A stretch of 64,000 nucleotides of DNA, from contig RPQH01000006.1 in NCBI GenBank assembly GCA_003820375.1, positions 8,861 through 72,860 of the forward strand, given 5' to 3'. The notes under the pieces are model-generated. The model was not told where the DNA came from. It worked only from the letters and a program-made list of their open reading frames with translations, and made no database searches. The translations under genes and the position numbers were made by a program. This stretch comes from Ignavibacteriota bacterium. GTDB lineage: Bacteria > Bacteroidota > Ignavibacteria > Tepidaquicellales > OLB5. This document shows, piece after piece, positions 1 to 64,000 of this stretch. Numbering within the stretch: the stretch's first letter is position 1; each line of letters begins with the position of its first letter.

Positions 1-64
1 ATCTGTCTTCCGAAAAACAATGAATCTAACCGGAAATGTTACTTCAATTATCTGTTATAAAAAC

Positions 65-424
65 CTATTTATATTTTAAAACAGGCAGTTCCAGATAATC
101 ATATTTACTTTTATCAATTGGAATAACATTTATCTTGAAATTTTTCTTCTTATTTACCTGGATGTAATATTCTCCTACAGGAACATCATAGAAATAAAAT
201 TCTCCATTTTCGTCAGAAATTGTTTTTGATATGAGAATCCATGATTTATCCTGAGTATTTAATTTATAAAGGGCAAGAGTAACCTTATTAAAGGGAACAT
301 TACTTTTTTCGAATTTATTATATTTTATAACCTGACCTTTAATATCTATATTTTGAGCTTGCGAAAAAGTGTTTAGGCAAAAAGAAATAAAGAAAAATAG
401 AATTAAATATATTATGTTCTTCAT
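65..424 (-). CDS. small secreted protein, carboxypeptidase-regulatory-like beta-sandwich (hypothetical)
   Basis: 119-aa ORF with a hydrophobic signal-like N-terminus (LILFFFISFCLNTFSQA). The 'IKGQV...NGEFYFYDVPVGEYYIQV' pattern resembles CarboxypepD_reg-type domains. Confidence 0.4.
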   Translation of the reverse strand: MKNIIYLILFFFISFCLNTFSQAQNIDIKGQVIKYNKFEKSNVPFNKVTLALYKLNTQDKSWILISKTISDENGEFYFYDVPVGEYYIQVNKKKNFKINVIPIDKSKYDYLELPVLKYK

Positions 425-447
425 ATGATTAATTTATTTATATTTTT

Positions 448-1089
448 TTAATTATTATTCTCCTCAATAGGGGGGCCTGAATCTTCATCGAGAGAATTAA
501 ATTTTATCGGAGATGTTTCTGCATCCTGCTGTTTATATGAATTTAAATCTTCAGTTCTTATAAGGCGGACTTCATCGATATTTATGGTTCTATTAGCTTC
601 ATCAATTTTATATTCGTTTTTTTTCATGTCATACGGAAAAGTTTTCGAATTAAATTTTTTCGGGTAACCGAATGTAATAATTGGAGTTTCTCCATCTGTA
701 GGTACACAGAATTTTGCCAAACTTGAATTTTTAACTCTTTCTATGGGTGGCTCAAAATCTATTTTTACTCCATCGATTATTTGATCAACATCGCCTTCTA
801 TCTGCTTTCCATTTTTATCAAAAAAAGTGATTTTAGTGGTTACTGTCCAGACCTGATGACAGCTGTCTTTGATGTGTCCTTCAATATTTTTTACCAGAAA
901 AAAGCTCATTGTTGCAACAATAACATAAGCTGCAAATGCGCCTGATGTATTAATCTGCAAATTTCCAATCATACCTGTTGCTTTGATTGGAGTTTTTGGA
1001 AAAAGTTTAAGAATCACAATAGCAGGTAACAATGGTAAAGCTAAGTATAAAATATAAAGTAAAAATGAATAAATAATTGGTGTTTCCAT
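448..1089 (-). CDS. membrane protein of unknown function
   Basis: 213-aa ORF with two hydrophobic N-terminal helices (IIYSFLLYILYLALPLLPAIVIL; AFAAYVIVATMSFFLV) and a soluble C-terminal part. It lies 24 nt upstream of the co-oriented 65-424 ORF. Confidence 0.45.
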   Translation of the reverse strand: METPIIYSFLLYILYLALPLLPAIVILKLFPKTPIKATGMIGNLQINTSGAFAAYVIVATMSFFLVKNIEGHIKDSCHQVWTVTTKITFFDKNGKQIEGDVDQIIDGVKIDFEPPIERVKNSSLAKFCVPTDGETPIITFGYPKKFNSKTFPYDMKKNEYKIDEANRTINIDEVRLIRTEDLNSYKQQDAETSPIKFNSLDEDSGPPIEENNN

Positions 1090-1586
1090 AGTTATTTAAA
1101 TTTATGAATTATGACAAATTATTATTTAGTTTTTGTATTTTGTATTGACCTGTCAGGTGATATTTAGTTAATACAAATCAGATTGAATATGTATAAACAG
1201 GTAATAAATAAAACATGTTGTATCGATTATAAAATCAATGTATGTTTACAGGTTTTTCAGAATAGATACGGATTTAGTCTTTGTATTTATACCAACTAAA
1301 TGTATTGAGATGAATAAGTAGTTAACCGAAAATAGTTAGGTATATCACTCAGTTAGTTGAAAATTTCAGATAAAATATTTTATCCGCACGGCTATCAAAT
1401 TTTTGTAATTTACGACATCAATAAGACAATCGCTAATACTAAAATAAATTGTATAAGTTGTATTGTCAAAGAGAAATTTTTAAAAGAACATTAAAAAAAT
1501 TCAGGCAATGTTGTAATATTATTGTAAAAAAATGATTATTTAATAATATTCCGGAATAATTATACACAAAAAAAACCAAAAATTTG

Positions 1587-1737
1587 TTAATTTCTTAATA
1601 TCATTCCATCTTCAATTCTTATTACATTATCCGCAAAATTAATAATCCTGCGGTCATGGCTTGCAATTAAAACTCCTTTATTTGCCTCTTTTGCGTAAGA
1701 GCATAATGGAATATTTGAGCTGCACAGCAAAATTTAT
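1587..1737 (-). pseudogene. C-terminal remnant of an ABC-transporter ATP-binding protein (LolD/MacB-like)
   Basis: My reverse-strand translation gives ...SYAKEANKGVLIASHDRRIINFADNVIRIEDGMILRN*, the typical extreme C-terminus of ABC ATPases. An in-frame stop lies about 48 codons upstream of its end, and no Walker A, Walker B or signature motif is present upstream. Confidence 0.55.
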
Positions 1738-2054
1738 TTGCTAATCCTTTAATGTTCTTTTATAAATATCAGGTTCTGTTTTTTATTCCACGAAAAAGTT
1801 CTATTCTCCATTCCTGTAGTAATGTAAGTATATAGTTTATCATTTTTTTCTTTCAATGATGAACCGGCTTTTCTATATTTATAGATACCCTTTGTATATT
1901 TCTTCTGAACAGCAGAAACAACAAATCGGGATTTTTTTTCTTGCATATCCTTAATTGTTAACAGCAAAATATTGTCAAATAACTTTGTTTGCTTGCCAAT
2001 CCGGGCATTTACAGAATAAGAATTTCTTTATTAATACGATTTTATTGAATATGG

Positions 2055-2342
2055 TTACAATCCGGAATTCAGCAATTCTTTTTCCAGCTTATCAAAAATC
2101 TTTTTTTCTATTCGTCCATTTGAATATAGTTTTTGATTTCCCTTATCCATGTTACCTGAAATTGGATTTAATTCCTGCCACACGCCTGCAAAATCAGTGG
2201 TTATTGTAACAGTAGATTTAACAGAATCTCCTCTTACTTCTATAAAAACTGAATAATCTGCACCGGTATATTCTCCGCCTTCGGTAGTTGTATATTTATA
2301 TATTTCTTTTTCTGTAATTACGCGGTAATCATATTGGACCAT
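2055..2342 (-). CDS. hypothetical protein
   Basis: 95-aa ORF with no recognisable motif. A short upstream ORF in another frame (about 2380-2450) hints at possible frameshift decay. Confidence 0.3.
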   Translation of the reverse strand: MVQYDYRVITEKEIYKYTTTEGGEYTGADYSVFIEVRGDSVKSTVTITTDFAGVWQELNPISGNMDKGNQKLYSNGRIEKKIFDKLEKELLNSGL

Positions 2343-2643
2343 ATGTTGTTCATTGCTGATAGATTTAATTACTTATGAATTTCTGCCAATAACAACACAT
2401 GTCCACATTTTCTTATATCTTGTGAATACAATAGATTCGGTCATTTTTTTTATTAAAAGTACCCTTTCTGTTTATTAATTAATAAAGCTTTTCATCCGAT
2501 TCTTCGCATACAATTTTTTGCTGTAAGGTTTCTGTAATAATTCCGATAAGGTTCAAAAATAACTTTGTATCAACACTGCTGAACAAAAGAAAAGACAGTG
2601 GGGAATACAAAAAATAATTTTTAAACCTTAAAAGAAAAAAACA

Positions 2644-2841
2644 ATGAAAAACTTAACCTTTTACGCCATCTTTACAGCATTTGCAGTTCTTTTTGCAGTC
2701 ACAACATCCACAACAGTTTCTTCAACTTATGAGAGTACTCAAGACAAAAGTATAATTTGCGACCCTGAAGATTCAACCGGTACACCAATAGATACAACAA
2801 TCGATGGTAATCCTATTATTATCCCTCCAATTGGTCACTAA
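2644..2841 (+). CDS. small secreted Ser/Thr-rich protein (hypothetical)
   Basis: 65-aa ORF with a signal-like N-terminus (FYAIFTAFAVLFAVTT), followed by a strong hairpin terminator. Confidence 0.35.
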   Translation: MKNLTFYAIFTAFAVLFAVTTSTTVSSTYESTQDKSIICDPEDSTGTPIDTTIDGNPIIIPPIGH

Positions 2842-2857
2842 ATAATTATTTATTACT

Positions 2858-2886
2858 AAAAAAGCAGGGTTAAACCCTGCTTTTTT
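2858..2886. terminator. bidirectional rho-independent terminator
   Basis: aaaaaagcaggg-ttaaa-ccctgctttttt: a perfect stem flanked by an A-run and a T-run, between convergent ORFs 2644-2841 (+) and 2870-4348 (-). It overlaps the last codons of the latter. Confidence 0.6.
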
Positions 2887-4348
2887 GCTTTAACAGCTCT
2901 TCTGCTTTTTCTATTAACCAGTTTCCTGCGTAGATAAACTTCTTTTGTACCTTTAATTCATCTATAAAGTAGTTAATGTTCATATCATCACTTTCGTACT
3001 CCATTGAATCCTCCTGGAGCTTTAGCAGCTTTAAAAGGGAATTAATGAACATTAAATATCCTTCGTAGTAATTAGCAGGAATTTCCTTATGTGATTTCAA
3101 ATATTTTCTTACAGTATCCGCAGCATTTAATAGTTCTTCTATGTCACCTGTTTCATATCCTATCCTGGCTAATATAAGCTTTGCATCAATGTAGTGAAAA
3201 TAATCTATGTAACTGATATTTTCCTGATATTGATGTGCCTTTTGATAATCTTTCTTGTATAAGTATAATTTTGCATAAGAAATATTAATTATATTATCCC
3301 TGTATTCGGGATTTATTAACTTTCCGTATTTTACGATAAAATATTCAAGCCAGTCAAATTCTTTCTGTCCGATACAGGATTCAATTACTATCTTAAAAGT
3401 TACAAAATCCAATTCATTCGCTCTTTTAATAATATCAAGTTCATCTTCCTTTTTTACCAGTTCAATAATATCTTTTTCAAACTCAATTTCACCATTATTT
3501 ACTTTTAACATACAAAAATTTATTAACTGGTCGAAAAAGGCTACCTTATCATCTGTCTGGATAAGCTTTTCGTTTTCCAGAAGATATTGTTTTGTTTCAT
3601 CAAAATATTCTTTTTGGTCCGGTGATAATAATAAATTAAGCAGTAGGTAATTTATATAAATTGTGTAATGGCTCTCTTTCAGGAATACAATATTTTCTTT
3701 AACAAATGCATTAATTTCATTTAGAAACTCCCATTCATATTTGGGGGCATTTCCCAGGAAATATTGTCTTGAAAACATTGCCTGGAAGATATGTAACTTG
3801 GAATATAAAAAGTTCAGGTCTATGCGGAGTGATTTCTCCTGTTCAAGTTCCGGGTTTTCAAGTATATTTTTACTGAATTTGTAACTTAGCTCCTCATCTA
3901 TTAAATCAAGGCCAAATTTATAATATTCTTCATCGCGCTTTGTATTTTTTAAATAATGTTTTTTTAAATCCTGGAATTTTATATCATATTTATCTGTCAA
4001 ACATTTTTTTCGGAGATGTTTTAAAAGCAGGAGTTGATGTTCTTCTTCATTTTGTCTTTCAAATTCCAGGTGTATTAAAAACAGTTCAAATGTCCTGACA
4101 AAATCAGATATAAGCTTTTTGATATTACTATCAGTTCTTTTTTCTTCATCCTGATAAATTAATTCTGCTATTTCTTCACGTGATACTTCCGGTGTTTTAT
4201 CTTGTGTGTATTTTGAATAAAAAATATCATACAGTTTATGAATTCTATTTGGAATCGAAAAGAATGGCGATTTAATAAAATCACCTAGTTTTTTAAATTC
4301 ATCTTTAGAAAGGCAGCTGAGCAGCTCAGTTATATCACTTTTCTTCAT
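2870..4348 (-). CDS. hypothetical helical-repeat (TPR-like) protein
   Basis: 492-aa uninterrupted ORF rich in predicted helices. No catalytic motif recognised. Confidence 0.55.
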   Translation of the reverse strand: MKKSDITELLSCLSKDEFKKLGDFIKSPFFSIPNRIHKLYDIFYSKYTQDKTPEVSREEIAELIYQDEEKRTDSNIKKLISDFVRTFELFLIHLEFERQNEEEHQLLLLKHLRKKCLTDKYDIKFQDLKKHYLKNTKRDEEYYKFGLDLIDEELSYKFSKNILENPELEQEKSLRIDLNFLYSKLHIFQAMFSRQYFLGNAPKYEWEFLNEINAFVKENIVFLKESHYTIYINYLLLNLLLSPDQKEYFDETKQYLLENEKLIQTDDKVAFFDQLINFCMLKVNNGEIEFEKDIIELVKKEDELDIIKRANELDFVTFKIVIESCIGQKEFDWLEYFIVKYGKLINPEYRDNIINISYAKLYLYKKDYQKAHQYQENISYIDYFHYIDAKLILARIGYETGDIEELLNAADTVRKYLKSHKEIPANYYEGYLMFINSLLKLLKLQEDSMEYESDDMNINYFIDELKVQKKFIYAGNWLIEKAEELLKQKSRV

Positions 4349-4580
4349 TGGCCTGAATTAATTTTTTTAAGAAAATTCACATCAGTAATATAAAATCAGT
4401 AAAAACAACCAATTAATAAATACTTTTTTTATTCCACGTTTTAAAAACAGTTCACATAATAGCTTTTGATTCTTTTGCCAAAGGAACAAAAGCTGTTACA
4501 TTTGCAAGAGAATCAATAAATACTGGAACAAAACCACCTATTTCTTCAAAAAACACAGAAAATGCATAATAAATAAACCT

Positions 4581-4958
4581 ATGGCACTGAGAAAAAGAAA
4601 ACCTACCCGGATTATGGAAAAAGCATTATTAAGGTATTCAGCTATGAAAAAAATAGATGATGATATGTGTAATGAAATAGACTATGGTGGTCCTGGAATA
4701 CCTTTGACCAAGGTGCACTTTAACCGGCAGATTGACCTATGTAAGCATCTCTTAAGCGAATATAATGAAATATTAAGCAAGGCAGATGAAAAAGCTGTTA
4801 AAATAAAAGAAGCAGAGGGAATACTTTCTGATATGTTCACTTCTGTTCTTGCAGGTGCCATAAGCAGGTTTGGAATTGATGCACATGAAATTAATTTATT
4901 GGGCGGAACAAGAAAATCAGACAGGAAAAAAACTGTCAGAAAAAAAGAAGAAATATAA
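4581..4958 (+). CDS. hypothetical protein with basic termini
   Basis: 125-aa ORF with Lys/Arg-rich N- and C-termini. No family recognised. Confidence 0.45.
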   Translation: MALRKRKPTRIMEKALLRYSAMKKIDDDMCNEIDYGGPGIPLTKVHFNRQIDLCKHLLSEYNEILSKADEKAVKIKEAEGILSDMFTSVLAGAISRFGIDAHEINLLGGTRKSDRKKTVRKKEEI

Positions 4959-5251
4959 TTGATTTGAACTTCCCTGTTAAAAGGCCATAATAACAGGATA
5001 CACTTAAAATTAATATATTAACAATAATACTTTCTTGAAAAACAAAGGAAAGTGTAAAGTCACACTACTTTCACTTATTAAGAATCCTATATTTAAAACC
5101 TGGTCTTATTTAAAAATGTTAATCCTGTAGTTTTATTTCTGAAAGCCATGATAAGGAAAAGTAGACTTAAATCCATAATCAATGCAGCGTTTTTACATAA
5201 TCGAAATTTAAATCAATCATTAAAAAGAAAAATATTTTTTGAAAGATTAAT

Positions 5252-6904
5252 ATGAAGATATTAATAATTATCATTCTAATTGTTTTTGTACAAGTTATAC
5301 AGGCACAAAGTTTTATGTGGGCAAAAAGATCCGGAGGTCCATCTAGTGATGCTTCAAAATGTGTTGTAAGTGATGTTCAGGGAAACTCATATGTTACAGG
5401 AAGATTTAAAGGACCGGCAACATTTGAAAGCCAAACAATTTACTCAACAGGTGCGAATGATTTGTATGTTGCAAAATATTCCTCCACAGGTAATTTGTTA
5501 TGGGTGAAGCAAGCCGGAAGTACTTCACAATATGGTCACATTGTTGGAAGAGCAGTAGATGTAAATTCTAACGGTGATGTTTTTGTAACCGGTGATTATG
5601 ACAGTACAATAAACTTTGGAAGTGGATTATCAATCTCAGCAAATGGACACGCAAGTGACATTTTTGTAGCTAAATATAATAGTTCCGGGCTTATTCAATG
5701 GGTTATTTCATGCGGAGGTACTGAGCATGATTTCGTTGATGATATAATTGTGGATGAAAGCGGTAATTCGTTTATTACCGGGCAATTTTATGGCAATGCT
5801 CAATTTGGACCATTTAATTTGGTTTCAGGTGGATGGGCAGATGTATTTTTAGCGAAGTTAAATTTCTCCGGTAACTTTCAATGGGCAAAAAAAGGAGGTG
5901 GTTCTAATTTCGATGCTGCTTATGGTTCAGCGTTTGATAATTCGGGAAATCTTATTATAACAGGTACTTTCACATCATCAGCTTTGTTTGGAAGCATTAG
6001 TTTTACTGCAAATGGAGCAGCAGCTTTTATTTTAAAATACGATAACAATGGTAATGCGCTTTCCGGACTACAGAGTTCAGGAAATACTGATGGTGTTTGG
6101 CCGACTGATATTGCAGTTTCGGCTTCTAATGAAATTTATATCTGCGGTTTTTATTATCAAAACATACAATTTGGAACTATTAATTTATTTTCTGCCGGAA
6201 TCAATGATTGTTTTATTGCAAAAATAAACACTGCATTAAATTGGGAATGGGCAAAAAGCGGAGGGGGAACCAACTACGATTATTTTGAAGCACTTAGCTT
6301 GTTAGAAAACGGAAATGTCTATACTGTGGGTTCCTTCAGCTCAACTGCAAATTTTAACGGAATTAATCTTGTCAGTTCAGGTAACACAGATATTGTTTTT
6401 GCAGGGTATGAATCCAATGGAAATATTGCATGGGCTATTCGTACTGGTAATACAGGTATTGACCATGGTAATGGAATTAGTATAGCAAGCAATAACTATA
6501 TATTTTTTACTGGTGAATTCTCGGGCAATACTATCTTTCCTCCAAACATCCAGTTAACAAGTAATGGCGAAGAAGATAGTTTTTTAGCAAGATTAGACAG
6601 TTTAGTGGTTTTTGTTCAGAATAAGCAGACCCGGATACCGGATAATTTTTCATTATCTCAAAACTATCCCAATCCTTTCAATCCTAAAACAAAGATACAA
6701 TTTTCCATACCATGGACATCAAATGTAAATTTAACTGTGTATGATATTCTTGGCAGGGAAATTTCTGTACTTGTTAATGAAGAACTGAAAGCCGGAAATT
6801 ATAATGCCGATTTCGATGCAGGTGATTTATCAAGTGGTATATATTTCTATAAGATAATAGCAGGTGATTTCAATGAAACAAAAAAGATGATTTTAGTAAG
6901 ATAA
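5252..6904 (+). CDS. secreted SBBP-repeat beta-propeller protein with T9SS C-terminal sorting domain
   Basis: Signal peptide (ILIIIILIVFVQVIQAQS). Repeated 'D..GN.Y.TG.F.....F......G..D.F.AK....G...W' units typical of SBBP repeats. C-terminal 'LSQNYPNPFNPKTKIQF...GIYFYKI...KKMILVR' is a T9SS type-A CTD. Confidence 0.8.
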   Translation: MKILIIIILIVFVQVIQAQSFMWAKRSGGPSSDASKCVVSDVQGNSYVTGRFKGPATFESQTIYSTGANDLYVAKYSSTGNLLWVKQAGSTSQYGHIVGRAVDVNSNGDVFVTGDYDSTINFGSGLSISANGHASDIFVAKYNSSGLIQWVISCGGTEHDFVDDIIVDESGNSFITGQFYGNAQFGPFNLVSGGWADVFLAKLNFSGNFQWAKKGGGSNFDAAYGSAFDNSGNLIITGTFTSSALFGSISFTANGAAAFILKYDNNGNALSGLQSSGNTDGVWPTDIAVSASNEIYICGFYYQNIQFGTINLFSAGINDCFIAKINTALNWEWAKSGGGTNYDYFEALSLLENGNVYTVGSFSSTANFNGINLVSSGNTDIVFAGYESNGNIAWAIRTGNTGIDHGNGISIASNNYIFFTGEFSGNTIFPPNIQLTSNGEEDSFLARLDSLVVFVQNKQTRIPDNFSLSQNYPNPFNPKTKIQFSIPWTSNVNLTVYDILGREISVLVNEELKAGNYNADFDAGDLSSGIYFYKIIAGDFNETKKMILVR

Positions 6905-6908
6905 AATA

Positions 6909-6954
6909 AACAATTCATCTGCTTCTTTGTATCTGCAAAGAAGCAGAATTAAAA
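6909..6954 (+). repeat. intercistronic hairpin element, copy 1
   Basis: aacaattcatctgcttctttgtatctgcaaagaagcagaattaaaa. The 11-bp perfect stem ctgcttctttg/caaagaagcag spans 6919-6946. An identical 46-nt copy lies at 8750-8795. Confidence 0.85.
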
Positions 6955-6977
6955 TATAACATATAGGAGAAAAACAA

Positions 6978-8741
6978 ATGATAAAGTGGTTCAGTTTGAT
7001 TTTAGCAATATTAACAATATCTATAGGATTTTACTCTTGCAGTGATGATGTTATCAATCCCGGAAACAATAATGGTTCGGGTGCGATGGTTAAAACTACA
7101 GTGATAGGTATTGTACAAGATGAAAACGGAAATGTCTTAAATGGTGTAGAAATTACCATTGGAGACCAAACAAGAATTTCTAATAATAATGGGTTATATA
7201 TATTTCAGGATATTAATGTACCTCAAAAACGGGTATTTGTAAAAGCCAGCCGTTATGGTTGTTTCAATGCAATATCGGCGGCAATACCAAATGCAAATTC
7301 AGTTACACAAATTAGCATCAGTATGTTAACAATGGATGTTACATACAATCTAAATGGCGGCACCGGAGGAACAGTAACCTTGCCGGATGGAACGAGTATT
7401 CAGATTCAGGGAAATTCATTGCAGCTTTCCAGCGGTGTAACTTATACAGGGGATGTTTATATCATTTCAAAAACCATTGATCCAACGTCAGAAGAATTTC
7501 CATTAGTAGTGCCGGGAGGAGATTTATTAGCCAGAAGGTCAGATTCATCAGATGCAATTTTATCACCTTATTCAATTGTGAATACGGAAATATATACTCA
7601 ATCAGGTGAAAAGCTTTACCTGAAACCCGGAAACACATCAACAATTACTTTTTCAATACCTGCCGGCTTGATTGCTAGTGCACCAGCCAGTTTACCATTA
7701 TGGTATTTTGATGAAAATACCGGAATGTGGAAAGAAGATGGTTCAGCACAAAAGCAAGGTGATAAATATATTGGGAATGTAAGTCATTTCACATGCTGGG
7801 GCTGCCTGAAGCCATATTACAGTGCAACTATTAAAGGCAGAGTAGTAGATTGTAATAACCGTCCATTGCCATCAGCAATTATATTGACCGGTTATATTTG
7901 GAATTTTACTAATGCCCAGGGATATTTTCAGCGATTAGCACCAGTTGGTGAACAATTTATTGTTGGAGCACATCCAATTTGGAATCATGGATTGTTTACA
8001 ATTTCGCCCTTTACAGTTGGTCCTCTGGCAAATCAACAGGTGTATGACATGGGCAACATTAAAATTGATTGTCCGCAGATGTTTGTATTGACAAAAGGTA
8101 AAGTCATTTGCGGAAACCAACCTGTTTTTAATGCGATATTATTATTTAAAAATTCTGAAAATGAAGTTTCCAGTACATATACAGAAGGAGACGGGACTTA
8201 CAGATTAACAACAAAAGCAAATACCAATTATGAAGTTTTTGCTTTTAAACATTTGGCATCTGCATGGAAAACTATAACAACAACTCAATCCGGTGATACT
8301 ACTATAGTGGACGATATTTTATTATGTGACACTACTTCTTCAGATAAAGAAAATTGCTTTACAATAAACGGAGATGGTTTTAATAATGAAAACGTATTTT
8401 TCCCGGAGCCGTTAAATGCAGGATACTATATGACTGAATACAACTCCACTTCTATTTCGGTTCAAAGAACCTATGGTGATTCAGCCCTTTTTGGTTTATT
8501 ATTTCCAGGTAATCAGACAGGTACATTCGATAGTACAAACTCTAATTCAAATATATATGTGGGAGTTATGTACCAGTTAAAATATTATTACATGCGTTTT
8601 ATGCCATATAGCATTACTGTTGATGAGTACGGACCTGTAGGAGGATTTATCATTGGAAGGTTCAATGGAATACTATATAGAGATAATACAATACCTGTCA
8701 ATATAACAAATGGAAAATTCAAAGTAAGAAGATTAAGTTAA
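6978..8741 (+). CDS. lipoprotein with carboxypeptidase-regulatory-like domains
   Basis: Lipobox-like 'ISIGFYSC'. Several 'G.V.D.NG.PL.....' CarboxypepD_reg-like segments (e.g. VIGIVQDENGNVLNGVEITI, IKGRVVDCNNRPLPSAIIL). AGGAG lies 9 nt upstream of the ATG. Confidence 0.65.
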   Translation: MIKWFSLILAILTISIGFYSCSDDVINPGNNNGSGAMVKTTVIGIVQDENGNVLNGVEITIGDQTRISNNNGLYIFQDINVPQKRVFVKASRYGCFNAISAAIPNANSVTQISISMLTMDVTYNLNGGTGGTVTLPDGTSIQIQGNSLQLSSGVTYTGDVYIISKTIDPTSEEFPLVVPGGDLLARRSDSSDAILSPYSIVNTEIYTQSGEKLYLKPGNTSTITFSIPAGLIASAPASLPLWYFDENTGMWKEDGSAQKQGDKYIGNVSHFTCWGCLKPYYSATIKGRVVDCNNRPLPSAIILTGYIWNFTNAQGYFQRLAPVGEQFIVGAHPIWNHGLFTISPFTVGPLANQQVYDMGNIKIDCPQMFVLTKGKVICGNQPVFNAILLFKNSENEVSSTYTEGDGTYRLTTKANTNYEVFAFKHLASAWKTITTTQSGDTTIVDDILLCDTTSSDKENCFTINGDGFNNENVFFPEPLNAGYYMTEYNSTSISVQRTYGDSALFGLLFPGNQTGTFDSTNSNSNIYVGVMYQLKYYYMRFMPYSITVDEYGPVGGFIIGRFNGILYRDNTIPVNITNGKFKVRRLS

Positions 8742-8749
8742 ATATATTT

Positions 8750-8795
8750 AACAATTCATCTGCTTCTTTGTATCTGCAAAGAAGCAGAATTAAAA
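8750..8795 (+). repeat. intercistronic hairpin element, copy 2
   Basis: Identical 46-nt sequence to 6909-6954, with the stem at 8760-8787. The downstream 'aggagaaaaacaaa' ribosome-binding region is also duplicated. Confidence 0.85.
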
Positions 8796-8819
8796 AATAA
8801 CAATAAGGAGAAAAACAAA

Positions 8820-11800
8820 ATGTTTTACAAAAATTTACCAAAGATGTTGTTGTGCTTATTAATACTTGGCTTTTTCCAGTTGGCACAATCCAGCGATAAA
8901 ATAAAAATTAAGCTTCACCAACCCCCTCCAAACAAATTGGGAACCGGTTCGCTCTGGAAGCTTGATGTAACAAACTTAACTAAATCACCAATCACAATTT
9001 ACCTTAAAGGAACCTTAACAGAAGAAGCCAACGGATTCATTGTTGAAGGTGAAACCAAACCATTTGAAGTAAAGTCAGGAAAATCAACTTATGGATATGA
9101 TGACTTCAAAAGCGGCAATATAAAATGGGTAAATAAAAAATATGAAGAGCCGATTATAAGAACCGGTGAAGTACCCAGTGGAAAATATACCATTTGTATC
9201 TCCGCTTATTTTGAAGATGGTTCTACAGCAGATGTAGAGCAATGTATAGAACAAATTATTAATAAAGAATCTTTATCTCAAATTGTATTGATAAGTCCGA
9301 ATGATGGTGAAGAAATTGATGCTAATGCAGGAATTAATTTTGTTTGGACAGGAACGGGATTGAAGGGACCTTATACTCTGCAAATCGTAGAGCTAAAAAA
9401 CGGTCAAACACCTGAGCAGGCTTTTAAAGAGAATAGGATATTTTATAGCAAAGAAAAGATTGGCAATACATCATACCAATATCCACCAGATGCCCCAATA
9501 ATAATAAATGGTAAATCCTACACATGGATGATAAAAACAGATAAATTCAGAAGCGATATGGTGTCATTTACAACATTGCAGGTGAACATTTGTACAAATA
9601 TAGATGCCGATTTGCAGCCAATTATAGGAAATTATGGAAACTTTACATTTAAAATAAATACTACGGTTAGCTCCTATAACTGGGTAAAACTTCTGGATTA
9701 CCCCGCAATTTTTACTTCAGCAACAAGCAATATTTCGGGATGGAATATAAATTTAAATCCCAGCAGCCCGCCTTATAATTGGGTAAGTTGGGGAGGAAGC
9801 TACTACTTACCAACTGGTAATTATAATATAGGGCAGGTAGGTCTTAACGTCGGATTATTACCAACATATATTAGATATGAATGTTCAACAAATAATGGGA
9901 CAACAATTTATTGTACCGATAGTTTTTATGTTAAGAAGCCAGATCAACCCAGTGAATGTATATTGTGTGATGCCGGAACTGTACAAGGTCCCAATCTTTT
10001 AATAAATGGGAATTTTGATGCCGGGAATACAGGATTTACAACCGTAAATAGTAATTTTAATTCCGGTTCATTTTTAGGTAATGGTGGTGAGTATGATGTG
10101 GTTGCAGATGCTAATACTAAAAATTCTGCGTGGCATTCATTTGACCATACATCGGGTACCGGTACGGGAAAGTTTTTAGTATGTGATGGCAATAGAAATT
10201 TACAAACAGTTATATGGAAAAATAATATATCAAACTTACATACAAACACAAAATATATTTTCTGTGCATCCACTATAAATCTTGTCAGACCTAATGTTCC
10301 TCAAAATGAAGTGGATCCTATACTACAATTAAGAATAAACGGTACTGATATAGGTAGTACTGTCACACTTACAAATATACAAAACTGGAGAACGTTTAGT
10401 GAATTCTGGAATTCGGGTACGTCTACACAAGCAATAATTGAGATTGTTATGATAAGTATTCCATATCTAATCGGTAACGATGTAGGATTAGATGATATTT
10501 CATTTAATGCTTGTAATGCATTAGAATGTAAAGTCTGCGGTGAAGGAACAATTCAAGGTCCTAATCTTTTAACAAATGGAGATTTTAGTGGAGGAAATGT
10601 GGGATTTACATCCGGTGCATCATATAACCACACCACTGCATTAACACCTAATCAATTTGATGTTTGTTCAAATGCTTCACTAAAAAATAATGCATGGAGC
10701 CCTTTTGACCACACAAGTGGAACGGCATCAGGCTCATTCTTTGTATGTGATGGAGCTAGTACAGGAAATACAAGTCTTTGGCATACATCAAACTCAATCA
10801 CTGTTAATAAAAACACAAAATATGTGTTTTGTGCATGGGCAAGAAATCTTGTCACACCACCGAATAATATGGAAGATCCAGTACTAGTACTAAAAATAAA
10901 TGGAATACCTATTGGCAATCCGCAAACACTTTCAGAAGGAGAGGGATGGAGAGTTGGCTCAATAATTTGGAATTCCGGAACTTCTACTTCTGCGGATATT
11001 GAAATAATATTAACCTCACAAGGATATGGTGGAAATGATGTAGCCTTAGATGATATATCATTCAGTGAGTGTTCAGTTACTAAATGCAGTGAGTGTGAAA
11101 ATGAACCAACAGGTCCTGCGCTAACCGTAAATGGTAATTTTAATGCCGGTAATTTAGGATTTACATCAAGTGCTGCGTTTGATAATACTTCACCTTATGG
11201 CCCTGGGACATACAACATAGTGCAAAATGCACATACAATAAATCCTCAATGGCATTCATTTGATCATACGTCAGCTAATGGAACCGGAAGCTTTTTAGTA
11301 TGTGATGGGTTCATGAATAATACAACTGTAATGTGGGAACAATCAATTGATCAGCCGGTTGAAGAAAATAAAATTCAACCATGGAAGCAATATGTTTTTT
11401 GTGCATGGTTAATAAACCTTGATAGTTTACACATAACAGGTGCTGTAAATCCCAAAGTGCAATTGAGAATTAATAATGTTAATATAGGTCCGGAAATTGA
11501 GCTAAATAATTATGGAGTTTGGACAGAATTAAGTGAAACATGGAGTTCCGGAAATTCAAGTTCGGCAAATATTGAGCTTGTACTTACAACCCAGGGTTAT
11601 TTGGGTAACGATGTAGGTTTAGATGATATTTGCCTTCAGGAATTGATGCAGCAAGTTGATATACAATCTACTCATTTCACAATTCAAACAAATTGGGTCA
11701 GTGCATCAACTTATAATATCATTGCAACTCAACCACCACCGCCATCAGGACATTCATTTAATTGGCCGGGAGATTGCGGTTACTGGTGGAAAGTCTGCGC

Positions 11801-12077
11801 CATTGATGCAAGTGGTAATTGTACAGCTCCAATTGCAGAAAACCTTCCAGCATGGTGGACCTATAATTCAACTACATTTCCCGGCTATAATGGTGGAACT
11901 GCTAATGGCAATTTTGAGGTAGGCGTGATTTACCGTATATCATATGGTGTTTGGTGTCATTGTCTAAGCTGGAATTCATTTAGCTGTGATATACAAATGG
12001 GAAGTGATAGAAAACTAAAGGTAATAGAAAACAAAGGTACTATACCTTCACCCAAATTAAGTGAATTAGAAAAATAA
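8820..12077 (+). CDS. large secreted protein: N-terminal 'QPPP' module, three tandem jelly-roll/CBM-like domains and a Cys/Trp-rich C-terminal domain
   Basis: 1085-aa ORF with a signal peptide (LLCLLILGFFQLAQS). Internal triplication is described separately. No T9SS CTD recognised. Confidence 0.75.
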   Translation: MFYKNLPKMLLCLLILGFFQLAQSSDKIKIKLHQPPPNKLGTGSLWKLDVTNLTKSPITIYLKGTLTEEANGFIVEGETKPFEVKSGKSTYGYDDFKSGNIKWVNKKYEEPIIRTGEVPSGKYTICISAYFEDGSTADVEQCIEQIINKESLSQIVLISPNDGEEIDANAGINFVWTGTGLKGPYTLQIVELKNGQTPEQAFKENRIFYSKEKIGNTSYQYPPDAPIIINGKSYTWMIKTDKFRSDMVSFTTLQVNICTNIDADLQPIIGNYGNFTFKINTTVSSYNWVKLLDYPAIFTSATSNISGWNINLNPSSPPYNWVSWGGSYYLPTGNYNIGQVGLNVGLLPTYIRYECSTNNGTTIYCTDSFYVKKPDQPSECILCDAGTVQGPNLLINGNFDAGNTGFTTVNSNFNSGSFLGNGGEYDVVADANTKNSAWHSFDHTSGTGTGKFLVCDGNRNLQTVIWKNNISNLHTNTKYIFCASTINLVRPNVPQNEVDPILQLRINGTDIGSTVTLTNIQNWRTFSEFWNSGTSTQAIIEIVMISIPYLIGNDVGLDDISFNACNALECKVCGEGTIQGPNLLTNGDFSGGNVGFTSGASYNHTTALTPNQFDVCSNASLKNNAWSPFDHTSGTASGSFFVCDGASTGNTSLWHTSNSITVNKNTKYVFCAWARNLVTPPNNMEDPVLVLKINGIPIGNPQTLSEGEGWRVGSIIWNSGTSTSADIEIILTSQGYGGNDVALDDISFSECSVTKCSECENEPTGPALTVNGNFNAGNLGFTSSAAFDNTSPYGPGTYNIVQNAHTINPQWHSFDHTSANGTGSFLVCDGFMNNTTVMWEQSIDQPVEENKIQPWKQYVFCAWLINLDSLHITGAVNPKVQLRINNVNIGPEIELNNYGVWTELSETWSSGNSSSANIELVLTTQGYLGNDVGLDDICLQELMQQVDIQSTHFTIQTNWVSASTYNIIATQPPPPSGHSFNWPGDCGYWWKVCAIDASGNCTAPIAENLPAWWTYNSTTFPGYNGGTANGNFEVGVIYRISYGVWCHCLSWNSFSCDIQMGSDRKLKVIENKGTIPSPKLSELEK
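9957..11640 (+). repeat. three tandem 186-190-codon domain repeats inside the CDS
   Basis: Units start at 9957, 10527 and 11085, each at a C-x2-C motif. Each reads 'C..C..G...GPNLL.NG.F..GN.GFT....W..FDHTS....G.F.VCDG......W.......NTKY.FCA......P......I.L..NG..IG......W......WNSGTS..A.IE......Y.GNDV.LDDI'. Confidence 0.85.
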
Positions 12078-12185
12078 TGATAATAAATTCTAAATGTGAA
12101 ATTCATTAGAATTATTTTTTGTGCTGGGTGGAAATCTGCCCAGCACAATTTCACAAACTTTATAAAATTTATATAAGTCTAAAAC

Positions 12186-14795
12186 ATGAACAACATTAAA
12201 TACATATTAATAATCCTGGTTTTCATTGCAAACGGACTGGTTTATTCTCAGGGTGAGGTTATAGTACGTCTAAAACAGCCTCCTCCTTATAAAATAAACC
12301 TTGAAGATATGTGGAAACTTACTACCACAAATAATTCCGGGACAACTTACTCCGGTTATTTTAAAGGCATTATTACAAAAGCAGGATTTGGTGTTGTGGT
12401 AGAAGGAACAACCGCTGTTATGAATATACCTCCGGGGACTAAAATTGTTAGTCCCCGTGAAGTTGAACCGGTAGATGTTGATGAAAAAGCAGATAACATT
12501 AAAAACGTCCTCAAAACAACCGGTACTTTACCAAATGGCTCTTATGAAATATGCATTACTCTTTATGATAATGCTACAAATCTTCCGCTTGGGAATACAT
12601 GTATTATGCAGGAAGTTTTAAGTGTTTCACAAAGTGAACTTATCTCACCACAGGATGGAGAACTTGTAACTGCTCATTTGCCGGCATTCTCGTGGACACC
12701 GCCAAGACCGCTGCGTTCAACTTCTAATGTTACATATATGATTTCTGTGGTTGAAATAATGAGCATTCAAAGCGGAACCGATGCAATGGAATCTAATCCG
12801 GAGTTTCATCAAATACAGGGATTAAGAAATACTTTTTATCAATACCCCACATCATCAAAGCAATTTAAGCCGGGAAGAAAGTATGCCTGGCAGGTTAGCT
12901 GTTATATAGAGAACTTCTTAATCAGTAAAAGTGATGTGCAGGAGTTTTCTTATTCAGCTTTGAACGACACAAATATTTTTCTCCAGGTGAGCAAGGAAAA
13001 GCCGCATATACCGATTCATAGGCCACCAATGTCCTTTAACAACTTTCGGTTAAAGCCATCATCAGCAAGTGAATTACAACTGAAAAAACAAACTCCTTTG
13101 TTTTTATTTTCGGGCAGTTCGGAAATTTATGGAGAATCTTCAAACCGTACGGGGACTTTATCCAACAACCCGCAAAGGTTCGCTGATTGGTCGATAAATC
13201 CAACTCTATATATAAAAGGAGTTCCGTTAGGGATAAACTTATTAATTTCTACCCGGCAGCAGGGAATAAAACAAAGCATGAATATGGCCGGAATGTCTTT
13301 TGACCCGGCTACTTTAAAAGATGTAGTTGAGCAGAAAGTGCAAAATTATCTCGAATCTAAACGAGATGAGATAGAACAGAAGGTTACAAAAGAAGGTGAA
13401 AAATACAGAAATAAGATAGAAACTGAATATAAGAACAAATTCACAAGCGGACTGCCATTTATATTTAAAGCATTTAACTCATTTAAATCACTTGGTATTG
13501 GCACAACTTATCCTGAATGGACAAAATATACTTTGAGCGGAGTACCTCAAACAGGATTAAGCTTTGAGTTTAATCCCGGATTATTTTACATTGCGGGTTC
13601 AGCTTTCAAGAACAAAGACCCGATAGAAAACAAAACTTTCCGCAGGAATATTTATGCAGGCAGACTTGGTATTGGAAAAAAAGAATATTCGCATTTCTTT
13701 ATAACAACATTGTTCGCAAAGGATTTTGAAAATTCAATAAAAGTTAATGATACGAATTCAGTATTAAGACCGGCAGCAAATTATATTGTTGGAACCGAAG
13801 GCAAGCTCAGCCTTTTCAGAAATAAATTCTCTATTGAAGGTGAGGTAAATGCATCATTATTTACATCAGATGTTACAGCACCTGAGCTTGCATCGGATAA
13901 AATACCAACAATTTTGAAGAACATTTTCAATCCCAGGTCAACCAGCAGTATAGATGGATATGTATCCGGAAAAATGTCATACGAGAACCAAAAATCAAAT
14001 ACAAAGACATATTTCAAGGTAACGATGATAGGACCCGGTTACAAATCGCTTGGCAGTTCATCTACACAAAACGATAAGCTTGAGTTCGAATACAAGCTTG
14101 ACCAAAAGCTGGTAAAGAACCGTATTGCTGTAAGTATAAAAGTGCTGAATTTCAGAGATAACCTGATAGAAAATTGGAAGAGCTTCACGTCAAATACAAC
14201 GATGGGTATTTTAAACTTAACATTGAACTTTCCCAAATACCCGCGACTTGCAATAATCTACATTCCGTTATTTTCAAAAAACAACTCTTCCAATGATACT
14301 GATAAGACTAATGACCAGACACATGCATTTACATTTGTTGCTTCGTATAATACAAAGGTAAGCAGTTTAACATTATCGACTTTTGTAACTGCAGGGATAA
14401 CGGATAATTCAACTTTTAAATCCCGGAATGACGGCTTTACAAAAAATATTACATTAACCGAAATGTTCAACTTCAAATTCCCGCTGACACTTTCAGGAAA
14501 CATTGGTTTGGTTCAAACGTCAGATAAGTTAAACGGTTATACACGATTAATTACAGGCGGATTTACTGCGGGTTATGTTCTCAAAAATAATTGGACAAAC
14601 AATGCGGGTTTCGGGATTGATGTTTCACAAGATATGAATAAAAAGTTTATTTTCTTTCTTAATTCAACATATGCTTTTAACGAATATCTATCTCTTGATG
14701 TAAGAGCTGAAAAAAATGTTTATAGAGACTGGATATATAATAATTCAAATTATGATGAGTTTAATTTAATATCTACTCTTTCTGCGAATTGGTAA
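12186..14795 (+). CDS. putative outer-membrane beta-barrel protein carrying the same N-terminal 'QPPP' module as the preceding gene
   Basis: 869-aa ORF with a signal peptide. Residues about 25-245 align by eye with residues about 30-245 of 8820-12077. The C-terminal 550 aa or so has alternating hydrophobic patterning and ends in an aromatic residue (...STLSANW), as in OM barrels. The barrel call is inference. Confidence 0.55.
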   Translation: MNNIKYILIILVFIANGLVYSQGEVIVRLKQPPPYKINLEDMWKLTTTNNSGTTYSGYFKGIITKAGFGVVVEGTTAVMNIPPGTKIVSPREVEPVDVDEKADNIKNVLKTTGTLPNGSYEICITLYDNATNLPLGNTCIMQEVLSVSQSELISPQDGELVTAHLPAFSWTPPRPLRSTSNVTYMISVVEIMSIQSGTDAMESNPEFHQIQGLRNTFYQYPTSSKQFKPGRKYAWQVSCYIENFLISKSDVQEFSYSALNDTNIFLQVSKEKPHIPIHRPPMSFNNFRLKPSSASELQLKKQTPLFLFSGSSEIYGESSNRTGTLSNNPQRFADWSINPTLYIKGVPLGINLLISTRQQGIKQSMNMAGMSFDPATLKDVVEQKVQNYLESKRDEIEQKVTKEGEKYRNKIETEYKNKFTSGLPFIFKAFNSFKSLGIGTTYPEWTKYTLSGVPQTGLSFEFNPGLFYIAGSAFKNKDPIENKTFRRNIYAGRLGIGKKEYSHFFITTLFAKDFENSIKVNDTNSVLRPAANYIVGTEGKLSLFRNKFSIEGEVNASLFTSDVTAPELASDKIPTILKNIFNPRSTSSIDGYVSGKMSYENQKSNTKTYFKVTMIGPGYKSLGSSSTQNDKLEFEYKLDQKLVKNRIAVSIKVLNFRDNLIENWKSFTSNTTMGILNLTLNFPKYPRLAIIYIPLFSKNNSSNDTDKTNDQTHAFTFVASYNTKVSSLTLSTFVTAGITDNSTFKSRNDGFTKNITLTEMFNFKFPLTLSGNIGLVQTSDKLNGYTRLITGGFTAGYVLKNNWTNNAGFGIDVSQDMNKKFIFFLNSTYAFNEYLSLDVRAEKNVYRDWIYNNSNYDEFNLISTLSANW

Positions 14796-14811
14796 GATAA
14801 TAAGCTGAATA

Positions 14812-14848
14812 TAAAAGGGTGAAGCAATTTATGCTTTGCCCTTTTATT
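14812..14848 (+). terminator. rho-independent terminator closing the 5252-14795 operon
   Basis: aaaaggg-tgaagca...tgctttg-cccttttatt: an imperfect GC-anchored hairpin followed by a T-rich run, 17 nt after the stop codon. Confidence 0.5.
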
Positions 14849-15491
14849 ACCAAATATTCTTTTGGTAAAGTTTTATTTGAGTGATAGTTAAGATTAATTA
14901 ATTAAGATGTTTATTAAATTAATCACAGTTGATCTCATGCAGTAGAAATACTGGAAGTTGTAAAATAAAATGTATAATATTACTGCGATAACCTGAAATA
15001 TTGAAACTATGTAATTTATTGTTTTCATTTTTTTCTCCTGTTATGTTTAAATTTTAGTTAATGTCAATGTTTGATTTGCTTATGTAGTTACTGTTCAGGA
15101 ATTGGCTGTAATCGGATTCATTGTGTTTTTGAATGGCTGCACCGTCAGGTAAAAAAATCCAGTAGAATTTGAAATTGTCAGTGCTGTTTGCCTGTATTTT
15201 GTTCTTTTTTGTTTTGGTTGCGGTTTTCATTTTTATAGTCCCTTCTATTTTGGTTGTTTTTCTTATACAAAGTTATTTTCAAAGCTTAGGGACTTTCTTA
15301 CAAAAACCTTACAGGAAAATTGTTGAAAAACAGAGGGAATTTGCGAGATTAACCACTTTTTTGTGAAAGGTACGATTTACTCAAAAGGTTATTATTAATA
15401 ATTATAAACCATAATAAATATTTACCATATGTTTAAAAAAAAGTTTATATTTAACATCAGTTTATCAATAAGCTGTAAATAATAGTATATT

Positions 15492-18400
15492 ATGCCCGAG
15501 CTTATTTTCCAGAATAGAGTTTCCCCCAAAAAAATACCTGATAATATCGTTTCAAGGAAACGATTATTAGATAAAATGCTTGCTAACAAGCAGAAAAGTG
15601 TGATTATTGTAGAATCACCTGCAGGATATGGCAAAACCACATTAGTCCAGGATTTTTTATTGACTTCAGATATTCAATATTGCTGGTATTATGCCACTGA
15701 GGATGTTAATAACTTTTACACTTTTATAAGCTATATAATACATTCGATAAGAAAACTGCAGGAGAATTTTGGCGGGAATATATTTGAAGTAATTGAATCA
15801 CTCCGGCAAAGCATGTCCCTTCCTAATAATTTAAATACAATAATCACTACAGTTCTGGGAGTATTTATTAATGAATTTCTGCAATGTTTTAAAAATGATG
15901 TTTACCTGGTAATAGATGATTTGCATAAGCTTGAAGAAGATGAATGGCTGAATCTGACTTTTAAGAATTTAATAGCCGATTTACCCGAAAATCTCCACAT
16001 AATAATTACAACCCGTACTTCACCGAAATTTGACACGGCAGTTCTTTCAGCTAAAAGAAATCTGCTTTATATAGGTTCAAAAGAATTATATTTTGATAAT
16101 AAAGAAATAATTCTTCTCCTGGAAAAAGTTTATTCTATTAATTACCGTGAGGAAGATATTTCTGCATTCGGAAAAAAAATTAACGGCTGGATAACCGGAA
16201 TTCATCTTGTATTACAGTCATATGGTAAGGATTTCTATAAAGCCACTTTTGGAAAGAATGAACTGCCTGAAAACATATTTTATTTTTTTGCCAATGACAT
16301 CTTTAATGACCTGGATGATGATGTAAAAACATTTTTAATTAATACTGCTCTGCTTGAAAATTTCAATCCTGAAACATGCAATAATATATTAAATATTAGT
16401 AACAGCCAAAAAATTATCAGTTACTTATTACGAAAAAATATTTTTATTGAAAGTACTGAATCATTTCCTGAAGATACAAGCTCAAAGAACACCTGTTATA
16501 ATTATCACGGGCTTTTTAAGCAATTCTTGGTTACAAAATTGAAGAAAACATTAACGGGGGATGAAGTTTGCGGACTTTCAAAAAAAATATATACCTACTA
16601 TAAAAATCACGATGATCTTGAATCTTCAATTAAGTTTGCTCTGCTCTGTAAAGAATATGAGTGTGCAATCGAAATAATAATAAAGTTATTTCCTTCCCTT
16701 TTTGATGAATTGAGATTCAATACATTGTGGAATTGGCTTTCTGAAATTCCGGAAAAATGTATTTCAAATAATTATCTTCTTAAGTTTTATAAAGGCAAAT
16801 TACTCAAATCTTTAAAAGGTGATATTAATAACTCATGCATATGTTTCAGGGAATGTCTGATGTTAAATGAATTTATAAATAACGAAGATTTGTTAACCGA
16901 TTGTATTGTGCAATTAACGGATGTATACCGGTTACTGGGGAATGCTGATGAAGCATTATTCTATCTTAACGACGCTATAGAGAAAATACATAAGCCGGAA
17001 AATAAAGTAATATTATATTATTGGCAAGCAAGTATAAATTACAGATTAGGTCCCATAAAATATGATGAAGTTGTTGATATTATAAACAAGTGTTTAAGTT
17101 TACTTGAAGAAAATGGAATAAAAGGAAATAATGCTGAAATCTTTAATTTATTAGGCAATATATACTTAGATAAAGGTGAATTAGTTAAAGCATTTTTTTA
17201 TTACGAGTTGGTTATTAAGAATGAAAAAAATATATACAAAAAATTTCAAGCTTTAAATTTAATTCAATTATTATCATCCGCTGGTGAGTATGTGAAAGCA
17301 AAGGCATACCTTGATGAAGCTTATGAAATATCTCAAAAATATCCTTCTGCATTTTTTGAAAGAAATTTTCTCAGGATTAAAGCAATGTTTTGCCTTGAAT
17401 GCGGGGATTATGAAGAATGTATTAATTCATACTGGAAATTAATAGATATTGAAATAAAAAATAATACACCCCAATTTATTTTTTGGTATTATCTTCTGAT
17501 GGGTGAGGTGAGTACTTTCTTAAACAAATATGAAATTGCAGCTCAGTTTTATGAACTTGCAGCTAAGTATATAATACAAAATGATGAATATGAACTTCTG
17601 GAGTATGAATTGCGAAAAACAATCCTGTTGAATAAAAGCCAGACAGACCCTGAGTTTGAGAAGTTGCTTTTAAAAACATTAAAATATTATGAGTCACATA
17701 ATATGTTGAATAGTAAGGTCCAATTGGAGCTATATTTAGCAGATTATTATTTTAAAAACGGTTCACTGGATGCTGCACTTGTATATCTGACTTCTTCGCT
17801 TTCTGTTTCTTCAAACAAGAAATATGTTTCATTTCTTGAACAAAATTATTTGAATTTCAGATATCTTTTTGATCTGGCTTTTTCATATGGTATTGAAAAA
17901 AATCTAATCAATAATTGTAAACTGCAATTATTCGAAAAAATAAATTATCAATGGTTATCAGAAGATTGCAAGTTACGTCTTAAAAATGAGCTCGAATGTC
18001 TATATGATATTAAATTATTTACATTTGGAAGCATAGAATTATTTGTCAGGGGAGTTCCTATAACAGAAGAAAGATGGATAAGGAAAAAAAGTAAATTAAT
18101 TCTAGTTTACCTGTTACTGAATCCAGAAAAAAAGTTTACCAAAGATAAAATGATGGATATGTTTTTTAGTGACCTATCAGCAGAGTCTGCAGAAAATATC
18201 TTTCACCAGGCAATTACCAATATAAGGAACTGTGTTAAACCGGTTTATAAAGAATTTAATAGTGGGATGACAAGTGTAGACAAACCAAAATCTAAAAAGG
18301 ATAAAAAAACAGGAGCTTCAACTTTTCCGGAAATAAATTTCGTGATTTATGAAGATAAAATTCTTCGATTGAATGAAGATTATTATTATAAGGTTGATGC

Positions 18401-18827
18401 TATTGATTTCAATAAACTTTACAATAAAGTTAAATCCTCAGAATCCAGTATTGATATTAAAGAAGACTCAGCAACAAAAGCTATTCGTCTTTACAATGGT
18501 GATTTTCTTGCAGGACAATATGAACAATGGTGTGAAGAAATGAGAGAAGAATATTTAAACAAATATATTGTTCTGTGTGAAACACTGATAAATATTTATC
18601 TTAAGAAGAAAAAAGATTTTGAACTTACAGTTTATGCAGAAAAGCTTTTAAAAGTTGATAAGTTAAATGAAGATGCATATTTCAATTTAATTCAAGCATA
18701 TGTAAATATAGGTAACATTAATTTAGCCAGAAGTAAATATTCCAATATGATGAAGGTATTTTGTGAAGAATTAGGAGAGAAACCTTCCTGCAGTGTTCTA
18801 GATAAAATAAAAAAGATCTTACTTTAA
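15492..18827 (+). CDS. MalT-like STAND ATPase regulator with TPR-like middle region and C-terminal winged-helix + BTAD (SARP-type) output
   Basis: N-terminus 'VIIVESPAGYGKTTL' (Walker A, very MalT-like) and 'YLVIDDLHKL' (Walker B). Long helical-repeat middle region. The C-terminal 260 aa or so, 'FTFGSIELFVRGVPI...W.RKKSKLILVYLLLNP...AIRLYNGDFLAG...W...REEYLNKY...AYFNLIQAYVNIGNINLARSKY', is an OmpR-type wHTH plus BTAD. Confidence 0.75.
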   Translation: MPELIFQNRVSPKKIPDNIVSRKRLLDKMLANKQKSVIIVESPAGYGKTTLVQDFLLTSDIQYCWYYATEDVNNFYTFISYIIHSIRKLQENFGGNIFEVIESLRQSMSLPNNLNTIITTVLGVFINEFLQCFKNDVYLVIDDLHKLEEDEWLNLTFKNLIADLPENLHIIITTRTSPKFDTAVLSAKRNLLYIGSKELYFDNKEIILLLEKVYSINYREEDISAFGKKINGWITGIHLVLQSYGKDFYKATFGKNELPENIFYFFANDIFNDLDDDVKTFLINTALLENFNPETCNNILNISNSQKIISYLLRKNIFIESTESFPEDTSSKNTCYNYHGLFKQFLVTKLKKTLTGDEVCGLSKKIYTYYKNHDDLESSIKFALLCKEYECAIEIIIKLFPSLFDELRFNTLWNWLSEIPEKCISNNYLLKFYKGKLLKSLKGDINNSCICFRECLMLNEFINNEDLLTDCIVQLTDVYRLLGNADEALFYLNDAIEKIHKPENKVILYYWQASINYRLGPIKYDEVVDIINKCLSLLEENGIKGNNAEIFNLLGNIYLDKGELVKAFFYYELVIKNEKNIYKKFQALNLIQLLSSAGEYVKAKAYLDEAYEISQKYPSAFFERNFLRIKAMFCLECGDYEECINSYWKLIDIEIKNNTPQFIFWYYLLMGEVSTFLNKYEIAAQFYELAAKYIIQNDEYELLEYELRKTILLNKSQTDPEFEKLLLKTLKYYESHNMLNSKVQLELYLADYYFKNGSLDAALVYLTSSLSVSSNKKYVSFLEQNYLNFRYLFDLAFSYGIEKNLINNCKLQLFEKINYQWLSEDCKLRLKNELECLYDIKLFTFGSIELFVRGVPITEERWIRKKSKLILVYLLLNPEKKFTKDKMMDMFFSDLSAESAENIFHQAITNIRNCVKPVYKEFNSGMTSVDKPKSKKDKKTGASTFPEINFVIYEDKILRLNEDYYYKVDAIDFNKLYNKVKSSESSIDIKEDSATKAIRLYNGDFLAGQYEQWCEEMREEYLNKYIVLCETLINIYLKKKKDFELTVYAEKLLKVDKLNEDAYFNLIQAYVNIGNINLARSKYSNMMKVFCEELGEKPSCSVLDKIKKILL

Positions 18828-18847
18828 AAAATAAAAAAGAAACACTT

Positions 18848-20140
18848 ATGAAAAACTTTTACATTTTATTAATAATTGCTGTGTTTTTTTCTGATATTTA
18901 TTCCCAGGTATGGAATGAACAAATTCAGCCTCCTCCCATTAAAACATTTTGGTGTGTAAGTGTTGTTAATTCGAACATCATTTGGATATGCGGTGAGCAG
19001 AATTCAATTCTATATACTTCTAATGGAGGAACTAGCTGGCAGTCCAGAAATAACGGCCTACCTGCAAACTGTGATGTTTATTCTATTACTTCAATTGATT
19101 CATCCACCGCTATTTGTGCACCTTATGTTGCGTCAATTGGGGGATATATCTACAGGACCACTGATGCCGGATTAAATTGGACCCAAGTGTTTGAACAGCA
19201 ATATGGTCTTATTTGCGGTGTAAAATTCTTATCTTCAACATATGGATTAGGATTCGGAAACCCTGTTGGATATAGATGGACCTTGCTCAGAACAAATAAT
19301 GGAGGTATTTCATTTGATACCAGCATATCTAATTTGCCATCTTTAGAAACTGAAACAGGCTATCCTAATTCTTTGTATTTAAATGAAAATGTTATGATGT
19401 TTGGAACCAATTGTTATGATAGCTCAGGAATTTATAGAAGTTCAAATGGAGGTGTAAATTGGACATTAACTCAACTTCAAGGAATGAATTTTACAGCTGG
19501 GATTTCTTTCAGAACAGATTCTTCTGATTATGGTATTGCAGTTGGCAATTTATGTTACTATTCGAGTAATAGAGGTAACACTTGGACATTAAAAAGTGGT
19601 ATGCCAGATACAGGTTATTTTTATACAGTCGCCAACATGGGGGCAAAATTCTGGGTTAGTTCATATAATAAAATTTTGTATTCTTCTAATGGTGGAGCAA
19701 ACTTTAGTGTCCAGTATGTTTCTCCTTCAGGAGGAATTTACACAAATTTCGGATTTACGCAATCCTCAACAGATAATATACTGACCACAATTAAAGGCTG
19801 GGGAGTTACAAATACTAATGCCATTGGTGGATATGAAGACGTTTTTGGAGTTAAACAAATTAGCTTTGAAGTACCAAATGATTTTTATTTATCACAGAAT
19901 TATCCCAATCCTTTTAATCCTTTTACAAAAATTCATTTTGCTATACCACATCCATCAAATGTGAAATTAACTGTACTTGATATTCTTGGCAGGGAAATCT
20001 CTGTGTTGGTTAATGATAATTTAAAGGCAGGAAATTATGAATCAAACTGGGATGGTTCATCATATCCAAGCGGGATATATTTTTGTAAGCTGGAGTCCGG
20101 ATATAATTCTGTAATACGCAAAATGATATTGTTGAAATAA
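18848..20140 (+). CDS. BNR/Asp-box repeat (Ycf48/sortilin-like beta-propeller) protein with T9SS CTD
   Basis: Six Asp-box-like motifs (TSNGGTSW, TTDAGLNW, TNNGGISF, SSNGGVNW, SSNRGNTW, SSNGGANF), a signal peptide, and a C-terminal 'LSQNYPNPFNPFTKIHF...GIYFCKL...RKMILLK'. It starts 20 nt after the regulator gene. Confidence 0.8.
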   Translation: MKNFYILLIIAVFFSDIYSQVWNEQIQPPPIKTFWCVSVVNSNIIWICGEQNSILYTSNGGTSWQSRNNGLPANCDVYSITSIDSSTAICAPYVASIGGYIYRTTDAGLNWTQVFEQQYGLICGVKFLSSTYGLGFGNPVGYRWTLLRTNNGGISFDTSISNLPSLETETGYPNSLYLNENVMMFGTNCYDSSGIYRSSNGGVNWTLTQLQGMNFTAGISFRTDSSDYGIAVGNLCYYSSNRGNTWTLKSGMPDTGYFYTVANMGAKFWVSSYNKILYSSNGGANFSVQYVSPSGGIYTNFGFTQSSTDNILTTIKGWGVTNTNAIGGYEDVFGVKQISFEVPNDFYLSQNYPNPFNPFTKIHFAIPHPSNVKLTVLDILGREISVLVNDNLKAGNYESNWDGSSYPSGIYFCKLESGYNSVIRKMILLK

Positions 20141-20167
20141 AACAAAAAAGGTTTGTATTATATTCCG

Positions 20168-20192
20168 GGATTTATTTTTTATAAATCCTTTT
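20168..20192 (+). terminator. weak AT-rich hairpin terminator
   Basis: ggatttat-ttttt-ataaatcc followed by tttt, 28 nt after the stop at 20140. Confidence 0.35.
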
Positions 20193-20254
20193 AAAACTAT
20201 ATGTGCATAGCTAGCTATTGGTGCTTTCACATTATAATATTATTGAATTAGTTT

Positions 20255-20570
20255 TTAAGTAATTATTAAAAACAATTAAACAGTTTGCCGTTCCTTTTAG
20301 TGCTGATGCGTATCTCACTTTTATCCTTTAGAACAACTATTTCAGATATCCGGCTTGAGCCCTCATTAACTTCATAAAAAAGAGAATTGGCAAGTATTGC
20401 ATCGGATATCCAGTAAAGTACCGTTTCAAGTGCGGCAGGTTTAATTTTTACCGGCCACCTTTTTTAGTTCATCAGAAAAACTCAATAATCATTCAGCACC
20501 GGGGGCAATAACCCATGACTCTTTTATAATATTATCTTCCAGCCACTGCTCAATTATATTTTTTTCTTAT
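20255..20570 (-). pseudogene. frameshifted remnant of an unidentified gene
   Basis: Three consecutive reverse-strand reading segments sit in different frames: KNIIEQWLEDNIIKESWVIAPGAE* / LLSFSDELKKVAGKN* / ...IKPAALETVLYWISDAILANSLFYEVNEGSSRISEIVVLKDKSEIRISTKRNGKL.... The longest segment has no Met. Family not recognised. Confidence 0.3.
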
Positions 20571-20666
20571 TTGAATATTTATACAGAGCAATGTGAAATG
20601 TATATTTTTTTGAGTTAACTGTATTTATATTTGTATATATTATTTACTACTAATTAAAGCACAAAT

Positions 20667-21092
20667 ATGTTTACGAAGTCTTGCGATTATGGCATCTTGG
20701 CAACCTTCTATATTGCGAATAATTCAAATGAAAAAAAATATGTAGGTCTTAAAGAAATAGCTGATGCAACATCTATTCCACCGCATTTTTTAAGCAAAGT
20801 TTTGAGTATCCTGGTTAAAAATAAAATTCTCAGTTCAACAAAAGGTTTGAACGGCGGATTTAAATTAAAAAGAAATGCTACTAAGATAAATATGCTGGAT
20901 ATAATTAAGGCTATTGACGGTACCGATATTTTTGATAATTGTTTGCTGGGATTAAAAGAATGTTCGGATGAAAATCCATGTTTAATACATGATCACTATA
21001 AGATTATTAAAGAAGATTTTATAAATTTACTAAGCAAAGAAACTTTACAGGTACTTATTGAGCATTTGAAAAACAGGGAAAATAAGAATTAG
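20667..21092 (+). CDS. Rrf2-family transcriptional regulator (BadM/IscR-like), probably Fe-S binding
   Basis: 141 aa. N-terminal wHTH 'DYGILATFYIA...KEIADATSIPPHFLSKVLSILVKNKILSSTKGLNGGFKL'. Three-Cys motif C-x7-C-x5-C (CLLGLKECSDENPC). Confidence 0.85.
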   Translation: MFTKSCDYGILATFYIANNSNEKKYVGLKEIADATSIPPHFLSKVLSILVKNKILSSTKGLNGGFKLKRNATKINMLDIIKAIDGTDIFDNCLLGLKECSDENPCLIHDHYKIIKEDFINLLSKETLQVLIEHLKNRENKN

Positions 21093-21098
21093 ACCCGG

Positions 21099-22034
21099 TT
21101 AACCGAACAGTTCATCATAACACTGCTGTAAATAAATTTTAATCATTTCCTTACGGTATTTCCTCGAAAGCATGTCGTTATCTACAGAGCGTGAATTTTT
21201 AATTGCTTCTTTACACATTGCTTCATAATCTATATGATTATTCCCACTAACAACTACAGGCTTAGGGTCAACACCACTCATGCATATAACTACATTACCG
21301 GAATTATCAGTTGTTACTGCGATTGACAGGGAAGTATAATCTAATGATTCTCTCTGCCTGAGCTTTTTAAATATTGTTCGGTAACCTTTATCCATTGGCA
21401 GAACAATTGATTTAATAATAGATGTTTTACTTAAATTAACGGGATTCACACCATCTCCGGTATAAATATCCTCGAGATTTAAGATATTTGTTCCGCTTAT
21501 ATCTGCAACTTCAATTTTTGCATTCATGCTAATTAGCACAGGTGCTGTATCTGAAACAAATTCAGAGTAACATGCTTTCCCTGTACCTGTTACAATGCAA
21601 ATATCACCGTTGCATTTCAGGCAATAACCAACAGCTTCCCTCCACCATTCGGACTGATTATAATACAAACACCTGTTCTCGCACAATAAATTACCGCCCA
21701 GAGTTGCAGTGTTCCGTACAAGCGGAGATGCAACCGAGTCAGCCGCCTTAATTAATGCAGGAAAGTTTTCTTTAATATAAATATTGTCCTTCAGTTCCGA
21801 CAACTTTGTTAAAGCCGGAATATAAATTAAATTATCCTTTACTGAAAACTGCTTTAGCTCATCTATGCCTGTCAGGTCAACCAGGCATCCTGTATCAATA
21901 TTTCCCTGGTATTTATTAACCAGCAGGTCCGTTCCTCCGGCAATATATTTAAAGCCGTCTCTATTAGAGGCAGTAAATTCCAAAGCTTCTTTCAAAGTTT
22001 TAGGTTTAAGGAATAATTTTTCTTCTGTATTCAA
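21099..22034 (-). CDS. FAD-binding (medium) subunit of a xanthine-dehydrogenase-family molybdoenzyme, with a Cys-rich insertion as in 4-hydroxybenzoyl-CoA reductase beta (HcrB-like)
   Basis: 311 aa. 'IAGGTDLLV' FAD-binding motif and 'TLGGNL'. Cys-rich insert LLCENRCLYYNQSEWWREAVGYCLKCNGDICIVTGTGKAC, with Cys at residues 118/122/138/141/146/155. Confidence 0.8.
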   Translation of the reverse strand: MNTEEKLFLKPKTLKEALEFTASNRDGFKYIAGGTDLLVNKYQGNIDTGCLVDLTGIDELKQFSVKDNLIYIPALTKLSELKDNIYIKENFPALIKAADSVASPLVRNTATLGGNLLCENRCLYYNQSEWWREAVGYCLKCNGDICIVTGTGKACYSEFVSDTAPVLISMNAKIEVADISGTNILNLEDIYTGDGVNPVNLSKTSIIKSIVLPMDKGYRTIFKKLRQRESLDYTSLSIAVTTDNSGNVVICMSGVDPKPVVVSGNNHIDYEAMCKEAIKNSRSVDNDMLSRKYRKEMIKIYLQQCYDELFG

Positions 22035-22037
22035 ATT

Positions 22038-24848
22038 TTACTTTACTCCGGAAAAATTCTTCTTTTTCTTTTTTAACAATTTTAAACCATTCAATATATC
22101 CTCCGGTTTAATCGGTAAAGAAGTTATTCTTACACCGGTTGCATCATATATAGCATTTGCTATTGCCGGGATCGAAGGATGTAAAGCTCCCTCACCGCAT
22201 TCTTTGGCTCCAAATGGTCCTTCCGGGTCAATACTTTCTATAATTGTAGTATCAAACTCAGGCGTATCAAGTGATGTAGGTATCTTATAGCCAAGCAAAT
22301 TTCCGTTAAGCAAAAGTCCTTCATGGTACCGCATTTCTTCACTCATAGCCTGTCCAAGTCCCATATGCCATGAGCCTTCCAATTGTCCTTCCACTGCGAG
22401 CGGGTTCAATGCTCTGCCGCAATCGTGTGCTCCCCACATATTAAGTACTTTTACGGCCCCTGTTTCTACATCCACTTTTACTTCAGCAACTAATGCTCCA
22501 AAGCTGTAAGAGGGGCTTAGCCCTGCACCCGCCCCTTTAAAATCTCCCCCCAGCTTAGGTGAGTTGTAATGTCCTCCGGATTGGAGTGCACCATTCTTCT
22601 TTGTTGCAATTCTTATAGCATCTTCCCAGCTTATTTCAACAGATTTGTCATTAGAAAATACTTTATTATTGGTAATATTTAATTCATCTTCAACTACTTT
22701 AAATTCGCTTGCAACAGCTGTGAGAATTTTACTTTTCATTTCTTCTGCTGCCATCTTAGCTGCATTGCCTGCCATGAATGTTACCCTGCTTGAGTAACTT
22801 CCCAGGTCAATAGGTGTTAATAAAGTATCTGCCGCTAATACAAAAATATTATCAACTGAAATTCCAAGAACTTCGGCAACTATTATTGCAAGCATTGTAT
22901 CGCTTCCCTGCCCGATATCACTTGCTCCAGAGCTAATTACAACACGTCCGTCCATATCTATTTTCAAATGTACTACTGATTGCGGGTATTCATTCCAGTG
23001 TATTCGTAAAGCACTTCCGCTAATAAAAAATCCGCATCCGACACCGATTCCGTGACCTTCTTTTAATTTCCCGAATTTTTCTTTCCATCCGGAGCGTTCC
23101 ATTACTGCTTTTAAGCTCTCTGCACTGCCGTTGGATGTAATTCTGAATTGCCCTACGGTCAGTGTATTTGAATCGAGAAAGTTTTTCAATCTCAGCTCAC
23201 ACGGGTCAATATCAGCTTTCCTTGCCAGTTCATCTATTAATGTTTCAACTGCAAAGCGGGAATTAACTGCACCATGACCTCTCATCGCTCCGCTTTGAGG
23301 TTTATTTGTATAAACTCTTCTTGTCCGGAAACCGAAATTATTAATATTGTATGGAGCTTGTAATAAAACACCATTATAATATGTTGTAACAACACCGAAA
23401 CTGCCATAGGCACCTCCATCTATTAATATGTCTGCGTCAAGAGTTTTAAGTTCACCTGAACTCCCCATACCAAGCTGCATTGTCATTTTAGTCGGATGCC
23501 TGCCATGATTGGTAAGAAAAACTTCTTCCCTGTTTAATCTGACACGTACGGGTTGTCCGGTTAATCTTGATAAATGAGCTACAATCATTTCATGCGGGAA
23601 AGGATCACTTTTCCCTCCGAATCCGCCGCCGACATATGGTTTAATTACTCTTATCCTGTTCATCGGTACTTCTAATACTTTTGCAAGATATTTATGAAGG
23701 TAATGCGGTACCTGTGTTGCCGTAATAATTGTTAACCCGTTTTCATCCCAATATGCTGTTGCAGCATGCGGCTCGGTGAATGCATGGTTTAATCCCTGGA
23801 ATTTAAAATCAAGCTTGCATGATAATTCGGAATTTTTTATTCCCTCTTCCTGGTCACCGAATCTGAGTTCTGCTGTTTTATGGATGTTATTGTTTAATTT
23901 AGTCTGATGATGTATCTTTTCATTTTCACCTGTATCTTTAAGTGAGTCTTCTATCTCAAAGAATGGTTTAAGCTCCAAGTATTCTACCTCAATTAGTCCG
24001 CATGCTTTTGAAGCTATTTCTTCCGTAACGGCAGCAACTGCAGCAACTATTTCTCCGATATATCTTGTTTTTTCAACCGCCATTGCAGTTTCATTTTCCG
24101 AAATAGGCAATACACCAAAACTGATTGGAATGTCCTTTCCGGTTATTACGGCTTTTACTCCCGGCAATTCTTTTGCTTTTGCAGTATTTATATTAACTAT
24201 TCTTGCATGAGGATAAGTGCTTCTAAGAAACTTGCAGTGAAGAGCATTCTTTATTCTGATATCATCTGCATATTCAGCTTCTCCTTTAACTTTCTTTTTT
24301 GCTTCAATATATGATCTCGGCTTTCCTACTACACTGAATTCTGAATCACTTTCTGCTTTTTTTTTCTTATCAGGTAAAGCATTACCGTTCTTTTCTGAAA
24401 CATATTCGGAAATTGCTTCAATTATTTTTTTATAACCCGTGCATCTGCAAAGATTACCTGATATAGCTTCTTTTATTTCATTGGAGGAGGGATTAGGATT
24501 TTTATTTAAGTAGCCAAGTATGCTCATAACCATTCCGGGTGTGCAATATCCGCACTGTATTGACCCTTTTTCTACAAACTTTTTTTGCAAATCATGAAGC
24601 TCACCATTTACTGCAATTCCCTCTATAGTTGTAATGCGGGCACCGTCATACCTGATTGCAGGAGCAATACAGCTTAATAGGGGAGAACCATCCACTAATA
24701 CAGTACAAGCCCCGCAGCTTCCTTGTTCGCATCCTAACTTAGTTCCGGTTAATCCTGCCTTTTCCCTTATTACAGTTGAAAGCATCTCATGACCTTTAAC
24801 TAAAAAGTCATACTCTTTATTATTTATGTATAATTTAATTTGCTTCAT
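22038..24848 (-). CDS. fused [2Fe-2S] small subunit + molybdopterin large subunit of a xanthine-dehydrogenase-family enzyme (4-hydroxybenzoyl-CoA reductase gamma-alpha-like)
   Basis: 936 aa. N-terminal 'GCEQGSCGACTV', 'CGYCTPGM' and 'CRCTGY' (two 2Fe-2S sites). Lys-rich linker at about residues 150-175. Large-subunit motifs 'VGGGFGGKS' and 'AKECGEGA'. Confidence 0.9.
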   Translation of the reverse strand: MKQIKLYINNKEYDFLVKGHEMLSTVIREKAGLTGTKLGCEQGSCGACTVLVDGSPLLSCIAPAIRYDGARITTIEGIAVNGELHDLQKKFVEKGSIQCGYCTPGMVMSILGYLNKNPNPSSNEIKEAISGNLCRCTGYKKIIEAISEYVSEKNGNALPDKKKKAESDSEFSVVGKPRSYIEAKKKVKGEAEYADDIRIKNALHCKFLRSTYPHARIVNINTAKAKELPGVKAVITGKDIPISFGVLPISENETAMAVEKTRYIGEIVAAVAAVTEEIASKACGLIEVEYLELKPFFEIEDSLKDTGENEKIHHQTKLNNNIHKTAELRFGDQEEGIKNSELSCKLDFKFQGLNHAFTEPHAATAYWDENGLTIITATQVPHYLHKYLAKVLEVPMNRIRVIKPYVGGGFGGKSDPFPHEMIVAHLSRLTGQPVRVRLNREEVFLTNHGRHPTKMTMQLGMGSSGELKTLDADILIDGGAYGSFGVVTTYYNGVLLQAPYNINNFGFRTRRVYTNKPQSGAMRGHGAVNSRFAVETLIDELARKADIDPCELRLKNFLDSNTLTVGQFRITSNGSAESLKAVMERSGWKEKFGKLKEGHGIGVGCGFFISGSALRIHWNEYPQSVVHLKIDMDGRVVISSGASDIGQGSDTMLAIIVAEVLGISVDNIFVLAADTLLTPIDLGSYSSRVTFMAGNAAKMAAEEMKSKILTAVASEFKVVEDELNITNNKVFSNDKSVEISWEDAIRIATKKNGALQSGGHYNSPKLGGDFKGAGAGLSPSYSFGALVAEVKVDVETGAVKVLNMWGAHDCGRALNPLAVEGQLEGSWHMGLGQAMSEEMRYHEGLLLNGNLLGYKIPTSLDTPEFDTTIIESIDPEGPFGAKECGEGALHPSIPAIANAIYDATGVRITSLPIKPEDILNGLKLLKKKKKNFSGVK

Positions 24849-24854
24849 TAGCTG

Positions 24855-25595
24855 CTAAAAGTTTGCTCCAATACTTTTCCCGCCATCAACATAAATGGTT
24901 TGACCTGTAATAAACTGTGTCTTTTCATCTGATAAGAAAGCAACAGCATTTGCTACATCTTCCGGTTTGCCGATAGTTTTTGTTGGTTGTGCCTGTATTA
25001 ATTTATCCCGTACTTCAGGAGTTAATGCCTGTGTTAATGGAGTATCTATTAATCCCGGTGCAATAGCATTTACAAAAACATTATATCTTCCCAGTTCCAG
25101 TGCAAGAGCGCGGGTTAACCCTACTATACCTGCTTTGGAAGAGGAGTAATTGGTCTGTCCCGGATTGCCAAGCCATGCCCTTGATGAAATATTTATTATT
25201 CTGCCGGCTTTCCGGTTTTTCATTACAATGGCTGCTTCGCGGCACATTAACCATGTGCCTTTCAAATTAATATCTATAACCTGCTCGAAATCATCGAGGC
25301 TCATTTTATTGATAAGCCTGTCTATTATAATCCCGGCATTATTAACTAAAATATCAACCTTGCCGTATTCCTTTACAATACTATTAAAAAGATTCTTTAC
25401 CTGTTGTTCATCTTTAATATCGCAATTAAAGTACCTTGCTTTCTCTTCTCCCAACTCATTAATTAACTTTTTCCCTTCGGTATCATCAATATCAACAGCA
25501 CAGATGAAGCAGCAATCCTCTGATAGTCTTTCAGATATTGCTTTGCCAATTCCTTTGGCGGCACCTGTAATAATGGCTATCCTGTTATTTTTCAT
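24855..25595 (-). CDS. short-chain dehydrogenase/reductase (FabG-like 3-oxoacyl reductase)
   Basis: 246 aa. 'TGAAKGIGKAI' (TGxxxGxG), 'NNAG' and 'YSSSKAG' (YxxxK). Confidence 0.9.
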   Translation of the reverse strand: MKNNRIAIITGAAKGIGKAISERLSEDCCFICAVDIDDTEGKKLINELGEEKARYFNCDIKDEQQVKNLFNSIVKEYGKVDILVNNAGIIIDRLINKMSLDDFEQVIDINLKGTWLMCREAAIVMKNRKAGRIINISSRAWLGNPGQTNYSSSKAGIVGLTRALALELGRYNVFVNAIAPGLIDTPLTQALTPEVRDKLIQAQPTKTIGKPEDVANAVAFLSDEKTQFITGQTIYVDGGKSIGANF

Positions 25596-26355
25596 GCACC
25601 GTGTTTTTTACTTTTATAATTTCAGCTAAAATACTAATTGCAATTTCTTCTGGTGTTTCTGCATTAATATCCAGTCCAACCGGCATATTTACTTTCTTAA
25701 GGTCTTCTTCAGTGCCTATATCACCTTCCAGAAAAAGTTTTTCAGTCATCTTTATCTTCCTGCTGCTGCCTATCATCCCTAAATATGCAAATGGCTTTTT
25801 TATGCAGTATGCTAAAATATCCCTATCTGCCTGGTGGCTGTATGTTAAGATAACTATAAAAACATTTTCATCAAAAGGAAGAGCTTTTAAAGCAGTCAGA
25901 AATTCCAGGTTCATCTTGTTTATTCCGGCGACATTAATTGAATCAATATATTCTTTCCTGTCATCTATAATGAATATATCAAAATCAAGCGATGATGCAA
26001 ATTGTGCAAGGGCATTTCCTGTATGTCCTGCACCAAATATATAGAGCTTTCTTTTATTCATTAATGGTTCTATAAATATTTCAACAGTTCCTCCGCAGCA
26101 CATTGCATGCTGGTAGAGGAGATCGTGTTTAAAAACACAAGCTTTGTTTTGTTTGATAACCTTTAATGCATCCTTTATAACACTTAACTCCAGTTCACCG
26201 CCGCCTATACTGCCTTTAACCGTGCCATCTTCATATACTAGCATCTTAGCACCTGTTTTACGCGGCGTGGAACCTTTCGTAGAAATTATTGTACATAATG
26301 CGGTCTTGCGATTATTTCTTCCCGCTTTTAATATTTCGTCATAGATACTGTTCAT
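25585..26355 (-). CDS. XdhC/CoxI-family molybdoenzyme maturation protein
   Basis: 256 aa. N-terminal XdhC_CoxI-like 'ALCTIISTKGSTPRKTGAKMLV..DG...GSIGGG.LE' and C-terminal Rossmann 'LYIFGAGHTGNALA'. Overlaps the SDR gene by 11 nt. Confidence 0.85.
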   Translation of the reverse strand: MNSIYDEILKAGRNNRKTALCTIISTKGSTPRKTGAKMLVYEDGTVKGSIGGGELELSVIKDALKVIKQNKACVFKHDLLYQHAMCCGGTVEIFIEPLMNKRKLYIFGAGHTGNALAQFASSLDFDIFIIDDRKEYIDSINVAGINKMNLEFLTALKALPFDENVFIVILTYSHQADRDILAYCIKKPFAYLGMIGSSRKIKMTEKLFLEGDIGTEEDLKKVNMPVGLDINAETPEEIAISILAEIIKVKNTVHEK

Positions 26356-26371
26356 TTATCAGAAATATTTT

Positions 26372-26968
26372 TTATTTATTATTAATAAAATATTTTCGGT
26401 AATCGGCCATAGTATTTATATTTGCAAGAACATTTTCACTTTTAACCGGGATACCTATTTTATTAAACTCGTGCAATATATCCCTCAGGTTTGAATTAAT
26501 ATTTTTTTCTTCTTTTAATCTCCTGATTATCTTTTCACCTATTAAAACCGGATGTCCTGACTTATCATTATAAACAGGAATCACATAACGTTCAATGTTT
26601 CTTTTATTATACATTTTCTTGAGCAGAAGAACACTAATAAACGGGTTGTCAGCATTCTGAATAAATAAGTAAGATTTTTCGTCTGCTTCAGCCAAACCAA
26701 GCGATAATGAATAAAATCTTCCACGCTCCTGATGCTCGTTTATTGTTACTTTTATGTTATAACTGTCTTCTAATTTTTTTATAACTGCATTTTCGGAAAA
26801 TTTTTTATTGAGTACGATAATAATCTTCTTACAACCGAGGTTAAAGTAAGCCTTAATAATTTTCTCAATAAAAGTCATACGCTCCGAATAGGAGAGAAAA
26901 AGTTTTGGTTTATTAGTTCTGGCCGAGTTACCGCCTGCTAACACAACAGCAGTCAAATTTTTTTTCAT
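26372..26968 (-). CDS. MobA/MocA-like nucleotidyltransferase (molybdenum cofactor cytidylyl/guanylyl-transferase)
   Basis: 198 aa. 'AVVLAGGNSAR' NTP-transferase motif. Sits at the head of the Mo-enzyme operon. Confidence 0.75.
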   Translation of the reverse strand: MKKNLTAVVLAGGNSARTNKPKLFLSYSERMTFIEKIIKAYFNLGCKKIIIVLNKKFSENAVIKKLEDSYNIKVTINEHQERGRFYSLSLGLAEADEKSYLFIQNADNPFISVLLLKKMYNKRNIERYVIPVYNDKSGHPVLIGEKIIRRLKEEKNINSNLRDILHEFNKIGIPVKSENVLANINTMADYRKYFINNK

Positions 26969-27111
26969 ACCGTATGTTATTAATTTTCGCTAACTAACAT
27001 TCGTTAATTTTGGTTAAATCCTTTATTATCAATCTAGATACTTGCAATTTAATTAGAAATTTGATAATTTGACATAGCGATATTTAGATAAATAGATATA
27101 TATATCGGGTA

Positions 27112-28290
27112 TTGAAAAACATTGACCAAATATTAGAACACTGTAAAGAACTGGCTTTTGACCTTGAGTTTTCTTATGCAAAGAACTGGAAGTCAGCTCA
27201 AACGGACAGAGTGTTGATTGGATACATGCCCATTTATTTTCCAAGGGAGATAACTCACGCTGCTAATGCTCTTGCTGTTGGTATATTGGGAACAGGAGAC
27301 CGCAAGCAAATTATCAAAGGTGATGCTTTCTACCAATCTTATATTTGTCACATTCCGAGAGGAATAATTGAGCTTGCACTTGACGGCAACCTTGACGAAA
27401 TAGATGGGTTTATTTTTCCATCCATTTGTGATGTTATAAGAAATCTTTCAGGGACTTTCCAGATTCTTAAAAAAGGTAAGTTTGTTAAATATCTCGATTA
27501 CCCTCAAAACTTTCTGTCTCACATCGGAGGAAAGTTTTATAAAACAGAACTACTCCATATACTTCATGAGATTCAAAAAATAAATAACATTGAAGTCACA
27601 CCGGAAAAACTGAACAACTCCATAAAACTTTATAATATTAATCAAAGGCTTCTTAAAGAAATATATAATATCCGGCAGGAATATCCGTGGAGAATATCAT
27701 TTGAAAATCTTTATTATGTGGTCAGGGCAGGAATGGTAATTACTGTAGAAGAGCATAATAAGATACTTGAAGATGTTCTTGAATTCTTAAACATCAATAA
27801 CGGAGAGCCAATGGATAAAATAAAAGTAGTTATTTCTGGCGCCTTTTGTGAACAGCCGCCGATCGGATTAATAAAAACAATCGAGCTGGCAGGCTGTTAC
27901 ATAGTAGATGATGATTTATTGCTTGGCTCCAGATGGATGAAAGGCGATGTTGCCGATAATACTGATGACCCGCTGAATGCTCTGTCGGAAGCTTACATGA
28001 ATCTAAGTACTTTTTCGTCCTCTGTATATTCGGTTGGTAAGCCAAAAGGCGAACAGCTTGTACAGTTAATTAAGGAAAGAAATGCCGACGGAATTATATT
28101 TGCTGCCCCAAGCTTTTGTGACCCTGCACTTCTGGATCTTCCGGTAATGCAGAAAGCATGTGATGATGCAAACATCCGTTACATCAGCTTCCAGTACAAT
28201 GAAAATACCGGGCAGTATAAAGTAATTAAAGAACAGGTCGGAGCATTCTCCGACTCAATAAAGTTGTGGGAAGATACAGTTTCCAGTTAA
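27112..28290 (+). CDS. bcrC: benzoyl-CoA reductase (class I, ATP-dependent) subunit C (gamma)
   Basis: 392 aa with a TTG start. HgdA/B-BcrB/C family look ('LIGYMPIYFPREITHAANALAVGILG', 'IFAAPSFCDP'). It is the first gene of a 392/430/461/281-aa set that matches Thauera bcrCBAD order and sizes. Confidence 0.75.
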   Translation: MKNIDQILEHCKELAFDLEFSYAKNWKSAQTDRVLIGYMPIYFPREITHAANALAVGILGTGDRKQIIKGDAFYQSYICHIPRGIIELALDGNLDEIDGFIFPSICDVIRNLSGTFQILKKGKFVKYLDYPQNFLSHIGGKFYKTELLHILHEIQKINNIEVTPEKLNNSIKLYNINQRLLKEIYNIRQEYPWRISFENLYYVVRAGMVITVEEHNKILEDVLEFLNINNGEPMDKIKVVISGAFCEQPPIGLIKTIELAGCYIVDDDLLLGSRWMKGDVADNTDDPLNALSEAYMNLSTFSSSVYSVGKPKGEQLVQLIKERNADGIIFAAPSFCDPALLDLPVMQKACDDANIRYISFQYNENTGQYKVIKEQVGAFSDSIKLWEDTVSS

Positions 28291-28372
28291 TAATTAATAA
28301 TGTTTACGGTTACTTATTAATAATATAATAAGTTTTACAGCTGCTATTTAATAATTTAAATAAGGTACAGCC

Positions 28373-29665
28373 TTGTCTAAAGAAGTAGAAAAAGAAAAGA
28401 GCATGGTTCTCCAGAAGGAGATGGTTGCCCGTTTGTTTGATGAACTCAGCGCTGCAAATGAAACAGGCAAAAAAGTTGTCTATACATTTGTTCCCGGTAA
28501 TCTATCAGAGCTGATACTTGCATTCGATATGCTTCCCGTATACCCGGAAATAAATGCTTTGCAGTCCGGAATGAGGAAGCTTTCGGGAAACTATATCCGT
28601 GAGGCTGAAAAGTTCGGGCATTCGGAAGATGTTTGTACATATGTGAAATGTGATATAGGTATGATGCTGAGCGGAAATATCGGACCTACAGGAAAAAAAC
28701 TGCCTGACCCGGACCTTTTACTCCTTAGTTATACAGGGTGCTTTACTTTTATGAAATGGTTTGAGAACCTTGAAAAGCTTTATCCCGGTGTTCCTATTGC
28801 AATGCTTCATACTCCTTACCAGGAGAGCGGAAAAATAACACCTGATATGACTGAATATATGGTAAAGCAGATTAAAGAAGAAGTGATTCCAAAAATGGAA
28901 TTGGTATCAGGCAAAAAGCTGGATGAAGAAAAGTTAAATGCAATTATTCAGAACTCAATTGAAATTGAAGACCTTATAGTGAAGATTTTTGATACTACGA
29001 AAAATGTCCCGTCTCCAATTGATGCATATTTCGCAGGTGTGTATTACATAGGACCAATCAATATCGGGTTCAGAGGGACTAAAGACGCAGTTGATTATTA
29101 CACAGAGCTTTTAAAAGAAATTGAATACAGAGTAGAAAACAAGCTTGGTCCTGTAACCCCGGAAGGAGTAATGGAAGAAAGATTCCGGCTTGTAGTTGAA
29201 GGACCTCCTAACTGGACAAACTTCAGGGAGTTCTGGAAGTTATTTTATGACCATGGTGCTGTAGTTGTTGCCTCTACTTACACTAAAGTAGGCGGTATGC
29301 ATGACCTGGGATTCAGGCATGATGTTAAGCGTCCGTTTGAAAGCTTAGCTGAATATTGTATGAATTGTTATACTAATTTAAATCTTACACAAAGGATTAG
29401 CCTGCTGTCTAAATATATAAAAGATTACAATGCTGACGGGCTTCTTGTTAACTCAATAAAAAGCTGTAATTCATTTTCTGCAGGTCAGCTTATAATGATG
29501 AGAAAAATAGAGGAAGACCTTGAAACCCCCGTAGGCTTTATAGAATCCGACCTGGTTGACCCGAGATATTTTTCTTTCTCGAATATCAAAAACAGGCTTG
29601 ATTCTTTTTTCCAGATGCTTGACCAGCGAAGAGTTATTTTAAAAGATAAAACAGCAGTGATATGA
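28373..29665 (+). CDS. bcrB: benzoyl-CoA reductase subunit B (beta)
   Basis: 430 aa with a TTG start (an alternative ATG lies 10 codons in). Same dehydratase/BCR catalytic-subunit family ('VVYTFVPGNLSELILAFDMLPVYPE', 'LLVNSIKSCNSFSAGQ'). Overlaps the next gene by 4 nt. Confidence 0.75.
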   Translation: MSKEVEKEKSMVLQKEMVARLFDELSAANETGKKVVYTFVPGNLSELILAFDMLPVYPEINALQSGMRKLSGNYIREAEKFGHSEDVCTYVKCDIGMMLSGNIGPTGKKLPDPDLLLLSYTGCFTFMKWFENLEKLYPGVPIAMLHTPYQESGKITPDMTEYMVKQIKEEVIPKMELVSGKKLDEEKLNAIIQNSIEIEDLIVKIFDTTKNVPSPIDAYFAGVYYIGPINIGFRGTKDAVDYYTELLKEIEYRVENKLGPVTPEGVMEERFRLVVEGPPNWTNFREFWKLFYDHGAVVVASTYTKVGGMHDLGFRHDVKRPFESLAEYCMNCYTNLNLTQRISLLSKYIKDYNADGLLVNSIKSCNSFSAGQLIMMRKIEEDLETPVGFIESDLVDPRYFSFSNIKNRLDSFFQMLDQRRVILKDKTAVI

Positions 29666-31047
29666 ATAAATATTATTTAGGCGTTGACCTTGGCTCAACA
29701 ACATCCAAAGCAGTTATCATTAACGATAGAGATGAGATAATTGGCAGGGGGATAACAAATACCCGCGCAAACTACAGGGTAGCTGTTGATATCGCACGGC
29801 TGGAGTCTATATACAATGCAAGATTTTTTTTAATAAAAAAACTTCTTAATGAAGAAATAAAGATAAATCCGATTTATCAAAGATATCTTGATGATATTGA
29901 AAAAGCTTTCCAGTACCTGCAGTTTAAAAAAAGATTAAGCAGCTTATTAAGCCAGTTAAAACTTACAGTTGAGTCACGTTTTTCTGATTTTATCAGGGAT
30001 AAAATATATACAAACATAGAAAATATAATAGAGAAGATTGACACTTTAATAAAAGATGAATATTTGAGCGGTAATTTGGGTTCAAAGAACCAATTTTTCA
30101 GAGATATTGTAAATGAAAAATATCACGATGAAGTTACAGCACTGGATATAGATATGTTTGAACCGTTAATGCTTGCTTTTGATAAAAGCATTACGCCGGT
30201 AGAAAATGAAATGGTTGAATTTGATTTCAGGGAGCTTGTTTACGATGCTATGAGCATTCTCGAAGATAAATATAACGGTCTGGCAAACAGAACCTATAAT
30301 GATGTAAGTGTTCATTTTGATGCTGAGCTTAATCTATTGAAGGGCAGCTACGGCAAAATAACAGATACATTCAAGGAGCATCTTGACAGAGTTGCCGGGC
30401 AGGATTTTCACATTTCGAATATGGTTGGCACAGGTTACGGCAGGGCACTGCTACCATTCCCGGAAGAGTGCATTAAATCAGAGATTCTTTGCCATGCATT
30501 CGGAGCACATGCAATATTTCCCGGAACAAGAACCGTACTCGATATCGGCGGGCAGGATACTAAAGCAATTCAGGTTGATTCGCACGGACTGGTAACAAGC
30601 TTTTATATGAATGACAGGTGTGCTGCAGGTTGCGGAAGATACCTCGGTTATATAGCCGATGAATTAAATATTTCACTTAATGAATTAGGCTCAACAGCTC
30701 TTAGCGCAACTAAAGAAACTAATATCTGTTCAACCTGCACTGTATTTGCCGGTGCAGAGCTGAGAGAACAATTAAATGTAGGCGAAAAGCGTGAGGATAT
30801 TCTTGCCGGACTTCATAAGGCAATTGTAATGCGTGCAATGTCATTAATAGCCCGTTCCGGCGGTGTCAGAAATGAATTTACTTTCACAGGCGGTGTTGCA
30901 AGAAATAAAGCTGTTTTAAAATATGTTACCGAGCTTGTTAAAAAAAATTACGGGGATGATTTGAAGATCAACATACATACAGACTCTATTTTTATGGGTG
31001 CATTAGGCGGTGCAATGTTTGCAAGAAGAAATGTTAACATAAATTAA
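29662..31047 (+). CDS. bcrA: benzoyl-CoA reductase subunit A (alpha, ATP-binding, long form)
   Basis: 461 aa. BcrAD_BadFG ATPase motifs 'LGVDLGSTTSKAV', 'DIGGQDTKAI', 'MNDRCAAGCGRYL' and 'CSTCTVFAGAE', with a roughly 190-aa insertion after the first phosphate loop, as in BcrA/BadF. Confidence 0.85.
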   Translation: MNKYYLGVDLGSTTSKAVIINDRDEIIGRGITNTRANYRVAVDIARLESIYNARFFLIKKLLNEEIKINPIYQRYLDDIEKAFQYLQFKKRLSSLLSQLKLTVESRFSDFIRDKIYTNIENIIEKIDTLIKDEYLSGNLGSKNQFFRDIVNEKYHDEVTALDIDMFEPLMLAFDKSITPVENEMVEFDFRELVYDAMSILEDKYNGLANRTYNDVSVHFDAELNLLKGSYGKITDTFKEHLDRVAGQDFHISNMVGTGYGRALLPFPEECIKSEILCHAFGAHAIFPGTRTVLDIGGQDTKAIQVDSHGLVTSFYMNDRCAAGCGRYLGYIADELNISLNELGSTALSATKETNICSTCTVFAGAELREQLNVGEKREDILAGLHKAIVMRAMSLIARSGGVRNEFTFTGGVARNKAVLKYVTELVKKNYGDDLKINIHTDSIFMGALGGAMFARRNVNIN

Positions 31048-31107
31048 ATTTTCATTTGTTAAACATAGCTGTACAATAAAGATTGTATAAGCAATAAATA
31101 AACAAAT

Positions 31108-31953
31108 ATGTCAAACGAAATAATTACACTTGGTATAGATGTAGGCGGAAGCTACATAAAAGCTGCCTTGATGCATTATTCAAATAACTGCACCATAATT
31201 GATAAAAAGTGTGAGAAGGTCAGGAAAAGAAATCCTTCTGTATTATCCGAAGAAATTATAGAATACCTGTTGGAAAAAAATAATCTTAAACACACAGATA
31301 TAGCATATTCTGCATCAACAGGCGAAGGCGAAATGGTAACACGGAAGACCGGGCATTTCTACAGCATGACTACACATGCCAAAGGCGGGCAGTTCTTTTT
31401 TCCCGAAGCAAGAACTGTTGTTGATATGGGTGCTCTTTATGTCAGGGCGATAAAAATAAATCATGAGGGTAAAGTACTGGATTATAAAATGACCGGACAG
31501 TGTGCTTCAGGTTCAGGGCAGTTTATTGAGAATATTTCAAGGTATCTCGGCCTGGCTATAGAAGAAGTCGGCAGTATTTCACTGCAGTCTCAAAACCCGG
31601 AAACTCCTTCCGGTATTTGTGCAGTACTGGCTGAAACCGATGTAATTAATATGGTATCAAGAGGAATTTCTACTCAAAACATAATCAAAGGGATACATTT
31701 ATCCATAGCAAACAGAGTCATACGTTTGCTGTCATCATTAAAAGCTGAATCCCCGATATTTTTAACCGGCGGAATGGCTATGAATACCGGTATGGTACAG
31801 GCTATTAATGAATTGAAAACCGAAAGCAAATACAAATGGGATATTACTACTAATGATGATGCAATTTATGCAGGAGCATACGGCGCTGCTTTGTGGAGCG
31901 GATTCAGGTTTTTTAAATTGAAAGAAAAGAAAAGCATTATATATGCTGCTTAA
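31108..31953 (+). CDS. bcrD: benzoyl-CoA reductase subunit D (delta, ATP-binding, short form)
   Basis: 281 aa. 'LGIDVGGSYIKAA', 'MTGQCASGSGQFIE' and 'SGICAVLAETDVIN'. The size matches BcrD/BadG. Confidence 0.85.
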   Translation: MSNEIITLGIDVGGSYIKAALMHYSNNCTIIDKKCEKVRKRNPSVLSEEIIEYLLEKNNLKHTDIAYSASTGEGEMVTRKTGHFYSMTTHAKGGQFFFPEARTVVDMGALYVRAIKINHEGKVLDYKMTGQCASGSGQFIENISRYLGLAIEEVGSISLQSQNPETPSGICAVLAETDVINMVSRGISTQNIIKGIHLSIANRVIRLLSSLKAESPIFLTGGMAMNTGMVQAINELKTESKYKWDITTNDDAIYAGAYGAALWSGFRFFKLKEKKSIIYAA

Positions 31954-32026
31954 TTCTAAATAAAAATCTCGAATTGTTGTGAAAATATTTCTATAATATT
32001 TATTACACAAATTAAAATTTATCAGC

Positions 32027-33751
32027 ATGCAAGTCATTGAATCGGGAAAAAAATTAGGAGCTTTAATTCCTAATATTGCTACAATGCTAAGCAATAACCA
32101 AAAAAAATATTCCAGCAGAATAATTTATCAGGAAAGAATAAATAACAGTTATGCTGGTATTACATGGAATGAGTTTTTAAGCAAGATAGAAAATATTGCA
32201 TTCAACCTGAAAAATTTTGATTTTCAAGCAGGCGATAAGGTTATGGTATTTTCAAAGAACCGGCTTGAAATGCTTCTGCTCGAGCTTGCGGTGATGTCTT
32301 CAGGCGGTATATCCGTTCCAATTTTTTTCAATTATAATGAGGGTACTGTTGAATCGTTAATAAACCATTCGGATGCTAAGTTTATTGCCGTTGGTGACAA
32401 GTCGCAGCTAGACAGGGTAAATCCTTCTTTAAAGTTAAAAAGGATTTTTTCATTTGATGAAATTACTGATAATAATTATAATAACCTTACCTGGTTTTCA
32501 GAATTGCTTAAGGATAAAAACGGAAACAGCTCATTCCTGAATTTTGATTCTCAGCCCGATGATATATGCCTTAATATGTACACTTCAGGAACAATGGGCA
32601 GGCAAAAATGTGTCCAGTTAACTCATAAAAATATTTTATCTCAGCAGGCGGCTTTAAAATTAATATGGAATGTCGATGAAAACGACAGGTTCTTAAGTTA
32701 CTTACGCTGGCATCACAGCTTTGGCGGGATATTCGAAAAATTTACTGCTTTATATAATGGCGCTGCAATTTCTCTTGAATCAAGCAATGGCTTGAATCCG
32801 GATACTATATTAGAAAACTGGAAGCTGGTAAAGCCGACAATTTTCTTCAGTGTTCCGATGATATACCACTCACTTATCGATATGACATTAAGGGATAAAG
32901 AGATAGAAAAATGTTTCTTCCATGAAGAACTGAAATTTGTTTTTACAGCAGCAGCTCCGCTTCCGCATCATATATCGGATGAATTTGAAAAACGGAAAAT
33001 AAATGTGCTTGAAGGGTGGGGACTAACCGAAACTTCACCATGCTGTACAGTAACAGATCCGGAATTAAAACGGGAACCGGGCGTAATAGGTTTTCCTATA
33101 CCCGGTGTAAAGATAAGGTTAGCTGATGATAATGAAATGCAGGTTAGCGGTCCCAATATTATGGTCGGTTATTATAAGAATGATGAGGAAAATGAAAAAA
33201 GCTTTACTGAAGACGGATGGTTCTGTACGGGTGATATCGGAGAGCTCACCGATAAAGGATTTAAGCTTATTACACGAAAAGACAGGATATTTAAATTATC
33301 CAATGCAGAGAAAATTATTCCTACAGAACTGGAAAACATAATAACCAATAAGTGTCATTATATATCATATGCATTGGTTGAAGGGAACGGGAGAAATTAT
33401 CCTGTTGCATTGCTGTTTCCTGATAAAATGCTGCTGGAAGAATCTAAAAACGGACATCATATCGATATTCATGATTGTAACTGTCCAAAAGACCTTTGCG
33501 AACTGTCAGATTGCTTAAAAGGATGCCTTATAAATATTAACAACGGCTTAAAGCAAAAATATACTGTAATAAAAGCTGCTATGATTATAGATGATGCATT
33601 GAAGGTTGATAATGGTACACTTACCCCATCACTTAAGCTTGCTCCAAATAATGTTAAAGGTATTTATAAAGCTCATTTGGAAAAACTATATGGTTCAATT
33701 GAACCCGTTAAAGAACAAACCTATATAATTTATTTAAATGGAAAGCAATAA
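32027..33751 (+). CDS. AMP-forming acyl-CoA ligase (FadD/long-chain-type rather than canonical benzoate-CoA ligase type)
   Basis: 574 aa. 'YTSGTMGRQKCV' (AMP-binding box), 'GWGLTETS' and 'TGDIGELTDKGFKLITRKDRIFKLSNAEKIIP'. Confidence 0.85.
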   Translation: MQVIESGKKLGALIPNIATMLSNNQKKYSSRIIYQERINNSYAGITWNEFLSKIENIAFNLKNFDFQAGDKVMVFSKNRLEMLLLELAVMSSGGISVPIFFNYNEGTVESLINHSDAKFIAVGDKSQLDRVNPSLKLKRIFSFDEITDNNYNNLTWFSELLKDKNGNSSFLNFDSQPDDICLNMYTSGTMGRQKCVQLTHKNILSQQAALKLIWNVDENDRFLSYLRWHHSFGGIFEKFTALYNGAAISLESSNGLNPDTILENWKLVKPTIFFSVPMIYHSLIDMTLRDKEIEKCFFHEELKFVFTAAAPLPHHISDEFEKRKINVLEGWGLTETSPCCTVTDPELKREPGVIGFPIPGVKIRLADDNEMQVSGPNIMVGYYKNDEENEKSFTEDGWFCTGDIGELTDKGFKLITRKDRIFKLSNAEKIIPTELENIITNKCHYISYALVEGNGRNYPVALLFPDKMLLEESKNGHHIDIHDCNCPKDLCELSDCLKGCLININNGLKQKYTVIKAAMIIDDALKVDNGTLTPSLKLAPNNVKGIYKAHLEKLYGSIEPVKEQTYIIYLNGKQ

Positions 33752-33771
33752 TTCGTTTTAATTAAAATAAT

Positions 33772-34989
33772 ATGATTGAAATAAAATCGACCGGCTTATT
33801 AAAAGAAGTAATGAAGAACTATTTCACCGGTATTGGGACCGGTGGAAGAAAAGTTGCGTGGTGTACAAGTGTTGGACCGGCAGAACTTCTCCGGTCGTTT
33901 GGATTTGATGTATATTTTCCGGAGAACCATGGTGCTTTGCTTGGTGCATCAAGAATAGCAGATATATATATCCCCAATGCACAGAAAAACGGTTACTCAA
34001 ACCAGATTTGTTCATACACAACCAGTGATATAGGTGCTTTCCTTTGCAATGAAACTCCGTTGAAAAAGCATTACGGCTTAGATTCTATACCAAAACCCGA
34101 TTTAATAGTTTACTGTACAAATCAATGCAGAGAAGTTGAAGACTGGTTTACTTTTTATGCTGATAATTTTAAATGCCCTGTTGTTGGAATTAATCCTCCA
34201 AGATACTTAGATGAGGTAAGAATTGAAGAGGTTGAAGTTGTCATAAGCCAGTTTAAAAAGCTTATTACTGTTTGTGAATCAGTCACCGGTATAAAGTTTG
34301 ATTTGGATAAATTCAAAAATGTATTAAAATTAAGTAAGGAAGCCACCTTATTATGGCAGGATGTATTAAAGACTTCAACTTCTATCCCTGCACCATTTAA
34401 CTTTTTTGACGGCACAATCCATATGGGTCCAATTGTAGTTATGAGAGGAACACAGGAAGCAAAGGATTATTACAATGTTTTATTAAGCGAGCTGCAGCAG
34501 TTTGTTGAGCAAGGCAAGGGATTTTTGAAAGAGGAAAACTGCAGGCTTTTCTGGGATGGAATGCCCATATGGGGCAAGATAAGAGTATTATCCGATTTGT
34601 TCTCGCAAAGCAACGCAGTGGTTGTTGCTTCAACATATTGCAATAGCTGGATATTTGATGATTTTGATGAAGAAAATCCGCTTGAATCTTCTGCTTTAGC
34701 ATATATTAAAATTTTTATAAACAGAAGTGAAAAAGCAAAAATTGAGTTTTTTAAAAAATGGTTCGAGGAGTACAAAATAGATGGTATTATTTATCATGAT
34801 TCCAAAACCTGTTTTAACAACTCAAACTCCAGGTTTGGATTGCCTCTGCGGTTAAAAAAAATTACTCAAATTCCTTACCTTGTTGTGGAAGGTGACCTGA
34901 ACGACCTGAGATTCTTTTCTGAAGGACAAACAATAAACAAGATAGAAACTTTCGTTGAGCAAATAGAAAACCAGAAAATTTATAAATGA
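33772..34989 (+). CDS. single 2-hydroxyacyl-CoA dehydratase / BCR catalytic-subunit-family protein (HgdA/B-like)
   Basis: 405 aa. 'KVAWCTSVGPAELLRSFGFDVYFPENH', 'ICSYTTSD' and 'IIYHDSKTCFNNS' are family-typical Cys-containing blocks. No partner subunit gene lies adjacent. Confidence 0.7.
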   Translation: MIEIKSTGLLKEVMKNYFTGIGTGGRKVAWCTSVGPAELLRSFGFDVYFPENHGALLGASRIADIYIPNAQKNGYSNQICSYTTSDIGAFLCNETPLKKHYGLDSIPKPDLIVYCTNQCREVEDWFTFYADNFKCPVVGINPPRYLDEVRIEEVEVVISQFKKLITVCESVTGIKFDLDKFKNVLKLSKEATLLWQDVLKTSTSIPAPFNFFDGTIHMGPIVVMRGTQEAKDYYNVLLSELQQFVEQGKGFLKEENCRLFWDGMPIWGKIRVLSDLFSQSNAVVVASTYCNSWIFDDFDEENPLESSALAYIKIFINRSEKAKIEFFKKWFEEYKIDGIIYHDSKTCFNNSNSRFGLPLRLKKITQIPYLVVEGDLNDLRFFSEGQTINKIETFVEQIENQKIYK

Positions 34990-35027
34990 GGTTTGCCTGC
35001 AATCAGGGCAATTAGAATATAACAGCT

Positions 35028-36896
35028 ATGGAAAACGAAATAAACAAAAACGGCACTCCTCTTCCAAAAATTGGAATTATCGGCCTGGGTCCCGTAGGTA
35101 TGATTCTGGCTGTTCATTTAAAGGAAGCCGGATGCGACCTTGCTATTTGTGATAATGATAAGATAAAAATTAATTTAATAAGAAAAGAAGGAATCCGCTT
35201 AGAAGAGAGTATTAATAAGCACTGTTTCTTTGATAAGGTTTATACAAGCATTCAGGAACTTAAAGACTTTATGCCCGATATTTTAGTTTTTTCTTTAAAG
35301 ACCCACCAGATGTCGGCTGTTCTTTCTGAAGCAGCTAAATTAAAACATGATAACCTCTGTGTAGTAAGTGCACAGAACGGTATTGATTCCGAGAAAATGC
35401 TGTCACGTGTTTTTGGAGAATCAAGAACACTCAGGTTTGTAGTAAATTATGCAGGTAATTTAAATGCACCGAATATAGTAAAAGTAACGTTTTTCATCCC
35501 GCCTAATTACATAGCTTCAATGGATGACAGTCACGCTAATGAAGCAAAATATATAGCCGGGCAGTTAAACAGTATTAACCTGACAACAGAAGCTGTTAAT
35601 TCATATGATATTTTAAAAAGAATATGGGAGAAGACCATCTTAAATTCTGCACTCAGTGCAATCTGTGGTATCGGGAAGTTAACAATGAAAGAAGCAATGG
35701 ATATCCCCGATACGGAAGAGATTGTTGAAATGCTCATCCAGGAAGCTGTCGAAGTTGCTGAAGCTGAAAAAATTAAGTTTGAAGATGATTTTATAAGAAA
35801 ATGCATGCGATACCTTAGAAGAGGCGGCAATCACTTCCCCTCGCTTGCAGTTGACCTGATAAATAATAAAGAAACGGAAATAGATTATTTTAATGGTGCG
35901 ATAGTTGAATACGGCAGAAAACACTATATCAGAACATCATTGAACCTGGCATTTACCAATATGGTAAAAGCAATGACGCACAAAAATATTATTTCACAGT
36001 TCTCGGGAACAGGTTTAAATCCGCCCGAAAAGAAATCAAAGCATCACCAGATACATTTGCATCACGATAGAAAAGCTGCTCCAATTAAGGGCGAAAATCA
36101 TTTCCTTGGAATTGACCTCGGCTCAGCCTATATCAAATTTACTGTGATCGATTCCAATGATGAAATTGTTTTTAATTCAACGCTTAAAACTTTAAACAGG
36201 GATAAAATAGCCTTAAGGCATGTTCTGGAAGCAATCCGTTCTGAATACCCGGTCAGTTATACATGTTCCACAGGGTACGGAAGAAAGCATTTTCATGATT
36301 CTGAAGTAATCAAAACTGAGATAAACTGCGCAGCAGCAGCAGTTTCTTATTACTATCCGGGACCGAAAAATATTATCGATATTGGCGGTGAAGACATAAA
36401 GATAATCAGGTGTGATGATTTTAATAATGTAGAGAATTTTTATCTGAATGATAAATGTGCGGCAGGCACAGGCTCTTTTATTTCCGAGATTGCCGAACGT
36501 GCAGATATTAAAGTATCGGAGATGAGTGACCTGGCTTCTAAATCAACATTTGCAAAAGAGCTTAACAGTTTTTGTACAGTGTTTGCTAAAACTGAAATCA
36601 TGAGCTGGTTATTCGATGGAATATCGGTTGGTGATATTTCAAAAGGGATATATATATCACTGGCAAATAAGGTATCCCGCCTCAGGGTTGATACAAATGT
36701 TCCATCCTATATGATAGGAGGGGTTATTGAATTCCACCCTTATCTTAAAACACTGTTAGAAGAAAAATTCTTATCCGAGGTAAGTATTCTTGAAAAGCCC
36801 CAGCACGTAGTATCGTTTGGTGCTGCCTTAATCGCAAAGCAATCTTATTTAAAACAACTTCAAAAAGAAGAACTGATAAAAAGCAAATTAATATGA
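35028..36896 (+). CDS. fusion protein: N-terminal ketopantoate-reductase (PanE/ApbA)-family NAD(P)H oxidoreductase + C-terminal HgdC-type [4Fe-4S] activator ATPase
   Basis: 622 aa. N-terminal part: 'KIGIIGLGPVGMILA' Rossmann, 'WEKTILNSA' and 'PSLAVDLINNKETEIDYFNGAIVEYG' (ApbA_C-like). C-terminal part from about residue 357: 'LGIDLGSAYIKF', 'DIGGEDIKII', 'LNDKCAAGTGSF' and 'NSFCTVFAKTEI'. Confidence 0.8.
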   Translation: MENEINKNGTPLPKIGIIGLGPVGMILAVHLKEAGCDLAICDNDKIKINLIRKEGIRLEESINKHCFFDKVYTSIQELKDFMPDILVFSLKTHQMSAVLSEAAKLKHDNLCVVSAQNGIDSEKMLSRVFGESRTLRFVVNYAGNLNAPNIVKVTFFIPPNYIASMDDSHANEAKYIAGQLNSINLTTEAVNSYDILKRIWEKTILNSALSAICGIGKLTMKEAMDIPDTEEIVEMLIQEAVEVAEAEKIKFEDDFIRKCMRYLRRGGNHFPSLAVDLINNKETEIDYFNGAIVEYGRKHYIRTSLNLAFTNMVKAMTHKNIISQFSGTGLNPPEKKSKHHQIHLHHDRKAAPIKGENHFLGIDLGSAYIKFTVIDSNDEIVFNSTLKTLNRDKIALRHVLEAIRSEYPVSYTCSTGYGRKHFHDSEVIKTEINCAAAAVSYYYPGPKNIIDIGGEDIKIIRCDDFNNVENFYLNDKCAAGTGSFISEIAERADIKVSEMSDLASKSTFAKELNSFCTVFAKTEIMSWLFDGISVGDISKGIYISLANKVSRLRVDTNVPSYMIGGVIEFHPYLKTLLEEKFLSEVSILEKPQHVVSFGAALIAKQSYLKQLQKEELIKSKLI

Positions 36897-38155
36897 AATC
36901 TTATCACAACAGGGAAAAAGGAATTGGAATTTTATATGACGGCGTTTATTTCGTTAACGGAGCAAGAACACCGTTCGGCAAATTCTGCGGAACCCTGGCA
37001 AAAGTTTCACCTACTGATTTAGGTATTTATGCATCAAAAGCAGCATTTAAAAATTCTGCCTTAACTCCTGAAGAAATAGATCAGGTTATTGTCGCAAATA
37101 TAGGTCAGGCATGTACTGACGCATATTTTCTGGCAAGACATATATCACTTTTCAGCGGTGTTCCAATAACGGTACCGGCAATGATGGTTCAAAGGATTTG
37201 TGCATCAGGATTGGAAACAATTAATTCAGCCGCAGAACAAATAACACTTGGAAAAGCTGAAAAAGTTTTGTGCTGCGGAACAGAGAATATGTCACTTGCT
37301 CCCACCGTGAGTTACGGAAACAGGATGGGCTACGGATTGGGGAAAATTGAATTTAAGGATATGCTCTGGGAAGCGCTTGATGATACAGCCTGCGGATATC
37401 CAATGGGTGAAACAGCAGAAAATCTTGCTAAAAAATACAGTATTACACGCCGGGAAATTGATGAATTTGCAAAACAATCCCATGACAGGGCTGCGGAAGC
37501 AGTCCAGAAAGGGTTTTATTGTGATGAGATTTCACCTGTCAGCTCTGAAGTATTTAGTGTTGATGGATTGAAACAAAGGAAAGTAAATCTTCCGAAAAAT
37601 GTAACAGCTTTTAATTCGGATGAAAATATCAGGCAAACTACCGTTGAAGCTCTGGGCAGGCTGCCTTCTGCTTTTATTAAAGACGGAGTACAGACAGCGG
37701 GGAATTCCAGCGGAATTGTAGATGGTGCAGCAGCTGGTATCGTCGCTTCAACTAAAGCTGTTGAAGAATACGGTTTAAAGCCGCTCTCTAAAATTATTGG
37801 CGTTGCTTCATGCGGGGTTGATCCTAAATATATGGGAATCGGTCCTGTTCCCGCAATTGAAATTTTGCTGGAGCTTACCGGATTAAATCTTGATGAAATA
37901 GACCTGTTCGAAATTAATGAAGCTTTTGGTGCTCAATATATTGCATGTGAAAAAGAACTAAATCTTGACAGAAATAAAGTAAACGTTAACGGCGGCGCAA
38001 TTGCAATAGGACATCCTCTTGGTGCAACAGGTATAAGACAGGTTTTAACTCTCTCAAGAGAATTGATTAACAGAAAAGTTAAGTATGGAATAGCAACAGC
38101 CTGTGTTGGCGGAGGACAGGGCACAGCAGTTTTAATTGAAAATATAAATTCATAA
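36893..38155 (+). CDS. acetyl-CoA C-acyltransferase (thiolase)
   Basis: 420 aa. Active-site 'RICASGLETI', 'NVNGGAIAIGHPLGATG' and 'CVGGGQG'. Overlaps the upstream gene by 4 nt. Confidence 0.9.
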   Translation: MKSYHNREKGIGILYDGVYFVNGARTPFGKFCGTLAKVSPTDLGIYASKAAFKNSALTPEEIDQVIVANIGQACTDAYFLARHISLFSGVPITVPAMMVQRICASGLETINSAAEQITLGKAEKVLCCGTENMSLAPTVSYGNRMGYGLGKIEFKDMLWEALDDTACGYPMGETAENLAKKYSITRREIDEFAKQSHDRAAEAVQKGFYCDEISPVSSEVFSVDGLKQRKVNLPKNVTAFNSDENIRQTTVEALGRLPSAFIKDGVQTAGNSSGIVDGAAAGIVASTKAVEEYGLKPLSKIIGVASCGVDPKYMGIGPVPAIEILLELTGLNLDEIDLFEINEAFGAQYIACEKELNLDRNKVNVNGGAIAIGHPLGATGIRQVLTLSRELINRKVKYGIATACVGGGQGTAVLIENINS

Positions 38156-38200
38156 ATAAGAAATCACATAACATAAATTTTTAACCTTAAATAATTTTCA

Positions 38201-39265
38201 ATGGACAATAAGATTTATTCATGGCAAATGACCGAGATGAAGAAAGATTTTCAGTTGACAGAAAAACCATTTCCGGAGCTTAAAGAAGGAATGGCTTTAG
38301 TCCGGGTTTCCGGGTGCGGAGTTTGTCATACTGATTTAAGCTTCTGGTATTTCGGAGTTCAAACCAAACATCCTCTGCCGCTGACTCTTGGACATGAGAT
38401 AAGCGGTACTGTTATTGATGGCCCTGCAGAATGGCTCAACAAAAAAGTAATTATTCCCGCTGTGCTTCCGTGCGGTGAGTGTGATTTATGTAAAAGCGGA
38501 AGAAGCAACATTTGCAGGAAGCAATTAATGCCCGGAAATGATTTTGACGGCGGATTTTCTTCTCACATTGTTGTTCCATACAAGTATTTATGTCCCGTTC
38601 CGGATGAAGTGTTAAAGTGTTATTCAATGGAGCAGCTTTCTGTTATCGCAGATGCAATTTCTACCCCATACCAGGTAATAGAAAAGTCGGAACTTGTGCC
38701 TGGTGACCTTGCAATAACAATAGGTGTCGGTGGCGTAGGAATTTACGGAGCGCAAATTGCTAAAATAAAAGGCGCAAAAGTTATTGCACTCGATATCAAT
38801 GATGACAGGTTAGAAATCGCCAAATCGGTTGGTGCAGATGAAGTATTAAATATCAAAGATATGGATATCAAATCAATAAAAGAAAAGATAAAAGTAATTG
38901 CAAAAGAGCTGAATGCCCCGAAGCACTCATGGAAAATATTTGAGTTTTCCGGTACAAAAGCAGGACAGGAATTAGCTTATAATTTAATAACTTTTGCATC
39001 AACTCTTTCTATAGTTGGTTTTACTCTTGACAGAGTTGAAGTCAGGTTAAGCAATCTTATGGCATTTGATGCCAAACTAATTGGTACATGGGGATGTAAA
39101 CCGGAATTATATCCTGAAGTTGTTGACCTTGTTGCAAAAGATAAAATTAAGCTTAACCGGTTTGTTGAATTATTTCCTTTGTCAAAAATAAACGAGGTGT
39201 TTAAAAATACTTTGGAACATAAATACAGCAAACGTTCAGTACTAATACCTGATTTTAATAATTAA
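38201..39265 (+). CDS. had: Zn-dependent alcohol dehydrogenase, probable 6-hydroxycyclohex-1-ene-1-carbonyl-CoA dehydrogenase
   Basis: 354 aa. 'GCGVCHTDLSFWYFG', 'GHEISG', a structural-Zn Cys cluster 'CGECDLCKSGRSNIC' and Rossmann 'GVGGVGIYGAQ'. It lies directly upstream of the oah-like gene. Confidence 0.7.
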   Translation: MDNKIYSWQMTEMKKDFQLTEKPFPELKEGMALVRVSGCGVCHTDLSFWYFGVQTKHPLPLTLGHEISGTVIDGPAEWLNKKVIIPAVLPCGECDLCKSGRSNICRKQLMPGNDFDGGFSSHIVVPYKYLCPVPDEVLKCYSMEQLSVIADAISTPYQVIEKSELVPGDLAITIGVGGVGIYGAQIAKIKGAKVIALDINDDRLEIAKSVGADEVLNIKDMDIKSIKEKIKVIAKELNAPKHSWKIFEFSGTKAGQELAYNLITFASTLSIVGFTLDRVEVRLSNLMAFDAKLIGTWGCKPELYPEVVDLVAKDKIKLNRFVELFPLSKINEVFKNTLEHKYSKRSVLIPDFNN

Positions 39266-39278
39266 CAAAAAATTTACA

Positions 39279-40379
39279 ATGAAAATACTTAATTCGCATA
39301 ACCTAAACGAAATCCAATATTCAGAAATAATAGTCGAAAAAAGACCATGTCTGCAAAAAGATGGGACTCCGGCAGAAGGGTTATTCAATACATGGATAAT
39401 ATTGAATAATGCCAAACAGTTTAATTCTTATACAACACAGGCAGTCAAAGAAGTTATACTTGCATTCCGTGAAGCTTCAAATGATAGAAGCACAATTGCT
39501 GTTGTTTTTACTGCAGTAGGTGATAAAGCATTTTGTACAGGTGGAAACACTAAAGAGTATGCAGAATATTATGCAGGCAATCCACAGGAATATAAACAAT
39601 ATATGCGGTTATTCAATGATATGGTTTCAGCTATATTAATGTGTGATAAACCTGTTATTAACCGGGTAAACGGCATGCGTATCGGCGGAGGACAGGAAAT
39701 CGGAATGGCTTGTGATTTTTCTATTGCACAGGATTTAGCAAGATTCGGGCAGGCAGGTCCTAAACATGGCAGTGCACCCGATGGCGGCTCAACTGACTTT
39801 CTGCATCTTTTTGTAGGAATTGAAAAAGCTATGTACTCTTGCACAATATGCGATCCCTGGAGTGCACATGAAGCTTTAAGATTTAGCCTTATAACCGAAG
39901 TTGTTCCGGCTTTAAAGCTGGATGGAAAATATATTCCAAATCCTCTTGTACATACCGATAAATGGGTAAATGAGTTTGGACAAATAGTATATGGTACAGC
40001 AAAAAAAGGTGAAGATTTAGCACAGGCAAAAGAATTTTTAAAACAATGTGAAGTAGATTTTACTTTGTTTGATGAAGTAATAGAACGCTACTGTACTAAG
40101 TTAATGTACCTGTTCCCGAATTGTTTAAGCAAGACATTAAATTCATTGAGGAAGAAGAAGCTTGAACACTGGGATAAAAATAAAGAAAGTAACCGTGACT
40201 GGCTTGCATTAAATATGATGACGGAAGCGAAAGCAGGCTTCAAAGCTTTTAATGACGGACCTAAAGATAACAGGGAAGTTGATTTTGTAAGATTAAGGCA
40301 ATTGCTTGCAGGCGGCTGTGAGTGGAGTGATGAGCTTATCAGGGAGATTTCACCTCAATTTCAAAAAGTAAATGATTAA
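39279..40379 (+). CDS. oah: 6-oxocyclohex-1-ene-1-carbonyl-CoA hydrolase (ring-cleaving crotonase, BamA/Oah)
   Basis: 366 aa, long-form crotonase. 'FCTGGNTKEYAEYYAGNPQEYKQYMRLFNDMV...CDKPVINRVNGMRIGGGQEIGMACDFSIAQDLARFGQAGPKHGSAPDGGSTDF' matches my recollection of the conserved BamA/Oah core. Confidence 0.8.
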   Translation: MKILNSHNLNEIQYSEIIVEKRPCLQKDGTPAEGLFNTWIILNNAKQFNSYTTQAVKEVILAFREASNDRSTIAVVFTAVGDKAFCTGGNTKEYAEYYAGNPQEYKQYMRLFNDMVSAILMCDKPVINRVNGMRIGGGQEIGMACDFSIAQDLARFGQAGPKHGSAPDGGSTDFLHLFVGIEKAMYSCTICDPWSAHEALRFSLITEVVPALKLDGKYIPNPLVHTDKWVNEFGQIVYGTAKKGEDLAQAKEFLKQCEVDFTLFDEVIERYCTKLMYLFPNCLSKTLNSLRKKKLEHWDKNKESNRDWLALNMMTEAKAGFKAFNDGPKDNREVDFVRLRQLLAGGCEWSDELIREISPQFQKVND

Positions 40380-40399
40380 CCTTAAAATTAAATTTTAAT

Positions 40400-41173
40400 A
40401 TGAACAAAATTAAATTAGATTATTTGCAAAATGATTCTGTTGCACATATTGTTTTAAATGCACCAAAAGGAAATGTTCTTGATGCAGTTATGATGAACGA
40501 ACTAACAGAAGTATTCAGTGAACTAAAAACAAATAATAATATTAAAGTAATTACATTTGAAGGTGAAGGTAATCATTTTTCATTCGGGGCAAGTGTGGAT
40601 GAGCATAAAAAAGAACTAGCGGCAGCTATGCTAAAGAGCTTCCATGAATTATTTTACAATATCATAAACCTTAGTATTCCAACAATTGCAAAAATATCAG
40701 GACAGTGTCTTGGCGGGGGACTTGAGCTTGCATTAATTTGCAATTTCTTATTTGCAGATAAAACGGCAAAGCTTGGGCAGCCGGAAATAATCCTGGGGGT
40801 ATTCCCGCCGCCGGCTTCTGTAATTCTTCCGTTAAAAATTGGGTCGGCTAAAGCGGAAGAAATTTTATTAACAGGTAAAACTATTTCTGCTGATGAAGCA
40901 AAGGCTATAGGTATTGTGAATGAAGTATTCGAAAATAAAAATATTCTTGAAAATAGTGTAAACGAATTCATAGAAAAAAACCTGCTTCCAAAGAGTGCAT
41001 CATCTTTAAGATATGCTGTGAAAGCGGCAAGATCTAATTTTAATTGCGTACTAAGAGATAACCTGAAAGTTCTTGAATCATTATATGTCAATAAGCTGAT
41101 GGAGACAAATGATGCAAACGAGGGAATTAATTCATTTTTAGAAAAAAGAAAGCCGGTTTGGCAGAATAATTAA
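40400..41173 (+). CDS. dch: enoyl-CoA hydratase family, probable cyclohexa-1,5-diene-1-carbonyl-CoA hydratase
   Basis: 257 aa crotonase fold ('FSFGASVDEH', 'GQCLGGGLELALICNFLFA'). The functional call rests on its position next to had and oah. Confidence 0.6.
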   Translation: MNKIKLDYLQNDSVAHIVLNAPKGNVLDAVMMNELTEVFSELKTNNNIKVITFEGEGNHFSFGASVDEHKKELAAAMLKSFHELFYNIINLSIPTIAKISGQCLGGGLELALICNFLFADKTAKLGQPEIILGVFPPPASVILPLKIGSAKAEEILLTGKTISADEAKAIGIVNEVFENKNILENSVNEFIEKNLLPKSASSLRYAVKAARSNFNCVLRDNLKVLESLYVNKLMETNDANEGINSFLEKRKPVWQNN

Positions 41174-41193
41174 TATATATTTCTAATTAATAA

Positions 41194-43203
41194 ATGAAAA
41201 ATATAAATAATGTAGGAGTTATTGGGGCAGGTACAATGGGCTCAGCTCTTGCTCAAAAGTTTGCACAGGAAGGTTTTTGTGTTACTCTGTGCGATAGAGA
41301 ATCGAAATTCGTTAACAACGGAATTGAAAAAATTAAAAATACTTTGAACGAAGGGGTTGAGAGAAGAATTTTTTCAATAGAGCAAACGGAGAAAATATTA
41401 AATAATATTTCAGGAAGTACAGAATTATCAGACCTTAAAAAATGCGATATTGTTATAGAAGCAATCTTTGAAAATTTTGATGCAAAAATCAATTTATTTA
41501 AGGATTTAAGAGATGTTCTTAATCCGGATACTATAGTTGCAACCAATACTTCATCATATTCTGTTGATGAACTCTCAAACTTTATATCCCAGCCTGAAAG
41601 ATTTATTGGTTTACATTACTTTTATCATGCAGCAAAAAACCGCCTTGTTGAAATAATACCCGGCTCAAAGACTTCTGATGAAGTTATAAAATCCGTTCAG
41701 AATTTTTCAATACTCTCCGGTAAAGACCCGATAATGTGCAAAGATTCATATGGCTTTGTTGTAAACCGTTTCTTTGTACCGTGGTTAAATGAAGCTGTTA
41801 GACTGTTGGATGAGCTAACAGCATCAACGGGAGAAATCGATGCGATTTGCATGAAAGCATTTTCAATTTCCATGGGGCCATTTGCATTAATGAATGCTAC
41901 CGGTGTTCCGATTGCATATCATGCTCAAAAGACGCTGGAAAAATTCGGAGATTTTTATAAAACTTCGGAATTTTTAAAAAGGCAGGCAGAATATAATAAG
42001 CCATGGGATATTGACGAAGCAGATTTAAAGGATATAAGCGAAAATGTTTTTAAAAAAGTAAGTGAAAGAATGCTGGGTGTAGTTTTCCTGGTTTGTTCAC
42101 AAATTCTTGATGAAAAAATTTGTTCTGCAGTTGAAATAAACAGGGGTGCACGAATCGGCTTAAGATGGAGAAGAGGTCCGATTGATCTAATGAAAAAAGC
42201 AGGCAAAGAAAAGGTCGCGGCATTAATTAATAAATTTACAAACAGGTATACTATAGATTTACCAGCTTCAATTGATGAGAAGAATTGGGCAATGGAATAC
42301 GTTAAACTTGAGAAGTTTAATGAAAATGCACTCATAACAATCAACCGTCCTGAGGATATGAATGCGTTGAATGAGGAGATAATGCAGCAGCTTTCCGAAA
42401 AATTTGATTTGGCAGATAATAACCCGGATATTAAAAGAATATTTATTACCGGTTCAGGAAAAGCTTTTGTTGCCGGTGCAGATATTAAGTTCTTTATTGA
42501 TAATATAAAATCAAAAACACTTGATAATATTATTACATTCACAAAATTCGGACAGCGGGTTTTTAATAAGATAGATAATTCCAATAAAACAGTTATATCA
42601 ATTGTTAATGGACTTACACTTGGCGGAGGTCTTGAACTGGCTTTATGCAGTGATATAATTTTAGCATCCCCGAAAGCTGTATTTGCTTTCCCGGAAACCG
42701 GAATTGGTATTTATCCGGGATTAGGCGGAACGCAGAGAACTCCTGTGAAAATAGGTTCAGGTCTTGCAAAATATTTAATTTATACCGGTGATTTTCTAAA
42801 TGCTGCTGAAGCTGAGAAAATCGGTATTGTAAATGCAGTCATTCAGCCGAATGAAGTTATGGATATTGTAACAGGTGTTAAAGAAATTCCGGGTATAATC
42901 TCAGGAAAAAGAATTTCTGATGAAAGGTATTTAACAATTGAAAAGTTTTTTAATAATTTCCCGGTTAATGAATTAATCTGCGGTGAAGCTTATAAAAACA
43001 ATTTACCCGAAGCATTAGCAGAAAAATTAGTTAAAAAGCTTAAGCAAAAGGCTCCTGTTGCATTAAATATTTCAGAGAAGCTTATAAATGAAGCTAAAGG
43101 CTGTGAATCGGAATTAAATTTCCTTGCTTACATTTTCTCAACTTCAGATGCCTTGCTTGGACTCAGCTCGGTAGGAAAGAAAGTTGAATTTTCGGGTAAG
43201 TAA
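41194..43203 (+). CDS. bifunctional 3-hydroxyacyl-CoA dehydrogenase / enoyl-CoA hydratase
   Basis: 669 aa. N-terminal 'VGVIGAGTMGSALAQ' NAD Rossmann (3HCDH). C-terminal crotonase 'ITINRPEDMNALN...GSGKAFVAGADIKFF...GLTLGGGLELALCSD'. Confidence 0.85.
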   Translation: MKNINNVGVIGAGTMGSALAQKFAQEGFCVTLCDRESKFVNNGIEKIKNTLNEGVERRIFSIEQTEKILNNISGSTELSDLKKCDIVIEAIFENFDAKINLFKDLRDVLNPDTIVATNTSSYSVDELSNFISQPERFIGLHYFYHAAKNRLVEIIPGSKTSDEVIKSVQNFSILSGKDPIMCKDSYGFVVNRFFVPWLNEAVRLLDELTASTGEIDAICMKAFSISMGPFALMNATGVPIAYHAQKTLEKFGDFYKTSEFLKRQAEYNKPWDIDEADLKDISENVFKKVSERMLGVVFLVCSQILDEKICSAVEINRGARIGLRWRRGPIDLMKKAGKEKVAALINKFTNRYTIDLPASIDEKNWAMEYVKLEKFNENALITINRPEDMNALNEEIMQQLSEKFDLADNNPDIKRIFITGSGKAFVAGADIKFFIDNIKSKTLDNIITFTKFGQRVFNKIDNSNKTVISIVNGLTLGGGLELALCSDIILASPKAVFAFPETGIGIYPGLGGTQRTPVKIGSGLAKYLIYTGDFLNAAEAEKIGIVNAVIQPNEVMDIVTGVKEIPGIISGKRISDERYLTIEKFFNNFPVNELICGEAYKNNLPEALAEKLVKKLKQKAPVALNISEKLINEAKGCESELNFLAYIFSTSDALLGLSSVGKKVEFSGK

Positions 43204-43238
43204 CAGGTGATGTATATTTCTTCTTTGTATATAAAGCT

Positions 43239-43268
43239 AAAGCCCATTAATTCATTAACGGGCTTTTT
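43239..43268 (+). terminator. rho-independent terminator closing the aromatic operon
   Basis: aaagcccattaa-ttca-ttaacgggcttt followed by tt. It sits between convergent genes, 36 nt after the stop at 43203. Confidence 0.6.
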
Positions 43269-43297
43269 CAAGAAGATACCGTTTTAAAGACAGGTTA

Positions 43298-44566
43298 TTA
43301 CTTCAGTTTATGTAAAGCATCCTTCATTGCAATGGAAGCGTCATGAGCATCCTGCACACTGCATGTTCCGACCGAGAGTCTGTACCAGGGCGATTCTTTT
43401 GATGCACCAAAAGCATAAAAGGGAACTAATGCTGTTTTTGCTTCATCAAGAACATATTTCAATACATCATCCGTTGATTTAAGGATGTTCCCGCCCGGTG
43501 TTTTCATACCGTTAAGCTCCAGCTTCACAGTCAGGTACATAGCCCCTTGCGGTGATATTGCATCAACTTTATAACCTTCGCTTTTCAATTGTGTGAATGT
43601 ATCATAAAAAATATTTAGCCGCTTTATCAGCTCGTTTTTAAAATTCATGAAGTATTTATCAACATCGTCTTTTTTCTTTAAGAACCTGGCAAGCCCAATT
43701 TGTTCAGGTTTTGGAGCCCATGCACCTATATGCGACATTATCGTATTCATTTTATCTATTACCGGTTGAGGACCAAAAGCCCAGCCAACCCGAACGCCGG
43801 TTGCTGCAAAACATTTAGATATTCCGTCAATGAAAATTATATAGTCTCTTATTTCCGGGCAAAGCTCAACCGGGTTAAAATGTTTTATTTCGCCATACGT
43901 AAGTATCCAATAGATCTGGTCGAAAAATAAGTAGATTGGCTTTTTACCTTTGCCGCGTCTTTTATTCTCTTCTACTACCATTTCGCATATCTTTCTCAAT
44001 TCATCTTTTGTAAAAGCTGTCCCGGAAGGATTTAACGGTGAGTTAAGGGCTATCAAAGATGCTTCGTTGATATATGGTTTCATCGAATCAGCAGTAGGCA
44101 CAAAGTTTGTTTCGGGGGATGTTTCTATTGGAGCACCTTTTCCGCCGGAAAGCTGTACATAACAATTATTGTTCCATGAAGGTGCAGGATAAATAATCGT
44201 ATCACCGGGATCAACAATAGCCATGAACATAGAGTAGGTTAGCGGTCTTGCACCTGCCCCGATAAGTATTTCGGAAGGTTTGTAATCTATTCCCCCCCGC
44301 TCTTTAAGAAATTCTGATATTGCCTCACGTGTAATTTTTACCCCGTTTGAAGGCGGGTAGTTTGTCTGGTCTTCACAATAAGCTTTGATTATTTCTTCTC
44401 TTAATCCCAGAGGTATGGGGAAAACCTTTGGTGAAAAATCACCGATTGTTAAGTTAAATATTTTTTCCCCTTTTTCAATTCTTTTGTTGATTGCTCCTGA
44501 TATTTTCCTGATTTCCGAACCGATCAGGTTTTGAGCAGTTTGTGATAATATATATTCTGTTAACAT
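43298..44566 (-). CDS. class I/II pyridoxal-phosphate aminotransferase
   Basis: 422 aa. 'NSPLNPSG' and the PLP-lysine block 'DGISKCFAATGVRVGW'. Confidence 0.85.
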   Translation of the reverse strand: MLTEYILSQTAQNLIGSEIRKISGAINKRIEKGEKIFNLTIGDFSPKVFPIPLGLREEIIKAYCEDQTNYPPSNGVKITREAISEFLKERGGIDYKPSEILIGAGARPLTYSMFMAIVDPGDTIIYPAPSWNNNCYVQLSGGKGAPIETSPETNFVPTADSMKPYINEASLIALNSPLNPSGTAFTKDELRKICEMVVEENKRRGKGKKPIYLFFDQIYWILTYGEIKHFNPVELCPEIRDYIIFIDGISKCFAATGVRVGWAFGPQPVIDKMNTIMSHIGAWAPKPEQIGLARFLKKKDDVDKYFMNFKNELIKRLNIFYDTFTQLKSEGYKVDAISPQGAMYLTVKLELNGMKTPGGNILKSTDDVLKYVLDEAKTALVPFYAFGASKESPWYRLSVGTCSVQDAHDASIAMKDALHKLK

Positions 44567-44721
44567 AATCTCCTGATAAAGTTAGTTACTCATAAACAAA
44601 TATAATCATCAAAGTACTTTATAAATATGCAGAATCCCGGGTGAGGTGTAAAAGTTATAAAATTCTGTACATAGATTTTCATATAAAAATTTCTTATTTT
44701 TGGGGTTACAGCTACAGATTT

Positions 44722-44796
44722 CGGGGTGTGGCTCAGCCCGGTTAGAGCGCCTGGTTCGGGACCAGGAGGTCGGAAGTTCGAATCTTCTCACCCCGA
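44722..44796 (+). tRNA. tRNA-Pro (anticodon CGG)
   Basis: Hand-folded cloverleaf: acceptor CGGGGTG/CACCCCG, D-stem GCTC/GAGC, anticodon stem CCTGG/CCAGG with loop TTCGGGA, T-arm GGAAG-TTCGAAT-CTTCT, discriminator A. CCA is not encoded. Confidence 0.9.
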
Positions 44797-44811
44797 CAAA
44801 AAACGACAATA

Positions 44812-44847
44812 ATAGCTCGGAACAAAGTTTTTCCGAGCTATTTTTTT
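44812..44847 (+). terminator. rho-independent terminator after tRNA-Pro
   Basis: atagctcggaa-caaagttt-ttccgagctat: an 11-bp perfect stem running into a 7-T tract. Confidence 0.65.
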
Positions 44848-44858
44848 CTGCTTTTTTG

Positions 44859-45098
44859 TGTCAGTAAAAGTGTCAGCGATTTTGTAGCGATGGTGTGAAA
44901 AACAAGTAAAAAATCGGCAAATTTGGGAAGGGTTTTTAAATGAAAACAGCGGAAACACAATGATTTTCGCCATTTCATATCATTCGGGGGGATGAGCTTA
45001 AAAAACCTCAAAAACAGCCAAAAATCACTCTTATACCGCACCGAAAATCCTCATTTAAAGCGGAATTTTAAAGGGTGTTACTGACACTTTCACTGACA
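44859..45098. repeat. 240-bp element bounded by 18-bp inverted repeats, each arm holding two GTGTCAG heptamers
   Basis: The left arm tgtcagtaaaagtgtcag (44859-44876) and right arm ctgacactttcactgaca (45081-45098) are reverse complements with one mismatch. No credible ORF lies between them. Confidence 0.6.
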
Positions 45099-45215
45099 GT
45101 TTTGTAATAACAATAATTGAAAAAAATGCCTGAAATCATTCATGAAACCTTCTAACATTTTCATTAAACTTTCATTCTTAATCCAAAAGCATAAACTAAA
45201 TTTGTTTAAAATTTC

Positions 45216-45803
45216 CTACATAATCTCTCTGGCTTTTATTTTTGGTTTTGCAGATTTTCTTCCCCATATAGCTACACCATAATGATCTGAAAAGTGAATA
45301 GTTTTATCGTTGGGTCCGTATGATTCTTTATCATACCACCTTGCATCAAGCTCTTTAATTTTTATGTAACCTATGGTTCTGTTAAGTGAAGGATCTTCAA
45401 AATAAATGTTATCTTTATCGTATCCGATAGCAACCAGCCAATGTCCGTTTTTACAATCTTTTTTCCGTAATTCATAGCTGCGTTTATCGCCCCATGCCTG
45501 AACCATTATCATAACAGTTTTCCTGGCATCAATACATCTTTTTAACCTGCTTATAGTCATTCTTCGGTATTCTTTATATTTTAATCCTATTTTCCTGACT
45601 GCATTAATTATCTGGTATGGGTCTGAGCCCGAATCATCCAGGTTCATCAATTCTGAAACAAATTTTTCATTTACCGGGATATCACTGTAATAATTTATTA
45701 TGGATACTAAAGCGGCTGCACCGCATGAATAATCAGACTCCTGATATACATTAGGTACAGGAATTTTGATCTTTGTAATTGGGATACTTTTTATTTTAAT
45801 CAT
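45216..45803 (-). CDS. papain-like cysteine peptidase, C39-like
   Basis: 195 aa. 'QESDYSCGAAALVSIINYY' (catalytic-Cys block typical of Peptidase_C39-like domains) and 'NGHWLVAIGYD' (His block). It is the last gene of the injection-system operon. Confidence 0.6.
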   Translation of the reverse strand: MIKIKSIPITKIKIPVPNVYQESDYSCGAAALVSIINYYSDIPVNEKFVSELMNLDDSGSDPYQIINAVRKIGLKYKEYRRMTISRLKRCIDARKTVMIMVQAWGDKRSYELRKKDCKNGHWLVAIGYDKDNIYFEDPSLNRTIGYIKIKELDARWYDKESYGPNDKTIHFSDHYGVAIWGRKSAKPKIKAREIM

Positions 45804-45829
45804 ACTATTTTTTAAGTGAACTAACTTGT

Positions 45830-47170
45830 TTAAAAGGATTTTTCTTCCTTTTGAAATTCCTTGCCGATTCCATTCAGTAAGGTTTGAAGTTTTATTTTTT
45901 TCTCTTTAACGGCAAAAGTCCTGATTGAAGCGTATTGCATTACATTAACTATCATCGCACCGGTTAGTTCATATTTAATGGCTATCTGCTCTAAATTAAT
46001 TTCTTCATCAAGCTTAAGTTGGAAAGGTATGCATTTATTCCAGAGCTGTAAACGGTCATTGGCGTCGGGTTTTGGGAAATGTACTATTGTATTAAATCTT
46101 CTTGTAAATGCTTCATCTATGTTTGATTTAAAATTAGATGCAAGTATTATCAAGCCCTGGAAGTCTTCCACTTTTTGAAGAAGGTAAGAAACTTCCTGGT
46201 TGGCATATTTATCATGTGCATTTGATACATTTGTGCGTTTGGCAAATAATGCATCAGCTTCATCAAAAAATAATATCCATTCCTTATTCGTTGCTTTATC
46301 AAAAACCTTATTTAGATTTTTTTCTGTTTCACCGATATATTTTGAAACAACTAAGGACAGGTCAATACGGTAAACCGGTTTATTGAATTCTTTTCCGAGC
46401 AGTGAAGCAGTAAGTGTTTTACCTGTACCGGGCGGACCATAAAATAATACCCTGTATCCGGGTTTAATTTTAGGAGAAAGATTTTTATCAGAATACAGCT
46501 TATCGTGATGTTCGAGCCAGTATTTGATATCACAAAGAAGGTCTGAAGTTTGCGTGTGTATTATAAGGTCTTTCCATTCCATTCTTGTTGTGAGCAGCTT
46601 AGCGGGGAAATCAGGACTGAAGGACGGACCGGGCATATTTCCTGTCAAGAAGAATTCTATCCATTCGGGAGCAAGCACCAACCTCCCACTCATAGCAGGT
46701 TCACCTTCCTTCATACTCTCGAGCCATAGGATACCATTTTTATGGAAGAAATGATTTTGAGAAAAGTATTGTTGAACCTCAATCCTTTTTTCAATATCAT
46801 TTCCTGCCAAAATAAACTGAACCGTTTCGCCTGTTGGCAGCATACCGCGATGATTACCGCTTTTAACACCACCGAACTCGGGAAAATCCCCTCCATCAGG
46901 TAAAAATTCCTGGATGATTGAATCAAAATAACCTGGAATAATATTTGGTATTAAAGCAAGCAGAAAAATAATTTTTTCATTTGAATCAAGTTCAAAACTA
47001 TCTATGTGAATGGAGTGTTCTTTAATAAAATAATTATTGTTAAAAATGTAATGCTCAGAATGATTTTCATTTTGTGCTAATTGAAAGTAATCTGCAAGCC
47101 TGTTCTTAATAATGCTTTTAAAGAGTTCTAATAATTGTGGTATGTTTTTATTCATGTATATTGTTTGCAT
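45830..47170 (-). CDS. eCIS-associated AAA+ ATPase (Afp15/Pvc15-like)
   Basis: 446 aa. A non-AAA N-terminal domain, then 'VLFYGPPGTGKT' (Walker A) and 'ILFFDEADALF' (Walker B). Its context is inside a contractile-injection locus. Confidence 0.8.
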   Translation of the reverse strand: MQTIYMNKNIPQLLELFKSIIKNRLADYFQLAQNENHSEHYIFNNNYFIKEHSIHIDSFELDSNEKIIFLLALIPNIIPGYFDSIIQEFLPDGGDFPEFGGVKSGNHRGMLPTGETVQFILAGNDIEKRIEVQQYFSQNHFFHKNGILWLESMKEGEPAMSGRLVLAPEWIEFFLTGNMPGPSFSPDFPAKLLTTRMEWKDLIIHTQTSDLLCDIKYWLEHHDKLYSDKNLSPKIKPGYRVLFYGPPGTGKTLTASLLGKEFNKPVYRIDLSLVVSKYIGETEKNLNKVFDKATNKEWILFFDEADALFAKRTNVSNAHDKYANQEVSYLLQKVEDFQGLIILASNFKSNIDEAFTRRFNTIVHFPKPDANDRLQLWNKCIPFQLKLDEEINLEQIAIKYELTGAMIVNVMQYASIRTFAVKEKKIKLQTLLNGIGKEFQKEEKSF

Positions 47171-47309
47171 ATAAATTATTTAGCCTTAATAATTTTAGGT
47201 TTATATAGAATGTAATTTTTTTGAAATCTTGATTTTTCACTTTTCTTTGATTAGTGACCGTTCTTTCATAATTTATGTAAGTAATAAAAAATAATAATTC
47301 TTGCATTAA

Positions 47310-47867
47310 CTATTTTGAAAATAGGATCAATGGTTTTGGATTTAAAAGTTTAGCTGTGCAAGTATCTATATCTGCACCGTCGTTTACTGTATATTTTAAC
47401 TCAACTTTATGCTTTGTGAAAATTGCACCACGATCCTTATATTTTTCCTTGGTAATTACTCCACTACCTTCGATTGTGAAATTGCTTACTTTACATAAAT
47501 CAATGGTGATAGTATCATTGGTTACACTTCCATATACCTTTTGACGGATACCATAAAAATTATCAAAACAAATCTTTGAACCTTCGTTCAAGCATGAAAC
47601 AACTACTTTATATGTAGAAGATCCATTTAAAGTGCTGTTTTCAAAACAAGTCAGTGGTCCCGTGACTTTTTCGCAAGGATTTTGCGGAATATTTTCGGAA
47701 TCTGCCTTTTCTTCTGCTTCCTGTTCATAAATATCATTTGGCTGATTTATTGTCAGCTTTGGCTGGAAAAATAATGAACTGCCATTATTCTTTTTGGCTT
47801 TTGAGAATAACTGCCCATAATTTTTTTGAGTTTTAAAAGAACCTATATGCTCAAAAATTGTGTTCAA
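47310..47867 (-). CDS. small Cys-containing protein carrying only the shared N-terminal leader motif (candidate eCIS cargo)
   Basis: 185 aa. Residues 33-53 read FFQPKLTINQPNDIYEQEAEE, followed by a beta-rich region of about 130 aa with 6 Cys. No DUF4157 core and no HExxH. Confidence 0.55.
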   Translation of the reverse strand: MNTIFEHIGSFKTQKNYGQLFSKAKKNNGSSLFFQPKLTINQPNDIYEQEAEEKADSENIPQNPCEKVTGPLTCFENSTLNGSSTYKVVVSCLNEGSKICFDNFYGIRQKVYGSVTNDTITIDLCKVSNFTIEGSGVITKEKYKDRGAIFTKHKVELKYTVNDGADIDTCTAKLLNPKPLILFSK

Positions 47868-47906
47868 ATATTTAAGCGGTCATACATGTTTAACTTTTTT
47901 GTTGTT

Positions 47907-49031
47907 TTATTTGCACTTTGAAGCATCACCTGATCCATAACCAAAGCATGACTTTTCACAAGCATCTGCTAAATTACCATGCCCAAATAAACGCCATTCT
48001 GTCAAATGAACTATCTCATGTAAAATTGTTGATGCAAGAGGACCACATAAATTATTATTCAGAGCATTAGGATAAATATTTACAGTTTGTGTCAAATATC
48101 TAGAAGCCATACCACAATCATCTCCTGATTGCTCACAATCAATGTTTAATCCATCAAATTCATTCAATACTTCGTCCTTTAAAGAATCGCTTCTAATGCA
48201 ATTACTATAAAACACCTTATTAAATGCGAGTTTTACAGCAGAAATTACATTGTCTTTTACATATGGATTCTTTTCACATTCATTATATGTAACATTGAAT
48301 GAATATAATTTAGTATGTAATGGTTGGGTAGGAACTGTGGGATTTGATAAGGAACGCCGGTAATCGCGATTAAGCAATCCACCATATCCTCCGCCCTGTC
48401 CTAATGGTGTAATAAGTTGGCGTTGTAGATACTCTAAAGGTTTATTAGTTTGCTGCACAACATGTGTCAACTCGTGTCCTATCAGCTTTTTCCCGGTATT
48501 AGTCTCAGGTGCATACTGCTTCTCACCAAACACTATATTATTACCTGAAGTATATGCCAGTGCATTAATACTTTGTGCAGATTTCTCTGCTTCTGAACCT
48601 GTATGTACCCTCACATTAGAAAAATCATATCCAAATCTTGGCTCAAAAAAACTGCGTGTGGATGAGTCAAGTGATTTACCTGATGATGAATTTAATACAT
48701 CATGTACAATTTGCGGAGCTGTTGATGCTTCAATGCTTCCAGCTTCTTTTCTCTGCAGTTTTTCTTTTTCCTCTTTACACAGATTACATTTTCTCTGAAT
48801 AGAACTATTTGCAGGTTTAAAGAAAGTATTTCTATTAACATCTTTATCTGTCATTCTCATTACTTTATCAGCCATTGCATCTGCTTCCTGCTCATAAATG
48901 TCATTAGGTTGACTTACTTTTAGCTTGGGCTGAAAAAACGAAGTATTATCTATACTCCTGTTATTTTTAGAGCATTTTAAACAACATTTTTTTGGATCAA
49001 CTGGTACTAATATTTTAGTTGCAACTTGCAT
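47907..49031 (-). CDS. DUF4157 ('eCIS core domain') metalloprotease-like protein with a second C-terminal HExxH domain (candidate effector)
   Basis: 374 aa. Leader FFQPKLKVSQPNDIYEQEAD. DUF4157-type block 'SGKSLDSSTRSFFEPRFGYDFSNVRVHTG..A..SAQSINALAYTSGNNIVFG...GKKLIGHELTHVVQQ'. C-terminal Cys-rich domain with 'ILHEIVHLTEW'. Confidence 0.8.
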   Translation of the reverse strand: MQVATKILVPVDPKKCCLKCSKNNRSIDNTSFFQPKLKVSQPNDIYEQEADAMADKVMRMTDKDVNRNTFFKPANSSIQRKCNLCKEEKEKLQRKEAGSIEASTAPQIVHDVLNSSSGKSLDSSTRSFFEPRFGYDFSNVRVHTGSEAEKSAQSINALAYTSGNNIVFGEKQYAPETNTGKKLIGHELTHVVQQTNKPLEYLQRQLITPLGQGGGYGGLLNRDYRRSLSNPTVPTQPLHTKLYSFNVTYNECEKNPYVKDNVISAVKLAFNKVFYSNCIRSDSLKDEVLNEFDGLNIDCEQSGDDCGMASRYLTQTVNIYPNALNNNLCGPLASTILHEIVHLTEWRLFGHGNLADACEKSCFGYGSGDASKCK

Positions 49032-49115
49032 AAGTTTTAAAACCTTACTAAAATTTCTTATTTTAGATTGTCAATTATTATTGTGATGAATAAGTATATT
49101 AAATCACATAAAAAA

Positions 49116-50279
49116 TTATATCACTCCGAATGAAATTTCAGGAAGTATTGTAATATTATCTAAGTTTACTCCCGGTATATCCATTTCATTTGTATAAATA
49201 TAATTCGCAATTAAATTATTGTTAGCATCAAAAAATGCCTGATCATAATACCAGGGTGCTACTATTGTTAATACGTTTGGTCCCTTTCCTTGAAAAGAAA
49301 CTGCTAATAGCTCATTATGTAAAGCATTATATTTATATTTTCCGTACCAATTATGAACATTAACGGTTTTTCCCCTTATCCTTTCTTTCATAGTGATTCC
49401 TACATAACCTCTTGCAAATCCTGAAGATGCTCCAAAAATCAAAGAAGCTAATTGTGATAATCCCAACCTCTTCCCTAATACCGTTGTTGCAACTCCAGCA
49501 AGTGCTGAAACTAAACCTGTACCAATAGCATCTCTTTTCCAATCAGTATTAAAATTTTTTACTGAACTTAAATCAACATTTGCATATTGAATTAAGCACG
49601 TTGAGTCATACGAGGCTATACGAATAAAAGGATTATACCAATTTACTGCTTCGTCCCCACAAGATCTAAAAATGGCATTAACAACTACTTTATTCTGCTG
49701 TAAAACATGTGTCAATTCATGAGCAATCAATTTCTTCCCAGTATTTGTTTCTGGTGCATACTGCCTATCCCCAAACACTATGTTATTTCCAGATGTATAA
49801 GCTAGTGCATTAATTGATTGTGCAGACTTTGCAGCTTCAGAACCTGTATGTACTTTTACATTAGAGAAATTATATCCAAATCTTGGCTCAAAAAAACTGC
49901 GTGTAGACGAATCAAGTGATTTACCTGATGATGAACTCAATACGTCATGCACTATTTGCGGAGCTGTTGTTGATTCACTGCTGCCTGATTCTTTCCTTTG
50001 CAGCTTTTCTTTTTCTTCCTTACATAAATTGCATTTCCTTTGTATTGAATTACCGGAAGGTTTAAAGAAAGTATTTTGATTATTAACATCTTTATCTGTC
50101 ATCCTCATCACTTTATCAGCCATTAAGTCTGCTTCCTGCTCATAAATGTCATTAGGTTGATTTACCTGTAGCTTCGGCTGAAAAAAATATGGATTACTAT
50201 TCTCTTTTGTGCGAGAGAATAATATTGAATTATTCTTGCTTGATTTTTCAGGATCTATGTGTTTAGTTACAGTTTCCAT
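49116..50279 (-). CDS. DUF4157 ('eCIS core domain') protein with an unrelated C-terminal domain (candidate effector)
   Basis: 387 aa. Residues 32-195 are nearly identical to the 47907-49031 product, including 'LIAHELTHVLQQ'. The C-terminal 190 aa or so are unrelated and contain a hydrophobic Gly/Ala-rich stretch (GTGLVSALAGVATTVLG...LIFGASSGFA). Confidence 0.8.
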   Translation of the reverse strand: METVTKHIDPEKSSKNNSILFSRTKENSNPYFFQPKLQVNQPNDIYEQEADLMADKVMRMTDKDVNNQNTFFKPSGNSIQRKCNLCKEEKEKLQRKESGSSESTTAPQIVHDVLSSSSGKSLDSSTRSFFEPRFGYNFSNVKVHTGSEAAKSAQSINALAYTSGNNIVFGDRQYAPETNTGKKLIAHELTHVLQQNKVVVNAIFRSCGDEAVNWYNPFIRIASYDSTCLIQYANVDLSSVKNFNTDWKRDAIGTGLVSALAGVATTVLGKRLGLSQLASLIFGASSGFARGYVGITMKERIRGKTVNVHNWYGKYKYNALHNELLAVSFQGKGPNVLTIVAPWYYDQAFFDANNNLIANYIYTNEMDIPGVNLDNITILPEISFGVI

Positions 50280-50338
50280 TTTTCTATTGTCTACCTTTAT
50301 TTTATAAATTTCAGGTGATTACAACAAATATTTTTATT

Positions 50339-50641
50339 TTATTTCCCGGCTTTTGCCATCAGCCAGCACATAATTATCCATTGGAAAGCACTAAACCAGG
50401 CAATAACCAGGGCTGTTAAAAAATAATCAAGCAGCCACCAGAATTCGAATAATTTCAACCGGTATATTGCAGTTAATGCAAAAGCCACCCAGAATCCCAG
50501 ACAATAACCGCAGTTTAGTAGCGAACCGATAAAAGTATTTTTACTTATAAACCATTCCCGTAAAGTTTTAAATAACTGTGATTCAGCTATTGTAAAGGAT
50601 ATTGCAGCATTAACAAATGAAATCAGAATTATTTCATTCAT
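50339..50641 (-). CDS. small integral membrane protein (DUF1360-like)
   Basis: 100 aa with three hydrophobic segments. 'LLNCGYCLGFWVAFAL' resembles the CxxC-W block of DUF1360 proteins. Confidence 0.45.
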   Translation of the reverse strand: MNEIILISFVNAAISFTIAESQLFKTLREWFISKNTFIGSLLNCGYCLGFWVAFALTAIYRLKLFEFWWLLDYFLTALVIAWFSAFQWIIMCWLMAKAGK

Positions 50642-50870
50642 TATAAATCATGTATATTTTTAAATGTCGTCAGCAGCCGGTGGAACAGTGAGCAACCGGT
50701 CTTAACATATATTTTTTTATCTGTATTTTAGTTCTCATTATTAAACGTCTTCCTTTCTTGTTAAATTTCTTAATTTTTGTGACCTAGGGGAATATTAGTA
50801 TATTAAAAAATAAAATTTCTAAAAACAAAATAATATCAAAAAATAGATTATGCAAAATGTATTTCTAGAC

Positions 50871-52337
50871 TTACCATTCAACAATTATATGTTTTTTCAT
50901 CCAAGGTAATTTTATATAAGAAAATCCCCAAGGCATTTTATCAATCAATATATCCCATCCTTTTTTTTCAACCTGAAGCAGCCAGTGATCATCTAAAAAT
51001 GATAATTTTCCATTTCTTTTGAGGAACGAATCTCTCAATCCGCTAGCTGTTGTATTTTTTAATGCTTTCCAATGCCCTATTACTGATAGAAGTAAGTCAT
51101 TTGTTTCGTTTTTTTCAAAATCACTTAATTTAATTACTGCAGGTAACGAGTTGTCAACTTCATATCCGCAGATTATCTTATTCAGTAACAGATCGAACTC
51201 CGGATACTCCTCCACTCCTGTAATTAAGTATTGCGTAAGTGCAATTGCTCTTTGCTGTAATTCAATATTTTGCCATTCGTTTTTTTCAGTATATCCACAA
51301 TTTTCGAAAAAGAGTGGTAAGAAAGAATGTAATATTACTAAACCACTATTTGAGATATACCAGCTATGCTCATCGCTCGATGTCTTACTCTGCTTTTCAT
51401 GGGCTTTGTTTTTTCCAAAATCAGCTGTTGTCAAATCTTTTTTCCCGGTTGTAATTCTGTGTTCCTGAATGTATTTAGAGCTTTTTTTGATAACATCTGC
51501 TGTTTCTTTACTGAGTTTATTTGAATTATTTTCAGTGTATAAAATAATCTGCTCTATTTCCTGCAAAGAAAGGTTGGAGATAATGTTCTGACCAAACGCC
51601 TGTTTAATTTCTGTTTGAACATCCTCTTTATTTTCCAGCTTATCACTCAACAGCTCGAAAATTTCTATAGCAGTCTTAAAAATTAACCCGGTTATTTTTG
51701 TATCACTATATTTCAAATATCTTAATATTTTTTTCCAATCGGATAAAGTTTTTATCTCAATTTTATTATCAAAAAGTCTCAAAATAAACTCCTCAACTAT
51801 ATTGTCTCCAAATTGGAAAATAAATCTATCACGAACTTTTTGCTCAGATTTAAATAGTGTGAAAAGTTTGTTAAAAAAACCTTCATCATGTTTTTCAATT
51901 ACCTTAATAATCAATTTCTGTAATTCAGTAATATCTATATTAGATCTACTCCATGGCAAATCTCCTGTTTTGAGAAAATGTAAGATAGTATGTTCATCAT
52001 TTAACTTCTGCGCAACGAATTTAATATTAGCTATAGGATTAAGCATATTCGACGTGCAGGAAATTTTATCAAGATAGCGTTCAAATTCATAAATGACCTT
52101 ATCAACTAATCCATTCTTCCAGTTAGAATAATTAATTACTCCTGCGTCAATTTCCAATTTTTCTATTTGAATAATATTTTCGCCGAAGTTTTTCCTATTA
52201 AATAAATTTTCTATTGCCGGAATTAAAACTTGTTTGCATAAATCTGCCAATTCATTTTGAAATGAAAAAGCATCTATAGAATTTTGCATTTCTACTTCTA
52301 AAATTTCTTTACCAATTTTATGAACCTGAACCGTCAT
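50871..52337 (-). CDS. contractile-injection-system tape-measure-like protein (Afp14 position)
   Basis: 488 aa. The N-terminal pattern 'ILEVEM.....AF..Q.EL........L.PA.E.....K.......IQIEKLEIDAGVI' matches my recollection of proteins annotated as CIS tape measure. Overlaps the upstream gene by 4 nt. The assignment rests partly on position. Confidence 0.5.
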   Translation of the reverse strand: MTVQVHKIGKEILEVEMQNSIDAFSFQNELADLCKQVLIPAIENLFNRKNFGENIIQIEKLEIDAGVINYSNWKNGLVDKVIYEFERYLDKISCTSNMLNPIANIKFVAQKLNDEHTILHFLKTGDLPWSRSNIDITELQKLIIKVIEKHDEGFFNKLFTLFKSEQKVRDRFIFQFGDNIVEEFILRLFDNKIEIKTLSDWKKILRYLKYSDTKITGLIFKTAIEIFELLSDKLENKEDVQTEIKQAFGQNIISNLSLQEIEQIILYTENNSNKLSKETADVIKKSSKYIQEHRITTGKKDLTTADFGKNKAHEKQSKTSSDEHSWYISNSGLVILHSFLPLFFENCGYTEKNEWQNIELQQRAIALTQYLITGVEEYPEFDLLLNKIICGYEVDNSLPAVIKLSDFEKNETNDLLLSVIGHWKALKNTTASGLRDSFLKRNGKLSFLDDHWLLQVEKKGWDILIDKMPWGFSYIKLPWMKKHIIVEW

Positions 52338-55300
52338 GCTATAAAATGATTATCGAAAGTCATTCCGGTATTTTTTTTATTTTTGTAAATCTTATCAGAA
52401 ATAGTATATTTTACAGCAGAATTACATTTCTCATCGATATCATTTATAATTTCCAGTTCAACATTTATCGGCATTTTACCTGATGGAGGAGTAAGTTTGT
52501 TCTTCACAAAATCTACTTCAATATCTTTTGTATAAAAAGTAAGTTTTATTTTTCCCTGAATTATATTCCAATTAAATCCTGTTGCATATTTATTTTTGGC
52601 TGATAACATCAAATAGGAGTTTTGCCAACTACCTTCACGTGTTGTTGTATTTCTTATATCAGTTATTTCTTTTATTTCAATATTGAAATCAGCATTAGGA
52701 GACAAAATAATCAATGTAACTTCTTTTTCTTTTACCGAAGGAAGTGTATAGTTAATTAAGTACGAATATTGTTCCTTCTTATATGTCTTAACTAAATCAA
52801 TTTTTACTTTTATTGTATCAATTATTTCTGCTTCTGATTTTAGAATATTAACAGGTTTTAAATTATCCGGTTCTAATACAAATATTTCTTGATTAATACA
52901 CTTCATAATTGTTAATTTTTCGACCGGTAATTTAAATTTTATTTCTTCTTCATATTTATCTTCACATTCTCTATTTTTAACTACTAATTGAATTACATTA
53001 CCTGTTTCGTTTGCTTTAAATTTAAAATTTTCAGGTGCAATAGAGCGGGAGAAAATTTTATTTTTGAAATACCATTCATAAGATGCACTTTCAATAGTAT
53101 CTGTCGAATTATTTATAAGCGATATCTCGACTTTTTCATTATCTGTTTTTTCAACTTTATAAGCAAAATTTGCTTTTGGTTTAGGAACTATTGTTATAGT
53201 TTTTGTATCAGAAATTCCCGAATTATTCTTAAATGCTATTTTATGCGTACCCGGTATTAGATTTCCCGGAATAAAATAAAAGTTTTCATTCTCATATCTG
53301 ATGTTTTCGTCTTTAGCAGAATTATCATCAACTAAAAAAGAACCTCCTTCCTTTGGATCTGTTTGCAATTTAATTCCAATTTTCGAATCACTGCATATGG
53401 TTTCTTTATCGATTTCAAGTGTTGGTTTGATGGCTTCCTCTTTATGTGTTTCCTGCAATATATAAGCAACCGGCTGGCAATCACTGCAGCAAACATAAGG
53501 AATATAAAAATCAGCAATCACCATTCCATCAGTTAATTCAAAACGCGATTCCCGGGGTGGCTTTTCTATAATATCAATTATTTTTTTCTTCTTTTCTTCC
53601 GGCAATTCTTTACAATCATCCATCATATTATTCATAGCATCCTTAAGCTTTAAATAAATGTCAGGATCTTTATATAGAGTTGCAATTTGAGTTAACCGGG
53701 TATTAAATTCCATCTCATCCGGCTTAACCTCGGGCTTAAGAAGTGCGTGGAAATTTGTTAGTAGTAAATTACCGAGTTCTTTATTTATATACAAAGTCCC
53801 GGGGTCAATTAACCTGTTTCTTCTTTCTTCATGATAAACAAGAATAAATGTTCCACCTTTAGGTACACCTGCTTTATGTTCCAGTCCGGGATGCTTCCTG
53901 AAATAGTTTATAAAGTTTTTTGCAAGACGGTATTGTGCGGTTCTCCTTATGTATTCGTTTTTTAACGATTCCAGTCTTTCTATAAAGCATGACTGGTTCA
54001 ATAATTGTATGTTCTTGACAAATATATTTAACAATCCTTGTTCTTCCTCATTTAGAGGTTGAACAGAAGTTTTGCTCATAATTAAAGGTATATAAAAGTC
54101 ATTTATCAGACGATGGTTAAAATTAATAGTTTCACTTAACTTCGCATACATGGATTTTATTAATGTGATATTAATTTCTGCGAGTTCGTGTTCAGTTAAT
54201 TCTTTTATTAAATCTTCAACATTGTCTATAAAATCAAAAAAGTAATGATATAATTTTAACCGGTCATTGCTAATATTGCTAAGATTAACCGGATTTTCAA
54301 AAACTTCTTTCAAATTCTCGGAATAATATTTCCCAATAGTAGTTTCCTGAGTTTGTCTGAATAATCTTTCAAATGTATTTCCTTTTTGGTAATTTTTTAA
54401 TGCCTGGTATTCATTAACCATTGAAGAAATATATGGTTTATTCACTTTAAAATTCAGAGCATTATTCATTGAATGAAAAATAAATATATCTATATTTTCT
54501 TTTGCCGCAGAAGGGTCACTTTCAGACTTGGCAGTTGAAGTATCAGAATTTAATACAGGAGGATTAAATACATAACTTATTTGTGGCTCATATTTTATAT
54601 TTGCAACAAAACTGTAGGCATCATGGATTTTGCAGATAAATTCTGTAATCAGAGTACGGTAATCACTTTCTAAATCTTCGATCACACATTTCGGTTCTTC
54701 TCCTTTAACTAACGCACCAATATAATCGGCACTTAAAGCAGCAGTTTCAAATGGCAAATTAAACTGCAACTGTAGTGATTTTACTACATTTAATGCCGTT
54801 GAAATATATTTGCCGATATGCCCTTCGATTCTGAAAAAATTAAATCGCTCTAAATCATAGAGCAGAGGACTTACTATATTAGGAGCTGTGCAATAAATTG
54901 AAGAATAATAACTCAAATTAAACCTCTCATTGCCGCGTTTAATTTTATCATAATTCCAATATCGGTATAGTTCATTGCCCGGGTCAACAGTGTTGTAATA
55001 ATAAGGGATACAGCGATCGGATAAATAAGTGTAGCCGTTCCGGCTTGGTGTAATTTTAACAAATTTCTTCTCGAAATCTGCAATAGAATCAAATGAAACT
55101 TCCTGTATAAGCAAGCGTATTCTGGTAAAAAGCAGTCGTACTTCCTCAAGCTTTTCTTCTTGATTATTATATAAGGGGGTATAAATAAAATATTCACGGT
55201 ATTTGCTCTTTATAAAAGGATTGGTGTTTACAGATGCCTCACCAAGCATCAGGTGTAATGGAAATCTCATTTCATCTGAGCAGCACCAGGAAGTGACGTG

Positions 55301-56278
55301 AAAAACCTTATTCTTGAATTCATAATATGCATTTAATATATCGTCAATAAAATCATAGAAATATTGAATTAAAACAGGTTGTGAACTGATAATTTTATCT
55401 CTTAAACTTTTAAATTGTTCGAAAACCTGACTGAATGGATTATTAGGTTCATCTTTTAACAGATAATAATAATTTACATAACAATAGTTCAAAACTTCAG
55501 CAATGCCTTTAAGTTTTGCATCATCTACCAGCCCGGCGAACGCCTGCAAGACATCATCAGCAGATTTAAGATCCTGGTCAGGCACGTTATATCTCTGCAA
55601 TTCGATATGATGCAGTGAGGGACTAACGGAGGATTTAATATCGGGAAGAGGTTTCTCATACTGTTTTTTTAAACTGTTTAAAATTGTTTTCTTTACTAAT
55701 AATGCTTTTACATCAAAATCCATTCTGCTTCCCTTATCATTACAATCATTATTATCGCAATTTTTTAAATTTACTTCTTCTGTTTCAAGGAAAAGGACTA
55801 CCGCGTATTTATCAAGATTCAGTTCTGAAATTATTGAAGCAGATTTTTTTTCATCAGTGTTTAGATTATCAAATTCCTCAGATGTAATCAGTTGAAATAT
55901 CTTTCCTTTATATATATCATTATAACTATCATTGACTTTTTCTTTATAAAAAGGAACAGCGGTATTATCATTATCCCGGCATGTGCAAATAAGATTTAGG
56001 TGTTCCGGAAAGCTGCGGGAATTATAGGGCATATAATGCCGGAATTCTGTATTGCAGAATGTCATAATAAATCCTTGAGAGGTTATCCCGCATCCTTTTG
56101 AAATCTTTATTACATCATTACCTGCTGTAATTTCCAGACCGCAGACAATTCCCATTCCTATGATTTTATTTTTCGTCAGACGGTCCTGTTGTTCCAAATA
56201 ATTTATTAGTGTATTTAAGTGACGGTCACTTAATACCTGGTTAGGTTCAAAAACAGGAAATGTATTGATAATATCCAT
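52334..56278 (-). CDS. large eCIS structural protein (Afp13 position) with C-terminal PKD/Ig-like domains; possible target-recognition component
   Basis: 1314 aa. Its N-terminus, 'FPVFEPNQVLSDRHLNTLINYLEQQDRL...GMGIVCGLEI', seems to me common in eCIS loci. The C-terminal 'PKANFAYKVEK...ISLINNSTD...YEWYF' is PKD-like. Confidence 0.5.
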   Translation of the reverse strand: MDIINTFPVFEPNQVLSDRHLNTLINYLEQQDRLTKNKIIGMGIVCGLEITAGNDVIKISKGCGITSQGFIMTFCNTEFRHYMPYNSRSFPEHLNLICTCRDNDNTAVPFYKEKVNDSYNDIYKGKIFQLITSEEFDNLNTDEKKSASIISELNLDKYAVVLFLETEEVNLKNCDNNDCNDKGSRMDFDVKALLVKKTILNSLKKQYEKPLPDIKSSVSPSLHHIELQRYNVPDQDLKSADDVLQAFAGLVDDAKLKGIAEVLNYCYVNYYYLLKDEPNNPFSQVFEQFKSLRDKIISSQPVLIQYFYDFIDDILNAYYEFKNKVFHVTSWCCSDEMRFPLHLMLGEASVNTNPFIKSKYREYFIYTPLYNNQEEKLEEVRLLFTRIRLLIQEVSFDSIADFEKKFVKITPSRNGYTYLSDRCIPYYYNTVDPGNELYRYWNYDKIKRGNERFNLSYYSSIYCTAPNIVSPLLYDLERFNFFRIEGHIGKYISTALNVVKSLQLQFNLPFETAALSADYIGALVKGEEPKCVIEDLESDYRTLITEFICKIHDAYSFVANIKYEPQISYVFNPPVLNSDTSTAKSESDPSAAKENIDIFIFHSMNNALNFKVNKPYISSMVNEYQALKNYQKGNTFERLFRQTQETTIGKYYSENLKEVFENPVNLSNISNDRLKLYHYFFDFIDNVEDLIKELTEHELAEINITLIKSMYAKLSETINFNHRLINDFYIPLIMSKTSVQPLNEEEQGLLNIFVKNIQLLNQSCFIERLESLKNEYIRRTAQYRLAKNFINYFRKHPGLEHKAGVPKGGTFILVYHEERRNRLIDPGTLYINKELGNLLLTNFHALLKPEVKPDEMEFNTRLTQIATLYKDPDIYLKLKDAMNNMMDDCKELPEEKKKKIIDIIEKPPRESRFELTDGMVIADFYIPYVCCSDCQPVAYILQETHKEEAIKPTLEIDKETICSDSKIGIKLQTDPKEGGSFLVDDNSAKDENIRYENENFYFIPGNLIPGTHKIAFKNNSGISDTKTITIVPKPKANFAYKVEKTDNEKVEISLINNSTDTIESASYEWYFKNKIFSRSIAPENFKFKANETGNVIQLVVKNRECEDKYEEEIKFKLPVEKLTIMKCINQEIFVLEPDNLKPVNILKSEAEIIDTIKVKIDLVKTYKKEQYSYLINYTLPSVKEKEVTLIILSPNADFNIEIKEITDIRNTTTREGSWQNSYLMLSAKNKYATGFNWNIIQGKIKLTFYTKDIEVDFVKNKLTPPSGKMPINVELEIINDIDEKCNSAVKYTISDKIYKNKKNTGMTFDNHFIA

Positions 56279-56280
56279 TT

Positions 56281-59200
56281 TTATAGTTTATTAAATGTTC
56301 CTAAAATTGTTTTACCAAGCAATAAGGGATTACTACTTTCTTTGTTTTCATCACAATTATGTAAGGTCGCTAAAATGTATTCACTATGGAGATTTTTAAG
56401 TATTTCCAATATAGCATTATTAGCGTCTCTGAATTTACCTTCTTTATCCAGGTCTGCTGTATCAGAATAATAATCAGCTATTGATTCAAGCCAGTTTTTA
56501 TATCGTACTTCAAACTCCCGAAGCATTTCATTACTTAGCCAGCATATTTTTAACATTACATGTGCTGGAGCTTCTTCCCGTATCTTATTTTCAAAATATT
56601 CTCTGAATGCCATGCTGTCAAAGTGCCCGGGCCAATATGGCATTATCACGGATATGCGGTATGAATAGGGATCTGCATCACATATACATTCACAATTATG
56701 AAGACAAACTTCCATTAAATCGAATGCTGGTTTACGGGGGCGTAATAATATATGTTCAATTAAATGAAGTCCAACTGGATCATTACATTCTCTTTTAAAT
56801 TCTTCTGTAAATTTTTTGATATCATTATTGGCGTCTTCTTCATTCGTGTAAGTTTTTTCGCTGGTTAATATGTTTGCGAGTTTAAAATTTTTATTGTTAT
56901 TATCCCATGTGTAATTGTCAGAATTTTTTCCAAGAATAACAGCGTCCAGTGCTTCTTTCCTGGCATTTTCTTTATTTTCATATTTTCCGGAAAGCATTTT
57001 TATTCCATCCAATGATGTGATTGAAAAAGAGTAGTAACATTTTAAAACTTCCTTTTCATTTTCATCTACGCTTTCTTCGTTACAATATATTTCAATATTC
57101 TTAATACAATACAAAAATCTCCTTGTGTAATCATTAATACCTGTCAGCAAACTGATTCGCCTTTCAAGTCCGGAAACATTATCTGTGTCCCATATCCCGG
57201 ATCTATCTATTGTAAAGTCATTATTTTGCGGAAGGTAATTAAAGCTCTTGCTCCGGGAACTGCTAACCTGGTCATATATTTTCAATGTACGTATCTTCGC
57301 TGCTAGTAATTCAGCAGGGTCAATATTTTCTTCTGTTTTCTCTTTATAATTAATTCTATACATCATCAATGCATAATCACTGAATGATTCGGAAAAACGC
57401 GCTAACAAGTGATCAAGGAAACGGCTGCGTCTTTCTTCAAAAAGATCCTTTGATTCGTATAAAATTTGCCATTTGTTTTTTGGCTCATGAACGGAATCCG
57501 GATTGTTTATTATTTGCTCTAGCAAAGCATTTCCATTTACAGTTTTATAAATATGCTTAACTTCTTTTATTCCACTGAGAAATTGTGCATAATAAGTATT
57601 TTTGATTTCTTCGACTGAAAATAACCTATGAGAGTGAGTTAATTGTGAAAAAAAGTCAGCAAGTAATTGTTCAAAAAACATCAAGTACGCTTTTAACTGT
57701 CTTTGACTGGCAATTCTTTGAGCAGTTACGGGAGTAGTTAACCCATATTCCCCGGTACCGTAAGTAGGAGGTAAATCGTATTGAACAGGATAGTAGCTTT
57801 CTGTATCTCTTTTTTTACCGATTGGAACCGGAATATCATCCTGTAATCCTGATAACTTAGCACGTGAACGTTGTGCATGAAGGAGCAATATGGTATCCTT
57901 TACTTCATCATAACGTGCAATAAAAGGAAACTGGTTTTTGAATAAAAGTATCTTTGACCTGTCTTTACTAAGGACCGGTTTGCACATAGGAGAAATATTC
58001 ATGCACCACTTTTTACCTGTATAATTTTTCATGGGCATTCCATCTTTGCCATATTTAGTCATTGTAAAATTCCTTATGGCAACAACTCCTTCGATATCCA
58101 TCAATAAATTAATAATATCCGATGTAATAATTTTTGAACGCAGTTGTGTTTCTTCTAGCTGAGTGTTTTCGATAAAACCATGTTTCAAAACAACTCCGTT
58201 AAAAATTCCATCAACTGGTACTTTTTTCTCAATTAGTTCTTTAAGTGAATAAAAACCTACGTTTGGGTTTAGATAATTTTCAACAATAAAAAATATTTCC
58301 GCTTGAATTTTATCAATATCGGTATCCGGCTTAGCATCAACATCAAAACAGAAGGCGATTTTCTCATCTTCAATTGTAGTTACTGAGGTAAAATCTTCAC
58401 ATAAGTTACGGTGTTCATGAAGGATCTTGATAGCACTTTGAATAATTTGTCTTGCTTTCCTGATCTTATTAAAATACTTTTCAAAAATACCAGCAACAAA
58501 CTGTTTATCATTGAACATTTTTTGCACATCATCAACTGTTACATTTTTTTCTTCCGGTTTTAAGGGCATTGTAATATTAAACTCTTTAACAGAATTGTTA
58601 GTGAGCTTTAAAGATTTACATTTCCAATGATTTTCACTTTCCTCTATAATTACCGATAATATATTTACCTTGTCTTTAGCATTTTCGGCAAAGCTAAAAT
58701 CTGCATCCTTCCATGAAGGAAGTTCAATTGAAAACAAAAATTCTCCCTGGGAAATATTTCCGTTAGCAGGATTTTCAATAATTATTTCACCGTTATTAAG
58801 ATCTCCAAACCCATCTGTATATTCAAGGTCAATCAGTACTTTGTATAAACCGGAAATATATAGCGGCAAACCTGTATTGTTATAGGTTAATTTATCTTTT
58901 TTGCAATCAGCATAAATATGTACTTCGTTAACCGGCAAGGGATTTTTATTATCGTCATACCAGACTTTATCTGCTATCAGCCATGCATTATGTATTCCAT
59001 CCAGATCTATCAATAATTTCCTGTAATCATTTATTGTCAGGGGATTATTTGTCAGAATTCTTTTCGCAGTGAAAAAAGTTTGATTATCAACAATATTTCC
59101 ATCTTCTTTGGTTAGTAGATCATTGATATCAAAACCACACCTGTAACCAAGTTCGCTTATTGCATAACATAATACTTCTAGAATGGTGATACCTGGGTCA

Positions 59201-59337
59201 TGAGAATTGAAGTCGGTCCAGAACTCCGAACCCAGATTCTCTATATAATTAATTCCTTCCTTACGCAAAAAATAATAATCCTGCGAAGGAGGAAGAGTAC
59301 TATTCTTTTCTATTATTAATTTTTCATCCATTAGCAA
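56281..59337 (-). CDS. baseplate wedge protein (Afp12/Cis12 position)
   Basis: 1018 aa. N-terminal 'FWTDFNSHDPGITILEVLCYAISELGYR' is typical of baseplate-assembly (gpJ/gpI-like) proteins. Overlaps the upstream gene by 7 nt. Confidence 0.55.
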   Translation of the reverse strand: MLMDEKLIIEKNSTLPPSQDYYFLRKEGINYIENLGSEFWTDFNSHDPGITILEVLCYAISELGYRCGFDINDLLTKEDGNIVDNQTFFTAKRILTNNPLTINDYRKLLIDLDGIHNAWLIADKVWYDDNKNPLPVNEVHIYADCKKDKLTYNNTGLPLYISGLYKVLIDLEYTDGFGDLNNGEIIIENPANGNISQGEFLFSIELPSWKDADFSFAENAKDKVNILSVIIEESENHWKCKSLKLTNNSVKEFNITMPLKPEEKNVTVDDVQKMFNDKQFVAGIFEKYFNKIRKARQIIQSAIKILHEHRNLCEDFTSVTTIEDEKIAFCFDVDAKPDTDIDKIQAEIFFIVENYLNPNVGFYSLKELIEKKVPVDGIFNGVVLKHGFIENTQLEETQLRSKIITSDIINLLMDIEGVVAIRNFTMTKYGKDGMPMKNYTGKKWCMNISPMCKPVLSKDRSKILLFKNQFPFIARYDEVKDTILLLHAQRSRAKLSGLQDDIPVPIGKKRDTESYYPVQYDLPPTYGTGEYGLTTPVTAQRIASQRQLKAYLMFFEQLLADFFSQLTHSHRLFSVEEIKNTYYAQFLSGIKEVKHIYKTVNGNALLEQIINNPDSVHEPKNKWQILYESKDLFEERRSRFLDHLLARFSESFSDYALMMYRINYKEKTEENIDPAELLAAKIRTLKIYDQVSSSRSKSFNYLPQNNDFTIDRSGIWDTDNVSGLERRISLLTGINDYTRRFLYCIKNIEIYCNEESVDENEKEVLKCYYSFSITSLDGIKMLSGKYENKENARKEALDAVILGKNSDNYTWDNNNKNFKLANILTSEKTYTNEEDANNDIKKFTEEFKRECNDPVGLHLIEHILLRPRKPAFDLMEVCLHNCECICDADPYSYRISVIMPYWPGHFDSMAFREYFENKIREEAPAHVMLKICWLSNEMLREFEVRYKNWLESIADYYSDTADLDKEGKFRDANNAILEILKNLHSEYILATLHNCDENKESSNPLLLGKTILGTFNKL

Positions 59338-62300
59338 TTAGTAAGTGGCTCAATTATATGTTTGGTTTTTGTTTCTTCGTTAAAATAAGAAATTAGTACT
59401 GAACGGGAGCTGGAAGCAATTGCTTCCTCAATATCCCGCTTTTCCTCCAGATGATTTACCCCATTGCGGTTTATAATATGATGCATTTTAAAACATGCAA
59501 TGTAATTAACATAAGGCCTTTCTTCAACAAAATTTAAAATTGAACTTTTGACAATTTTCCCATTAAATGAAATTTCATTACCTTCATCATATGCCCAGGG
59601 ACAAAGAAATTTTTCTATTTCAATATTAAGTAATTGCAGGTAATAAGATTCATCCAGGTTATCATAAAATTTCACTTTAAAATCAAACTGGATCTCTTCA
59701 AATTGAGGATTTCTGACATGAAGCTTTATAAATGGAGAAGTAATTGATTGCAAATATTTTTCTATTTTAATCAGCATACCTATTGGTGTACAAGGTCGTA
59801 AAGGATCAACCTTAGTTTTGTTTCTTAAATCAGGAATAGGAATGATCGTCACATGTCCCGGAAGATTTTCACAAAATATTTCTTCTTCCTGCTTTAAATA
59901 AAAACCGGAATGATTAAGACATTTAACTTTGTATATATCTGGATATTTTTCAAGTATAATATGTTCATAATCCCAGATAGAAATTGCCCTCTGTTTATGT
60001 CGCAGCCGTTCACTGGTCCTGATGTAGAAATGTTCGTCGCTCTCTTTTGTTCTTCCACCATAAGAATCAAAGGGCTGGGTAATATTTTTTATTGCAGAAT
60101 CACTTATTAGTAATTTAGAAATGGCTTTTGAAGGGAGTACTTGCCTGAATTCAACGTGTTTAGATTCATCTTGTGCTAATTCAACTTTAGCTGCCTGTGC
60201 TGTTATTAATATCATTTTACATACTGCATCTGTACTTTTCTTTACGGCTGCTTTTATCCAATGAAGGTTATTTTCAAATGCTGTGGTTTGATTGCTTATA
60301 TCATACGGAAGTGATATTGTAACCACACCGGATTGAGTAAAGTTTTGAGTCCTGTCTATTATGAATTGTTTTTCAAATGGCTTCCAGAAATGATGTCCGG
60401 AAAGATAATACCATTCAACATTTTCCATAATTTTTAATGGATTTGAACTGCCTTCAGATACCTGAAATAAAATATTGACAACTGTGTTACTTGCTGCATT
60501 TTCAAGTCCTATAAACAATTCACCACTATTAATAATGTCCGGCAGCAGTGTGAATTTTTCAGTTGATTCTGTTCCCTGGATATCAGGTACTAACTGATAA
60601 TAGCCAAATGGGGTAAAATGATAAATATGATTGTTCTCGTTATCTGCTTTATTCAATGAGATATTTGCAGTTGCAGCATAATTTATTGAAAAGTCATTAA
60701 GAATAATTTCTTTTGCTGTCGGTATAGACGATAAGTTTACCTTGTAAACATTTTGGTCATTTAAACTAATTGTAGTACGGTTAATTTCGTTAACAACATT
60801 TTGAAGATGCGTTGTTAATGAATAATTATTATCAGCTAACTGCAGTTGTATAAATCCATCCAGTGATGTAGACTGAAGAGCTTCGTTTTTCTCAAAATTA
60901 ATTTTTGAAGGAATGAATGACACAGGAAAAATAGTTTTAGGTGATGAAAGCCTAAAATCATTCTTCCATTTTTGTTCTCTCAGATAATATACATTTGTTG
61001 ATAGAGCCGGAGATTTGTAGTTTTTCCAGGCAAAATTAAATTCTATCCAGTTTAAAGTTTTCTGGAAAGCTTCTCTGCTTCCAATATTAAAACGGGCATC
61101 TGCATCTGGTAAATCTCCAAATGGCTTGAAAGGTTTTGAAGCATCAATCGGACCGGAATTATTGCTCAGCATCAAATCCTTTATACCATTCACCTGTACC
61201 GAAATTTCTACTGATGATATTTTTTGATTACAAATTAAGGTATATGGTATTGCATTTTTGTCATCCTGGTTTAATATAAATTTTGCAAAAGGTAATGAAA
61301 CGTTCAGTTTTTCCTTATGAATTTTTTCTGAATACGGAACTACCGGAGGATCGCCCGGATTTAAAATAAATTTGAATTCAAGTGTCTTTGCTGACTGTAT
61401 CTTCACATTCAATCCATTTACTTTGTGCCAGTCTTTTTTTCCGGTTAATTTTACTTTAAAGCAGTCCAGTTTGACACCATTCAATAATTGATTAATTTCA
61501 TTTTCGAACTTAATTGATACCGTTATTATACGTTCACCTTCATTTAAATATAAAATATTGGATGCAATTCCAAAACCTGCTTCTGCATTACCTGCTTCAC
61601 GTGTATCTCCAAATGTGTACCAGCTATTATCTGCTGACATAATTTTAGCTCCCTGCCCGTCATCTGAATCTGCAATTTGTGATGCTATCAAAATATCTTT
61701 TGTATCATGCTTTATCTGCAGTGAATGTATTTTGCTGACTTTAGCTTTGTTAATGACAATATCTTCAGTAAGAGAATAGAATATTTCTTTTCCTGTTATA
61801 TCCTTTCCGCCTTTGAATAATGTATTTTTTTTCAAAAGATGTTGATTCTTTTGTTTCTGCAATTCAAATATCAGGTGTGCAAAATCAGGTTCTGGTTTTT
61901 GATTTTGAAGCCGGAGAACATCTTTATAATAAAAATCAAGATGCCTTTTTGAGTACGTATTTAAATGATCCTGAGAATAACGAAAGAGCTTTATAAATGT
62001 AAGAAATAATGTATAATGCGGTGTATGTTTTGGAAAATCTTTCAGGGTTTGGATAAATAACTCTTCAGCTTTTGTAACAAAAAATGAAATACCATAAAAT
62101 AAATTTTCTACCTGTGAGTTAAAGAGATTATGATTTATAATATAAATAATTTTTTCCTTTAAAACAGGAAATTCCGGAACAGTGAATGAGAATTCCAGGG
62201 GTTGGTTTGACTTCCACATTTCCGGCAGAGATTCAAAATCTGAAGAGTGAAACGAATTAACAGGTATCGGTGCATTATCTTCATCAATAACTGTAATCGA

Positions 62301-62828
62301 TTCATCAATAAGATTTAGCGTCGTTTTTATATAATCATAAAACCTGGTCTTTATCGTCATTATACTCTCTGAGAGTTTATTCTGAATAGTGACATTCAAC
62401 AGTTCTTTATATGAAAATTCATCCGGAATAAACCGGTACTGTTCATCAATCAGGTTCACCATTGAAAATATTAAATCAAACAGGAATTTAAATTGTTTCT
62501 TTGATTCTTCTTCAGAAGTGGATGTACTCTTAATCTTCTTGTAAAGAAGCTTTTGGTAATCGTAAATTGTACGAACTTCTATTTTTGACAATGTAGCCAG
62601 AGCTACACTAACATCCATTTTCATCAAATCTTCCCAGTCGCCGGAAAGATTATTATACTTGTCATAATAATTCAGGTAAGAAGCATATTTTTTCGCAAAT
62701 AATATCAGGTCAGCTTCATTTCGCTCATCAACATGAACATAACCGGGCAGAAGAGCTGCTATTACTCTATTTGTCTGGTTCAATCCCGAACGCTGAAGAG
62801 GTTTTTTATCTTTACAACTTTTACTCAT
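59331..62828 (-). CDS. baseplate wedge protein, baseplate-J/gp6-like (Afp11/Cis11 position)
   Basis: 1165 aa. N-terminal '...QRSGLNQTNRVIAALLPGYVHVDERNEADLILFAKKYA'. Near the C-terminus, 'RHKQRAISIWDYEHIILEKYPDIYKVKCL' resembles the conserved baseplate-J block. Overlaps gp25 by 4 nt. Confidence 0.6.
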   Translation of the reverse strand: MSKSCKDKKPLQRSGLNQTNRVIAALLPGYVHVDERNEADLILFAKKYASYLNYYDKYNNLSGDWEDLMKMDVSVALATLSKIEVRTIYDYQKLLYKKIKSTSTSEEESKKQFKFLFDLIFSMVNLIDEQYRFIPDEFSYKELLNVTIQNKLSESIMTIKTRFYDYIKTTLNLIDESITVIDEDNAPIPVNSFHSSDFESLPEMWKSNQPLEFSFTVPEFPVLKEKIIYIINHNLFNSQVENLFYGISFFVTKAEELFIQTLKDFPKHTPHYTLFLTFIKLFRYSQDHLNTYSKRHLDFYYKDVLRLQNQKPEPDFAHLIFELQKQKNQHLLKKNTLFKGGKDITGKEIFYSLTEDIVINKAKVSKIHSLQIKHDTKDILIASQIADSDDGQGAKIMSADNSWYTFGDTREAGNAEAGFGIASNILYLNEGERIITVSIKFENEINQLLNGVKLDCFKVKLTGKKDWHKVNGLNVKIQSAKTLEFKFILNPGDPPVVPYSEKIHKEKLNVSLPFAKFILNQDDKNAIPYTLICNQKISSVEISVQVNGIKDLMLSNNSGPIDASKPFKPFGDLPDADARFNIGSREAFQKTLNWIEFNFAWKNYKSPALSTNVYYLREQKWKNDFRLSSPKTIFPVSFIPSKINFEKNEALQSTSLDGFIQLQLADNNYSLTTHLQNVVNEINRTTISLNDQNVYKVNLSSIPTAKEIILNDFSINYAATANISLNKADNENNHIYHFTPFGYYQLVPDIQGTESTEKFTLLPDIINSGELFIGLENAASNTVVNILFQVSEGSSNPLKIMENVEWYYLSGHHFWKPFEKQFIIDRTQNFTQSGVVTISLPYDISNQTTAFENNLHWIKAAVKKSTDAVCKMILITAQAAKVELAQDESKHVEFRQVLPSKAISKLLISDSAIKNITQPFDSYGGRTKESDEHFYIRTSERLRHKQRAISIWDYEHIILEKYPDIYKVKCLNHSGFYLKQEEEIFCENLPGHVTIIPIPDLRNKTKVDPLRPCTPIGMLIKIEKYLQSITSPFIKLHVRNPQFEEIQFDFKVKFYDNLDESYYLQLLNIEIEKFLCPWAYDEGNEISFNGKIVKSSILNFVEERPYVNYIACFKMHHIINRNGVNHLEEKRDIEEAIASSSRSVLISYFNEETKTKHIIEPLTNC

Positions 62829-63244
62829 TTTATAATATCACTGCCTTCATTTTTGTAAAAAGGAAATACATAATTGTAACGTGTATTTTTACTTTGTATT
62901 GTGTAGTCAATACTTATGAGCACAATCCCTTGCAGTTCATTGCTTTCATCCAACTCTACTCCATTCAATTTAATACGTGGTTCATATAAATTAATTGTGG
63001 TTTTTACAAGGTCTTTTATATAAGTTTTGAATGTCGTAGAAAGAGATTCAAAAACAAGTTCATCCAGATTACAGCCATAATCAGGGCACATTACTCTTTC
63101 TCCTGGTCTTGTAGTAAGTAAAATATGCAAACTGCTTTCAATATCCTCCTCATCGCTCAGCATTTTTACATTTTTAGTATCTTTGTTGAATTCAGGAGGA
63201 AAGCTCCACCCTGTGCCAAGAAAGGATTTATGACCGTTTATCAT
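62825..63244 (-). CDS. GPW/gp25-family baseplate protein (Afp9/TssE-like)
   Basis: 139 aa. 'LGTGWSFP', 'SLHILLTTRPGERVMCPDYGCNLDELVFE' and 'YEPRI' are the classic gp25 pattern. Confidence 0.85.
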   Translation of the reverse strand: MINGHKSFLGTGWSFPPEFNKDTKNVKMLSDEEDIESSLHILLTTRPGERVMCPDYGCNLDELVFESLSTTFKTYIKDLVKTTINLYEPRIKLNGVELDESNELQGIVLISIDYTIQSKNTRYNYVFPFYKNEGSDIIK

Positions 63245-63352
63245 AATGTTTTATTGTATAATATTGTCTTCAAAAAATTATTCCATTTAATATTATTTGT
63301 CAGTTTTTAGCCGCTTCTTAAATAGTTTTAGATTAATTGTAATTATGTTTGT

Positions 63353-63643
63353 TTAACCTCCGATAATTACAGTTGGACATCCGGATACAATGCTTCCACC
63401 ATGCGCCGTGGAGTCTCCCATTCGGGCTGCCGGCTTATTATTTATCAAAACCGTTGATGAACCGGCAGCTATTGTATCGGTAGGACCGGTACAAACGCAT
63501 GTATCACCTGCAGTAGCTGCCGGCAAATTCCCGATTAATACTGTTACTGAGCCCGGAGGTAAAATTACTCCTCCTACATGTGGAACGTATCCATTTACCA
63601 TCGGGCAAACATGACTATCTGATATTCTTGCAGCTAAAGGCAT
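63353..63643 (-). CDS. PAAR-domain spike-tip protein (Afp10-like)
   Basis: 96 aa. 'GNLPAATAGDTCVCTGP', 'NNKPAARMGDSTAHGG' and 'PTVIIGG'. Confidence 0.9.
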   Translation of the reverse strand: MPLAARISDSHVCPMVNGYVPHVGGVILPPGSVTVLIGNLPAATAGDTCVCTGPTDTIAAGSSTVLINNKPAARMGDSTAHGGSIVSGCPTVIIGG

Positions 63644-63707
63644 TGTTTAGATTTATTATTTATTTTTTATATGAATATCTATTCTTCTGCATACCGGTAT
63701 TTTCTTC

Positions 63708-64000
63708 TTAATTAATTTTTACTATTCCACCCTTAATTTCAGTGATTCCGCTTCCATCTATTTTTATAGATGCACTTTTAAATTCAGCACTGCCGGGACC
63801 TGCTTTTAATTCAGAACCGCTTGCTGATAAAGAAAACTGTGAAGAAGGTTTCAGTGTAATATTTACACCTTCAATTGTTATATCTGACCCTGCTTTTATT
63901 TTTAAACTTGATGCACTTTCAATAGTCACCCCGCTGGATTCCATCTTAATACTATTACCACTTTCATCTTCGATTTTTATTATGCTTCCATTATCATCGA
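63708..64000 (-). CDS. VgrG/gp5-like spike protein, C-terminal part (5' end lies beyond the window)
   Basis: The reading frame stays open to the window edge; the ORF-track Met at 63944 is internal. It shows a repetitive beta-helix-like pattern (ITIEG.NITLK, IKIDGSGITEIKGG.VKIN) and sits immediately upstream of PAAR. Confidence 0.6.
   Translation of the reverse strand, partial: DDNGSIIKIEDESGNSIKMESSGVTIESASSLKIKAGSDITIEGVNITLKPSSQFSLSASGSELKAGPGSAEFKSASIKIDGSGITEIKGGIVKIN

Follow-up and report, generated by a model that had tools for sequence, protein, structure and literature searches.

Organisation of the locus

The window (the whole 64,000-nucleotide stretch of DNA that was analysed) contains three consecutive plus-strand genes that encode an AMP-forming acyl-CoA ligase, a single HGD-D protein (hgdX) and a PanE reductase::HgdC-type activase fusion, and this trio, part of an operon for anaerobic benzoyl-CoA degradation, sits between bcrCBAD on its 5' side and the thiolase, had, oah and dch genes on its 3' side:

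27112-31953, plus strand: bcrC, bcrB, bcrA and bcrD, Thauera-type class I benzoyl-CoA reductase (BCR)
32027-33751, plus strand: AMP-forming acyl-CoA ligase, 574 aa, AMP-binding and AMP-binding_C_3 domains
33772-34989, plus strand: hgdX, single HGD-D protein, 405 aa, one PF06050 domain
35028-36896, plus strand: PanE reductase::HgdC-type activase fusion, 622 aa, ApbA/ApbA_C followed by BcrAD_BadFG
35028-35990, plus strand: PanE/ApbA-type NAD(P)H 2-oxoacid reductase domain of the fusion, approximately residues 1-320
35991-36101, plus strand: interdomain linker of the fusion, about 37 residues, weakly conserved
36102-36896, plus strand: HgdC/HadI-type ATP-dependent activase domain of the fusion, approximately residues 359-605 plus C-terminal tail
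36893-43203, plus strand: thiolase, had, oah, dch and a 669-aa HAD/ECH, ring cleavage and beta-oxidation
21099-26968, minus strand: 4-hydroxybenzoyl-CoA reductase (4-HBCR)-like Mo enzyme (FAD beta subunit, gamma::alpha fusion), with SDR, XdhC and MocA

The coordinates and the position that the first-pass annotation had given for the three ORFs proved exact, its domain calls (AMP ligase, single HgdA/B-family subunit, PanE::HgdC fusion) were borne out by domain and profile searches, and the flanks that it had named (bcrCBAD, ring-cleavage genes, 669-aa HAD/ECH, upstream 4-HBCR-like Mo enzyme) were all found. The intergenic gaps at the trio are 73, 20 and 38 bp, the stop codon of the fusion overlaps the start codon of the thiolase, and the sole strong hairpin of the operon (43239-43266) lies 3' of its last gene.

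Among the flanking genes, bcrC, bcrB and bcrD score above their TIGR equivalog cutoffs (score/cutoff of 438/421 for TIGR02263, 643/486 for TIGR02260 and 317/313 for TIGR02261) and bcrA below its own (422/578, TIGR02259); the best PDB matches of the Bcr proteins are MbdO (205 bits) and MbdN (201 bits). Both had (TIGR03201, 454, cutoff 339) and oah (TIGR03200, 586, cutoff 464) pass, while dch (234, cutoff 292) falls short. The alpha part of the Mo enzyme reaches 584 bits to HcrA (1rm6_A) versus 362 for the next family, and its beta subunit, aligned to HcrB, keeps all four cysteines of the extra [4Fe-4S] loop. No pad- or paa-type genes were found within the window.

The 574-aa ligase reached no NCBIfam equivalog and had no benzoate-CoA ligase model in its 25 best matches; its best PDB matches are weak (MatB, 118 bits; oxalate-CoA ligase, 100 bits), and its P-loop, GWGLTET, TGD, catalytic Lys and C-terminal Cys motif are conserved across 63 orthologues. 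The PanE part of the fusion scores 160 bits against TIGR00745 (cutoff 141), with GxGxxG, N117, K202 (WEKTILN), S272 and E283 (TEID) conserved in 69 orthologues, and the activase domain scores 119 bits against PF01869 and 160 bits against TIGR00241 (CoA_E_activ, cutoff 125), its PDB scores being 130 for HadI, 126 for HgdC and 120 for MbdQ. Both cysteines of the bridging cluster, C477 (NDKCAAGTG) and C516 (NSFCTVFA), are invariant, and mean column conservation is 0.17-0.21 in the linker (residues 321-358) versus 0.5-0.8 in both flanking domains.

The trio is a conserved module

The order ligase-hgdX-fusion is repeated in most of 87 loci, and the module is carried by about 80 uncultured bacterial genomes, all MAGs and nearly all of them from Bacteroidota, Ignavibacteria, Calditrichota and KSB1. 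The immediate 5' neighbour of hgdX is an AMP ligase in 60 of 76 loci and an ADP-forming acyl-CoA synthetase, occupying the ligase slot, in 9 of 76 (L067 retains a ligase remnant beside the synthetase), and its immediate 3' neighbour is the PanE::activase fusion in 62 of 77, so that the gene arrangement around hgdX far exceeds chance. The presence of a CoA-activating enzyme of either type directly 5' of hgdX ties the CoA-activation step to hgdX, and the prevalence of the AMP-forming ligase points to flux from acid to CoA ester. PanE is fused to hgdX in a Myxococcota MAG (P0121/L085) and free-standing in L063 (adjacent) and in L083, L086 and L087 (within the same cluster), and in L083 and L085-L087 the activase is a separate protein of 244-270 aa. 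These alternative states of PanE, joined to the activase, joined to hgdX or free nearby, give it a Rosetta-stone link to the radical enzyme, and gene fusion, fission and displacement together tie the parts of the module to one another.

Conservation of the trio beside bcr genes in other genomes, which the first-pass annotation had put forward as a check, was confirmed, with bcrCBAD in 53 of the 59 loci having sufficient flank. Some module clusters carry a class II (BamB-like) reductase without bcr genes, and in L085 the module has no cluster-related neighbour but the 4-HBCR-like Mo enzyme; occurring with class I BCR, class II BCR or the 4-HBCR-like enzyme alone, the module serves an aromatic pathway rather than one reductase. 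The 4-HBCR-like gene set lies at most 10 kb from hgdX in 34 of 48 loci, and this link to a para-dehydroxylase points toward 4-hydroxyphenyl substrates. Each cluster has one HAD/ECH gene, at the cluster end or directly 3' of the fusion gene. The trio, which had been taken for a foreign insertion in this operon, is instead a fixed part of a widespread FCB-group (Bacteroidota and allies) cluster type that also accompanies class II reductases: a conserved, hitherto uncharacterised module that is not peculiar to this genome.

A TrpB-like enzyme and a caprolactamase-like pair lie 3' of the module in 6-8 loci, and an acyl-CoA dehydrogenase in L087 has a non-decarboxylating glutaryl-CoA dehydrogenase as its best match.

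Sequence, fold and phylogeny of hgdX

By sequence, hgdX belongs to the BCR I/HAD family of radical enzymes, as a lone subunit of the alpha type. Its NCBIfam scores are 224 bits for HadB and 166 for BcrB, its PDB sequence scores are 168 bits for HadB alpha, 126 for MbdO and 70 for BzdO, and its AF2 model (pLDDT 87) best matches HadB alpha (TM 0.88-0.89, 29% identity). The [4Fe-4S] ligands C80, C119 and C347 are invariant, likewise E51, Y82 and Y289, and in a tree from which FldB, HgdA and LcdA sequences were left out hgdX falls outside the BcrB/MbdO clade (94% bootstrap); it thus neither lacks Fe-S ligands nor nests inside BCR subunit clades, the two outcomes that had been set against the dehydratase reading at the outset.

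No beta-type HGD-D partner gene was found in any locus examined. By contrast, the 2-hydroxyacyl-CoA dehydratases characterised so far are, to our knowledge, all alpha-beta heterodimers. In addition, hgdX has two conserved cysteines, C31 and C290, at or adjoining double-cubane ligand positions. Lacking a beta partner and having these extra cysteines, hgdX is not the canonical FldBC/HadBC-type dehydratase that it was initially held to be, and we infer that it is homodimeric and that C31 and C290 have a role. The extra cysteines and the invariant Gly35, which stands where BzdO has Trp46 filling the space of the lost sub-cluster, could point to another cofactor and another chemistry. It is unlikely, but conceivable, that hgdX and the activase form an ATP-driven reductase or dehydroxylase, a homodimer intermediate in type between BCR and double-cubane proteins, whose substrate would be an aromatic or alicyclic CoA ester and which would work alongside the 4-HBCR-like enzyme, with PanE reducing the carbonyl group of a neighbouring intermediate. 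Besides Gly35, this is favoured by the single subunit (as in homodimeric DCCP), by the alignment of C290 with BzdN Cys263 and the DCCP distal-cubane ligand, by the placement of C31 one column from BzdN Cys36, and by L085, where the module has a reductive dehydroxylase homologue as its sole cluster-related neighbour. However, only five of the six double-cubane ligand positions are Cys in hgdX, C31 and C290 are not conserved together in neighbouring clades, the score against the NCBIfam double-cubane model is 57 bits (cutoff 350), the fold is nearer HadB (TM 0.88) than DCCP (0.73-0.78) and hgdX lies outside the BCR clade. A reductase would, moreover, leave without explanation the tight coupling of hgdX to a 2-oxoacid reductase and to an enzyme that activates carboxylates.

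A candidate aryl-lactyl-CoA dehydratase route

The reading that we favour, to which we give about an even chance, is that the trio constitutes an ATP-activated 2-hydroxyacyl-CoA dehydratase module feeding aromatic 2-oxoacids (from Tyr or Phe) into the benzoyl-CoA pathway. The trio encodes, one after another, all four activities of a clostridial-type hydroxyacyl-CoA dehydratase route, with their catalytic residues intact. It has the logic, as first read, of a progression from 2-oxoacid to 2-hydroxyacid, 2-hydroxyacyl-CoA and enoyl-CoA, and comparative genomics strongly backs the coupling of its parts (PanE fused to activase, to hgdX, or free; ligase displaced by ADP-forming synthetase). We propose that the PanE domain is an arylpyruvate to (R)-aryl-lactate reductase, that the ligase activates the 2-hydroxyacid (aryl-lactate) with CoA, that the activase domain is a one-electron donor to hgdX and that hgdX is the catalytic 2-hydroxyacyl-CoA dehydratase, with the class I BCR (BcrCBAD) as the sink of the suggested route.

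In this scheme, a transaminase encoded outside this operon would convert Tyr or Phe to 4-hydroxyphenylpyruvate or phenylpyruvate, the PanE domain would reduce the 2-oxoacid to (R)-aryl-lactate with NAD(P)H, and the 574-aa ligase (in some genomes the ADP-forming synthetase) would form aryl-lactyl-CoA. The activase homodimer, with a bridging [4Fe-4S] cluster on C477 and C516, would inject one electron, driven by ATP, into the [4Fe-4S] cluster of hgdX (C80, C119, C347), where a ketyl radical would expel the alpha-hydroxyl, and beta-deprotonation and electron return would yield 4-coumaroyl- or cinnamoyl-CoA. HAD/ECH and thiolase would then give 4-hydroxybenzoyl- or benzoyl-CoA and acetyl-CoA, the 4-HBCR-like Mo enzyme would take off the para-hydroxyl, and BcrCBAD, Dch, Had and Oah would dearomatise and open the ring.

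We infer the substrate and flux direction of the module, and the route is probably centred on tyrosine, as judged from sequence and gene neighbourhood. The link to aromatic amino acids is supported indirectly, by the constant association with a 4-HBCR-type enzyme and by HisC-family aminotransferases, which in 4 of about 60 loci lie within the cluster or directly beside it, each time at a different position, and in one case adjoin an IOR-alpha-like TPP enzyme gene; these in-cluster aminotransferases score above the hisC equivalog cutoff and could therefore be ordinary hisC genes. The link does not extend to the class I aminotransferase at 43298-44566, which had been cited as the first enzyme of the route: it is convergent on the minus strand, separately terminated and not conserved, a similar gene adjoining the cluster in 0 of 48 loci with full flanks. 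Nor do the thiolase and HAD/ECH lend specific support as had been argued, since the lower benzoyl-CoA pathway needs both anyway, although besides their own role these beta-oxidation enzymes could shorten cinnamoyl- or coumaroyl-CoA. The nearest solved relatives of the ligase, matched weakly, use small dicarboxylates (malonate, oxalate), which speaks against the favoured reading. Overall, the first-pass annotation stood in its logic for the trio and its tests of hgdX, and gave way on the aminotransferase, the insertion, the thiolase and HAD/ECH evidence and the canonical enzyme type. If the favoured route is true, Phe and Tyr would enter the benzoyl-CoA pathway by a route without earlier experimental demonstration.

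The dicarboxylate substrates of these ligase relatives would also fit a quite improbable alternative in which hgdX is a 2-hydroxyglutaryl-CoA dehydratase and the module joins the glutaryl/glutaconyl-CoA end of the benzoyl-CoA pathway and 2-oxoglutarate, in either direction. The lower pathway yields glutaconyl-CoA and glutaryl-CoA, the L087 dehydrogenase resembles a glutaryl-CoA enzyme, the reaction of ADP-forming synthetases is reversible and could serve to conserve ATP, and the near-invariant R120 beside the cluster ligand C119 could bind a carboxylate. Yet the AMP ligase, where present, fixes the direction from acid to CoA ester, which there is no obvious reason to tie to ring reductases, NAD(P)-linked 2-hydroxyglutarate oxidation is unfavourable, glutaconyl-CoA decarboxylase genes are absent, and the L085 island with the 4-HBCR-like enzyme alone, the HisC-type aminotransferases and the IOR-like gene would remain unexplained. 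Least probable is that the dehydratase acts on another 2-oxoacid or 2-hydroxyacid (indolepyruvate from Trp, plant aryl-lactates taken up directly, branched-chain or other aliphatic 2-oxoacids) and is merely co-regulated with benzoyl-CoA genes: PanE-family enzymes accept many 2-oxoacids, HadB, the nearest solved relative, uses a leucine-derived substrate, and the TrpB-like and caprolactamase-like genes would fit, but aliphatic or indole products do not feed the benzoyl-CoA pathway, and in several phyla the module is found inside benzoyl-CoA clusters, which are of two mechanistic types, and beside a 4-HBCR-like enzyme.

Comparison with known systems

The closest known system to hgdX by sequence, profile and fold is HadB of the (R)-2-hydroxyisocaproyl-CoA dehydratase HadBC/HadI of Clostridioides difficile (PDB 3O3M, 4EHT), with which it shares the three [4Fe-4S] Cys ligands, the PEN-motif Glu and Tyr residues beside the thioester, HadI likewise being closest to the activase domain, which keeps both bridging-cluster cysteines. 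Unlike HadBC, hgdX has no HadC-like beta subunit and carries C31, C290, Gly35 and, following its second cluster ligand, a CREV motif; the activase shares a polypeptide with a PanE reductase, the CoA ester is made by an ATP-dependent ligase or synthetase where the Had system uses the CoA-transferase HadA, and the hosts are respiratory or facultative FCB-group bacteria degrading aromatics, whereas the Had system belongs to clostridial fermentation. FldABC/FldI and phenyllactate dehydrogenase of Clostridium sporogenes resemble the module in the chemistry and substrates proposed here and in having an ATP-dependent activator. The module differs in having no FldA-type CoA-transferase, a single hgdX for the FldB/FldC pair and a dehydrogenase of the PanE family, and while the clostridial Fld route is reductive and ends in arylpropionates, the enoyl-CoA of the module would be beta-oxidised to (4-hydroxy)benzoyl-CoA and dearomatised.

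The catalytic subunits of class I BCR (BcrB/MbdO, BzdO; PDB 9G87, 8S02) share superfamily and fold with hgdX (TM 0.85-0.89), as well as the three cluster cysteines, the conserved Glu and the use of a BcrAD/HgdC-type module for ATP-dependent electron activation, but hgdX has Val122 for His131 of BzdO as well as Gly35 for Trp46, lies outside their clade, needs no BcrC/BzdN-type partner in its cluster and occurs with a class II reductase alone. DCCP/DCCP-R (PDB 6ENO, 7YYL), like hgdX, is a single-gene, presumably homodimeric protein with a dedicated ATP-dependent activator, and hgdX has Cys at five of the six [8Fe-9S] positions; its sixth ligand is not Cys, however, the similarity is just TM 0.73-0.78 at 17% identity, and hgdX is found in a CoA-ester pathway context. 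Finally, the Phe/Tyr route of denitrifiers (Thauera, Aromatoleum) via (4-hydroxy)phenylacetyl-CoA and (4-hydroxy)phenylglyoxylate has the same start (transamination of the aromatic amino acid) and end (benzoyl-CoA or 4-hydroxybenzoyl-CoA, followed by 4-HBCR and BCR) as the proposed route. In the denitrifier route C1 leaves as CO2, the alpha-carbon is oxidised and a second decarboxylation follows, whereas the proposed route would keep the C3 side chain, remove the alpha-hydroxyl by radical dehydration and release acetyl-CoA by beta-oxidation.

A three-gene module within the benzoyl-CoA operon

When the ORFs and domains of the window (GC ~34%) were re-derived, the coordinates and domain calls that the first-pass annotation had given for the three-gene module proved correct. 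The module consists of an AMP-forming ligase, hgdX (a 405-aa protein, the proposed catalytic subunit) and a fusion of a PanE-type reductase to an activase, arranged as follows:

27112-43203 (+): operon of bcrC, bcrB, bcrA, bcrD, the three-gene module, thiolase, had, oah, dch and HAD/ECH
32027-33751 (+): AMP-forming ligase, 574 aa, after bcrD
33772-34989 (+): hgdX, 405 aa, with a single HGD-D domain
35028-36896 (+): PanE/ApbA reductase::HgdC-type activase fusion, 622 aa
Last gene of the operon, after thiolase, had, oah and dch: HAD/ECH, 669 aa

The gaps within the trio measure 20-73 bp, the start codon of the thiolase gene overlaps the stop codon of the fusion gene, and the sole strong hairpin of the operon is located 3' of its last gene. 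A promoter scan of the window, whose models do not cover Bacteroidota promoters, gave no enrichment. The genes of a Mo enzyme, together with XdhC, MocA and SDR, are found upstream of the operon in divergent orientation. The aminotransferase at 43298-44566, which had been proposed as the entry enzyme, was ruled out, as its gene is convergent, is separated from the operon by the hairpin and is found beside the cluster in no other locus. Within the operon, BcrA (window 29662-31047, 461 aa) scored 422 against an equivalog cutoff of 578, and its Pfam match runs over 449 residues on a 271-position profile, indicating that the protein has a large insertion not represented in the family model.

Domain matches elsewhere in the window include two proteins with T9SS C-terminal sorting domains (5252-6904 and 18848-20140), which mark the host as a Bacteroidota bacterium, a TPR/BTAD regulator of 1111 aa (15492-18827) and an Rrf2 regulator (20667-21092) that adjoins the Mo-enzyme genes; L001 and L085, two other hgdX loci, likewise have an Rrf2 gene at the edge of the cluster. 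On the minus strand, positions 45216-64000 hold an extracellular contractile injection system cluster encoding a C39 peptidase, an AAA ATPase, two eCIS_core proteins, a CIS tape-measure protein, a gp25 baseplate wedge and three large proteins (1314, 1018 and 1165 aa) with no Pfam match.

hgdX lies outside the benzoyl-CoA reductase clade

PF06050 matches hgdX over residues 34-398 (201 bits), and sequence comparison places it nearest to the dehydratase alpha subunit HadB (168 bits), ahead of the benzoyl-CoA reductase (BCR) subunits MbdO (126 bits) and BzdO (70 bits), whereas for the BcrB of the window this order is reversed (MbdO 205 bits, HadB 126). The NCBIfam models agree (HadB 224, BcrB 166 and double-cubane 57 bits), and hgdX does not reach the BCR catalytic-subunit equivalog scores (TIGR02260, 166 against a cutoff of 487; TIGR03191, 71 against 449). 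An AF2 model (pLDDT 87) has the HGD-D fold with its two alpha/beta domains (TM 0.85-0.89 to 3O3M_A, 9G87_A and 8S02_A) and best matches HadB alpha (TM 0.88-0.89, 29% identity), followed by BCR catalytic subunits (TM 0.85-0.89, 20-25% identity), the double-cubane cluster protein (DCCP; TM 0.73-0.78) and beta/gamma-type subunits (TM 0.70-0.73). In a neighbour-joining tree rooted on beta-type subunits (100 bootstraps), BcrB, MbdO and relatives form a clade with 94% support from which hgdX is excluded; it is placed with HadB in a large non-BCR alpha-type radiation, inside which branching is poorly resolved. The earlier proposal that the 405-aa protein is a dehydratase subunit thus survives two of its refuting conditions, nesting in BCR subunit clades and lack of Fe-S ligands; C80, C119 and C347 are invariant in 84 orthologues. 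These residues align with ligands of HadB and MbdO and with Cys95, Cys128 and Cys380, the [4Fe-4S] ligands of BzdO (Fuchs et al. 2025, PMC11971306), and are predicted to be the three cysteines by which members of the BCR I/HAD superfamily ligate a [4Fe-4S] cluster whose fourth iron site is open. Also invariant in the 84 orthologues are E51, Y82, Y289 and S33, which correspond to Glu65, Tyr97, Tyr298 and Ser44 of BzdO.

A single subunit with additional conserved cysteines

No beta-type partner gene for hgdX was found at any locus examined, though one may be encoded elsewhere in the genome. The other HGD-D genes at these loci are bcrB and bcrC or, in L063, a bzd-like N/O pair, and L085, L086 and L087 have no further HGD-D gene. 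The 2-hydroxyacyl-CoA dehydratases characterised so far are, to our knowledge, all heterodimers of an alpha and a beta subunit.

hgdX also carries two extra conserved cysteines, C31 (in all sequences) and C290 (in 54 of 55 and 84 of 84 sequences), while C257 is a cysteine in just 35-45% of sequences. The C290 column aligns exactly with Cys263 of the BCR subunit BzdN and with a distal-cubane ligand of DCCP, C31 lies one column off BzdN Cys36, and the alignment holds no counterpart to BzdN Cys293. The double-cubane model NF040772 scores hgdX at 57 against a cutoff of 350. In BzdO, Trp46 and the benzoyl ring occupy the space of the lost sub-cluster; hgdX has an invariant Gly at the Trp46 position. 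Neighbouring clades have the equivalent of one or other of C31 and C290 but not both, which argues against the two jointly ligating a second cubane; they may be either cluster ligands or catalytic thiols, between which sequence does not decide. Both the cysteine pattern and the single subunit would also suit an ATP-driven reductase or dehydroxylase composed of hgdX and the activase, an alternative to dehydration that we consider unlikely.

The fusion protein and the ligase retain their functional motifs

The PanE half of the fusion has the Rossmann and ApbA_C domains and the catalytic Lys, Glu and Asn of the PanE/ApbA family, keeping GxGxxG, N117, K202 (WEKTILN), S272 and E283 (TEID); it scores 160 on TIGR00745 (cutoff 141), and its nearest solved relative is 8WL1. 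Past an unconserved linker of ~37 residues, the activase half scores 160 on TIGR00241 (cutoff 125) and matches the solved activators HadI (130 bits) and HgdC (126 bits); both bridging-cluster cysteines are invariant (NDKC477AAGTG and NSFC516TVFA) and would hold a cluster bridging two subunits, as in HgdC-type activators. The ligase keeps its adenylation motifs; its best solved relatives are weak matches (MatB, 118 bits), and benzoate-CoA ligase models do not appear among its top hits. These motifs suggest that both proteins, fusion and ligase, are functional. The C-terminal domain of the ligase contains a conserved C-x-C-P-x10-C-x3-C motif (residues ~484-501), unusual for acyl-CoA ligases, that could be a metal or redox site. 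We also considered whether PanE and the activase could pass electrons from NAD(P)H to BCR or 4-hydroxybenzoyl-CoA reductase (4-HBCR), and rejected this role on chemistry, because PanE has no flavin and so a hydride would not be split into single electrons.

Conservation, fission and displacement of the module

Relatives of hgdX at 67-92% identity number in the thousands. A scan of species-representative genomes yielded 80 loci, all from metagenome-assembled genomes (MAGs), the hosts being mostly Bacteroidota (Saprospiraceae, Flavobacteriales, Chitinophagales, Cytophagales) and Ignavibacteria, with a minority of Calditrichaceae, KSB1, Kapaibacterium and two MAGs labelled Gammaproteobacteria. 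The module is thus widespread in the environment, in uncultured Bacteroidota, Ignavibacteria and allies, and the trio is a conserved architecture and not a local oddity of the window.

Gene neighbourhood of hgdX, as fractions of the loci with enough flank
AMP-forming ligase directly upstream: 60/76
PanE::activase fusion directly downstream: 62/77
bcrCBAD alongside: 53/59
had alongside: 37/48
oah alongside: 35/48
dch alongside: 35/48
Mo-enzyme gene set alongside: 34/48

In 10 loci the AMP ligase is replaced by an ADP-forming acyl-CoA synthetase (CoA_binding, Succ_CoA_lig and ATP-grasp_5 domains), which fills the ligase slot directly upstream of hgdX in nine of them. A 185-aa AMP-ligase remnant (34% identity) is still encoded directly upstream of the synthetase in L067 (6220-6774), a case of displacement in progress. 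The PanE component varies in its gene arrangement: PanE and activase are separate genes within the cluster in L083, L063 has two free PanE genes and no activase-like gene adjoining hgdX, and an exhaustive search of representatives recovered P0121, a 728-aa PanE::hgdX fusion from a Myxococcota MAG whose hgdX part (54% identity to that of the window) keeps the full cysteine signature. That PanE occurs fused to the activase, fused to the catalytic subunit or free indicates that PanE, activase and hgdX act together. Two other PanE::HGD-D fusions from the search of representatives, P0127 (603 aa) and P0142 (768 aa), lack all three [4Fe-4S] cysteines (S/G/S and S/G/T) and look like hgdX relatives that have lost the Fe-S cluster.

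The clusters have one HAD/ECH gene each, of two types and in two positions, which rules out that the module has a second HAD/ECH paralogue of its own. Two genes (504 and 383 aa, no Pfam match) lie between ligase and hgdX in L001 alone (7315-9985). In 6-8 loci (among L005, L010 (15504-21103), L018, L037, L061, L068, L069 and L072), a caprolactamase-like hydantoinase A/B pair and a TrpB-like PLP enzyme (NF009057, 731 bits) come after the module and HAD/ECH, a possible link to indole or lactam metabolism.

The module occurs with different ring reductases

The locus encoding P0121 (L085) is an island of PanE::hgdX, activase, Mo-enzyme gamma/beta/alpha, XdhC and MocA, with no bcr, had, oah, dch or ligase gene within 10 kb. 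A second hgdX subclade, ~53% identical to the window protein and present in MAGs labelled Bacteroidales, Chlorobi and Ignavibacteria, was examined at two of its loci, L086 and L087. Both encode a 668-aa AFOR-family tungsten enzyme together with a ferredoxin-like protein of 183 aa and a CCG/Fer4 protein, a set that, by domain architecture and context, we infer to match the BamBCD arrangement of a class II reductase. Beside it follow an ADP-forming synthetase and PanE; had, oah and dch; hgdX and activase; thiolase and HAD; an acyl-CoA dehydrogenase (L087 only); and then the Mo enzyme and SDR. Neither class I bcr genes nor a second HGD-D gene was found in L086 or L087, so hgdX is not an alternative BcrCBAD subunit; together with the L085 locus, where no ring reductase is nearby, these BamB-like loci rule it out as an alternative substrate-binding subunit paired with BcrC. 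The module goes with the aromatic pathway irrespective of reductase type.

Mo enzymes and aminotransferases as substrate clues

The most constant companion of the module is a homologue of para-dehydroxylating aryl-CoA reductase, which fits a 4-hydroxyphenyl substrate. In the window its gamma and alpha subunits are fused (936 aa; window 21099-24848), alpha matches HcrA (1rm6_A) at 584 bits against 362 for the next family, and beta aligns to HcrB and retains the [4Fe-4S] loop specific to 4-HBCR, with each of its four cysteines. Because the scores fall below the equivalog cutoffs (TIGR03194, 816 against 995; TIGR03195, 219 against 405), we regard the enzyme as HcrABC-like only. The alpha subunits of L063, L085 and L086 are 41-44% identical to that of the window (in L085, HcrA 497 bits against 348 for the next family), and their beta subunits lack the loop, which is present in class-I-type clusters and absent from loci that have a class II reductase or no ring reductase.

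HisC-family aminotransferases, which commonly transaminate aromatic amino acids, are encoded within the cluster or abut it in four loci, each time at a different position:

L063: flanked by the two PanE genes
L054: flanked by the fusion gene and thiolase
L043: flanked by HAD/ECH and thiolase, next to a TPP enzyme with IOR alpha as best hit
L067: directly upstream of bcrC

Scores on TIGR01141 (cutoff 277) are 297-314 for the three copies of full length and 232 for the partial one in L067. Mandelate/phenylglyoxylate, quinate, 2-oxoadipate and 2-oxopimelate were set aside as substrates, since they have no beta-hydrogen, do not arise from ketone reduction or do not lead to benzoyl-CoA.

Discussion

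The most coherent reading of these gene contexts is the route from arylpyruvate to (4-hydroxy)benzoyl-CoA that the first-pass annotation had proposed, with the corrections made here, and we put its chances at about even. PanE would reduce arylpyruvate to (R)-aryl-lactate, the ligase or ADP-forming synthetase would convert this to aryl-lactyl-CoA, and hgdX with its activase would dehydrate it to coumaroyl- or cinnamoyl-CoA, from which beta-oxidation would give 4-hydroxybenzoyl- or benzoyl-CoA for 4-HBCR-like dehydroxylation and ring reduction. That the module instead links hydroxyglutarate/glutaconyl-CoA to the lower pathway seems to us improbable, and action on another 2-oxoacid substrate slightly more so. 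Under the arylpyruvate route, hgdX might, as a tentative proposal, represent a new BCR I/HAD branch: a homodimeric, alpha-only enzyme whose two additional cysteines, at former double-cubane ligand positions, provide a non-canonical Fe-S site or catalytic thiols, and which, with a PanE reductase fused either to the activase or to hgdX, converts Tyr or Phe to benzoyl-CoA by way of aryl-lactyl-CoA and then coumaroyl- or cinnamoyl-CoA.

Full-text literature searches returned no prior description of the module; for a benzene degrader, a 2026 paper (PMC13416013) proposes, purely as a hypothesis, that phenylpyruvate is converted to benzoyl-CoA by way of phenyllactyl-CoA and cinnamoyl-CoA. Radical dehydratase chemistry is already known; the alpha-only architecture with its PanE fusions is new, CoA activation is ATP-dependent, and the proposed pathway wiring would also be new. 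If the arylpyruvate route is correct, many uncultured FCB-group bacteria of groundwater, lakes, sediments and sludge would degrade aromatic amino acids anaerobically by an undemonstrated route, in which clostridial-type radical dehydration is joined to beta-oxidation and ring reduction in place of the phenylacetate/phenylglyoxylate route of denitrifiers, and benzoyl-CoA metabolism would extend to lineages usually viewed as polymer and protein degraders. Among 2-hydroxyacyl-CoA dehydratases, hgdX would then be the first to be alpha-only, its cysteine pattern being unusual, and could help to trace the path of the family from double-cubane homodimers to heterodimeric dehydratases and reductases, while thousands of entries labelled 'BcrC/BadD/HgdB' or '2-hydroxyglutaryl-CoA dehydratase' could be properly annotated.

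The module differs from each of the known systems to which it is related. Canonical 2-hydroxyacyl-CoA dehydratases (HgdAB, HadBC, FldBC, LcdAB), whose reversible syn-dehydration of an (R)-2-hydroxyacyl-CoA takes ATP and reductant in catalytic amounts only, have alpha and beta genes side by side and receive their substrate from a 2-hydroxyacid dehydrogenase and a CoA-transferase, whereas hgdX has no such partner at the loci examined and is accompanied by a reductase of the PanE family and, in the role of the CoA-transferase, of which none was found at module loci, by an AMP ligase or ADP-forming synthetase. The catalytic subunit of class I BCR (BcrB/BadE/MbdO, BzdO) always has as partners a subunit of the BcrC/BzdN type and the BcrAD/BzdPQ heterodimer, while hgdX has a single activase and, in L085-L087, no BcrC-type gene. 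Finally, DCCP binds its [8Fe-9S] cluster by six cysteines, whereas hgdX has cysteines at five of these positions: C31 (approximately), C80, C119, C290 and C347.

Follow-up and report, generated by a model that had tools for sequence, protein, structure and literature searches.

A reductase-ATPase gene fusion forms part of a conserved three-gene module in a benzoyl-CoA operon

A single 622-aa protein joins a reductase resembling ketopantoate reductase (KPR) and D-mandelate dehydrogenase to an ATPase of the HgdC/HadI type. The gene that encodes it is a natural, conserved joining of two neighbouring genes of a three-gene module, whose third member, HGDx, is the presumed catalytic partner. This trio of HGDx, reductase and ATPase is preceded by a CoA ligase and followed by a thiolase, and it sits in a Thauera-type benzoyl-CoA operon (BcrCBAD, Dch, Had, Oah) beside a 4-hydroxybenzoyl-CoA reductase (4-HBCR)-like molybdoenzyme (Table 1). 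On balance, we think that the trio is an undescribed single-subunit-type, ATP-dependent ketyl-radical system and a fixed part of anaerobic aromatic catabolism in the FCB group, acting either in a new ring or alicyclic CoA-ester step together with the molybdoenzyme or in a new route from Phe/Tyr to benzoyl-CoA via aryllactyl-CoA.

Table 1. Features in the window, the whole 64,000-nt stretch of DNA that was analysed.
Feature	Position	Strand	Basis
4-HBCR-like molybdoenzyme, fused gamma-alpha (936 aa) + FAD subunit (311 aa)	21099..26968	-	
bcrC, bcrB, bcrA, bcrD, Thauera-type class I benzoyl-CoA reductase	27112..31953	+	NCBIfam, PDB
AMP-forming acyl-CoA ligase, 574 aa, FadD/MatB/feruloyl-CoA-synthetase-like, not benzoate-CoA ligase type	32027..33751	+	
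HGDx, single alpha/'O'-type HGD-D subunit, 405 aa	33772..34989	+	profile, PDB, fold and homologue comparisons
Fusion gene, 622 aa: KPR/D-mandelate-dehydrogenase-like reductase + HgdC/HadI-type ATPase	35028..36896	+	domain, homologue and structure matches
Reductase half, aa 15-316	35070..35975	+	Pfam ApbA + ApbA_C; PDB sequence/fold matches; invariant residues
His/Lys-rich linker, aa 317-358	35976..36101	+	column identity, homologue lengths, pLDDT
ATPase half, aa 359-622	36102..36893	+	full-length BcrAD_BadFG match; PDB matches; invariant cysteines
Thiolase	36893..38155	+	start overlaps fusion-gene stop by 4 nt, translational coupling
had (Zn-ADH), oah (366-aa crotonase), dch-like (257-aa crotonase), FadB-like 3-hydroxyacyl-CoA dehydrogenase/hydratase	38201..43203	+	

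The fusion gene runs from ATG to TGA through 622 codons in one continuous frame. Pfam finds ApbA (PF02558, aa 15-154, 70 bits) and ApbA_C (PF08546, aa 194-316, 100 bits), followed by BcrAD_BadFG (PF01869, aa 360-603, 119 bits, model positions 1-271 of 271), all three far above the curated cut-offs, and NCBIfam adds TIGR00745 apbA_panE (159.8 against a cut-off of 141) and TIGR00241 acyl-CoA dehydratase activase (159.8 against 125). The best 120 homologue clusters, which come from independent assemblies (NCBI, JGI, ENA, Logan), are 597-649 aa long, align over 94-100% of the query and contain the identical three domains. This agreement in length and domains argues that no stop was lost at the junction, and the unbroken frame together with at least 120 independent full-length fused homologues rules out an assembly or frameshift artefact. 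The earlier note, which had described a reductase-activator fusion in one ORF, was thus right that it is genuine, and the motifs that it quoted all lie where it had placed them. Within the linker, the segment KKSKHHQIHLHHDRK spans aa 335-349 (nt 36030-36074). Column identity across the whole linker is 0.24-0.32 and its length varies from 6 to 44 aa among 123 homologues, so the linker is neither conserved nor constant, and it is predicted to be disordered (pLDDT <50 for aa 315-354). The AlphaFold model of the protein has a pTM of 0.50, at which the domain arrangement is not confidently predicted.

The reductase half belongs to the broad PanE/ApbA family, with a GxGxxG Rossmann motif (GLGPVG, aa 19-24; G19, G21 and G24 invariant), the ApbA_C helical domain and the catalytic set. 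The earlier note had made its reading depend on catalytic residues being present on alignment: K202, N206, N117, S272, D276 and E284 are invariant in alignments of 46 and 123 homologues, and the ETEIDYFNG block lies at aa 282-290. In E. coli ketopantoate reductase, the catalytic residues are K176 and E256, and N98, S244 and D248 hold the 2-oxo acid. The catalytic motifs line up with those of 8wl1, 2ew2 and 3wfi, and D42, at the end of beta2, suggests that NADH is probably the cofactor. Routine public annotation names the fusion family '2-dehydropantoate 2-reductase', and hundreds of such entries are probably misannotated: the equivalog models for that enzyme score far below their cut-offs (NF005091 114.7 against 252, NF005092 95 against 500, others lower), and E. 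coli PanE is a marginal match (E about 1e-4). The top PDB matches, in sequence and in fold, are instead D-mandelate dehydrogenases (8wl1, 3wfi, 5x20), a family whose products are (R)-2-hydroxy acids, formed from 2-oxo acids that are aromatic or bulky (bioRxiv 10.1101/2024.01.05.573888). The substrate of the reductase half may also be a CoA ester.

The ATPase half is a full actin-fold domain with the phosphate-binding motifs of HgdC/HadI-type activators, its nucleotide/phosphate motifs GIDLGS, DIGGED and GGV being invariant. C477 in NDKCAAGTG (aa 474-482) and C516 in FCTVFAKTE (aa 515-523) are also invariant and align with the cluster-ligand positions of HadI and HgdC. With both cluster cysteines and the ATP motifs kept, the activator half is complete, as had been proposed. 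Its top PDB matches are HadI (4eht), HgdC (1hux) and MbdQ (9gai_D), with TM 0.83-0.86. Models of class I benzoyl-CoA reductase ATPases (BcrA/BcrD, BzdQ/P) stay far below cut-off (TIGR02259 99/578, TIGR02261 68/313, TIGR03192 77/380), and these scores, together with the genuine bcrA and bcrD upstream, rule out a BcrA/BcrD orthologue. The premise that activators normally stand alone does not always hold, as many proteins of 900-1480 aa contain BcrAD-type domains.

The HGDx gene ends 38 nt upstream of the fusion gene. Its product most resembles HadB (2-hydroxyisocaproyl-CoA dehydratase, alpha subunit) by NCBIfam profile (224 bits against 166 for BcrB), by PDB sequence match (3e-48) and by fold (TM 0.85, against 0.64-0.66 for HadC; MbdO and BzdO reach 0.82-0.84). 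A three-Cys [4Fe-4S] site is present, C80, C119 and C347 being invariant and common to HadB and BcrB. Two further cysteines, C31 and C290, are invariant in this clade but lacking in BcrB and BcrC, and HadB carries Ser in place of C31, so that the cluster chemistry of HGDx may differ. The characterised 2-hydroxyacyl-CoA dehydratases are alpha + beta heterodimers, but here we found the alpha-type subunit only: phmmer and a motif scan of ORFs of at least 50 aa found no HGD-D ORF in the window besides HGDx, BcrB and BcrC, and no ferredoxin gene. Nor does a beta-type HGD-D subunit lie beside HGDx in the loci L011 and L018. A homologue search with HGDx gave only orthologues (67-92% identity) and no distant named relatives. 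A double-cubane protein was also considered for HGDx and ruled out (NF040772, 57 bits against a cut-off of 350).

The operon has its own BcrCBAD reductase, and the setting, which the earlier note had missed, is not an amino-acid fermentation cluster. For the bcr genes, TIGR02263, TIGR02260 and TIGR02261 exceed their equivalog cut-offs and TIGR02259 is BcrA's best hit; the products match MbdN, MbdO and MbdQ in the PDB. In the had-oah-dch region, TIGR03201 and TIGR03200 exceed cut-off and TIGR03189 is the best hit. The FAD subunit of the molybdoenzyme has a Cys-rich [4Fe-4S]-type loop, and the same minus-strand region also encodes an SDR, XdhC and MobA. The ligase's top PDB matches, weak and generic at 118 bits, are the dicarboxylate ligases malonyl-CoA synthetase and oxalate-CoA ligase. 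The operon end is marked by a 12-bp hairpin at 43239-43266; the promoter/terminator scan was otherwise uninformative. The window also has an Asp-aminotransferase-like gene, for which other loci show no synteny.

Hundreds of environmental bacteria share the conserved fusion. Of its homologue clusters, the best 120 (59-93% identity) belong to Ignavibacteria, Bacteroidota and Calditrichota, and a Marinimicrobia homologue stands at 47%. A genome-contig scan with the fusion protein alone gave eight close loci, and the wider distribution was assembled from look-ups of encoding contigs. The identical 12-gene order recurs in nine further loci (eight Ignavibacteria/Bacteroidota MAG contigs and GCA_030148165.1), and every one of the more than 20 inspectable loci with a full-length orthologue (at least 43% identity) lies in a benzoyl-CoA reductase (BCR) / 4-HBCR-like operon. 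Two loci, L018 and L010, have the trio or the fusion with no BCR or molybdoenzyme genes nearby. Almost everywhere, the gene immediately before the module encodes a CoA-activating enzyme, and a thiolase gene lies directly downstream or adjacent; in L018 the trio stands beside an unrelated ADP-forming acyl-CoA synthetase and a caprolactamase/oxoprolinase-like pair. Only in L001 is the operon followed by 2-oxoacid:ferredoxin oxidoreductase genes, and a conserved 2-oxoglutarate:ferredoxin oxidoreductase link was dropped. No aromatic aminotransferase is conserved in the cluster across the compared loci, and the aminotransferase of Marinimicrobia is of HisC type; aminotransferases are thus weak evidence in either direction. 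The Marinimicrobia operon has a single spare crotonase. The FCB-group bacteria that carry the trio include abundant marine Marinimicrobia and Flavobacteriales. A literature search found no paper describing the fusion architecture, in line with the earlier suggestion that it is undescribed, but it is not rare, being abundant in FCB-group metagenome-assembled genomes (MAGs). Nothing specific was found on this operon in Bacteroidota, Ignavibacteria or Marinimicrobia.

In some loci the reductase and the ATPase are natural split genes, and in L016 one in-frame TGA separates the two halves. In a Myxococcota MAG (L011), the reductase is fused to HGDx, the dehydratase-like subunit, in a cluster that holds only this fusion, the ATPase, three XDH-family subunits, XdhC and MobA. 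The FAD subunit of L011 is devoid of the [4Fe-4S] loop, which in Thauera 4-HBCR accepts ferredoxin electrons. The gene next after the Mo subunit in L026 is HGDx. Asgard archaea have a related reductase joined to an enoyl-CoA hydratase (crotonase); this fusion lies beside a Bzd-like BCR, with no HGDx present. These split genes and alternative fusions make the fusion a Rosetta-stone link rather than a mechanistic necessity, and the split genes indicate that physical coupling is dispensable. The idea that the fusion couples 2-hydroxy-acid synthesis to dehydratase activation survives only in part: the dehydratase-type HGD-D gene just upstream, with a CoA ligase before it, speaks for it, and the split genes speak against it.

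Tentatively, we read the trio as an entry branch that takes aromatic 2-oxo acids through (R)-2-hydroxyacyl-CoA and enoyl-CoA to (4-hydroxy)benzoyl-CoA. The ATPase half would dimerise, with C477 and C516 bridging one [4Fe-4S] cluster, and upon ATP hydrolysis would send a low-potential electron into the cluster of HGDx, which would carry out ketyl-radical chemistry on a CoA thioester. With NAD(P)H, the reductase half on the same tether would convert a 2-oxo acid to the (R)-2-hydroxy acid. In this scheme, phenylpyruvate or 4-hydroxyphenylpyruvate would become (R)-aryllactate, which the ligase would activate to aryllactyl-CoA; HGDx and the ATPase would dehydrate this to cinnamoyl- or 4-coumaroyl-CoA; chain shortening to benzoyl- or 4-hydroxybenzoyl-CoA would fall to the thiolase together with the FadB-like enzyme and the SDR, and the product would be taken onward by the 4-HBCR-like enzyme, BcrCBAD, Dch, Had and Oah. 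If the reductase works on the free 2-oxo acid, a ligase step intervenes before the dehydratase and the fusion joins non-consecutive functions. What the fusion itself would offer is joint expression at a fixed stoichiometry, by way of a flexible tether, rather than substrate channelling.

A 2-hydroxy-acid logic is the most economical reading, albeit unproven. Passage through aryllactate assigns a job to every gene of the operon, and the co-encoded 4-HBCR-like enzyme is consistent with a tyrosine branch. Phenyllactyl-CoA dehydratase is the chemical precedent for dehydration of an aryllactyl-CoA. Judged by similarity, the nearest characterised relatives are D-mandelate dehydrogenases for the reductase half, HadB for HGDx, and HadI and HgdC for the ATPase, and the CoA-activating enzyme and thiolase flank the module. 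The step from cinnamoyl-CoA to benzoyl-CoA has been discussed (PMC13416013). Against the aromatic 2-oxo acid reading, HGDx has no beta-type partner in any locus examined and its C31 and C290 may imply a different cluster chemistry; no aromatic aminotransferase is conserved, and Marinimicrobia have just one spare crotonase; the thiolase and FadB-like/SDR genes are required anyway for 3-hydroxypimelyl-CoA; in L011 and L026, HGDx travels with the molybdoenzyme and not with beta-oxidation genes; and a 1:1 fusion is odd for an activator needed only catalytically. The Asgard reductase-crotonase fusion, beside a BCR and without HGDx, hints at a CoA-ester substrate.

The main rival proposal, somewhat less likely, adds the trio to the (hydroxy)benzoyl-CoA pathway itself as its third ATP-dependent ketyl-radical enzyme, in functional coupling with the 4-HBCR-like molybdoenzyme. 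HGDx, probably a homodimer, would reduce or dehydroxylate a ring-substituted benzoyl-CoA or a hydroxylated alicyclic CoA ester, and the reductase half would reduce (or oxidise) the resulting ring ketone or alcohol. The invariable BCR / 4-HBCR-like setting of the inspected full-length orthologues fits, as does the persistence of HGDx by the molybdoenzyme in the rearranged or reduced clusters L011 and L026; the Asgard fusion pairs a hydratase with a dehydrogenase, a classic combination for CoA esters; HGDx, a substrate-binding subunit of the 'O/alpha' type, has a fold equally close to MbdO and BzdO; its clade-specific cysteines set it apart; and a 1:1 fusion suits stoichiometric ATP use, as in reductases. 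However, profiles place HGDx nearer the dehydratase alpha subunit than BcrB and the ATPase nearest dehydratase activators, the reductase half has lost none of the 2-oxo-acid reductase motifs of D-mandelate dehydrogenases, a canonical Had is already in the operon, and L018 and L010 do without BCR and molybdoenzyme genes. We also know of no reaction that needs this combination of HGDx, reductase and ATPase. Far less probably, HGDx and the ATPase would replace ferredoxin as an ATP-driven supply of low-potential electrons to the molybdoenzyme, HGDx being a relay and not a catalyst. Support for this is purely contextual (HGDx adjoining the Mo enzyme in L011 and L026, the loop-less FAD subunit of L011, the window's want of a ferredoxin gene), with C31 as a conceivable fourth cluster ligand; yet a catalytically intact NAD(P)H hydride-transfer domain without flavin would have no role, HGDx keeps the alpha-type substrate-subunit fold, and the window's own FAD subunit does have the Fe-S loop.

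The trio could also be a 2-hydroxyacyl-CoA dehydratase module for a non-aromatic acid that joins the lower benzoyl-CoA pathway at glutaconyl- or crotonyl-CoA, for example from 2-oxoglutarate through (R)-2-hydroxyglutaryl-CoA to glutaconyl-CoA (or the reverse) or from 2-oxoisocaproate. We consider this improbable. The best-characterised relative of HGDx is indeed a 2-hydroxyisocaproyl-CoA dehydratase subunit, the ligase matches dicarboxylate ligases, and L018 and L001 have suggestive neighbours, but the ligase matches are generic, the oxidoreductase linkage is limited to L001, glutaconyl-CoA decarboxylase and glutaryl-CoA dehydrogenase are seen in no cluster, and the persistent linkage to the 4-HBCR-like enzyme is left unexplained. 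That the N-terminal half is an ordinary pantothenate-pathway KPR present by chance, or the fusion an artefact, is effectively refuted: the public name, the TIGR00745 subfamily score and the single TGA of L016 favour it, whereas the equivalog KPR scores, the marginal PanE match, the gene's constant position within a catabolic operon from phylum to phylum and the existence of over 120 independent fused homologues of full length speak against it.

The benzoyl-CoA reductase / 2-hydroxyacyl-CoA dehydratase superfamily carries out some of biology's most difficult reductions and, to our knowledge, few of its subunit architectures are characterised so far. The trio is a third HGD-D/ATPase set that has a single type of catalytic subunit and an NAD(P)H reductase of its own, and it is kept inside the benzoyl-CoA operon of several phyla, in lineages that include ones abundant in ocean and wastewater systems. 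If the trio feeds in aromatic amino acids, it would be a new anaerobic route of Phe/Tyr catabolism in protein-degrading FCB bacteria; should its target be a ring intermediate, or its role be to serve the molybdoenzyme, anaerobic aromatic metabolism would gain a new reaction. A clear experimental handle comes from the variation in fusion state (reductase-ATPase, reductase-HGDx, reductase-crotonase, unfused).

Among known systems, aa 13-316 find their best matches in D-mandelate dehydrogenases (L. brevis 8wl1; E. faecium 3wfi/3wfj/5x20) and in L. lactis PanE, a D-2-hydroxyisocaproate dehydrogenase. These enzymes share W-x-K-x-x-x-N, H-[YF]-P-S...D...T-E-I-D-x-x-N-G and an acidic residue after beta2, but identity is only about 23-25% and the reductase half is fused to an ATPase. 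HadI (C. difficile, 4eht) and HgdC (A. fermentans, 1hux) align end-to-end with aa 359-614 (about 30% identity, TM 0.83-0.85) and share the cluster cysteines (NDKCAAGTG, FCTVFA) and ATP-binding motifs; unlike them, the fusion has a 320-aa N-terminal NAD(P)H reductase, a single alpha-type subunit as presumed partner, and a place in an aromatic-degradation operon beside BcrA and BcrD paralogues. BcrCBAD (Thauera type), encoded in the same operon, and MbdONPQ/BzdNOPQ belong to the superfamily of HGDx (O/B-type fold, TM 0.83) and the ATPase. The trio is nonetheless distinct from them, with no gamma/N-type partner and one ATPase type only: HGDx scores 166 with the BcrB model against a cut-off of 487, and the fusion reaches 99 bits with the BcrA and 68 bits with the BcrD equivalog model. 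DCCP + DCCP-R (6eno, 7yyl) is a precedent in which a lone HGD-D-type subunit works with a homodimeric ATPase of the BcrAD type, though HGDx is far from DCCP in profile score, differs in cysteine pattern and reaches TM 0.75. In the clostridial dehydratase systems for (R)-2-hydroxyisocaproyl-CoA (LdhA, HadA, HadI, HadBC) and phenyllactyl-CoA (FldH, FldA, FldI, FldBC), as here, a 2-oxo-acid reductase, CoA activation, an ATP-dependent activator and a catalytic HGD-D subunit lie side by side. All characterised 2-hydroxyacyl-CoA dehydratases are, as far as we know, alpha/beta heterodimers, and the Had/Fld systems combine alpha + beta subunits with a CoA-transferase and a reductase of the D-2-hydroxyacid dehydrogenase family, whereas the trio has one alpha-like subunit, an AMP-forming ligase and a KPR-family reductase fused to its activator, all within a benzoyl-CoA pathway operon.

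The fusion gene, which joins a reductase related to ketopantoate reductase (KPR) and D-mandelate dehydrogenase to an HgdC/HadI-type ATPase, is an intact open reading frame of 622 codons. Pfam places ApbA at residues 15-154, ApbA_C at 194-316 and a full-length BcrAD_BadFG at 360-603, with thresholds far exceeded, and NCBIfam adds a 2-dehydropantoate-2-reductase subfamily model and one for the acyl-CoA dehydratase activase domain, each scoring over its cut-off. The earlier note had read this frame as a reductase half followed by an activator half, and the open frame and both model libraries bear it out; each motif that it quoted lies at the residue and nucleotide given for it. The same domain architecture is found in the databases: among 5.8 billion proteins searched, 677 relatives came up, and the best 120 clusters (59-93% identity, 597-649 aa, 94-100% query coverage) share the three-domain make-up of the fusion. 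These 120 come from independent sources (NCBI, JGI, ENA and Logan), and their hosts, where named, are Ignavibacteria, Saprospiraceae, Cytophagales, Flavobacteriales, Chitinophagaceae and Calditrichota. A lost stop codon is thus ruled out, since clusters of independent origin share the architecture.

In alignments of 123 and 46 fusions, column identity averages about 0.6-0.9 in both halves and 0.24-0.32 in the linker (about residues 318-358), whose length varies from 6 to 44 residues. The AlphaFold2 model folds the two domains confidently and leaves residues 315-354 at pLDDT below 50; its pTM of 0.50 means that no inter-domain packing is predicted with confidence. No PDB chain spanning both halves was found by sequence or fold searches. 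The fusion is a genuine flexible tether joining two folded enzymes.

The reductase half keeps GxGxxG and an invariant set of N117, K202, N206, S272, D276 and E284, which we take to correspond to N98, K176, N180, S244, D248 and E256 of E. coli KPR. Because these catalytic residues are kept, the objection raised in advance by the earlier note, that the N-terminal half might lack them, falls away. By both sequence and fold, the solved structures nearest to it belong to D-mandelate dehydrogenases, from Lactobacillus brevis (8wl1) and from Enterococcus faecium (3wfi, 3wfj, 5x20). This half clearly belongs to the broadly defined KPR family, which takes in D-2-hydroxyisocaproate and D-mandelate dehydrogenases (bioRxiv 10.1101/2024.01.05.573888). 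Residue 42, after beta2, is acidic (D42 in the window; D or E in 43 of 46 sequences) which, together with general knowledge of Rossmann folds, suggests a preference for NADH. Public records name such proteins "2-dehydropantoate 2-reductase" or "hydroxyacyl-CoA dehydratase activating ATPase", and the first name would suit an ordinary PanE. Yet E. coli PanE is only a marginal match and all equivalog-level ketopantoate-reductase models score below cut-off, and we find it scarcely credible that the protein is an ordinary PanE or an artefact.

The ATPase half has its nearest relatives in the dehydratase activators HadI (4eht, E 7e-37) and HgdC (1hux), followed by MbdQ and MbdP of 3-methylbenzoyl-CoA reductase, and superposes on structures of the HadI, HgdC and MbdQ/MbdP types with TM 0.83-0.86. 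Its cluster cysteines, C477 and C516, and its nucleotide motifs are invariant in both alignments. All this marks it, by homology, as a clear member of the HgdC/HadI-type activases. Identity with the BcrA, BcrD or BzdQ equivalogs was considered and rejected, the scores being far below the cut-offs.

The presumed catalytic partner, HGDx, is an HGD-D protein of 405 aa and a subunit of the alpha/"O" type. NCBIfam scores it at 224 bits for HadB versus 166 for BcrB, its best PDB match by sequence is 3o3m_A (3e-48), and its predicted model (pTM 0.84) resembles HadB (TM 0.85), MbdO (0.83), BzdO (0.82) and DCCP (0.75), with only 0.64-0.68 for beta/gamma-type subunits. It retains C80, C119 and C347, common to HadB and BcrB, and has two clade-specific invariant cysteines, C31 (AWCTSVGP) and C290 (STYCNSW), that are missing in BcrB and BcrC; at the C31 position HadB has Ser. 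These extra residues could provide a fourth ligand or be the sign of a different cluster type. The 64-kb window has no other HGD-D gene besides HGDx, BcrB and BcrC, and no ferredoxin motif.

Features of the window (34% GC) around and beyond the fusion gene
Feature	Position	Strand	Remarks
T9SS-sorted secreted protein	5252-6904		Por_Secre_tail
MalT/BTAD/TPR regulator	15492-18827		1111 aa
T9SS-sorted secreted protein	18848-20140		Por_Secre_tail
Rrf2-family regulator	20667-21092		beside molybdoenzyme genes
mobA, xdhC, SDR, XDH-family molybdoenzyme	21099-26968	-	divergently upstream of bcr operon
Molybdoenzyme: gamma ([2Fe-2S]) and alpha (Mo) parts, FAD subunit	21099-24848	-	gamma and alpha fused, 936 aa
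bcrC, bcrB, bcrA, bcrD		+	Thauera gene order; BcrC, BcrB, BcrD above equivalog cut-offs; BcrA has its own model as best hit
CoA ligase	32027-33751	+	after bcrD; FadD/malonyl-CoA synthetase (MatB)/oxalate-CoA ligase/feruloyl-CoA synthetase-like
HGDx	33772-34989	+	downstream of ligase
Fusion gene	35028-36896	+	after HGDx
Thiolase		+	directly after fusion; start overlaps fusion stop codon
had, oah		+	after thiolase; both above equivalog cut-offs
dch-like crotonase		+	after oah
FadB-like 3-hydroxyacyl-CoA dehydrogenase/hydratase		+	after dch-like crotonase, last in order
Extracellular contractile-injection-system-like cluster	45216-63244	-	comprises the rows below
C39-like peptidase	45216-45803	-
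AAA ATPase	45830-47170	-
Two eCIS_core proteins	47907-50279	-
CIS tape-measure protein	50871-52337	-
Three very large ORFs	52334-62828	-	no Pfam match
gp25 baseplate wedge	62825-63244	-

The ligase is the only one in the operon and is not of the benzoate-CoA ligase type: its good matches include no benzoate-CoA ligase, and none was seen in the window operon. The molybdoenzyme alpha part has 4-hydroxybenzoyl-CoA reductase (4-HBCR; 1rm6_A) as by far its closest match, at 584 bits (next hit 362); TIGR03194 gives it 816 bits, under the cut-off of 994. As these scores fall short of equivalog level, the substrate may differ. Its FAD subunit (311 aa) has a Cys-rich insertion, CENRC...CLKCNGDIC...C, that resembles the [4Fe-4S] loop of Thauera HcrB. 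The secreted proteins and regulators at 5252-21092, together with the GC content of 34%, suit a host of Ignavibacteria/Bacteroidota type.

The 12-gene order BcrCBAD-ligase-HGDx-fusion-thiolase-Had-Oah-Dch-FadB recurs in nine further loci (eight contigs of Ignavibacteria/Bacteroidota MAGs and GCA_030148165.1), with the molybdoenzyme/XdhC/MobA/SDR set close by and often a hemerythrin gene. The latter adjoins the operon in many lineages (L001 at 20996-21520, L004, L005, L006, L013, L014, L016) though none was detected in the window; its product may sense oxygen or shield the oxygen-labile operon enzymes from it. In Marinimicrobia, where the collection lists the fusion protein in 154 blocks and the linker is only 6 residues long, the operon runs HisC-type aminotransferase, MarR, BcrCBAD, an 82-aa Cys-rich ORF, ligase, HGDx, fusion, Had, Oah, Dch, SDR, thiolase and 4-HBCR gamma/alpha/beta. 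The small ORF (L019, 6816-7064; CDACFESC and others), between bcrD and ligase, has no family match and no counterpart in the window.

Elsewhere the parts are joined differently. Reductase and ATPase are unfused, with an ATGA stop/start overlap, on three independent contigs of marine Flavobacteriales, and are also split in L024 and, by a 128-nt spacer, in L018. In L016 (9940-10003) a single in-frame TGA parts the halves of an otherwise fused gene and could reflect recent nonsense mutation, faulty sequencing or read-through. The Myxococcota MAG GCA_054682455.1 (L011, 10001-17576) fuses the reductase to HGDx instead (728 aa), followed only by a separate 244-aa ATPase, three XDH-family subunits, XdhC and MobA; the alpha subunit matches 4-HBCR best, the FAD subunit is without the Fe-S loop, and no BCR, ligase or beta-oxidation genes lie in this stretch. 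L026 (67% GC) has the order ligase, reductase, thiolase, Had, Oah, Dch, Mo enzyme, HGDx. L018 (1-10583) has thiolase, ADP-forming acyl-CoA synthetase, HGDx, reductase, ATPase and a caprolactamase/oxoprolinase-like hydantoinase A/B pair, a non-aromatic-looking context with no BCR at this locus. A distant fusion (40% identity) stands alone in L010. Asgard archaea (Hermod-/Promethearchaeota MAGs) have a reductase of 39% identity joined to a crotonase (enoyl-CoA hydratase; L012 1341-3200, L022 1477-3336) beside a Bzd-like BCR with ferredoxin: L022 has a four-subunit BCR, ferredoxin and an 843-aa Fe-S flavoprotein at 3705-10829, and the L012 fusion adjoins ETF-alpha. A rough neighbour-joining tree calls for two or more events of fusion or fission. 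Robust conclusions are that the fusion state is evolutionarily fluid, that HGDx, reductase and ATPase form one functional module, and that this module is linked to CoA activation and thiolysis and, with great persistence, to the benzoyl-CoA pathway and a 4-HBCR-like enzyme.

The domain identities and the conservation of catalytic and cluster residues are observed; from HgdC, HadI and BCR, we infer how the parts could work. The ATPase half would dimerise around a [4Fe-4S] cluster and ATP hydrolysis would drive one electron into the HGDx cluster, yielding a ketyl radical on a thioester substrate, while the reductase half would transfer hydride between NAD(P)H and the carbonyl of a metabolite of the same pathway. 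Our best reading, a tentative one, is that the module may be an aryl-2-oxo-acid entry branch into the benzoyl-CoA pathway. The reductase half would convert arylpyruvate to (R)-aryllactate, the ligase would form aryllactyl-CoA, HGDx and the ATPase would dehydrate it to cinnamoyl- or 4-coumaroyl-CoA, and beta-oxidation (FadB-like/SDR, then the translationally coupled thiolase) would give benzoyl-CoA or 4-hydroxybenzoyl-CoA, precisely the compounds that the BcrCBAD and 4-HBCR-like enzymes encoded alongside would take. This scheme gives every gene a role, agrees with the apparent affinities of the reductase to D-mandelate dehydrogenase, of HGDx to HadB and of the ATPase to HadI/HgdC, and fits proteolytic FCB bacteria. 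A route from cinnamoyl-CoA to benzoyl-CoA via phenyllactyl-CoA dehydratase is discussed elsewhere as a hypothesis only (PMC13416013).

Several points weigh against this entry branch: the beta subunit is absent, HGDx has extra cysteines, the cluster has no conserved aromatic aminotransferase, the beta-oxidation genes are required for 3-hydroxypimelyl-CoA anyway, and Marinimicrobia have no more than one crotonase to spare. Moreover, an activator acts catalytically, which makes a 1:1 fusion unexpected. HGDx also accompanies the molybdoenzyme in rearranged clusters, and the reductase-crotonase fusion of Asgard archaea suggests a CoA ester as substrate; both count against the entry branch too and would suit a trio that acts with the 4-HBCR-like enzyme on a ring-substituted or alicyclic CoA ester. 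This is the main alternative and only somewhat less likely than the entry branch, the D-mandelate dehydrogenase affinity of the reductase pointing rather to a 2-oxo acid. The likeness of HGDx to HadB could also fit a 2-hydroxy acid that is not aromatic (2-hydroxyglutarate or 2-hydroxyisocaproate, for example), but this leaves the persistent tie to the 4-HBCR-like enzyme unexplained, and we consider it unlikely. ATP-driven electron supply to the molybdoenzyme would match the gene content of L011, but gives the NAD(P)H reductase domain no role, and we consider it quite improbable.

In a literature search no paper was found that describes the fusion itself, the three-gene set or an operon of this kind in the phyla concerned. 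The architecture is abundant in databases yet uncharacterised, and a new step or route of anaerobic aromatic metabolism may lie behind it. On NCBIfam scores, a BcrA/BcrD equivalog for the system and a double-cubane protein for HGDx were both rejected. The logic of the aryl-2-oxo-acid entry branch parallels that of ldhA-hadA-hadI-hadBC and fldH-fldAIBC. However, the alpha/beta heterodimer is a defining feature of 2-hydroxyacyl-CoA dehydratases, on which the trio fails, and only DCCP/DCCP-R offers a precedent for pairing one HGD-D type with one ATPase type.

Follow-up and report, generated by a model that had tools for sequence, protein, structure and literature searches.

A predicted contractile injection system of AlgoCIS type (clade Ib) from an uncultured member of the Ignavibacteria

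Introduction

In a stretch of 64,000 nucleotides from an Ignavibacteriota bacterium (the window), a first-pass annotation had recognised the distal half of an extracellular (eCIS) or T6SSiv-like contractile injection system (CIS), mirroring Serratia Afp and Photorhabdus PVC. This locus raises the question of which known machine it most resembles and which of its genes belong to that machine. Our analysis indicates that positions 45216-64000 very probably make up the last two-thirds of a single chromosomal operon coding for an AlgoCIS-type, clade Ib contractile injection system of an uncultured Ignavibacteria bacterium. Of this protein injection machine, which resembles a phage tail, the locus is predicted to hold the half with the baseplate, the tail fibre, the cargo and the loading ATPase.

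Results

Gene content of the locus

Judging from sequence matches, the window is predicted to encode a VgrG and PAAR spike, a gp25 adaptor, a Cis11/Cis12 wedge pair, an Alg19/Cis19 fibre, a tape measure and an AAA+ ATPase, among the following features.

44722-44797, plus strand: tRNA-Pro (CGG), ARAGORN; convergent with the operon end
45216-45803, minus strand: stand-alone C39-like cysteine peptidase, 195 aa (PF03412 E 1.3e-11; PF13529 E 3.6e-10)
45830-47170, minus strand: AAA+ ATPase of Cis15/Alg15 type, 446 aa (PF00004 E 4.3e-29)
47310-47867, minus strand: Cargo C, 185 aa; leader motif and 130-aa C-terminal domain, without DUF4157
47907-49031, minus strand: Cargo B, 374 aa (eCIS_core/DUF4157, PF13699 E 8.4e-32)
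49116-50279, minus strand: Cargo A, 387 aa (eCIS_core/DUF4157, PF13699 E 2.9e-30)
50339-50641, minus strand: 100-aa protein, DUF1360-like (PF07098 21.9 bits, cut-off 21, E 1.8e-4)
50871-52337, minus strand: CIS tape measure (Cis14), 488 aa (PF19268 CIS_TMP E 1.4e-111, full length)
52334-56278, minus strand: Alg19/Cis19-type tail fibre or 'crown' protein, 1314 aa (PDB phmmer)
56281-59337, minus strand: baseplate wedge Cis12/Alg12, 1018 aa (TTG start) or 1016 aa (ATG start at 59331) (PDB phmmer)
59331-62828, minus strand: baseplate wedge Cis11/Alg11, 1165 aa (PDB phmmer)
62825-63244, minus strand: gp25-like baseplate/sheath adaptor (Cis9), 139 aa (PF04965 GPW_gp25 E 1.9e-25)
63353-63643, minus strand: PAAR spike tip (Cis10), 96 aa (PF05488 PAAR_motif E 1.7e-24)
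63711-64000, minus strand: C-terminal beta-helix end of the VgrG/Cis8 spike (partial ORF 63711-63998, translation frame)

All the minus-strand genes that had been listed earlier were found in place, and the core reading as the distal part of a CIS proved correct, with Pfam and PDB sequence matches for the core parts, including the gp25 and PAAR profiles. The proposed gene overlaps were of 4 nt at 52334/52337 and 62825/62828, while the one at 59331/59337 measures 7 nt with the TTG start and 1 nt with the ATG start of the JGI gene call, which gives the 1016-aa form of Cis12/Alg12.

The operon beyond the window

The sheath and tube genes had been expected beyond position 64000. A public contig (JGI 3300027722, Ga0209819_10000029; L086), 100% identical to the window over 46281-64000, runs past this position, and profile searches of its 5.3-kb extension recovered the remainder of VgrG, Cis7 (CIS_tube), Cis6 (DUF5908), two gp19 tube proteins and a 651-aa sheath encoded by a single long gene, thus confirming the expectation. 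The extension stops short of the upstream end of the operon, and the cap is known from a relative (L002), where it lies at the operon start, and from a catalogue row. Three Ignavibacteria relatives among the fetched loci (L002, L087 and L088) showed the same gene order, including the Pvc16_N cap at the operon start. The nearest relatives of gp25 (76-78% identity, among 124 in genome contigs) and of the ATPase also came from Ignavibacteria MAGs, which supports the Ignavibacteria-like host guessed in the first-pass annotation.

A PDB sequence search returned the AlgoCIS sheath as the best match of the sheath (E 2.4e-131), T4 gp18 giving only E 7e-6. The complete VgrG (596 aa, positions 3834-5624 of the identical contig, with Phage_base_V) best matched the AlgoCIS spike 7aef_q (E 2.4e-174), with Afp8 scoring much lower (4.5e-35). 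Contractile phage tails also contain sheath, gp19 tube, gp25, Baseplate_J-like and VgrG/gp5 proteins, so the region might instead belong to a myovirus prophage, as its tail module, or be an R-type tailocin, and not a toxin-delivering CIS. We consider this hardly credible, as CIS_TMP, the eCIS_core/DUF4157 cargo, the Cis15 AAA+ ATPase, Cis6/DUF5908 and CIS_tube are all CIS markers, and the best matches were solved CIS structures and not phage tails. Moreover, neither capsid, portal, terminase nor integrase was found among the scanned ORFs, all chromosomal or unannotated, which were those of at least 120 aa at 448-24848, those at about 35.2-45 kb and those of the 5.3-kb extension.

Baseplate, tail fibre and tape measure

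The three large proteins (1165, 1018 and 1314 aa) showed no significant Pfam match, Baseplate_J reaching only E 0.004, and were assigned by PDB phmmer. The 1165-aa protein matched All3317/Cis11 (1.5e-136), Alg11 (2.7e-122), Pvc11 (1.2e-41) and Afp11 (1e-31), and the match covers Alg11 residues 101-1003. Because this span includes cage domain IV of Alg11 (residues 278-643; PMC8894135), the protein probably carries the spike-cage insertion. The 1018-aa protein matched All3315/Cis12 (1.4e-128) and Alg12 (1.8e-119), then Pvc12 and Afp12 (8e-24).

The 1314-aa protein matched All3314 (= Cis19; 5.7e-60) and the AlgoCIS 'PKD domain-containing protein' 9wt0_a (4.3e-50), both to its N-terminal ~600 residues. 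On these matches it is assigned to Alg19/Cis19, for which a fibre or crown role is described (PMC8894136, PMC8894135), and not to Afp13; receptor binding is probably the task of its variable C-terminal third. The PKD tail attributed to it earlier was not recovered, the C-terminus giving only Big_13 at E 0.013 and no significant Pfam match; the PKD label belongs to homologues, and the L087 ortholog has a weak PKD_4 match.

Comparison with known systems

The best matches fell to two clade Ib systems, the thylakoid-anchored CIS (tCIS) of Anabaena, taken up in the Discussion, and AlgoCIS of Algoriphagus machipongonensis, an eCIS (PDB 7adz/7aeb/7aef/9wt0; PMC8894135). AlgoCIS shares with the locus the single long sheath, the spike, Alg11, Alg12, the Alg19-type fibre and, according to ALPR1 locus-tag numbering (PMC8894135), the distal order Alg19, tape measure, DUF4157 cargo. 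The cargo plan also resembles that of Cgo1/Cgo2, one cargo having a metalloprotease-like C-terminal domain. In contrast, the host class is Ignavibacteria instead of Cytophagia and the present locus is known from genes alone; it has three cargo genes, one without DUF4157, and in addition codes for a 100-aa membrane protein and, at its end, a C39-like peptidase.

The proposed mirroring of Afp and PVC (clade Ia) held in part. The spike, PAAR, gp25, Afp11/12 homologues, tape measure, AAA+ ATPase and N-terminal cargo signal are common to both, but the similarity is much weaker, as the E values for Afp8, Afp11 and Afp12 given above indicate. The locus also differs from Afp/PVC in that PAAR precedes gp25, a single long sheath gene replaces the Afp2-4 paralogues, an Alg19 fibre takes the place of Afp13, the cap gene, as seen in the relative L002, stands first in the operon and the cargo genes precede the ATPase instead of following it. 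The clade Ib template explains why PAAR comes before gp25, an order also present in one relative and one catalogued cluster. It likewise accounts for a third large protein and for the placing of the DUF4157 cargo, with the tape measure on one side and the ATPase on the other. The effector content, earlier described as a departure from the Afp/PVC model, is thus the clade Ib norm, while the C39-like peptidase is a real oddity.

The locus is probably already present in a 2025 metagenome catalogue (PMC12210884), whose supplementary data contain the CIS entry MAG941, GEM genome 3300027722_3 (Ignavibacteria; SJA-28; OLB5). Its metagenome identifier is that of the identical contig, its class is the same and its gene content fits: Cis1, sheath, Cis5-10, Cis12, Alg19, Cis14, Cis15 and Cis16 are scored as present and Cis13 as absent. 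The entry gives no description of cargo, peptidase or membrane protein.

Cargo proteins and the loading ATPase

The 'effector block' of the first-pass annotation was present and resolved into three cargo genes plus the gene of the 100-aa membrane protein. All three cargo proteins carry the N-terminal leader FFQPKLxxNxPxDxYExEAD. Over residues 1-56, Cargo C shares 54-62% identity with the leaders of Cargo A and Cargo B. The motif is kept in 11 of 13 cargo proteins over three loci (L087 and L088 included), some of them without DUF4157. Nothing related to the cargo C-terminal domains was detected in the fetched loci. The AlgoCIS cargo proteins Cgo1/Cgo2 follow a plan of N-terminal domain, DUF4157 and variable C-terminal domain and are located in the tube lumen (PMC8894135); their N-terminal domain is a loading signal that requires Alg15 (preprint 10.64898/2026.05.27.728243).

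In Cargo A, the leader and DUF4157 are followed by a C-terminal domain of ~190 residues with a hydrophobic, Gly-rich helical hairpin, through which the protein probably acts on membranes. This domain belongs to a family of 36 representative clusters among 1.84 billion proteins, C-terminal in every case and accompanied by eCIS_core in 8 of 10 scanned members. The AF2 model (pLDDT 84) matched no PDB fold, with TM values below 0.2, and no structural relative was found.

Cargo B ends in a small, Cys-rich, zincin-like metallopeptidase domain (HEIVHxxE) and probably acts as a zinc metallopeptidase. Alignment of this domain with its eight homologues, half of which carry eCIS_core, showed invariant H, E, H, E and seven Cys. 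The AF2 model exceeds pLDDT 90 over residues 45-179; the top Foldseek match was the toxic zinc endopeptidase AsaP1, a weak one (E 1.9e-3, prob 1.0, TMq 0.41-0.44), with astacins, MMPs and selecase ranking next. Cargo C returned no Pfam, NCBIfam or PHROG match.

The AAA+ ATPase is presumed, by analogy, to be the cargo-loading unfoldase, a role described for Cis15/Alg15-type ATPases (PROCIS preprint, 10.64898/2026.05.27.728243). At least 7993 homologues were found at E<=1e-60, the closest orthologues holding the same position in L087 and L088.

Additions at the operon and its flank

The 100-aa protein contains three hydrophobic segments (Kyte-Doolittle, 1-19, 41-59 and 73-96) and matched phrog_781, which has no assigned function. 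Among 88 fetched loci it had no homologue except on the window's own contig, and it is absent from L087 and L088. Both this protein and the C39-like peptidase are additions specific to the locus, cargo maturation or particle release being among their possible roles.

Membership of the peptidase in the injection system is uncertain. It might be a functional accessory, either a cytoplasmic maturation protease that cuts the toxin domain free of its leader/DUF4157 carrier, for instance at the Cargo B linker GQGGGYGG, or a papain-fold lysis enzyme freeing the particles. Its gene starts 26 bp downstream of the ATPase on the same strand, with no terminator-like site in between; among 24 aligned homologues Q21, C27 and H121 are invariant and D137 nearly so, leaving the catalytic set intact, and no hydrophobic segment was found, at the N-terminus or elsewhere. 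A Gly-Gly-rich linker after DUF4157 is common to Cargo B and its closest homologue but missing from Cargo A and Cargo C. The peptidase gave a weak PHROG match to an endolysin family (E 0.003), and homologues elsewhere adjoin toxin-like genes such as Endonuclease_NS and CHAP/PG_binding. However, the gene is missing from the two closest Ignavibacteria CIS loci, L087 and L088, and the homologues whose surroundings were examined, four contexts in all, lie outside any CIS, so the link to the machine is unproven. Peptidase_C39 (PF03412) has zero occurrences in eCIS operons in the enrichment table of Geller et al., and AlgoCIS loads its cargo with no need of such a protease (PMC8894135; preprint 10.64898/2026.05.27.728243). 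An accessory role thus appears unlikely.

The tRNA-Pro gene, said to abut the operon directly, is merely near, 418 bp separating it from the C39 stop codon, with a terminator-like hairpin readable on both strands at 44811-44842. The idea of an accessory island at the tRNA found no backing, as no integrase was detected among the scanned ORFs, no repeat of the tRNA 3' end occurs in the window or the identical contig, and no tRNA was found near related CIS loci. The tRNA is a neighbour of the operon, not a shown attachment site.

Discussion

Free eCIS, membrane-anchored T6SSiv and tCIS all occur within clade Ib (PMC8894135, PMC8894136), and membership leaves the mode of action unreadable from sequence. 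A machine acting inside the cell, anchored to a membrane as in the Amoebophilus T6SSiv or the Anabaena tCIS, and not released extracellularly, was therefore considered. The tCIS of Anabaena sp. PCC 7120 (PDB 7b5h; PMC8894136) has Cis6 and the Cis19 'crown' protein in common with the locus, its Cis11, Cis12 and Cis19 were the top PDB matches of the three large proteins, slightly above AlgoCIS, and a protein with three hydrophobic segments lies within the operon. On the other hand, the best match to All3315 stops at its residue 618, with no sign of the membrane-contacting extension (residues 610-1100; PMC8894136), and in Anabaena the effectors are encoded away from the CIS cluster (PMC8894136), whereas here the cargo genes separate the tape measure from the ATPase. 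The overlap of the Cis11 and Cis12 genes leaves no room between them for a Cis13-like gene with a transmembrane helix. To our knowledge, Ignavibacteria have no thylakoids. The sheath and spike are nearest to AlgoCIS. Finally, BIS/T6SSiv-like clusters are reported without Alg19 and Cis6 (PMC12210884), and the presence of both here points to an eCIS-type rather than a BIS/T6SSiv-type pattern. We thus judge intracellular action to be quite improbable.

[quoted passage not shown] The particle would be set free, most likely by lysis, and attach to its target through the Alg19 fibres, and sheath contraction would push the spike and the cargo-loaded tube into the target. This type of system, AlgoCIS-like, is widespread and has been structurally solved elsewhere, and the Ignavibacteria locus, seen here through its genes, is an ordinary case of it.

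Gene content of the locus

The contractile injection system (CIS) locus occupies positions 45216-64000 as a tight gene array on the minus strand. Pfam searches and comparison with protein chains of solved structure returned the following features.

45216-45803, minus strand: C39-like peptidase (Peptidase_C39, Pfam PF03412, E 1.3e-11)
45830-47170, minus strand: AAA ATPase of the Cis15 type (Pfam, E 4.3e-29)
47310-47867, minus strand: cargo C, 185 aa
47907-49031, minus strand: cargo B, with an eCIS_core/DUF4157 domain (Pfam)
49116-50279, minus strand: cargo A, with an eCIS_core/DUF4157 domain (Pfam)
50871-52337, minus strand: tape measure (CIS_TMP, Pfam, full length, E 1.4e-111)
52334-56278, minus strand: 1314-aa protein, Alg19/Cis19 fibre
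56281-59337, minus strand: 1018-aa protein, Cis12/Alg12
59331-62828, minus strand: 1165-aa protein, Cis11/Alg11
62825-63244, minus strand: GPW_gp25 (Pfam, E 1.9e-25)
63353-63643, minus strand: PAAR_motif (Pfam, E 1.7e-24)
63711-63998, minus strand: open frame encoding the C-terminus of VgrG (from the translation frame)

The 1165-, 1018- and 1314-aa proteins gave no significant Pfam match, the C-terminus of the fibre returned nothing significant even in a relaxed Pfam search, and NCBIfam returned no specific names. Among solved chains, the 1165-aa protein matched All3317/Cis11 of the thylakoid-anchored system of Anabaena (tCIS; 1.5e-136) and Alg11 of the Algoriphagus machipongonensis system (AlgoCIS; 2.7e-122), with weaker matches to Pvc11 and Afp11. 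Its alignment also covers the region of Alg11 that holds cage domain IV, and the protein probably carries the spike-cage insertion. The 1018-aa protein matched All3315/Cis12 (1.4e-128) and Alg12 (1.8e-119), while the 1314-aa protein matched All3314 (5.7e-60) and the AlgoCIS "PKD domain-containing protein" 9wt0_a (4.3e-50). Pfam and solved-chain matches thus confirmed gp25, PAAR, VgrG and the remaining genes listed in the first-pass annotation, whose observation of the array was correct and well made. That annotation had also read three start/stop overlaps of 4-7 nt as translational coupling; both 4-nt overlaps hold, and the third measures 7 nt if translation starts at TTG and 1 nt if it starts at the ATG chosen in the JGI gene call.

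Orthologues of the ATPase occupy the same position in two CIS loci of Ignavibacteria relatives, L087 and L088. In the JGI annotation an ORF of 52 aa separates cargo C from the ATPase (window 47150-47308; positions 8498-8656 of L083, a window-identical stretch) and overlaps the ATPase start; in the gene call of another contig the ATPase begins 5 codons further on (441 aa), so that its true start is uncertain.

Sheath and tube beyond the window, and the cap in a relative

The C39-like protein and the 1016-aa, ATG-initiated form of Cis12 are already on record in JGI metagenome 3300027722, on contig Ga0209819_10000029 (45,445 bp) and also on an 80,683-bp contig. These two proteins were matched by exact-sequence look-up, which returned no match for gp25, PAAR and the 1165-aa protein; in a metagenome contig collection, the 52 nt at the window end had no exact match and a tape-measure scan gave no relative. 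Two stretches were 100% identical to the window, L083 over 20,588 bases and L086, a portion of Ga0209819_10000029, over 17,720 bases (window 46281-64000). L086 extends 5.3 kb beyond position 64000. Moving outward from the window, the rest of a 596-aa VgrG comes first, then CIS_tube/Cis7 (233 aa) and DUF5908/Cis6 (56 aa); a pair of gp19 tube proteins of 163 and 143 aa follows, and last a sheath of 651 aa (Phage_sheath_1C). The expectation that sheath and tube genes would lie past 64000 was thus borne out, both being present on this window-identical contig. The best solved matches of sheath and spike were from AlgoCIS (Alg2 sheath, 2.4e-131; 596-aa VgrG to the spike, 2.4e-174). In the closest syntenic relative, an Ignavibacteria MAG (L002; gp25 76% identical), a Pvc16_N cap gene stands first in the operon, and the genes after it, for sheath, tubes, Cis7, VgrG, PAAR and gp25, are ordered as they are here.

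A survey of metagenomes from 2025 lists in its supplementary data a GEM genome, 3300027722_3, as a CIS carrier (PMC12210884). This genome is assigned to Ignavibacteria, order SJA-28, family OLB5, from freshwater sediment, and its row scores Cis1, sheath, Cis5-10, Cis12, Alg19, Cis14, Cis15 and the cap Cis16 as present and Cis13 as absent (PMC12210884). Since metagenome id, class and gene content all agree with the locus described here, it has very probably been catalogued already, although not individually described. Among the papers searched, none mentioned "contractile injection" together with Ignavibacteri* in the body of the article.

Classification of the system

Judged by sequence matches, the best template for the locus is clade Ib, which comprises AlgoCIS, MAC, T6SSiv and the Anabaena tCIS, and not Afp/PVC. 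Placement was by a single measure, the ranking of PDB matches, in which AlgoCIS and tCIS stood well above SalCIS, PVC and Afp. The clade Ib features found comprise a sheath with a gp19-type tube, the VgrG, PAAR and gp25 set, and a CIS tape measure together with a Cis15 AAA+ ATPase. An Alg19/Cis19 homologue is also present. In Anabaena, All3314 is Cis19, which forms the trimeric "crown" of the baseplate with flexible, fibre-like tips (PMC8894136), and Alg19 is the downward-pointing tail fibre of AlgoCIS, built from Ig-like folds (PMC8894135). The AlgoCIS genes run alg19, tape-measure gene, cgo1 and cgo2 by ALPR1 locus-tag numbering (PMC8894135), the same fibre, tape measure and cargo order as in this locus.

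The gene order had earlier been described as mirroring afp8-afp15/pvc8-pvc15, a comparison that gives way to the far better matches to AlgoCIS and tCIS. Afp/PVC systems (clade Ia eCIS) are distinguished by the Afp2-4 sheath paralogues, an Afp13 fibre, gp25 placed before PAAR, and cap and toxin genes after the ATPase. In contrast, the present locus has an Alg19-type fibre, the order VgrG-PAAR-gp25, also found in L002 and in one catalogued cluster, and cargo genes before the ATPase; a single long sheath gene stands in place of the Afp2-4 paralogues on the contig as read from position 2478 on. The Afp/PVC type was rejected on these grounds. The features once noted as departures from the Afp/PVC model (PAAR ahead of gp25, a third large protein and an effector block that precedes the ATPase) are all normal in clade Ib.

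Within clade Ib, an Anabaena-type tCIS is a poor fit as well. The locus has no Cis13 gene, no gene lying between Cis11 and Cis12, and the best All3315 stretch covers residues 186-618 only, giving no sign of the membrane-contacting extension of Cis12. The fibre and wedge proteins showed no strong hydrophobic segment. A prophage was likewise discarded, CIS-specific markers being present and no head or packaging genes being seen in the parts scanned.

The ATPase has at least 7993 homologues at E<=1e-60, mostly in Bacteroidota and Ignavibacteria, and genome contigs yielded 124 relatives of gp25, which together indicate a very large family. The machine is typical of clade Ib, where relatives number in the thousands and two structures have been solved, and the locus is an ordinary, uncharacterised member of this known, structurally solved type.

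Cargo proteins

Three cargo genes lie between the tape measure and the ATPase. Cargo A (387 aa) and cargo B (374 aa) each consist of an N-terminal leader, a DUF4157 domain with an HExxH motif and a variable C-terminal domain; they are 77% identical over the first ~200 residues (leader plus DUF4157) and unrelated beyond. At the DNA level this part forms a 516-bp direct repeat with 83% identity (window 48445-48957 and 49690-50204), followed by unrelated 3' halves, a layout that looks apt for the exchange of toxin domains through recombination. Cargo C (185 aa) carries the leader only, sharing its first ~55 residues with cargo A and B. The leader also occurs on cargo proteins in L087 and L088, and its motif FFQPKLxxNxPxDxYExEAD was found in 11 of 13 cargo-block proteins from three Ignavibacteria loci, some of them without DUF4157.

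[quoted passage not shown] The cargo layout observed here would fit this published model.

A relaxed Pfam search gave nothing significant for the cargo C-terminal domains. That of cargo B is rare: a search of 5.8 billion proteins gave 8 homologues, 4 of which are fused to eCIS_core. It contains an HExxHxxE motif and seven cysteines, all invariant. The AF2 model of this domain is confident across residues 45-179; the nearest solved folds were the toxic zinc endopeptidase AsaP1, then astacins and MMPs, with weak scores. The C-terminal domain of cargo A occurs in 36 representative clusters in 1.84 billion proteins, always in C-terminal position, and is joined to eCIS_core in 8 of the 10 scanned. 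Its model is confident (pLDDT 84) and pairs a beta-sheet with a helical hairpin that is hydrophobic and rich in glycine, and the fold search returned no solved structural relative; from this model we infer that the domain might have a membrane-directed activity.

Cargo blocks differ among relatives, with three genes in L087 and seven in L088, including PG_binding_1, CHAP and Aspzincin_M35 domains. In L088 (291-9949 and 11403-21353), the closest Ignavibacteriaceae CIS locus, eCIS_core is fused to PG_binding_1 or Aspzincin_M35, and a PG_binding_1+CHAP protein lacks the leader. The PG_binding_1 and CHAP domains suggest that bacterial cell walls may be the target of at least some Ignavibacteria systems. 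By analogy with AlgoCIS, the present locus most likely encodes a released particle loaded with three leader-tagged putative toxins.

C39-like peptidase and 100-aa membrane protein

The C39-like peptidase is a stand-alone protein of 195 aa, encoded 26 bp after the ATPase in the same orientation, with no terminator-like site between the two genes. Its Gln/Cys/His/Asp set is well preserved: Q21, C27 and H121 are the same in all 24 homologues compared, and D137 in nearly all of them. The protein has no hydrophobic N-terminus, and the locus contains no ABC transporter, so neither fusion nor pairing with an ABC exporter applies. A Gly-Gly motif is absent from the N-terminal leaders of all three cargo proteins.

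A functional link between this peptidase and the machine would find some encouragement in the internal Gly-rich linker that follows DUF4157 in cargo B, and in cargo B alone, and in a weak PHROG endolysin match of the peptidase (E 0.003). However, comparison of the genes after the ATPase in the two closest Ignavibacteria loci, L087 and L088, showed that both CIS loci end at the ATPase and continue with toxin-antitoxin and restriction/defence genes and no peptidase; all four homologue contexts read were outside CIS loci, and Geller et al., in their table of Pfam enrichment, record zero occurrences of Peptidase_C39 (PF03412) in eCIS operons. We thus regard the link as unlikely. In these four contexts (L081, 8115-10597; L084, 4252-10588; L089; L090), homologues with 50-59% identity follow small unannotated genes and neighbour an Endonuclease_NS gene, a PG_binding/CHAP gene or ABC-transporter genes, never a CIS locus. 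The family may serve another toxin or peptide system.

A 100-aa protein (window 50339-50641) with three hydrophobic, putative transmembrane segments lies between tape measure and cargo; its DUF1360-like match is just over the Pfam cut-off, and no counterpart was found in any other fetched locus. The 229-bp gap ahead of its gene holds a promoter-like site (50764-50737). This protein and the peptidase may simply be passengers; alternatively, they may have been added locally, with a putative role in cargo maturation or particle release. A broader proposal holds that the peptidase, perhaps with the 100-aa protein, is an undescribed CIS accessory that trims the leader/DUF4157 carrier or opens the producer cell, and also that the C-terminal domain of cargo A is a novel toxin fold that targets membranes and is confined to CIS cargo; we consider this combination distinctly improbable.

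tRNA and surroundings of the locus

A tRNA-Pro(CGG) gene (44722-44797) lies on the strand opposite to the operon, 418 bp from its last gene. It is directly followed by a hairpin (44811-44842) with a 12-bp stem and T-runs on both sides, terminator-like on both strands, which would terminate the tRNA and the convergent CIS operon alike; the 370 bp from the hairpin to the C39 stop codon contain no ORF. The proposal of an accessory island at this tRNA is unsupported, though not refuted: no integrase gene was present among the proteins scanned, the tRNA 3' end had no second copy in the window or L086, and no tRNA was found near the related loci. GC content is slightly lower in the CIS region (0.30-0.34) than in its neighbours (0.34-0.39). 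The related loci L087 and L088 lie in differing neighbourhoods rich in defence genes, which would suit an accessory element yet gives no evidence of tRNA-targeted integration. The defence-type stretch directly downstream of the CIS genes in L088 comprises an MmeI-like restriction-modification gene, GmrSD_N, HEPN and DUF433/DUF5615.

The rest of the window, where annotated, is chromosomal, with T9SS-sorted proteins, a molybdopterin dehydrogenase and a beta-oxidation-like cluster. Two large plus-strand ORFs of 1085 and 869 aa (8820-12077 and 12186-14795), which have no Pfam match at E<=1e-5, adjoin a CarboxypepD_reg protein and a T9SS-sorted protein. At 15492-18827, a 1111-aa STAND-type regulator combines an NPHP3_N NTPase-like N-terminus, TPR repeats and a C-terminal BTAD, and is followed by a BNR/Por_Secre_tail protein. 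The plus-strand run at ~35200-43203 encodes a BcrAD_BadFG/ApbA protein, thiolase, alcohol dehydrogenase, enoyl-CoA hydratases and a 3-hydroxyacyl-CoA dehydrogenase fusion, and this beta-oxidation-like pathway adjoins an aminotransferase and the tRNA-Pro.

Significance

With a machine of the usual clade Ib kind, the locus owes its value to its details: a compact set of three cargo genes with one conserved leader, an unexplained co-oriented cysteine peptidase, and two rare cargo domains that elsewhere are found fused to eCIS_core. The peptidoglycan-binding and CHAP cargo domains of related Ignavibacteria loci hint at an antibacterial role for the group. If expressed, the system would offer a first handle on the role of CIS in Ignavibacteria, which are poorly cultured bacteria of sediment and wastewater.
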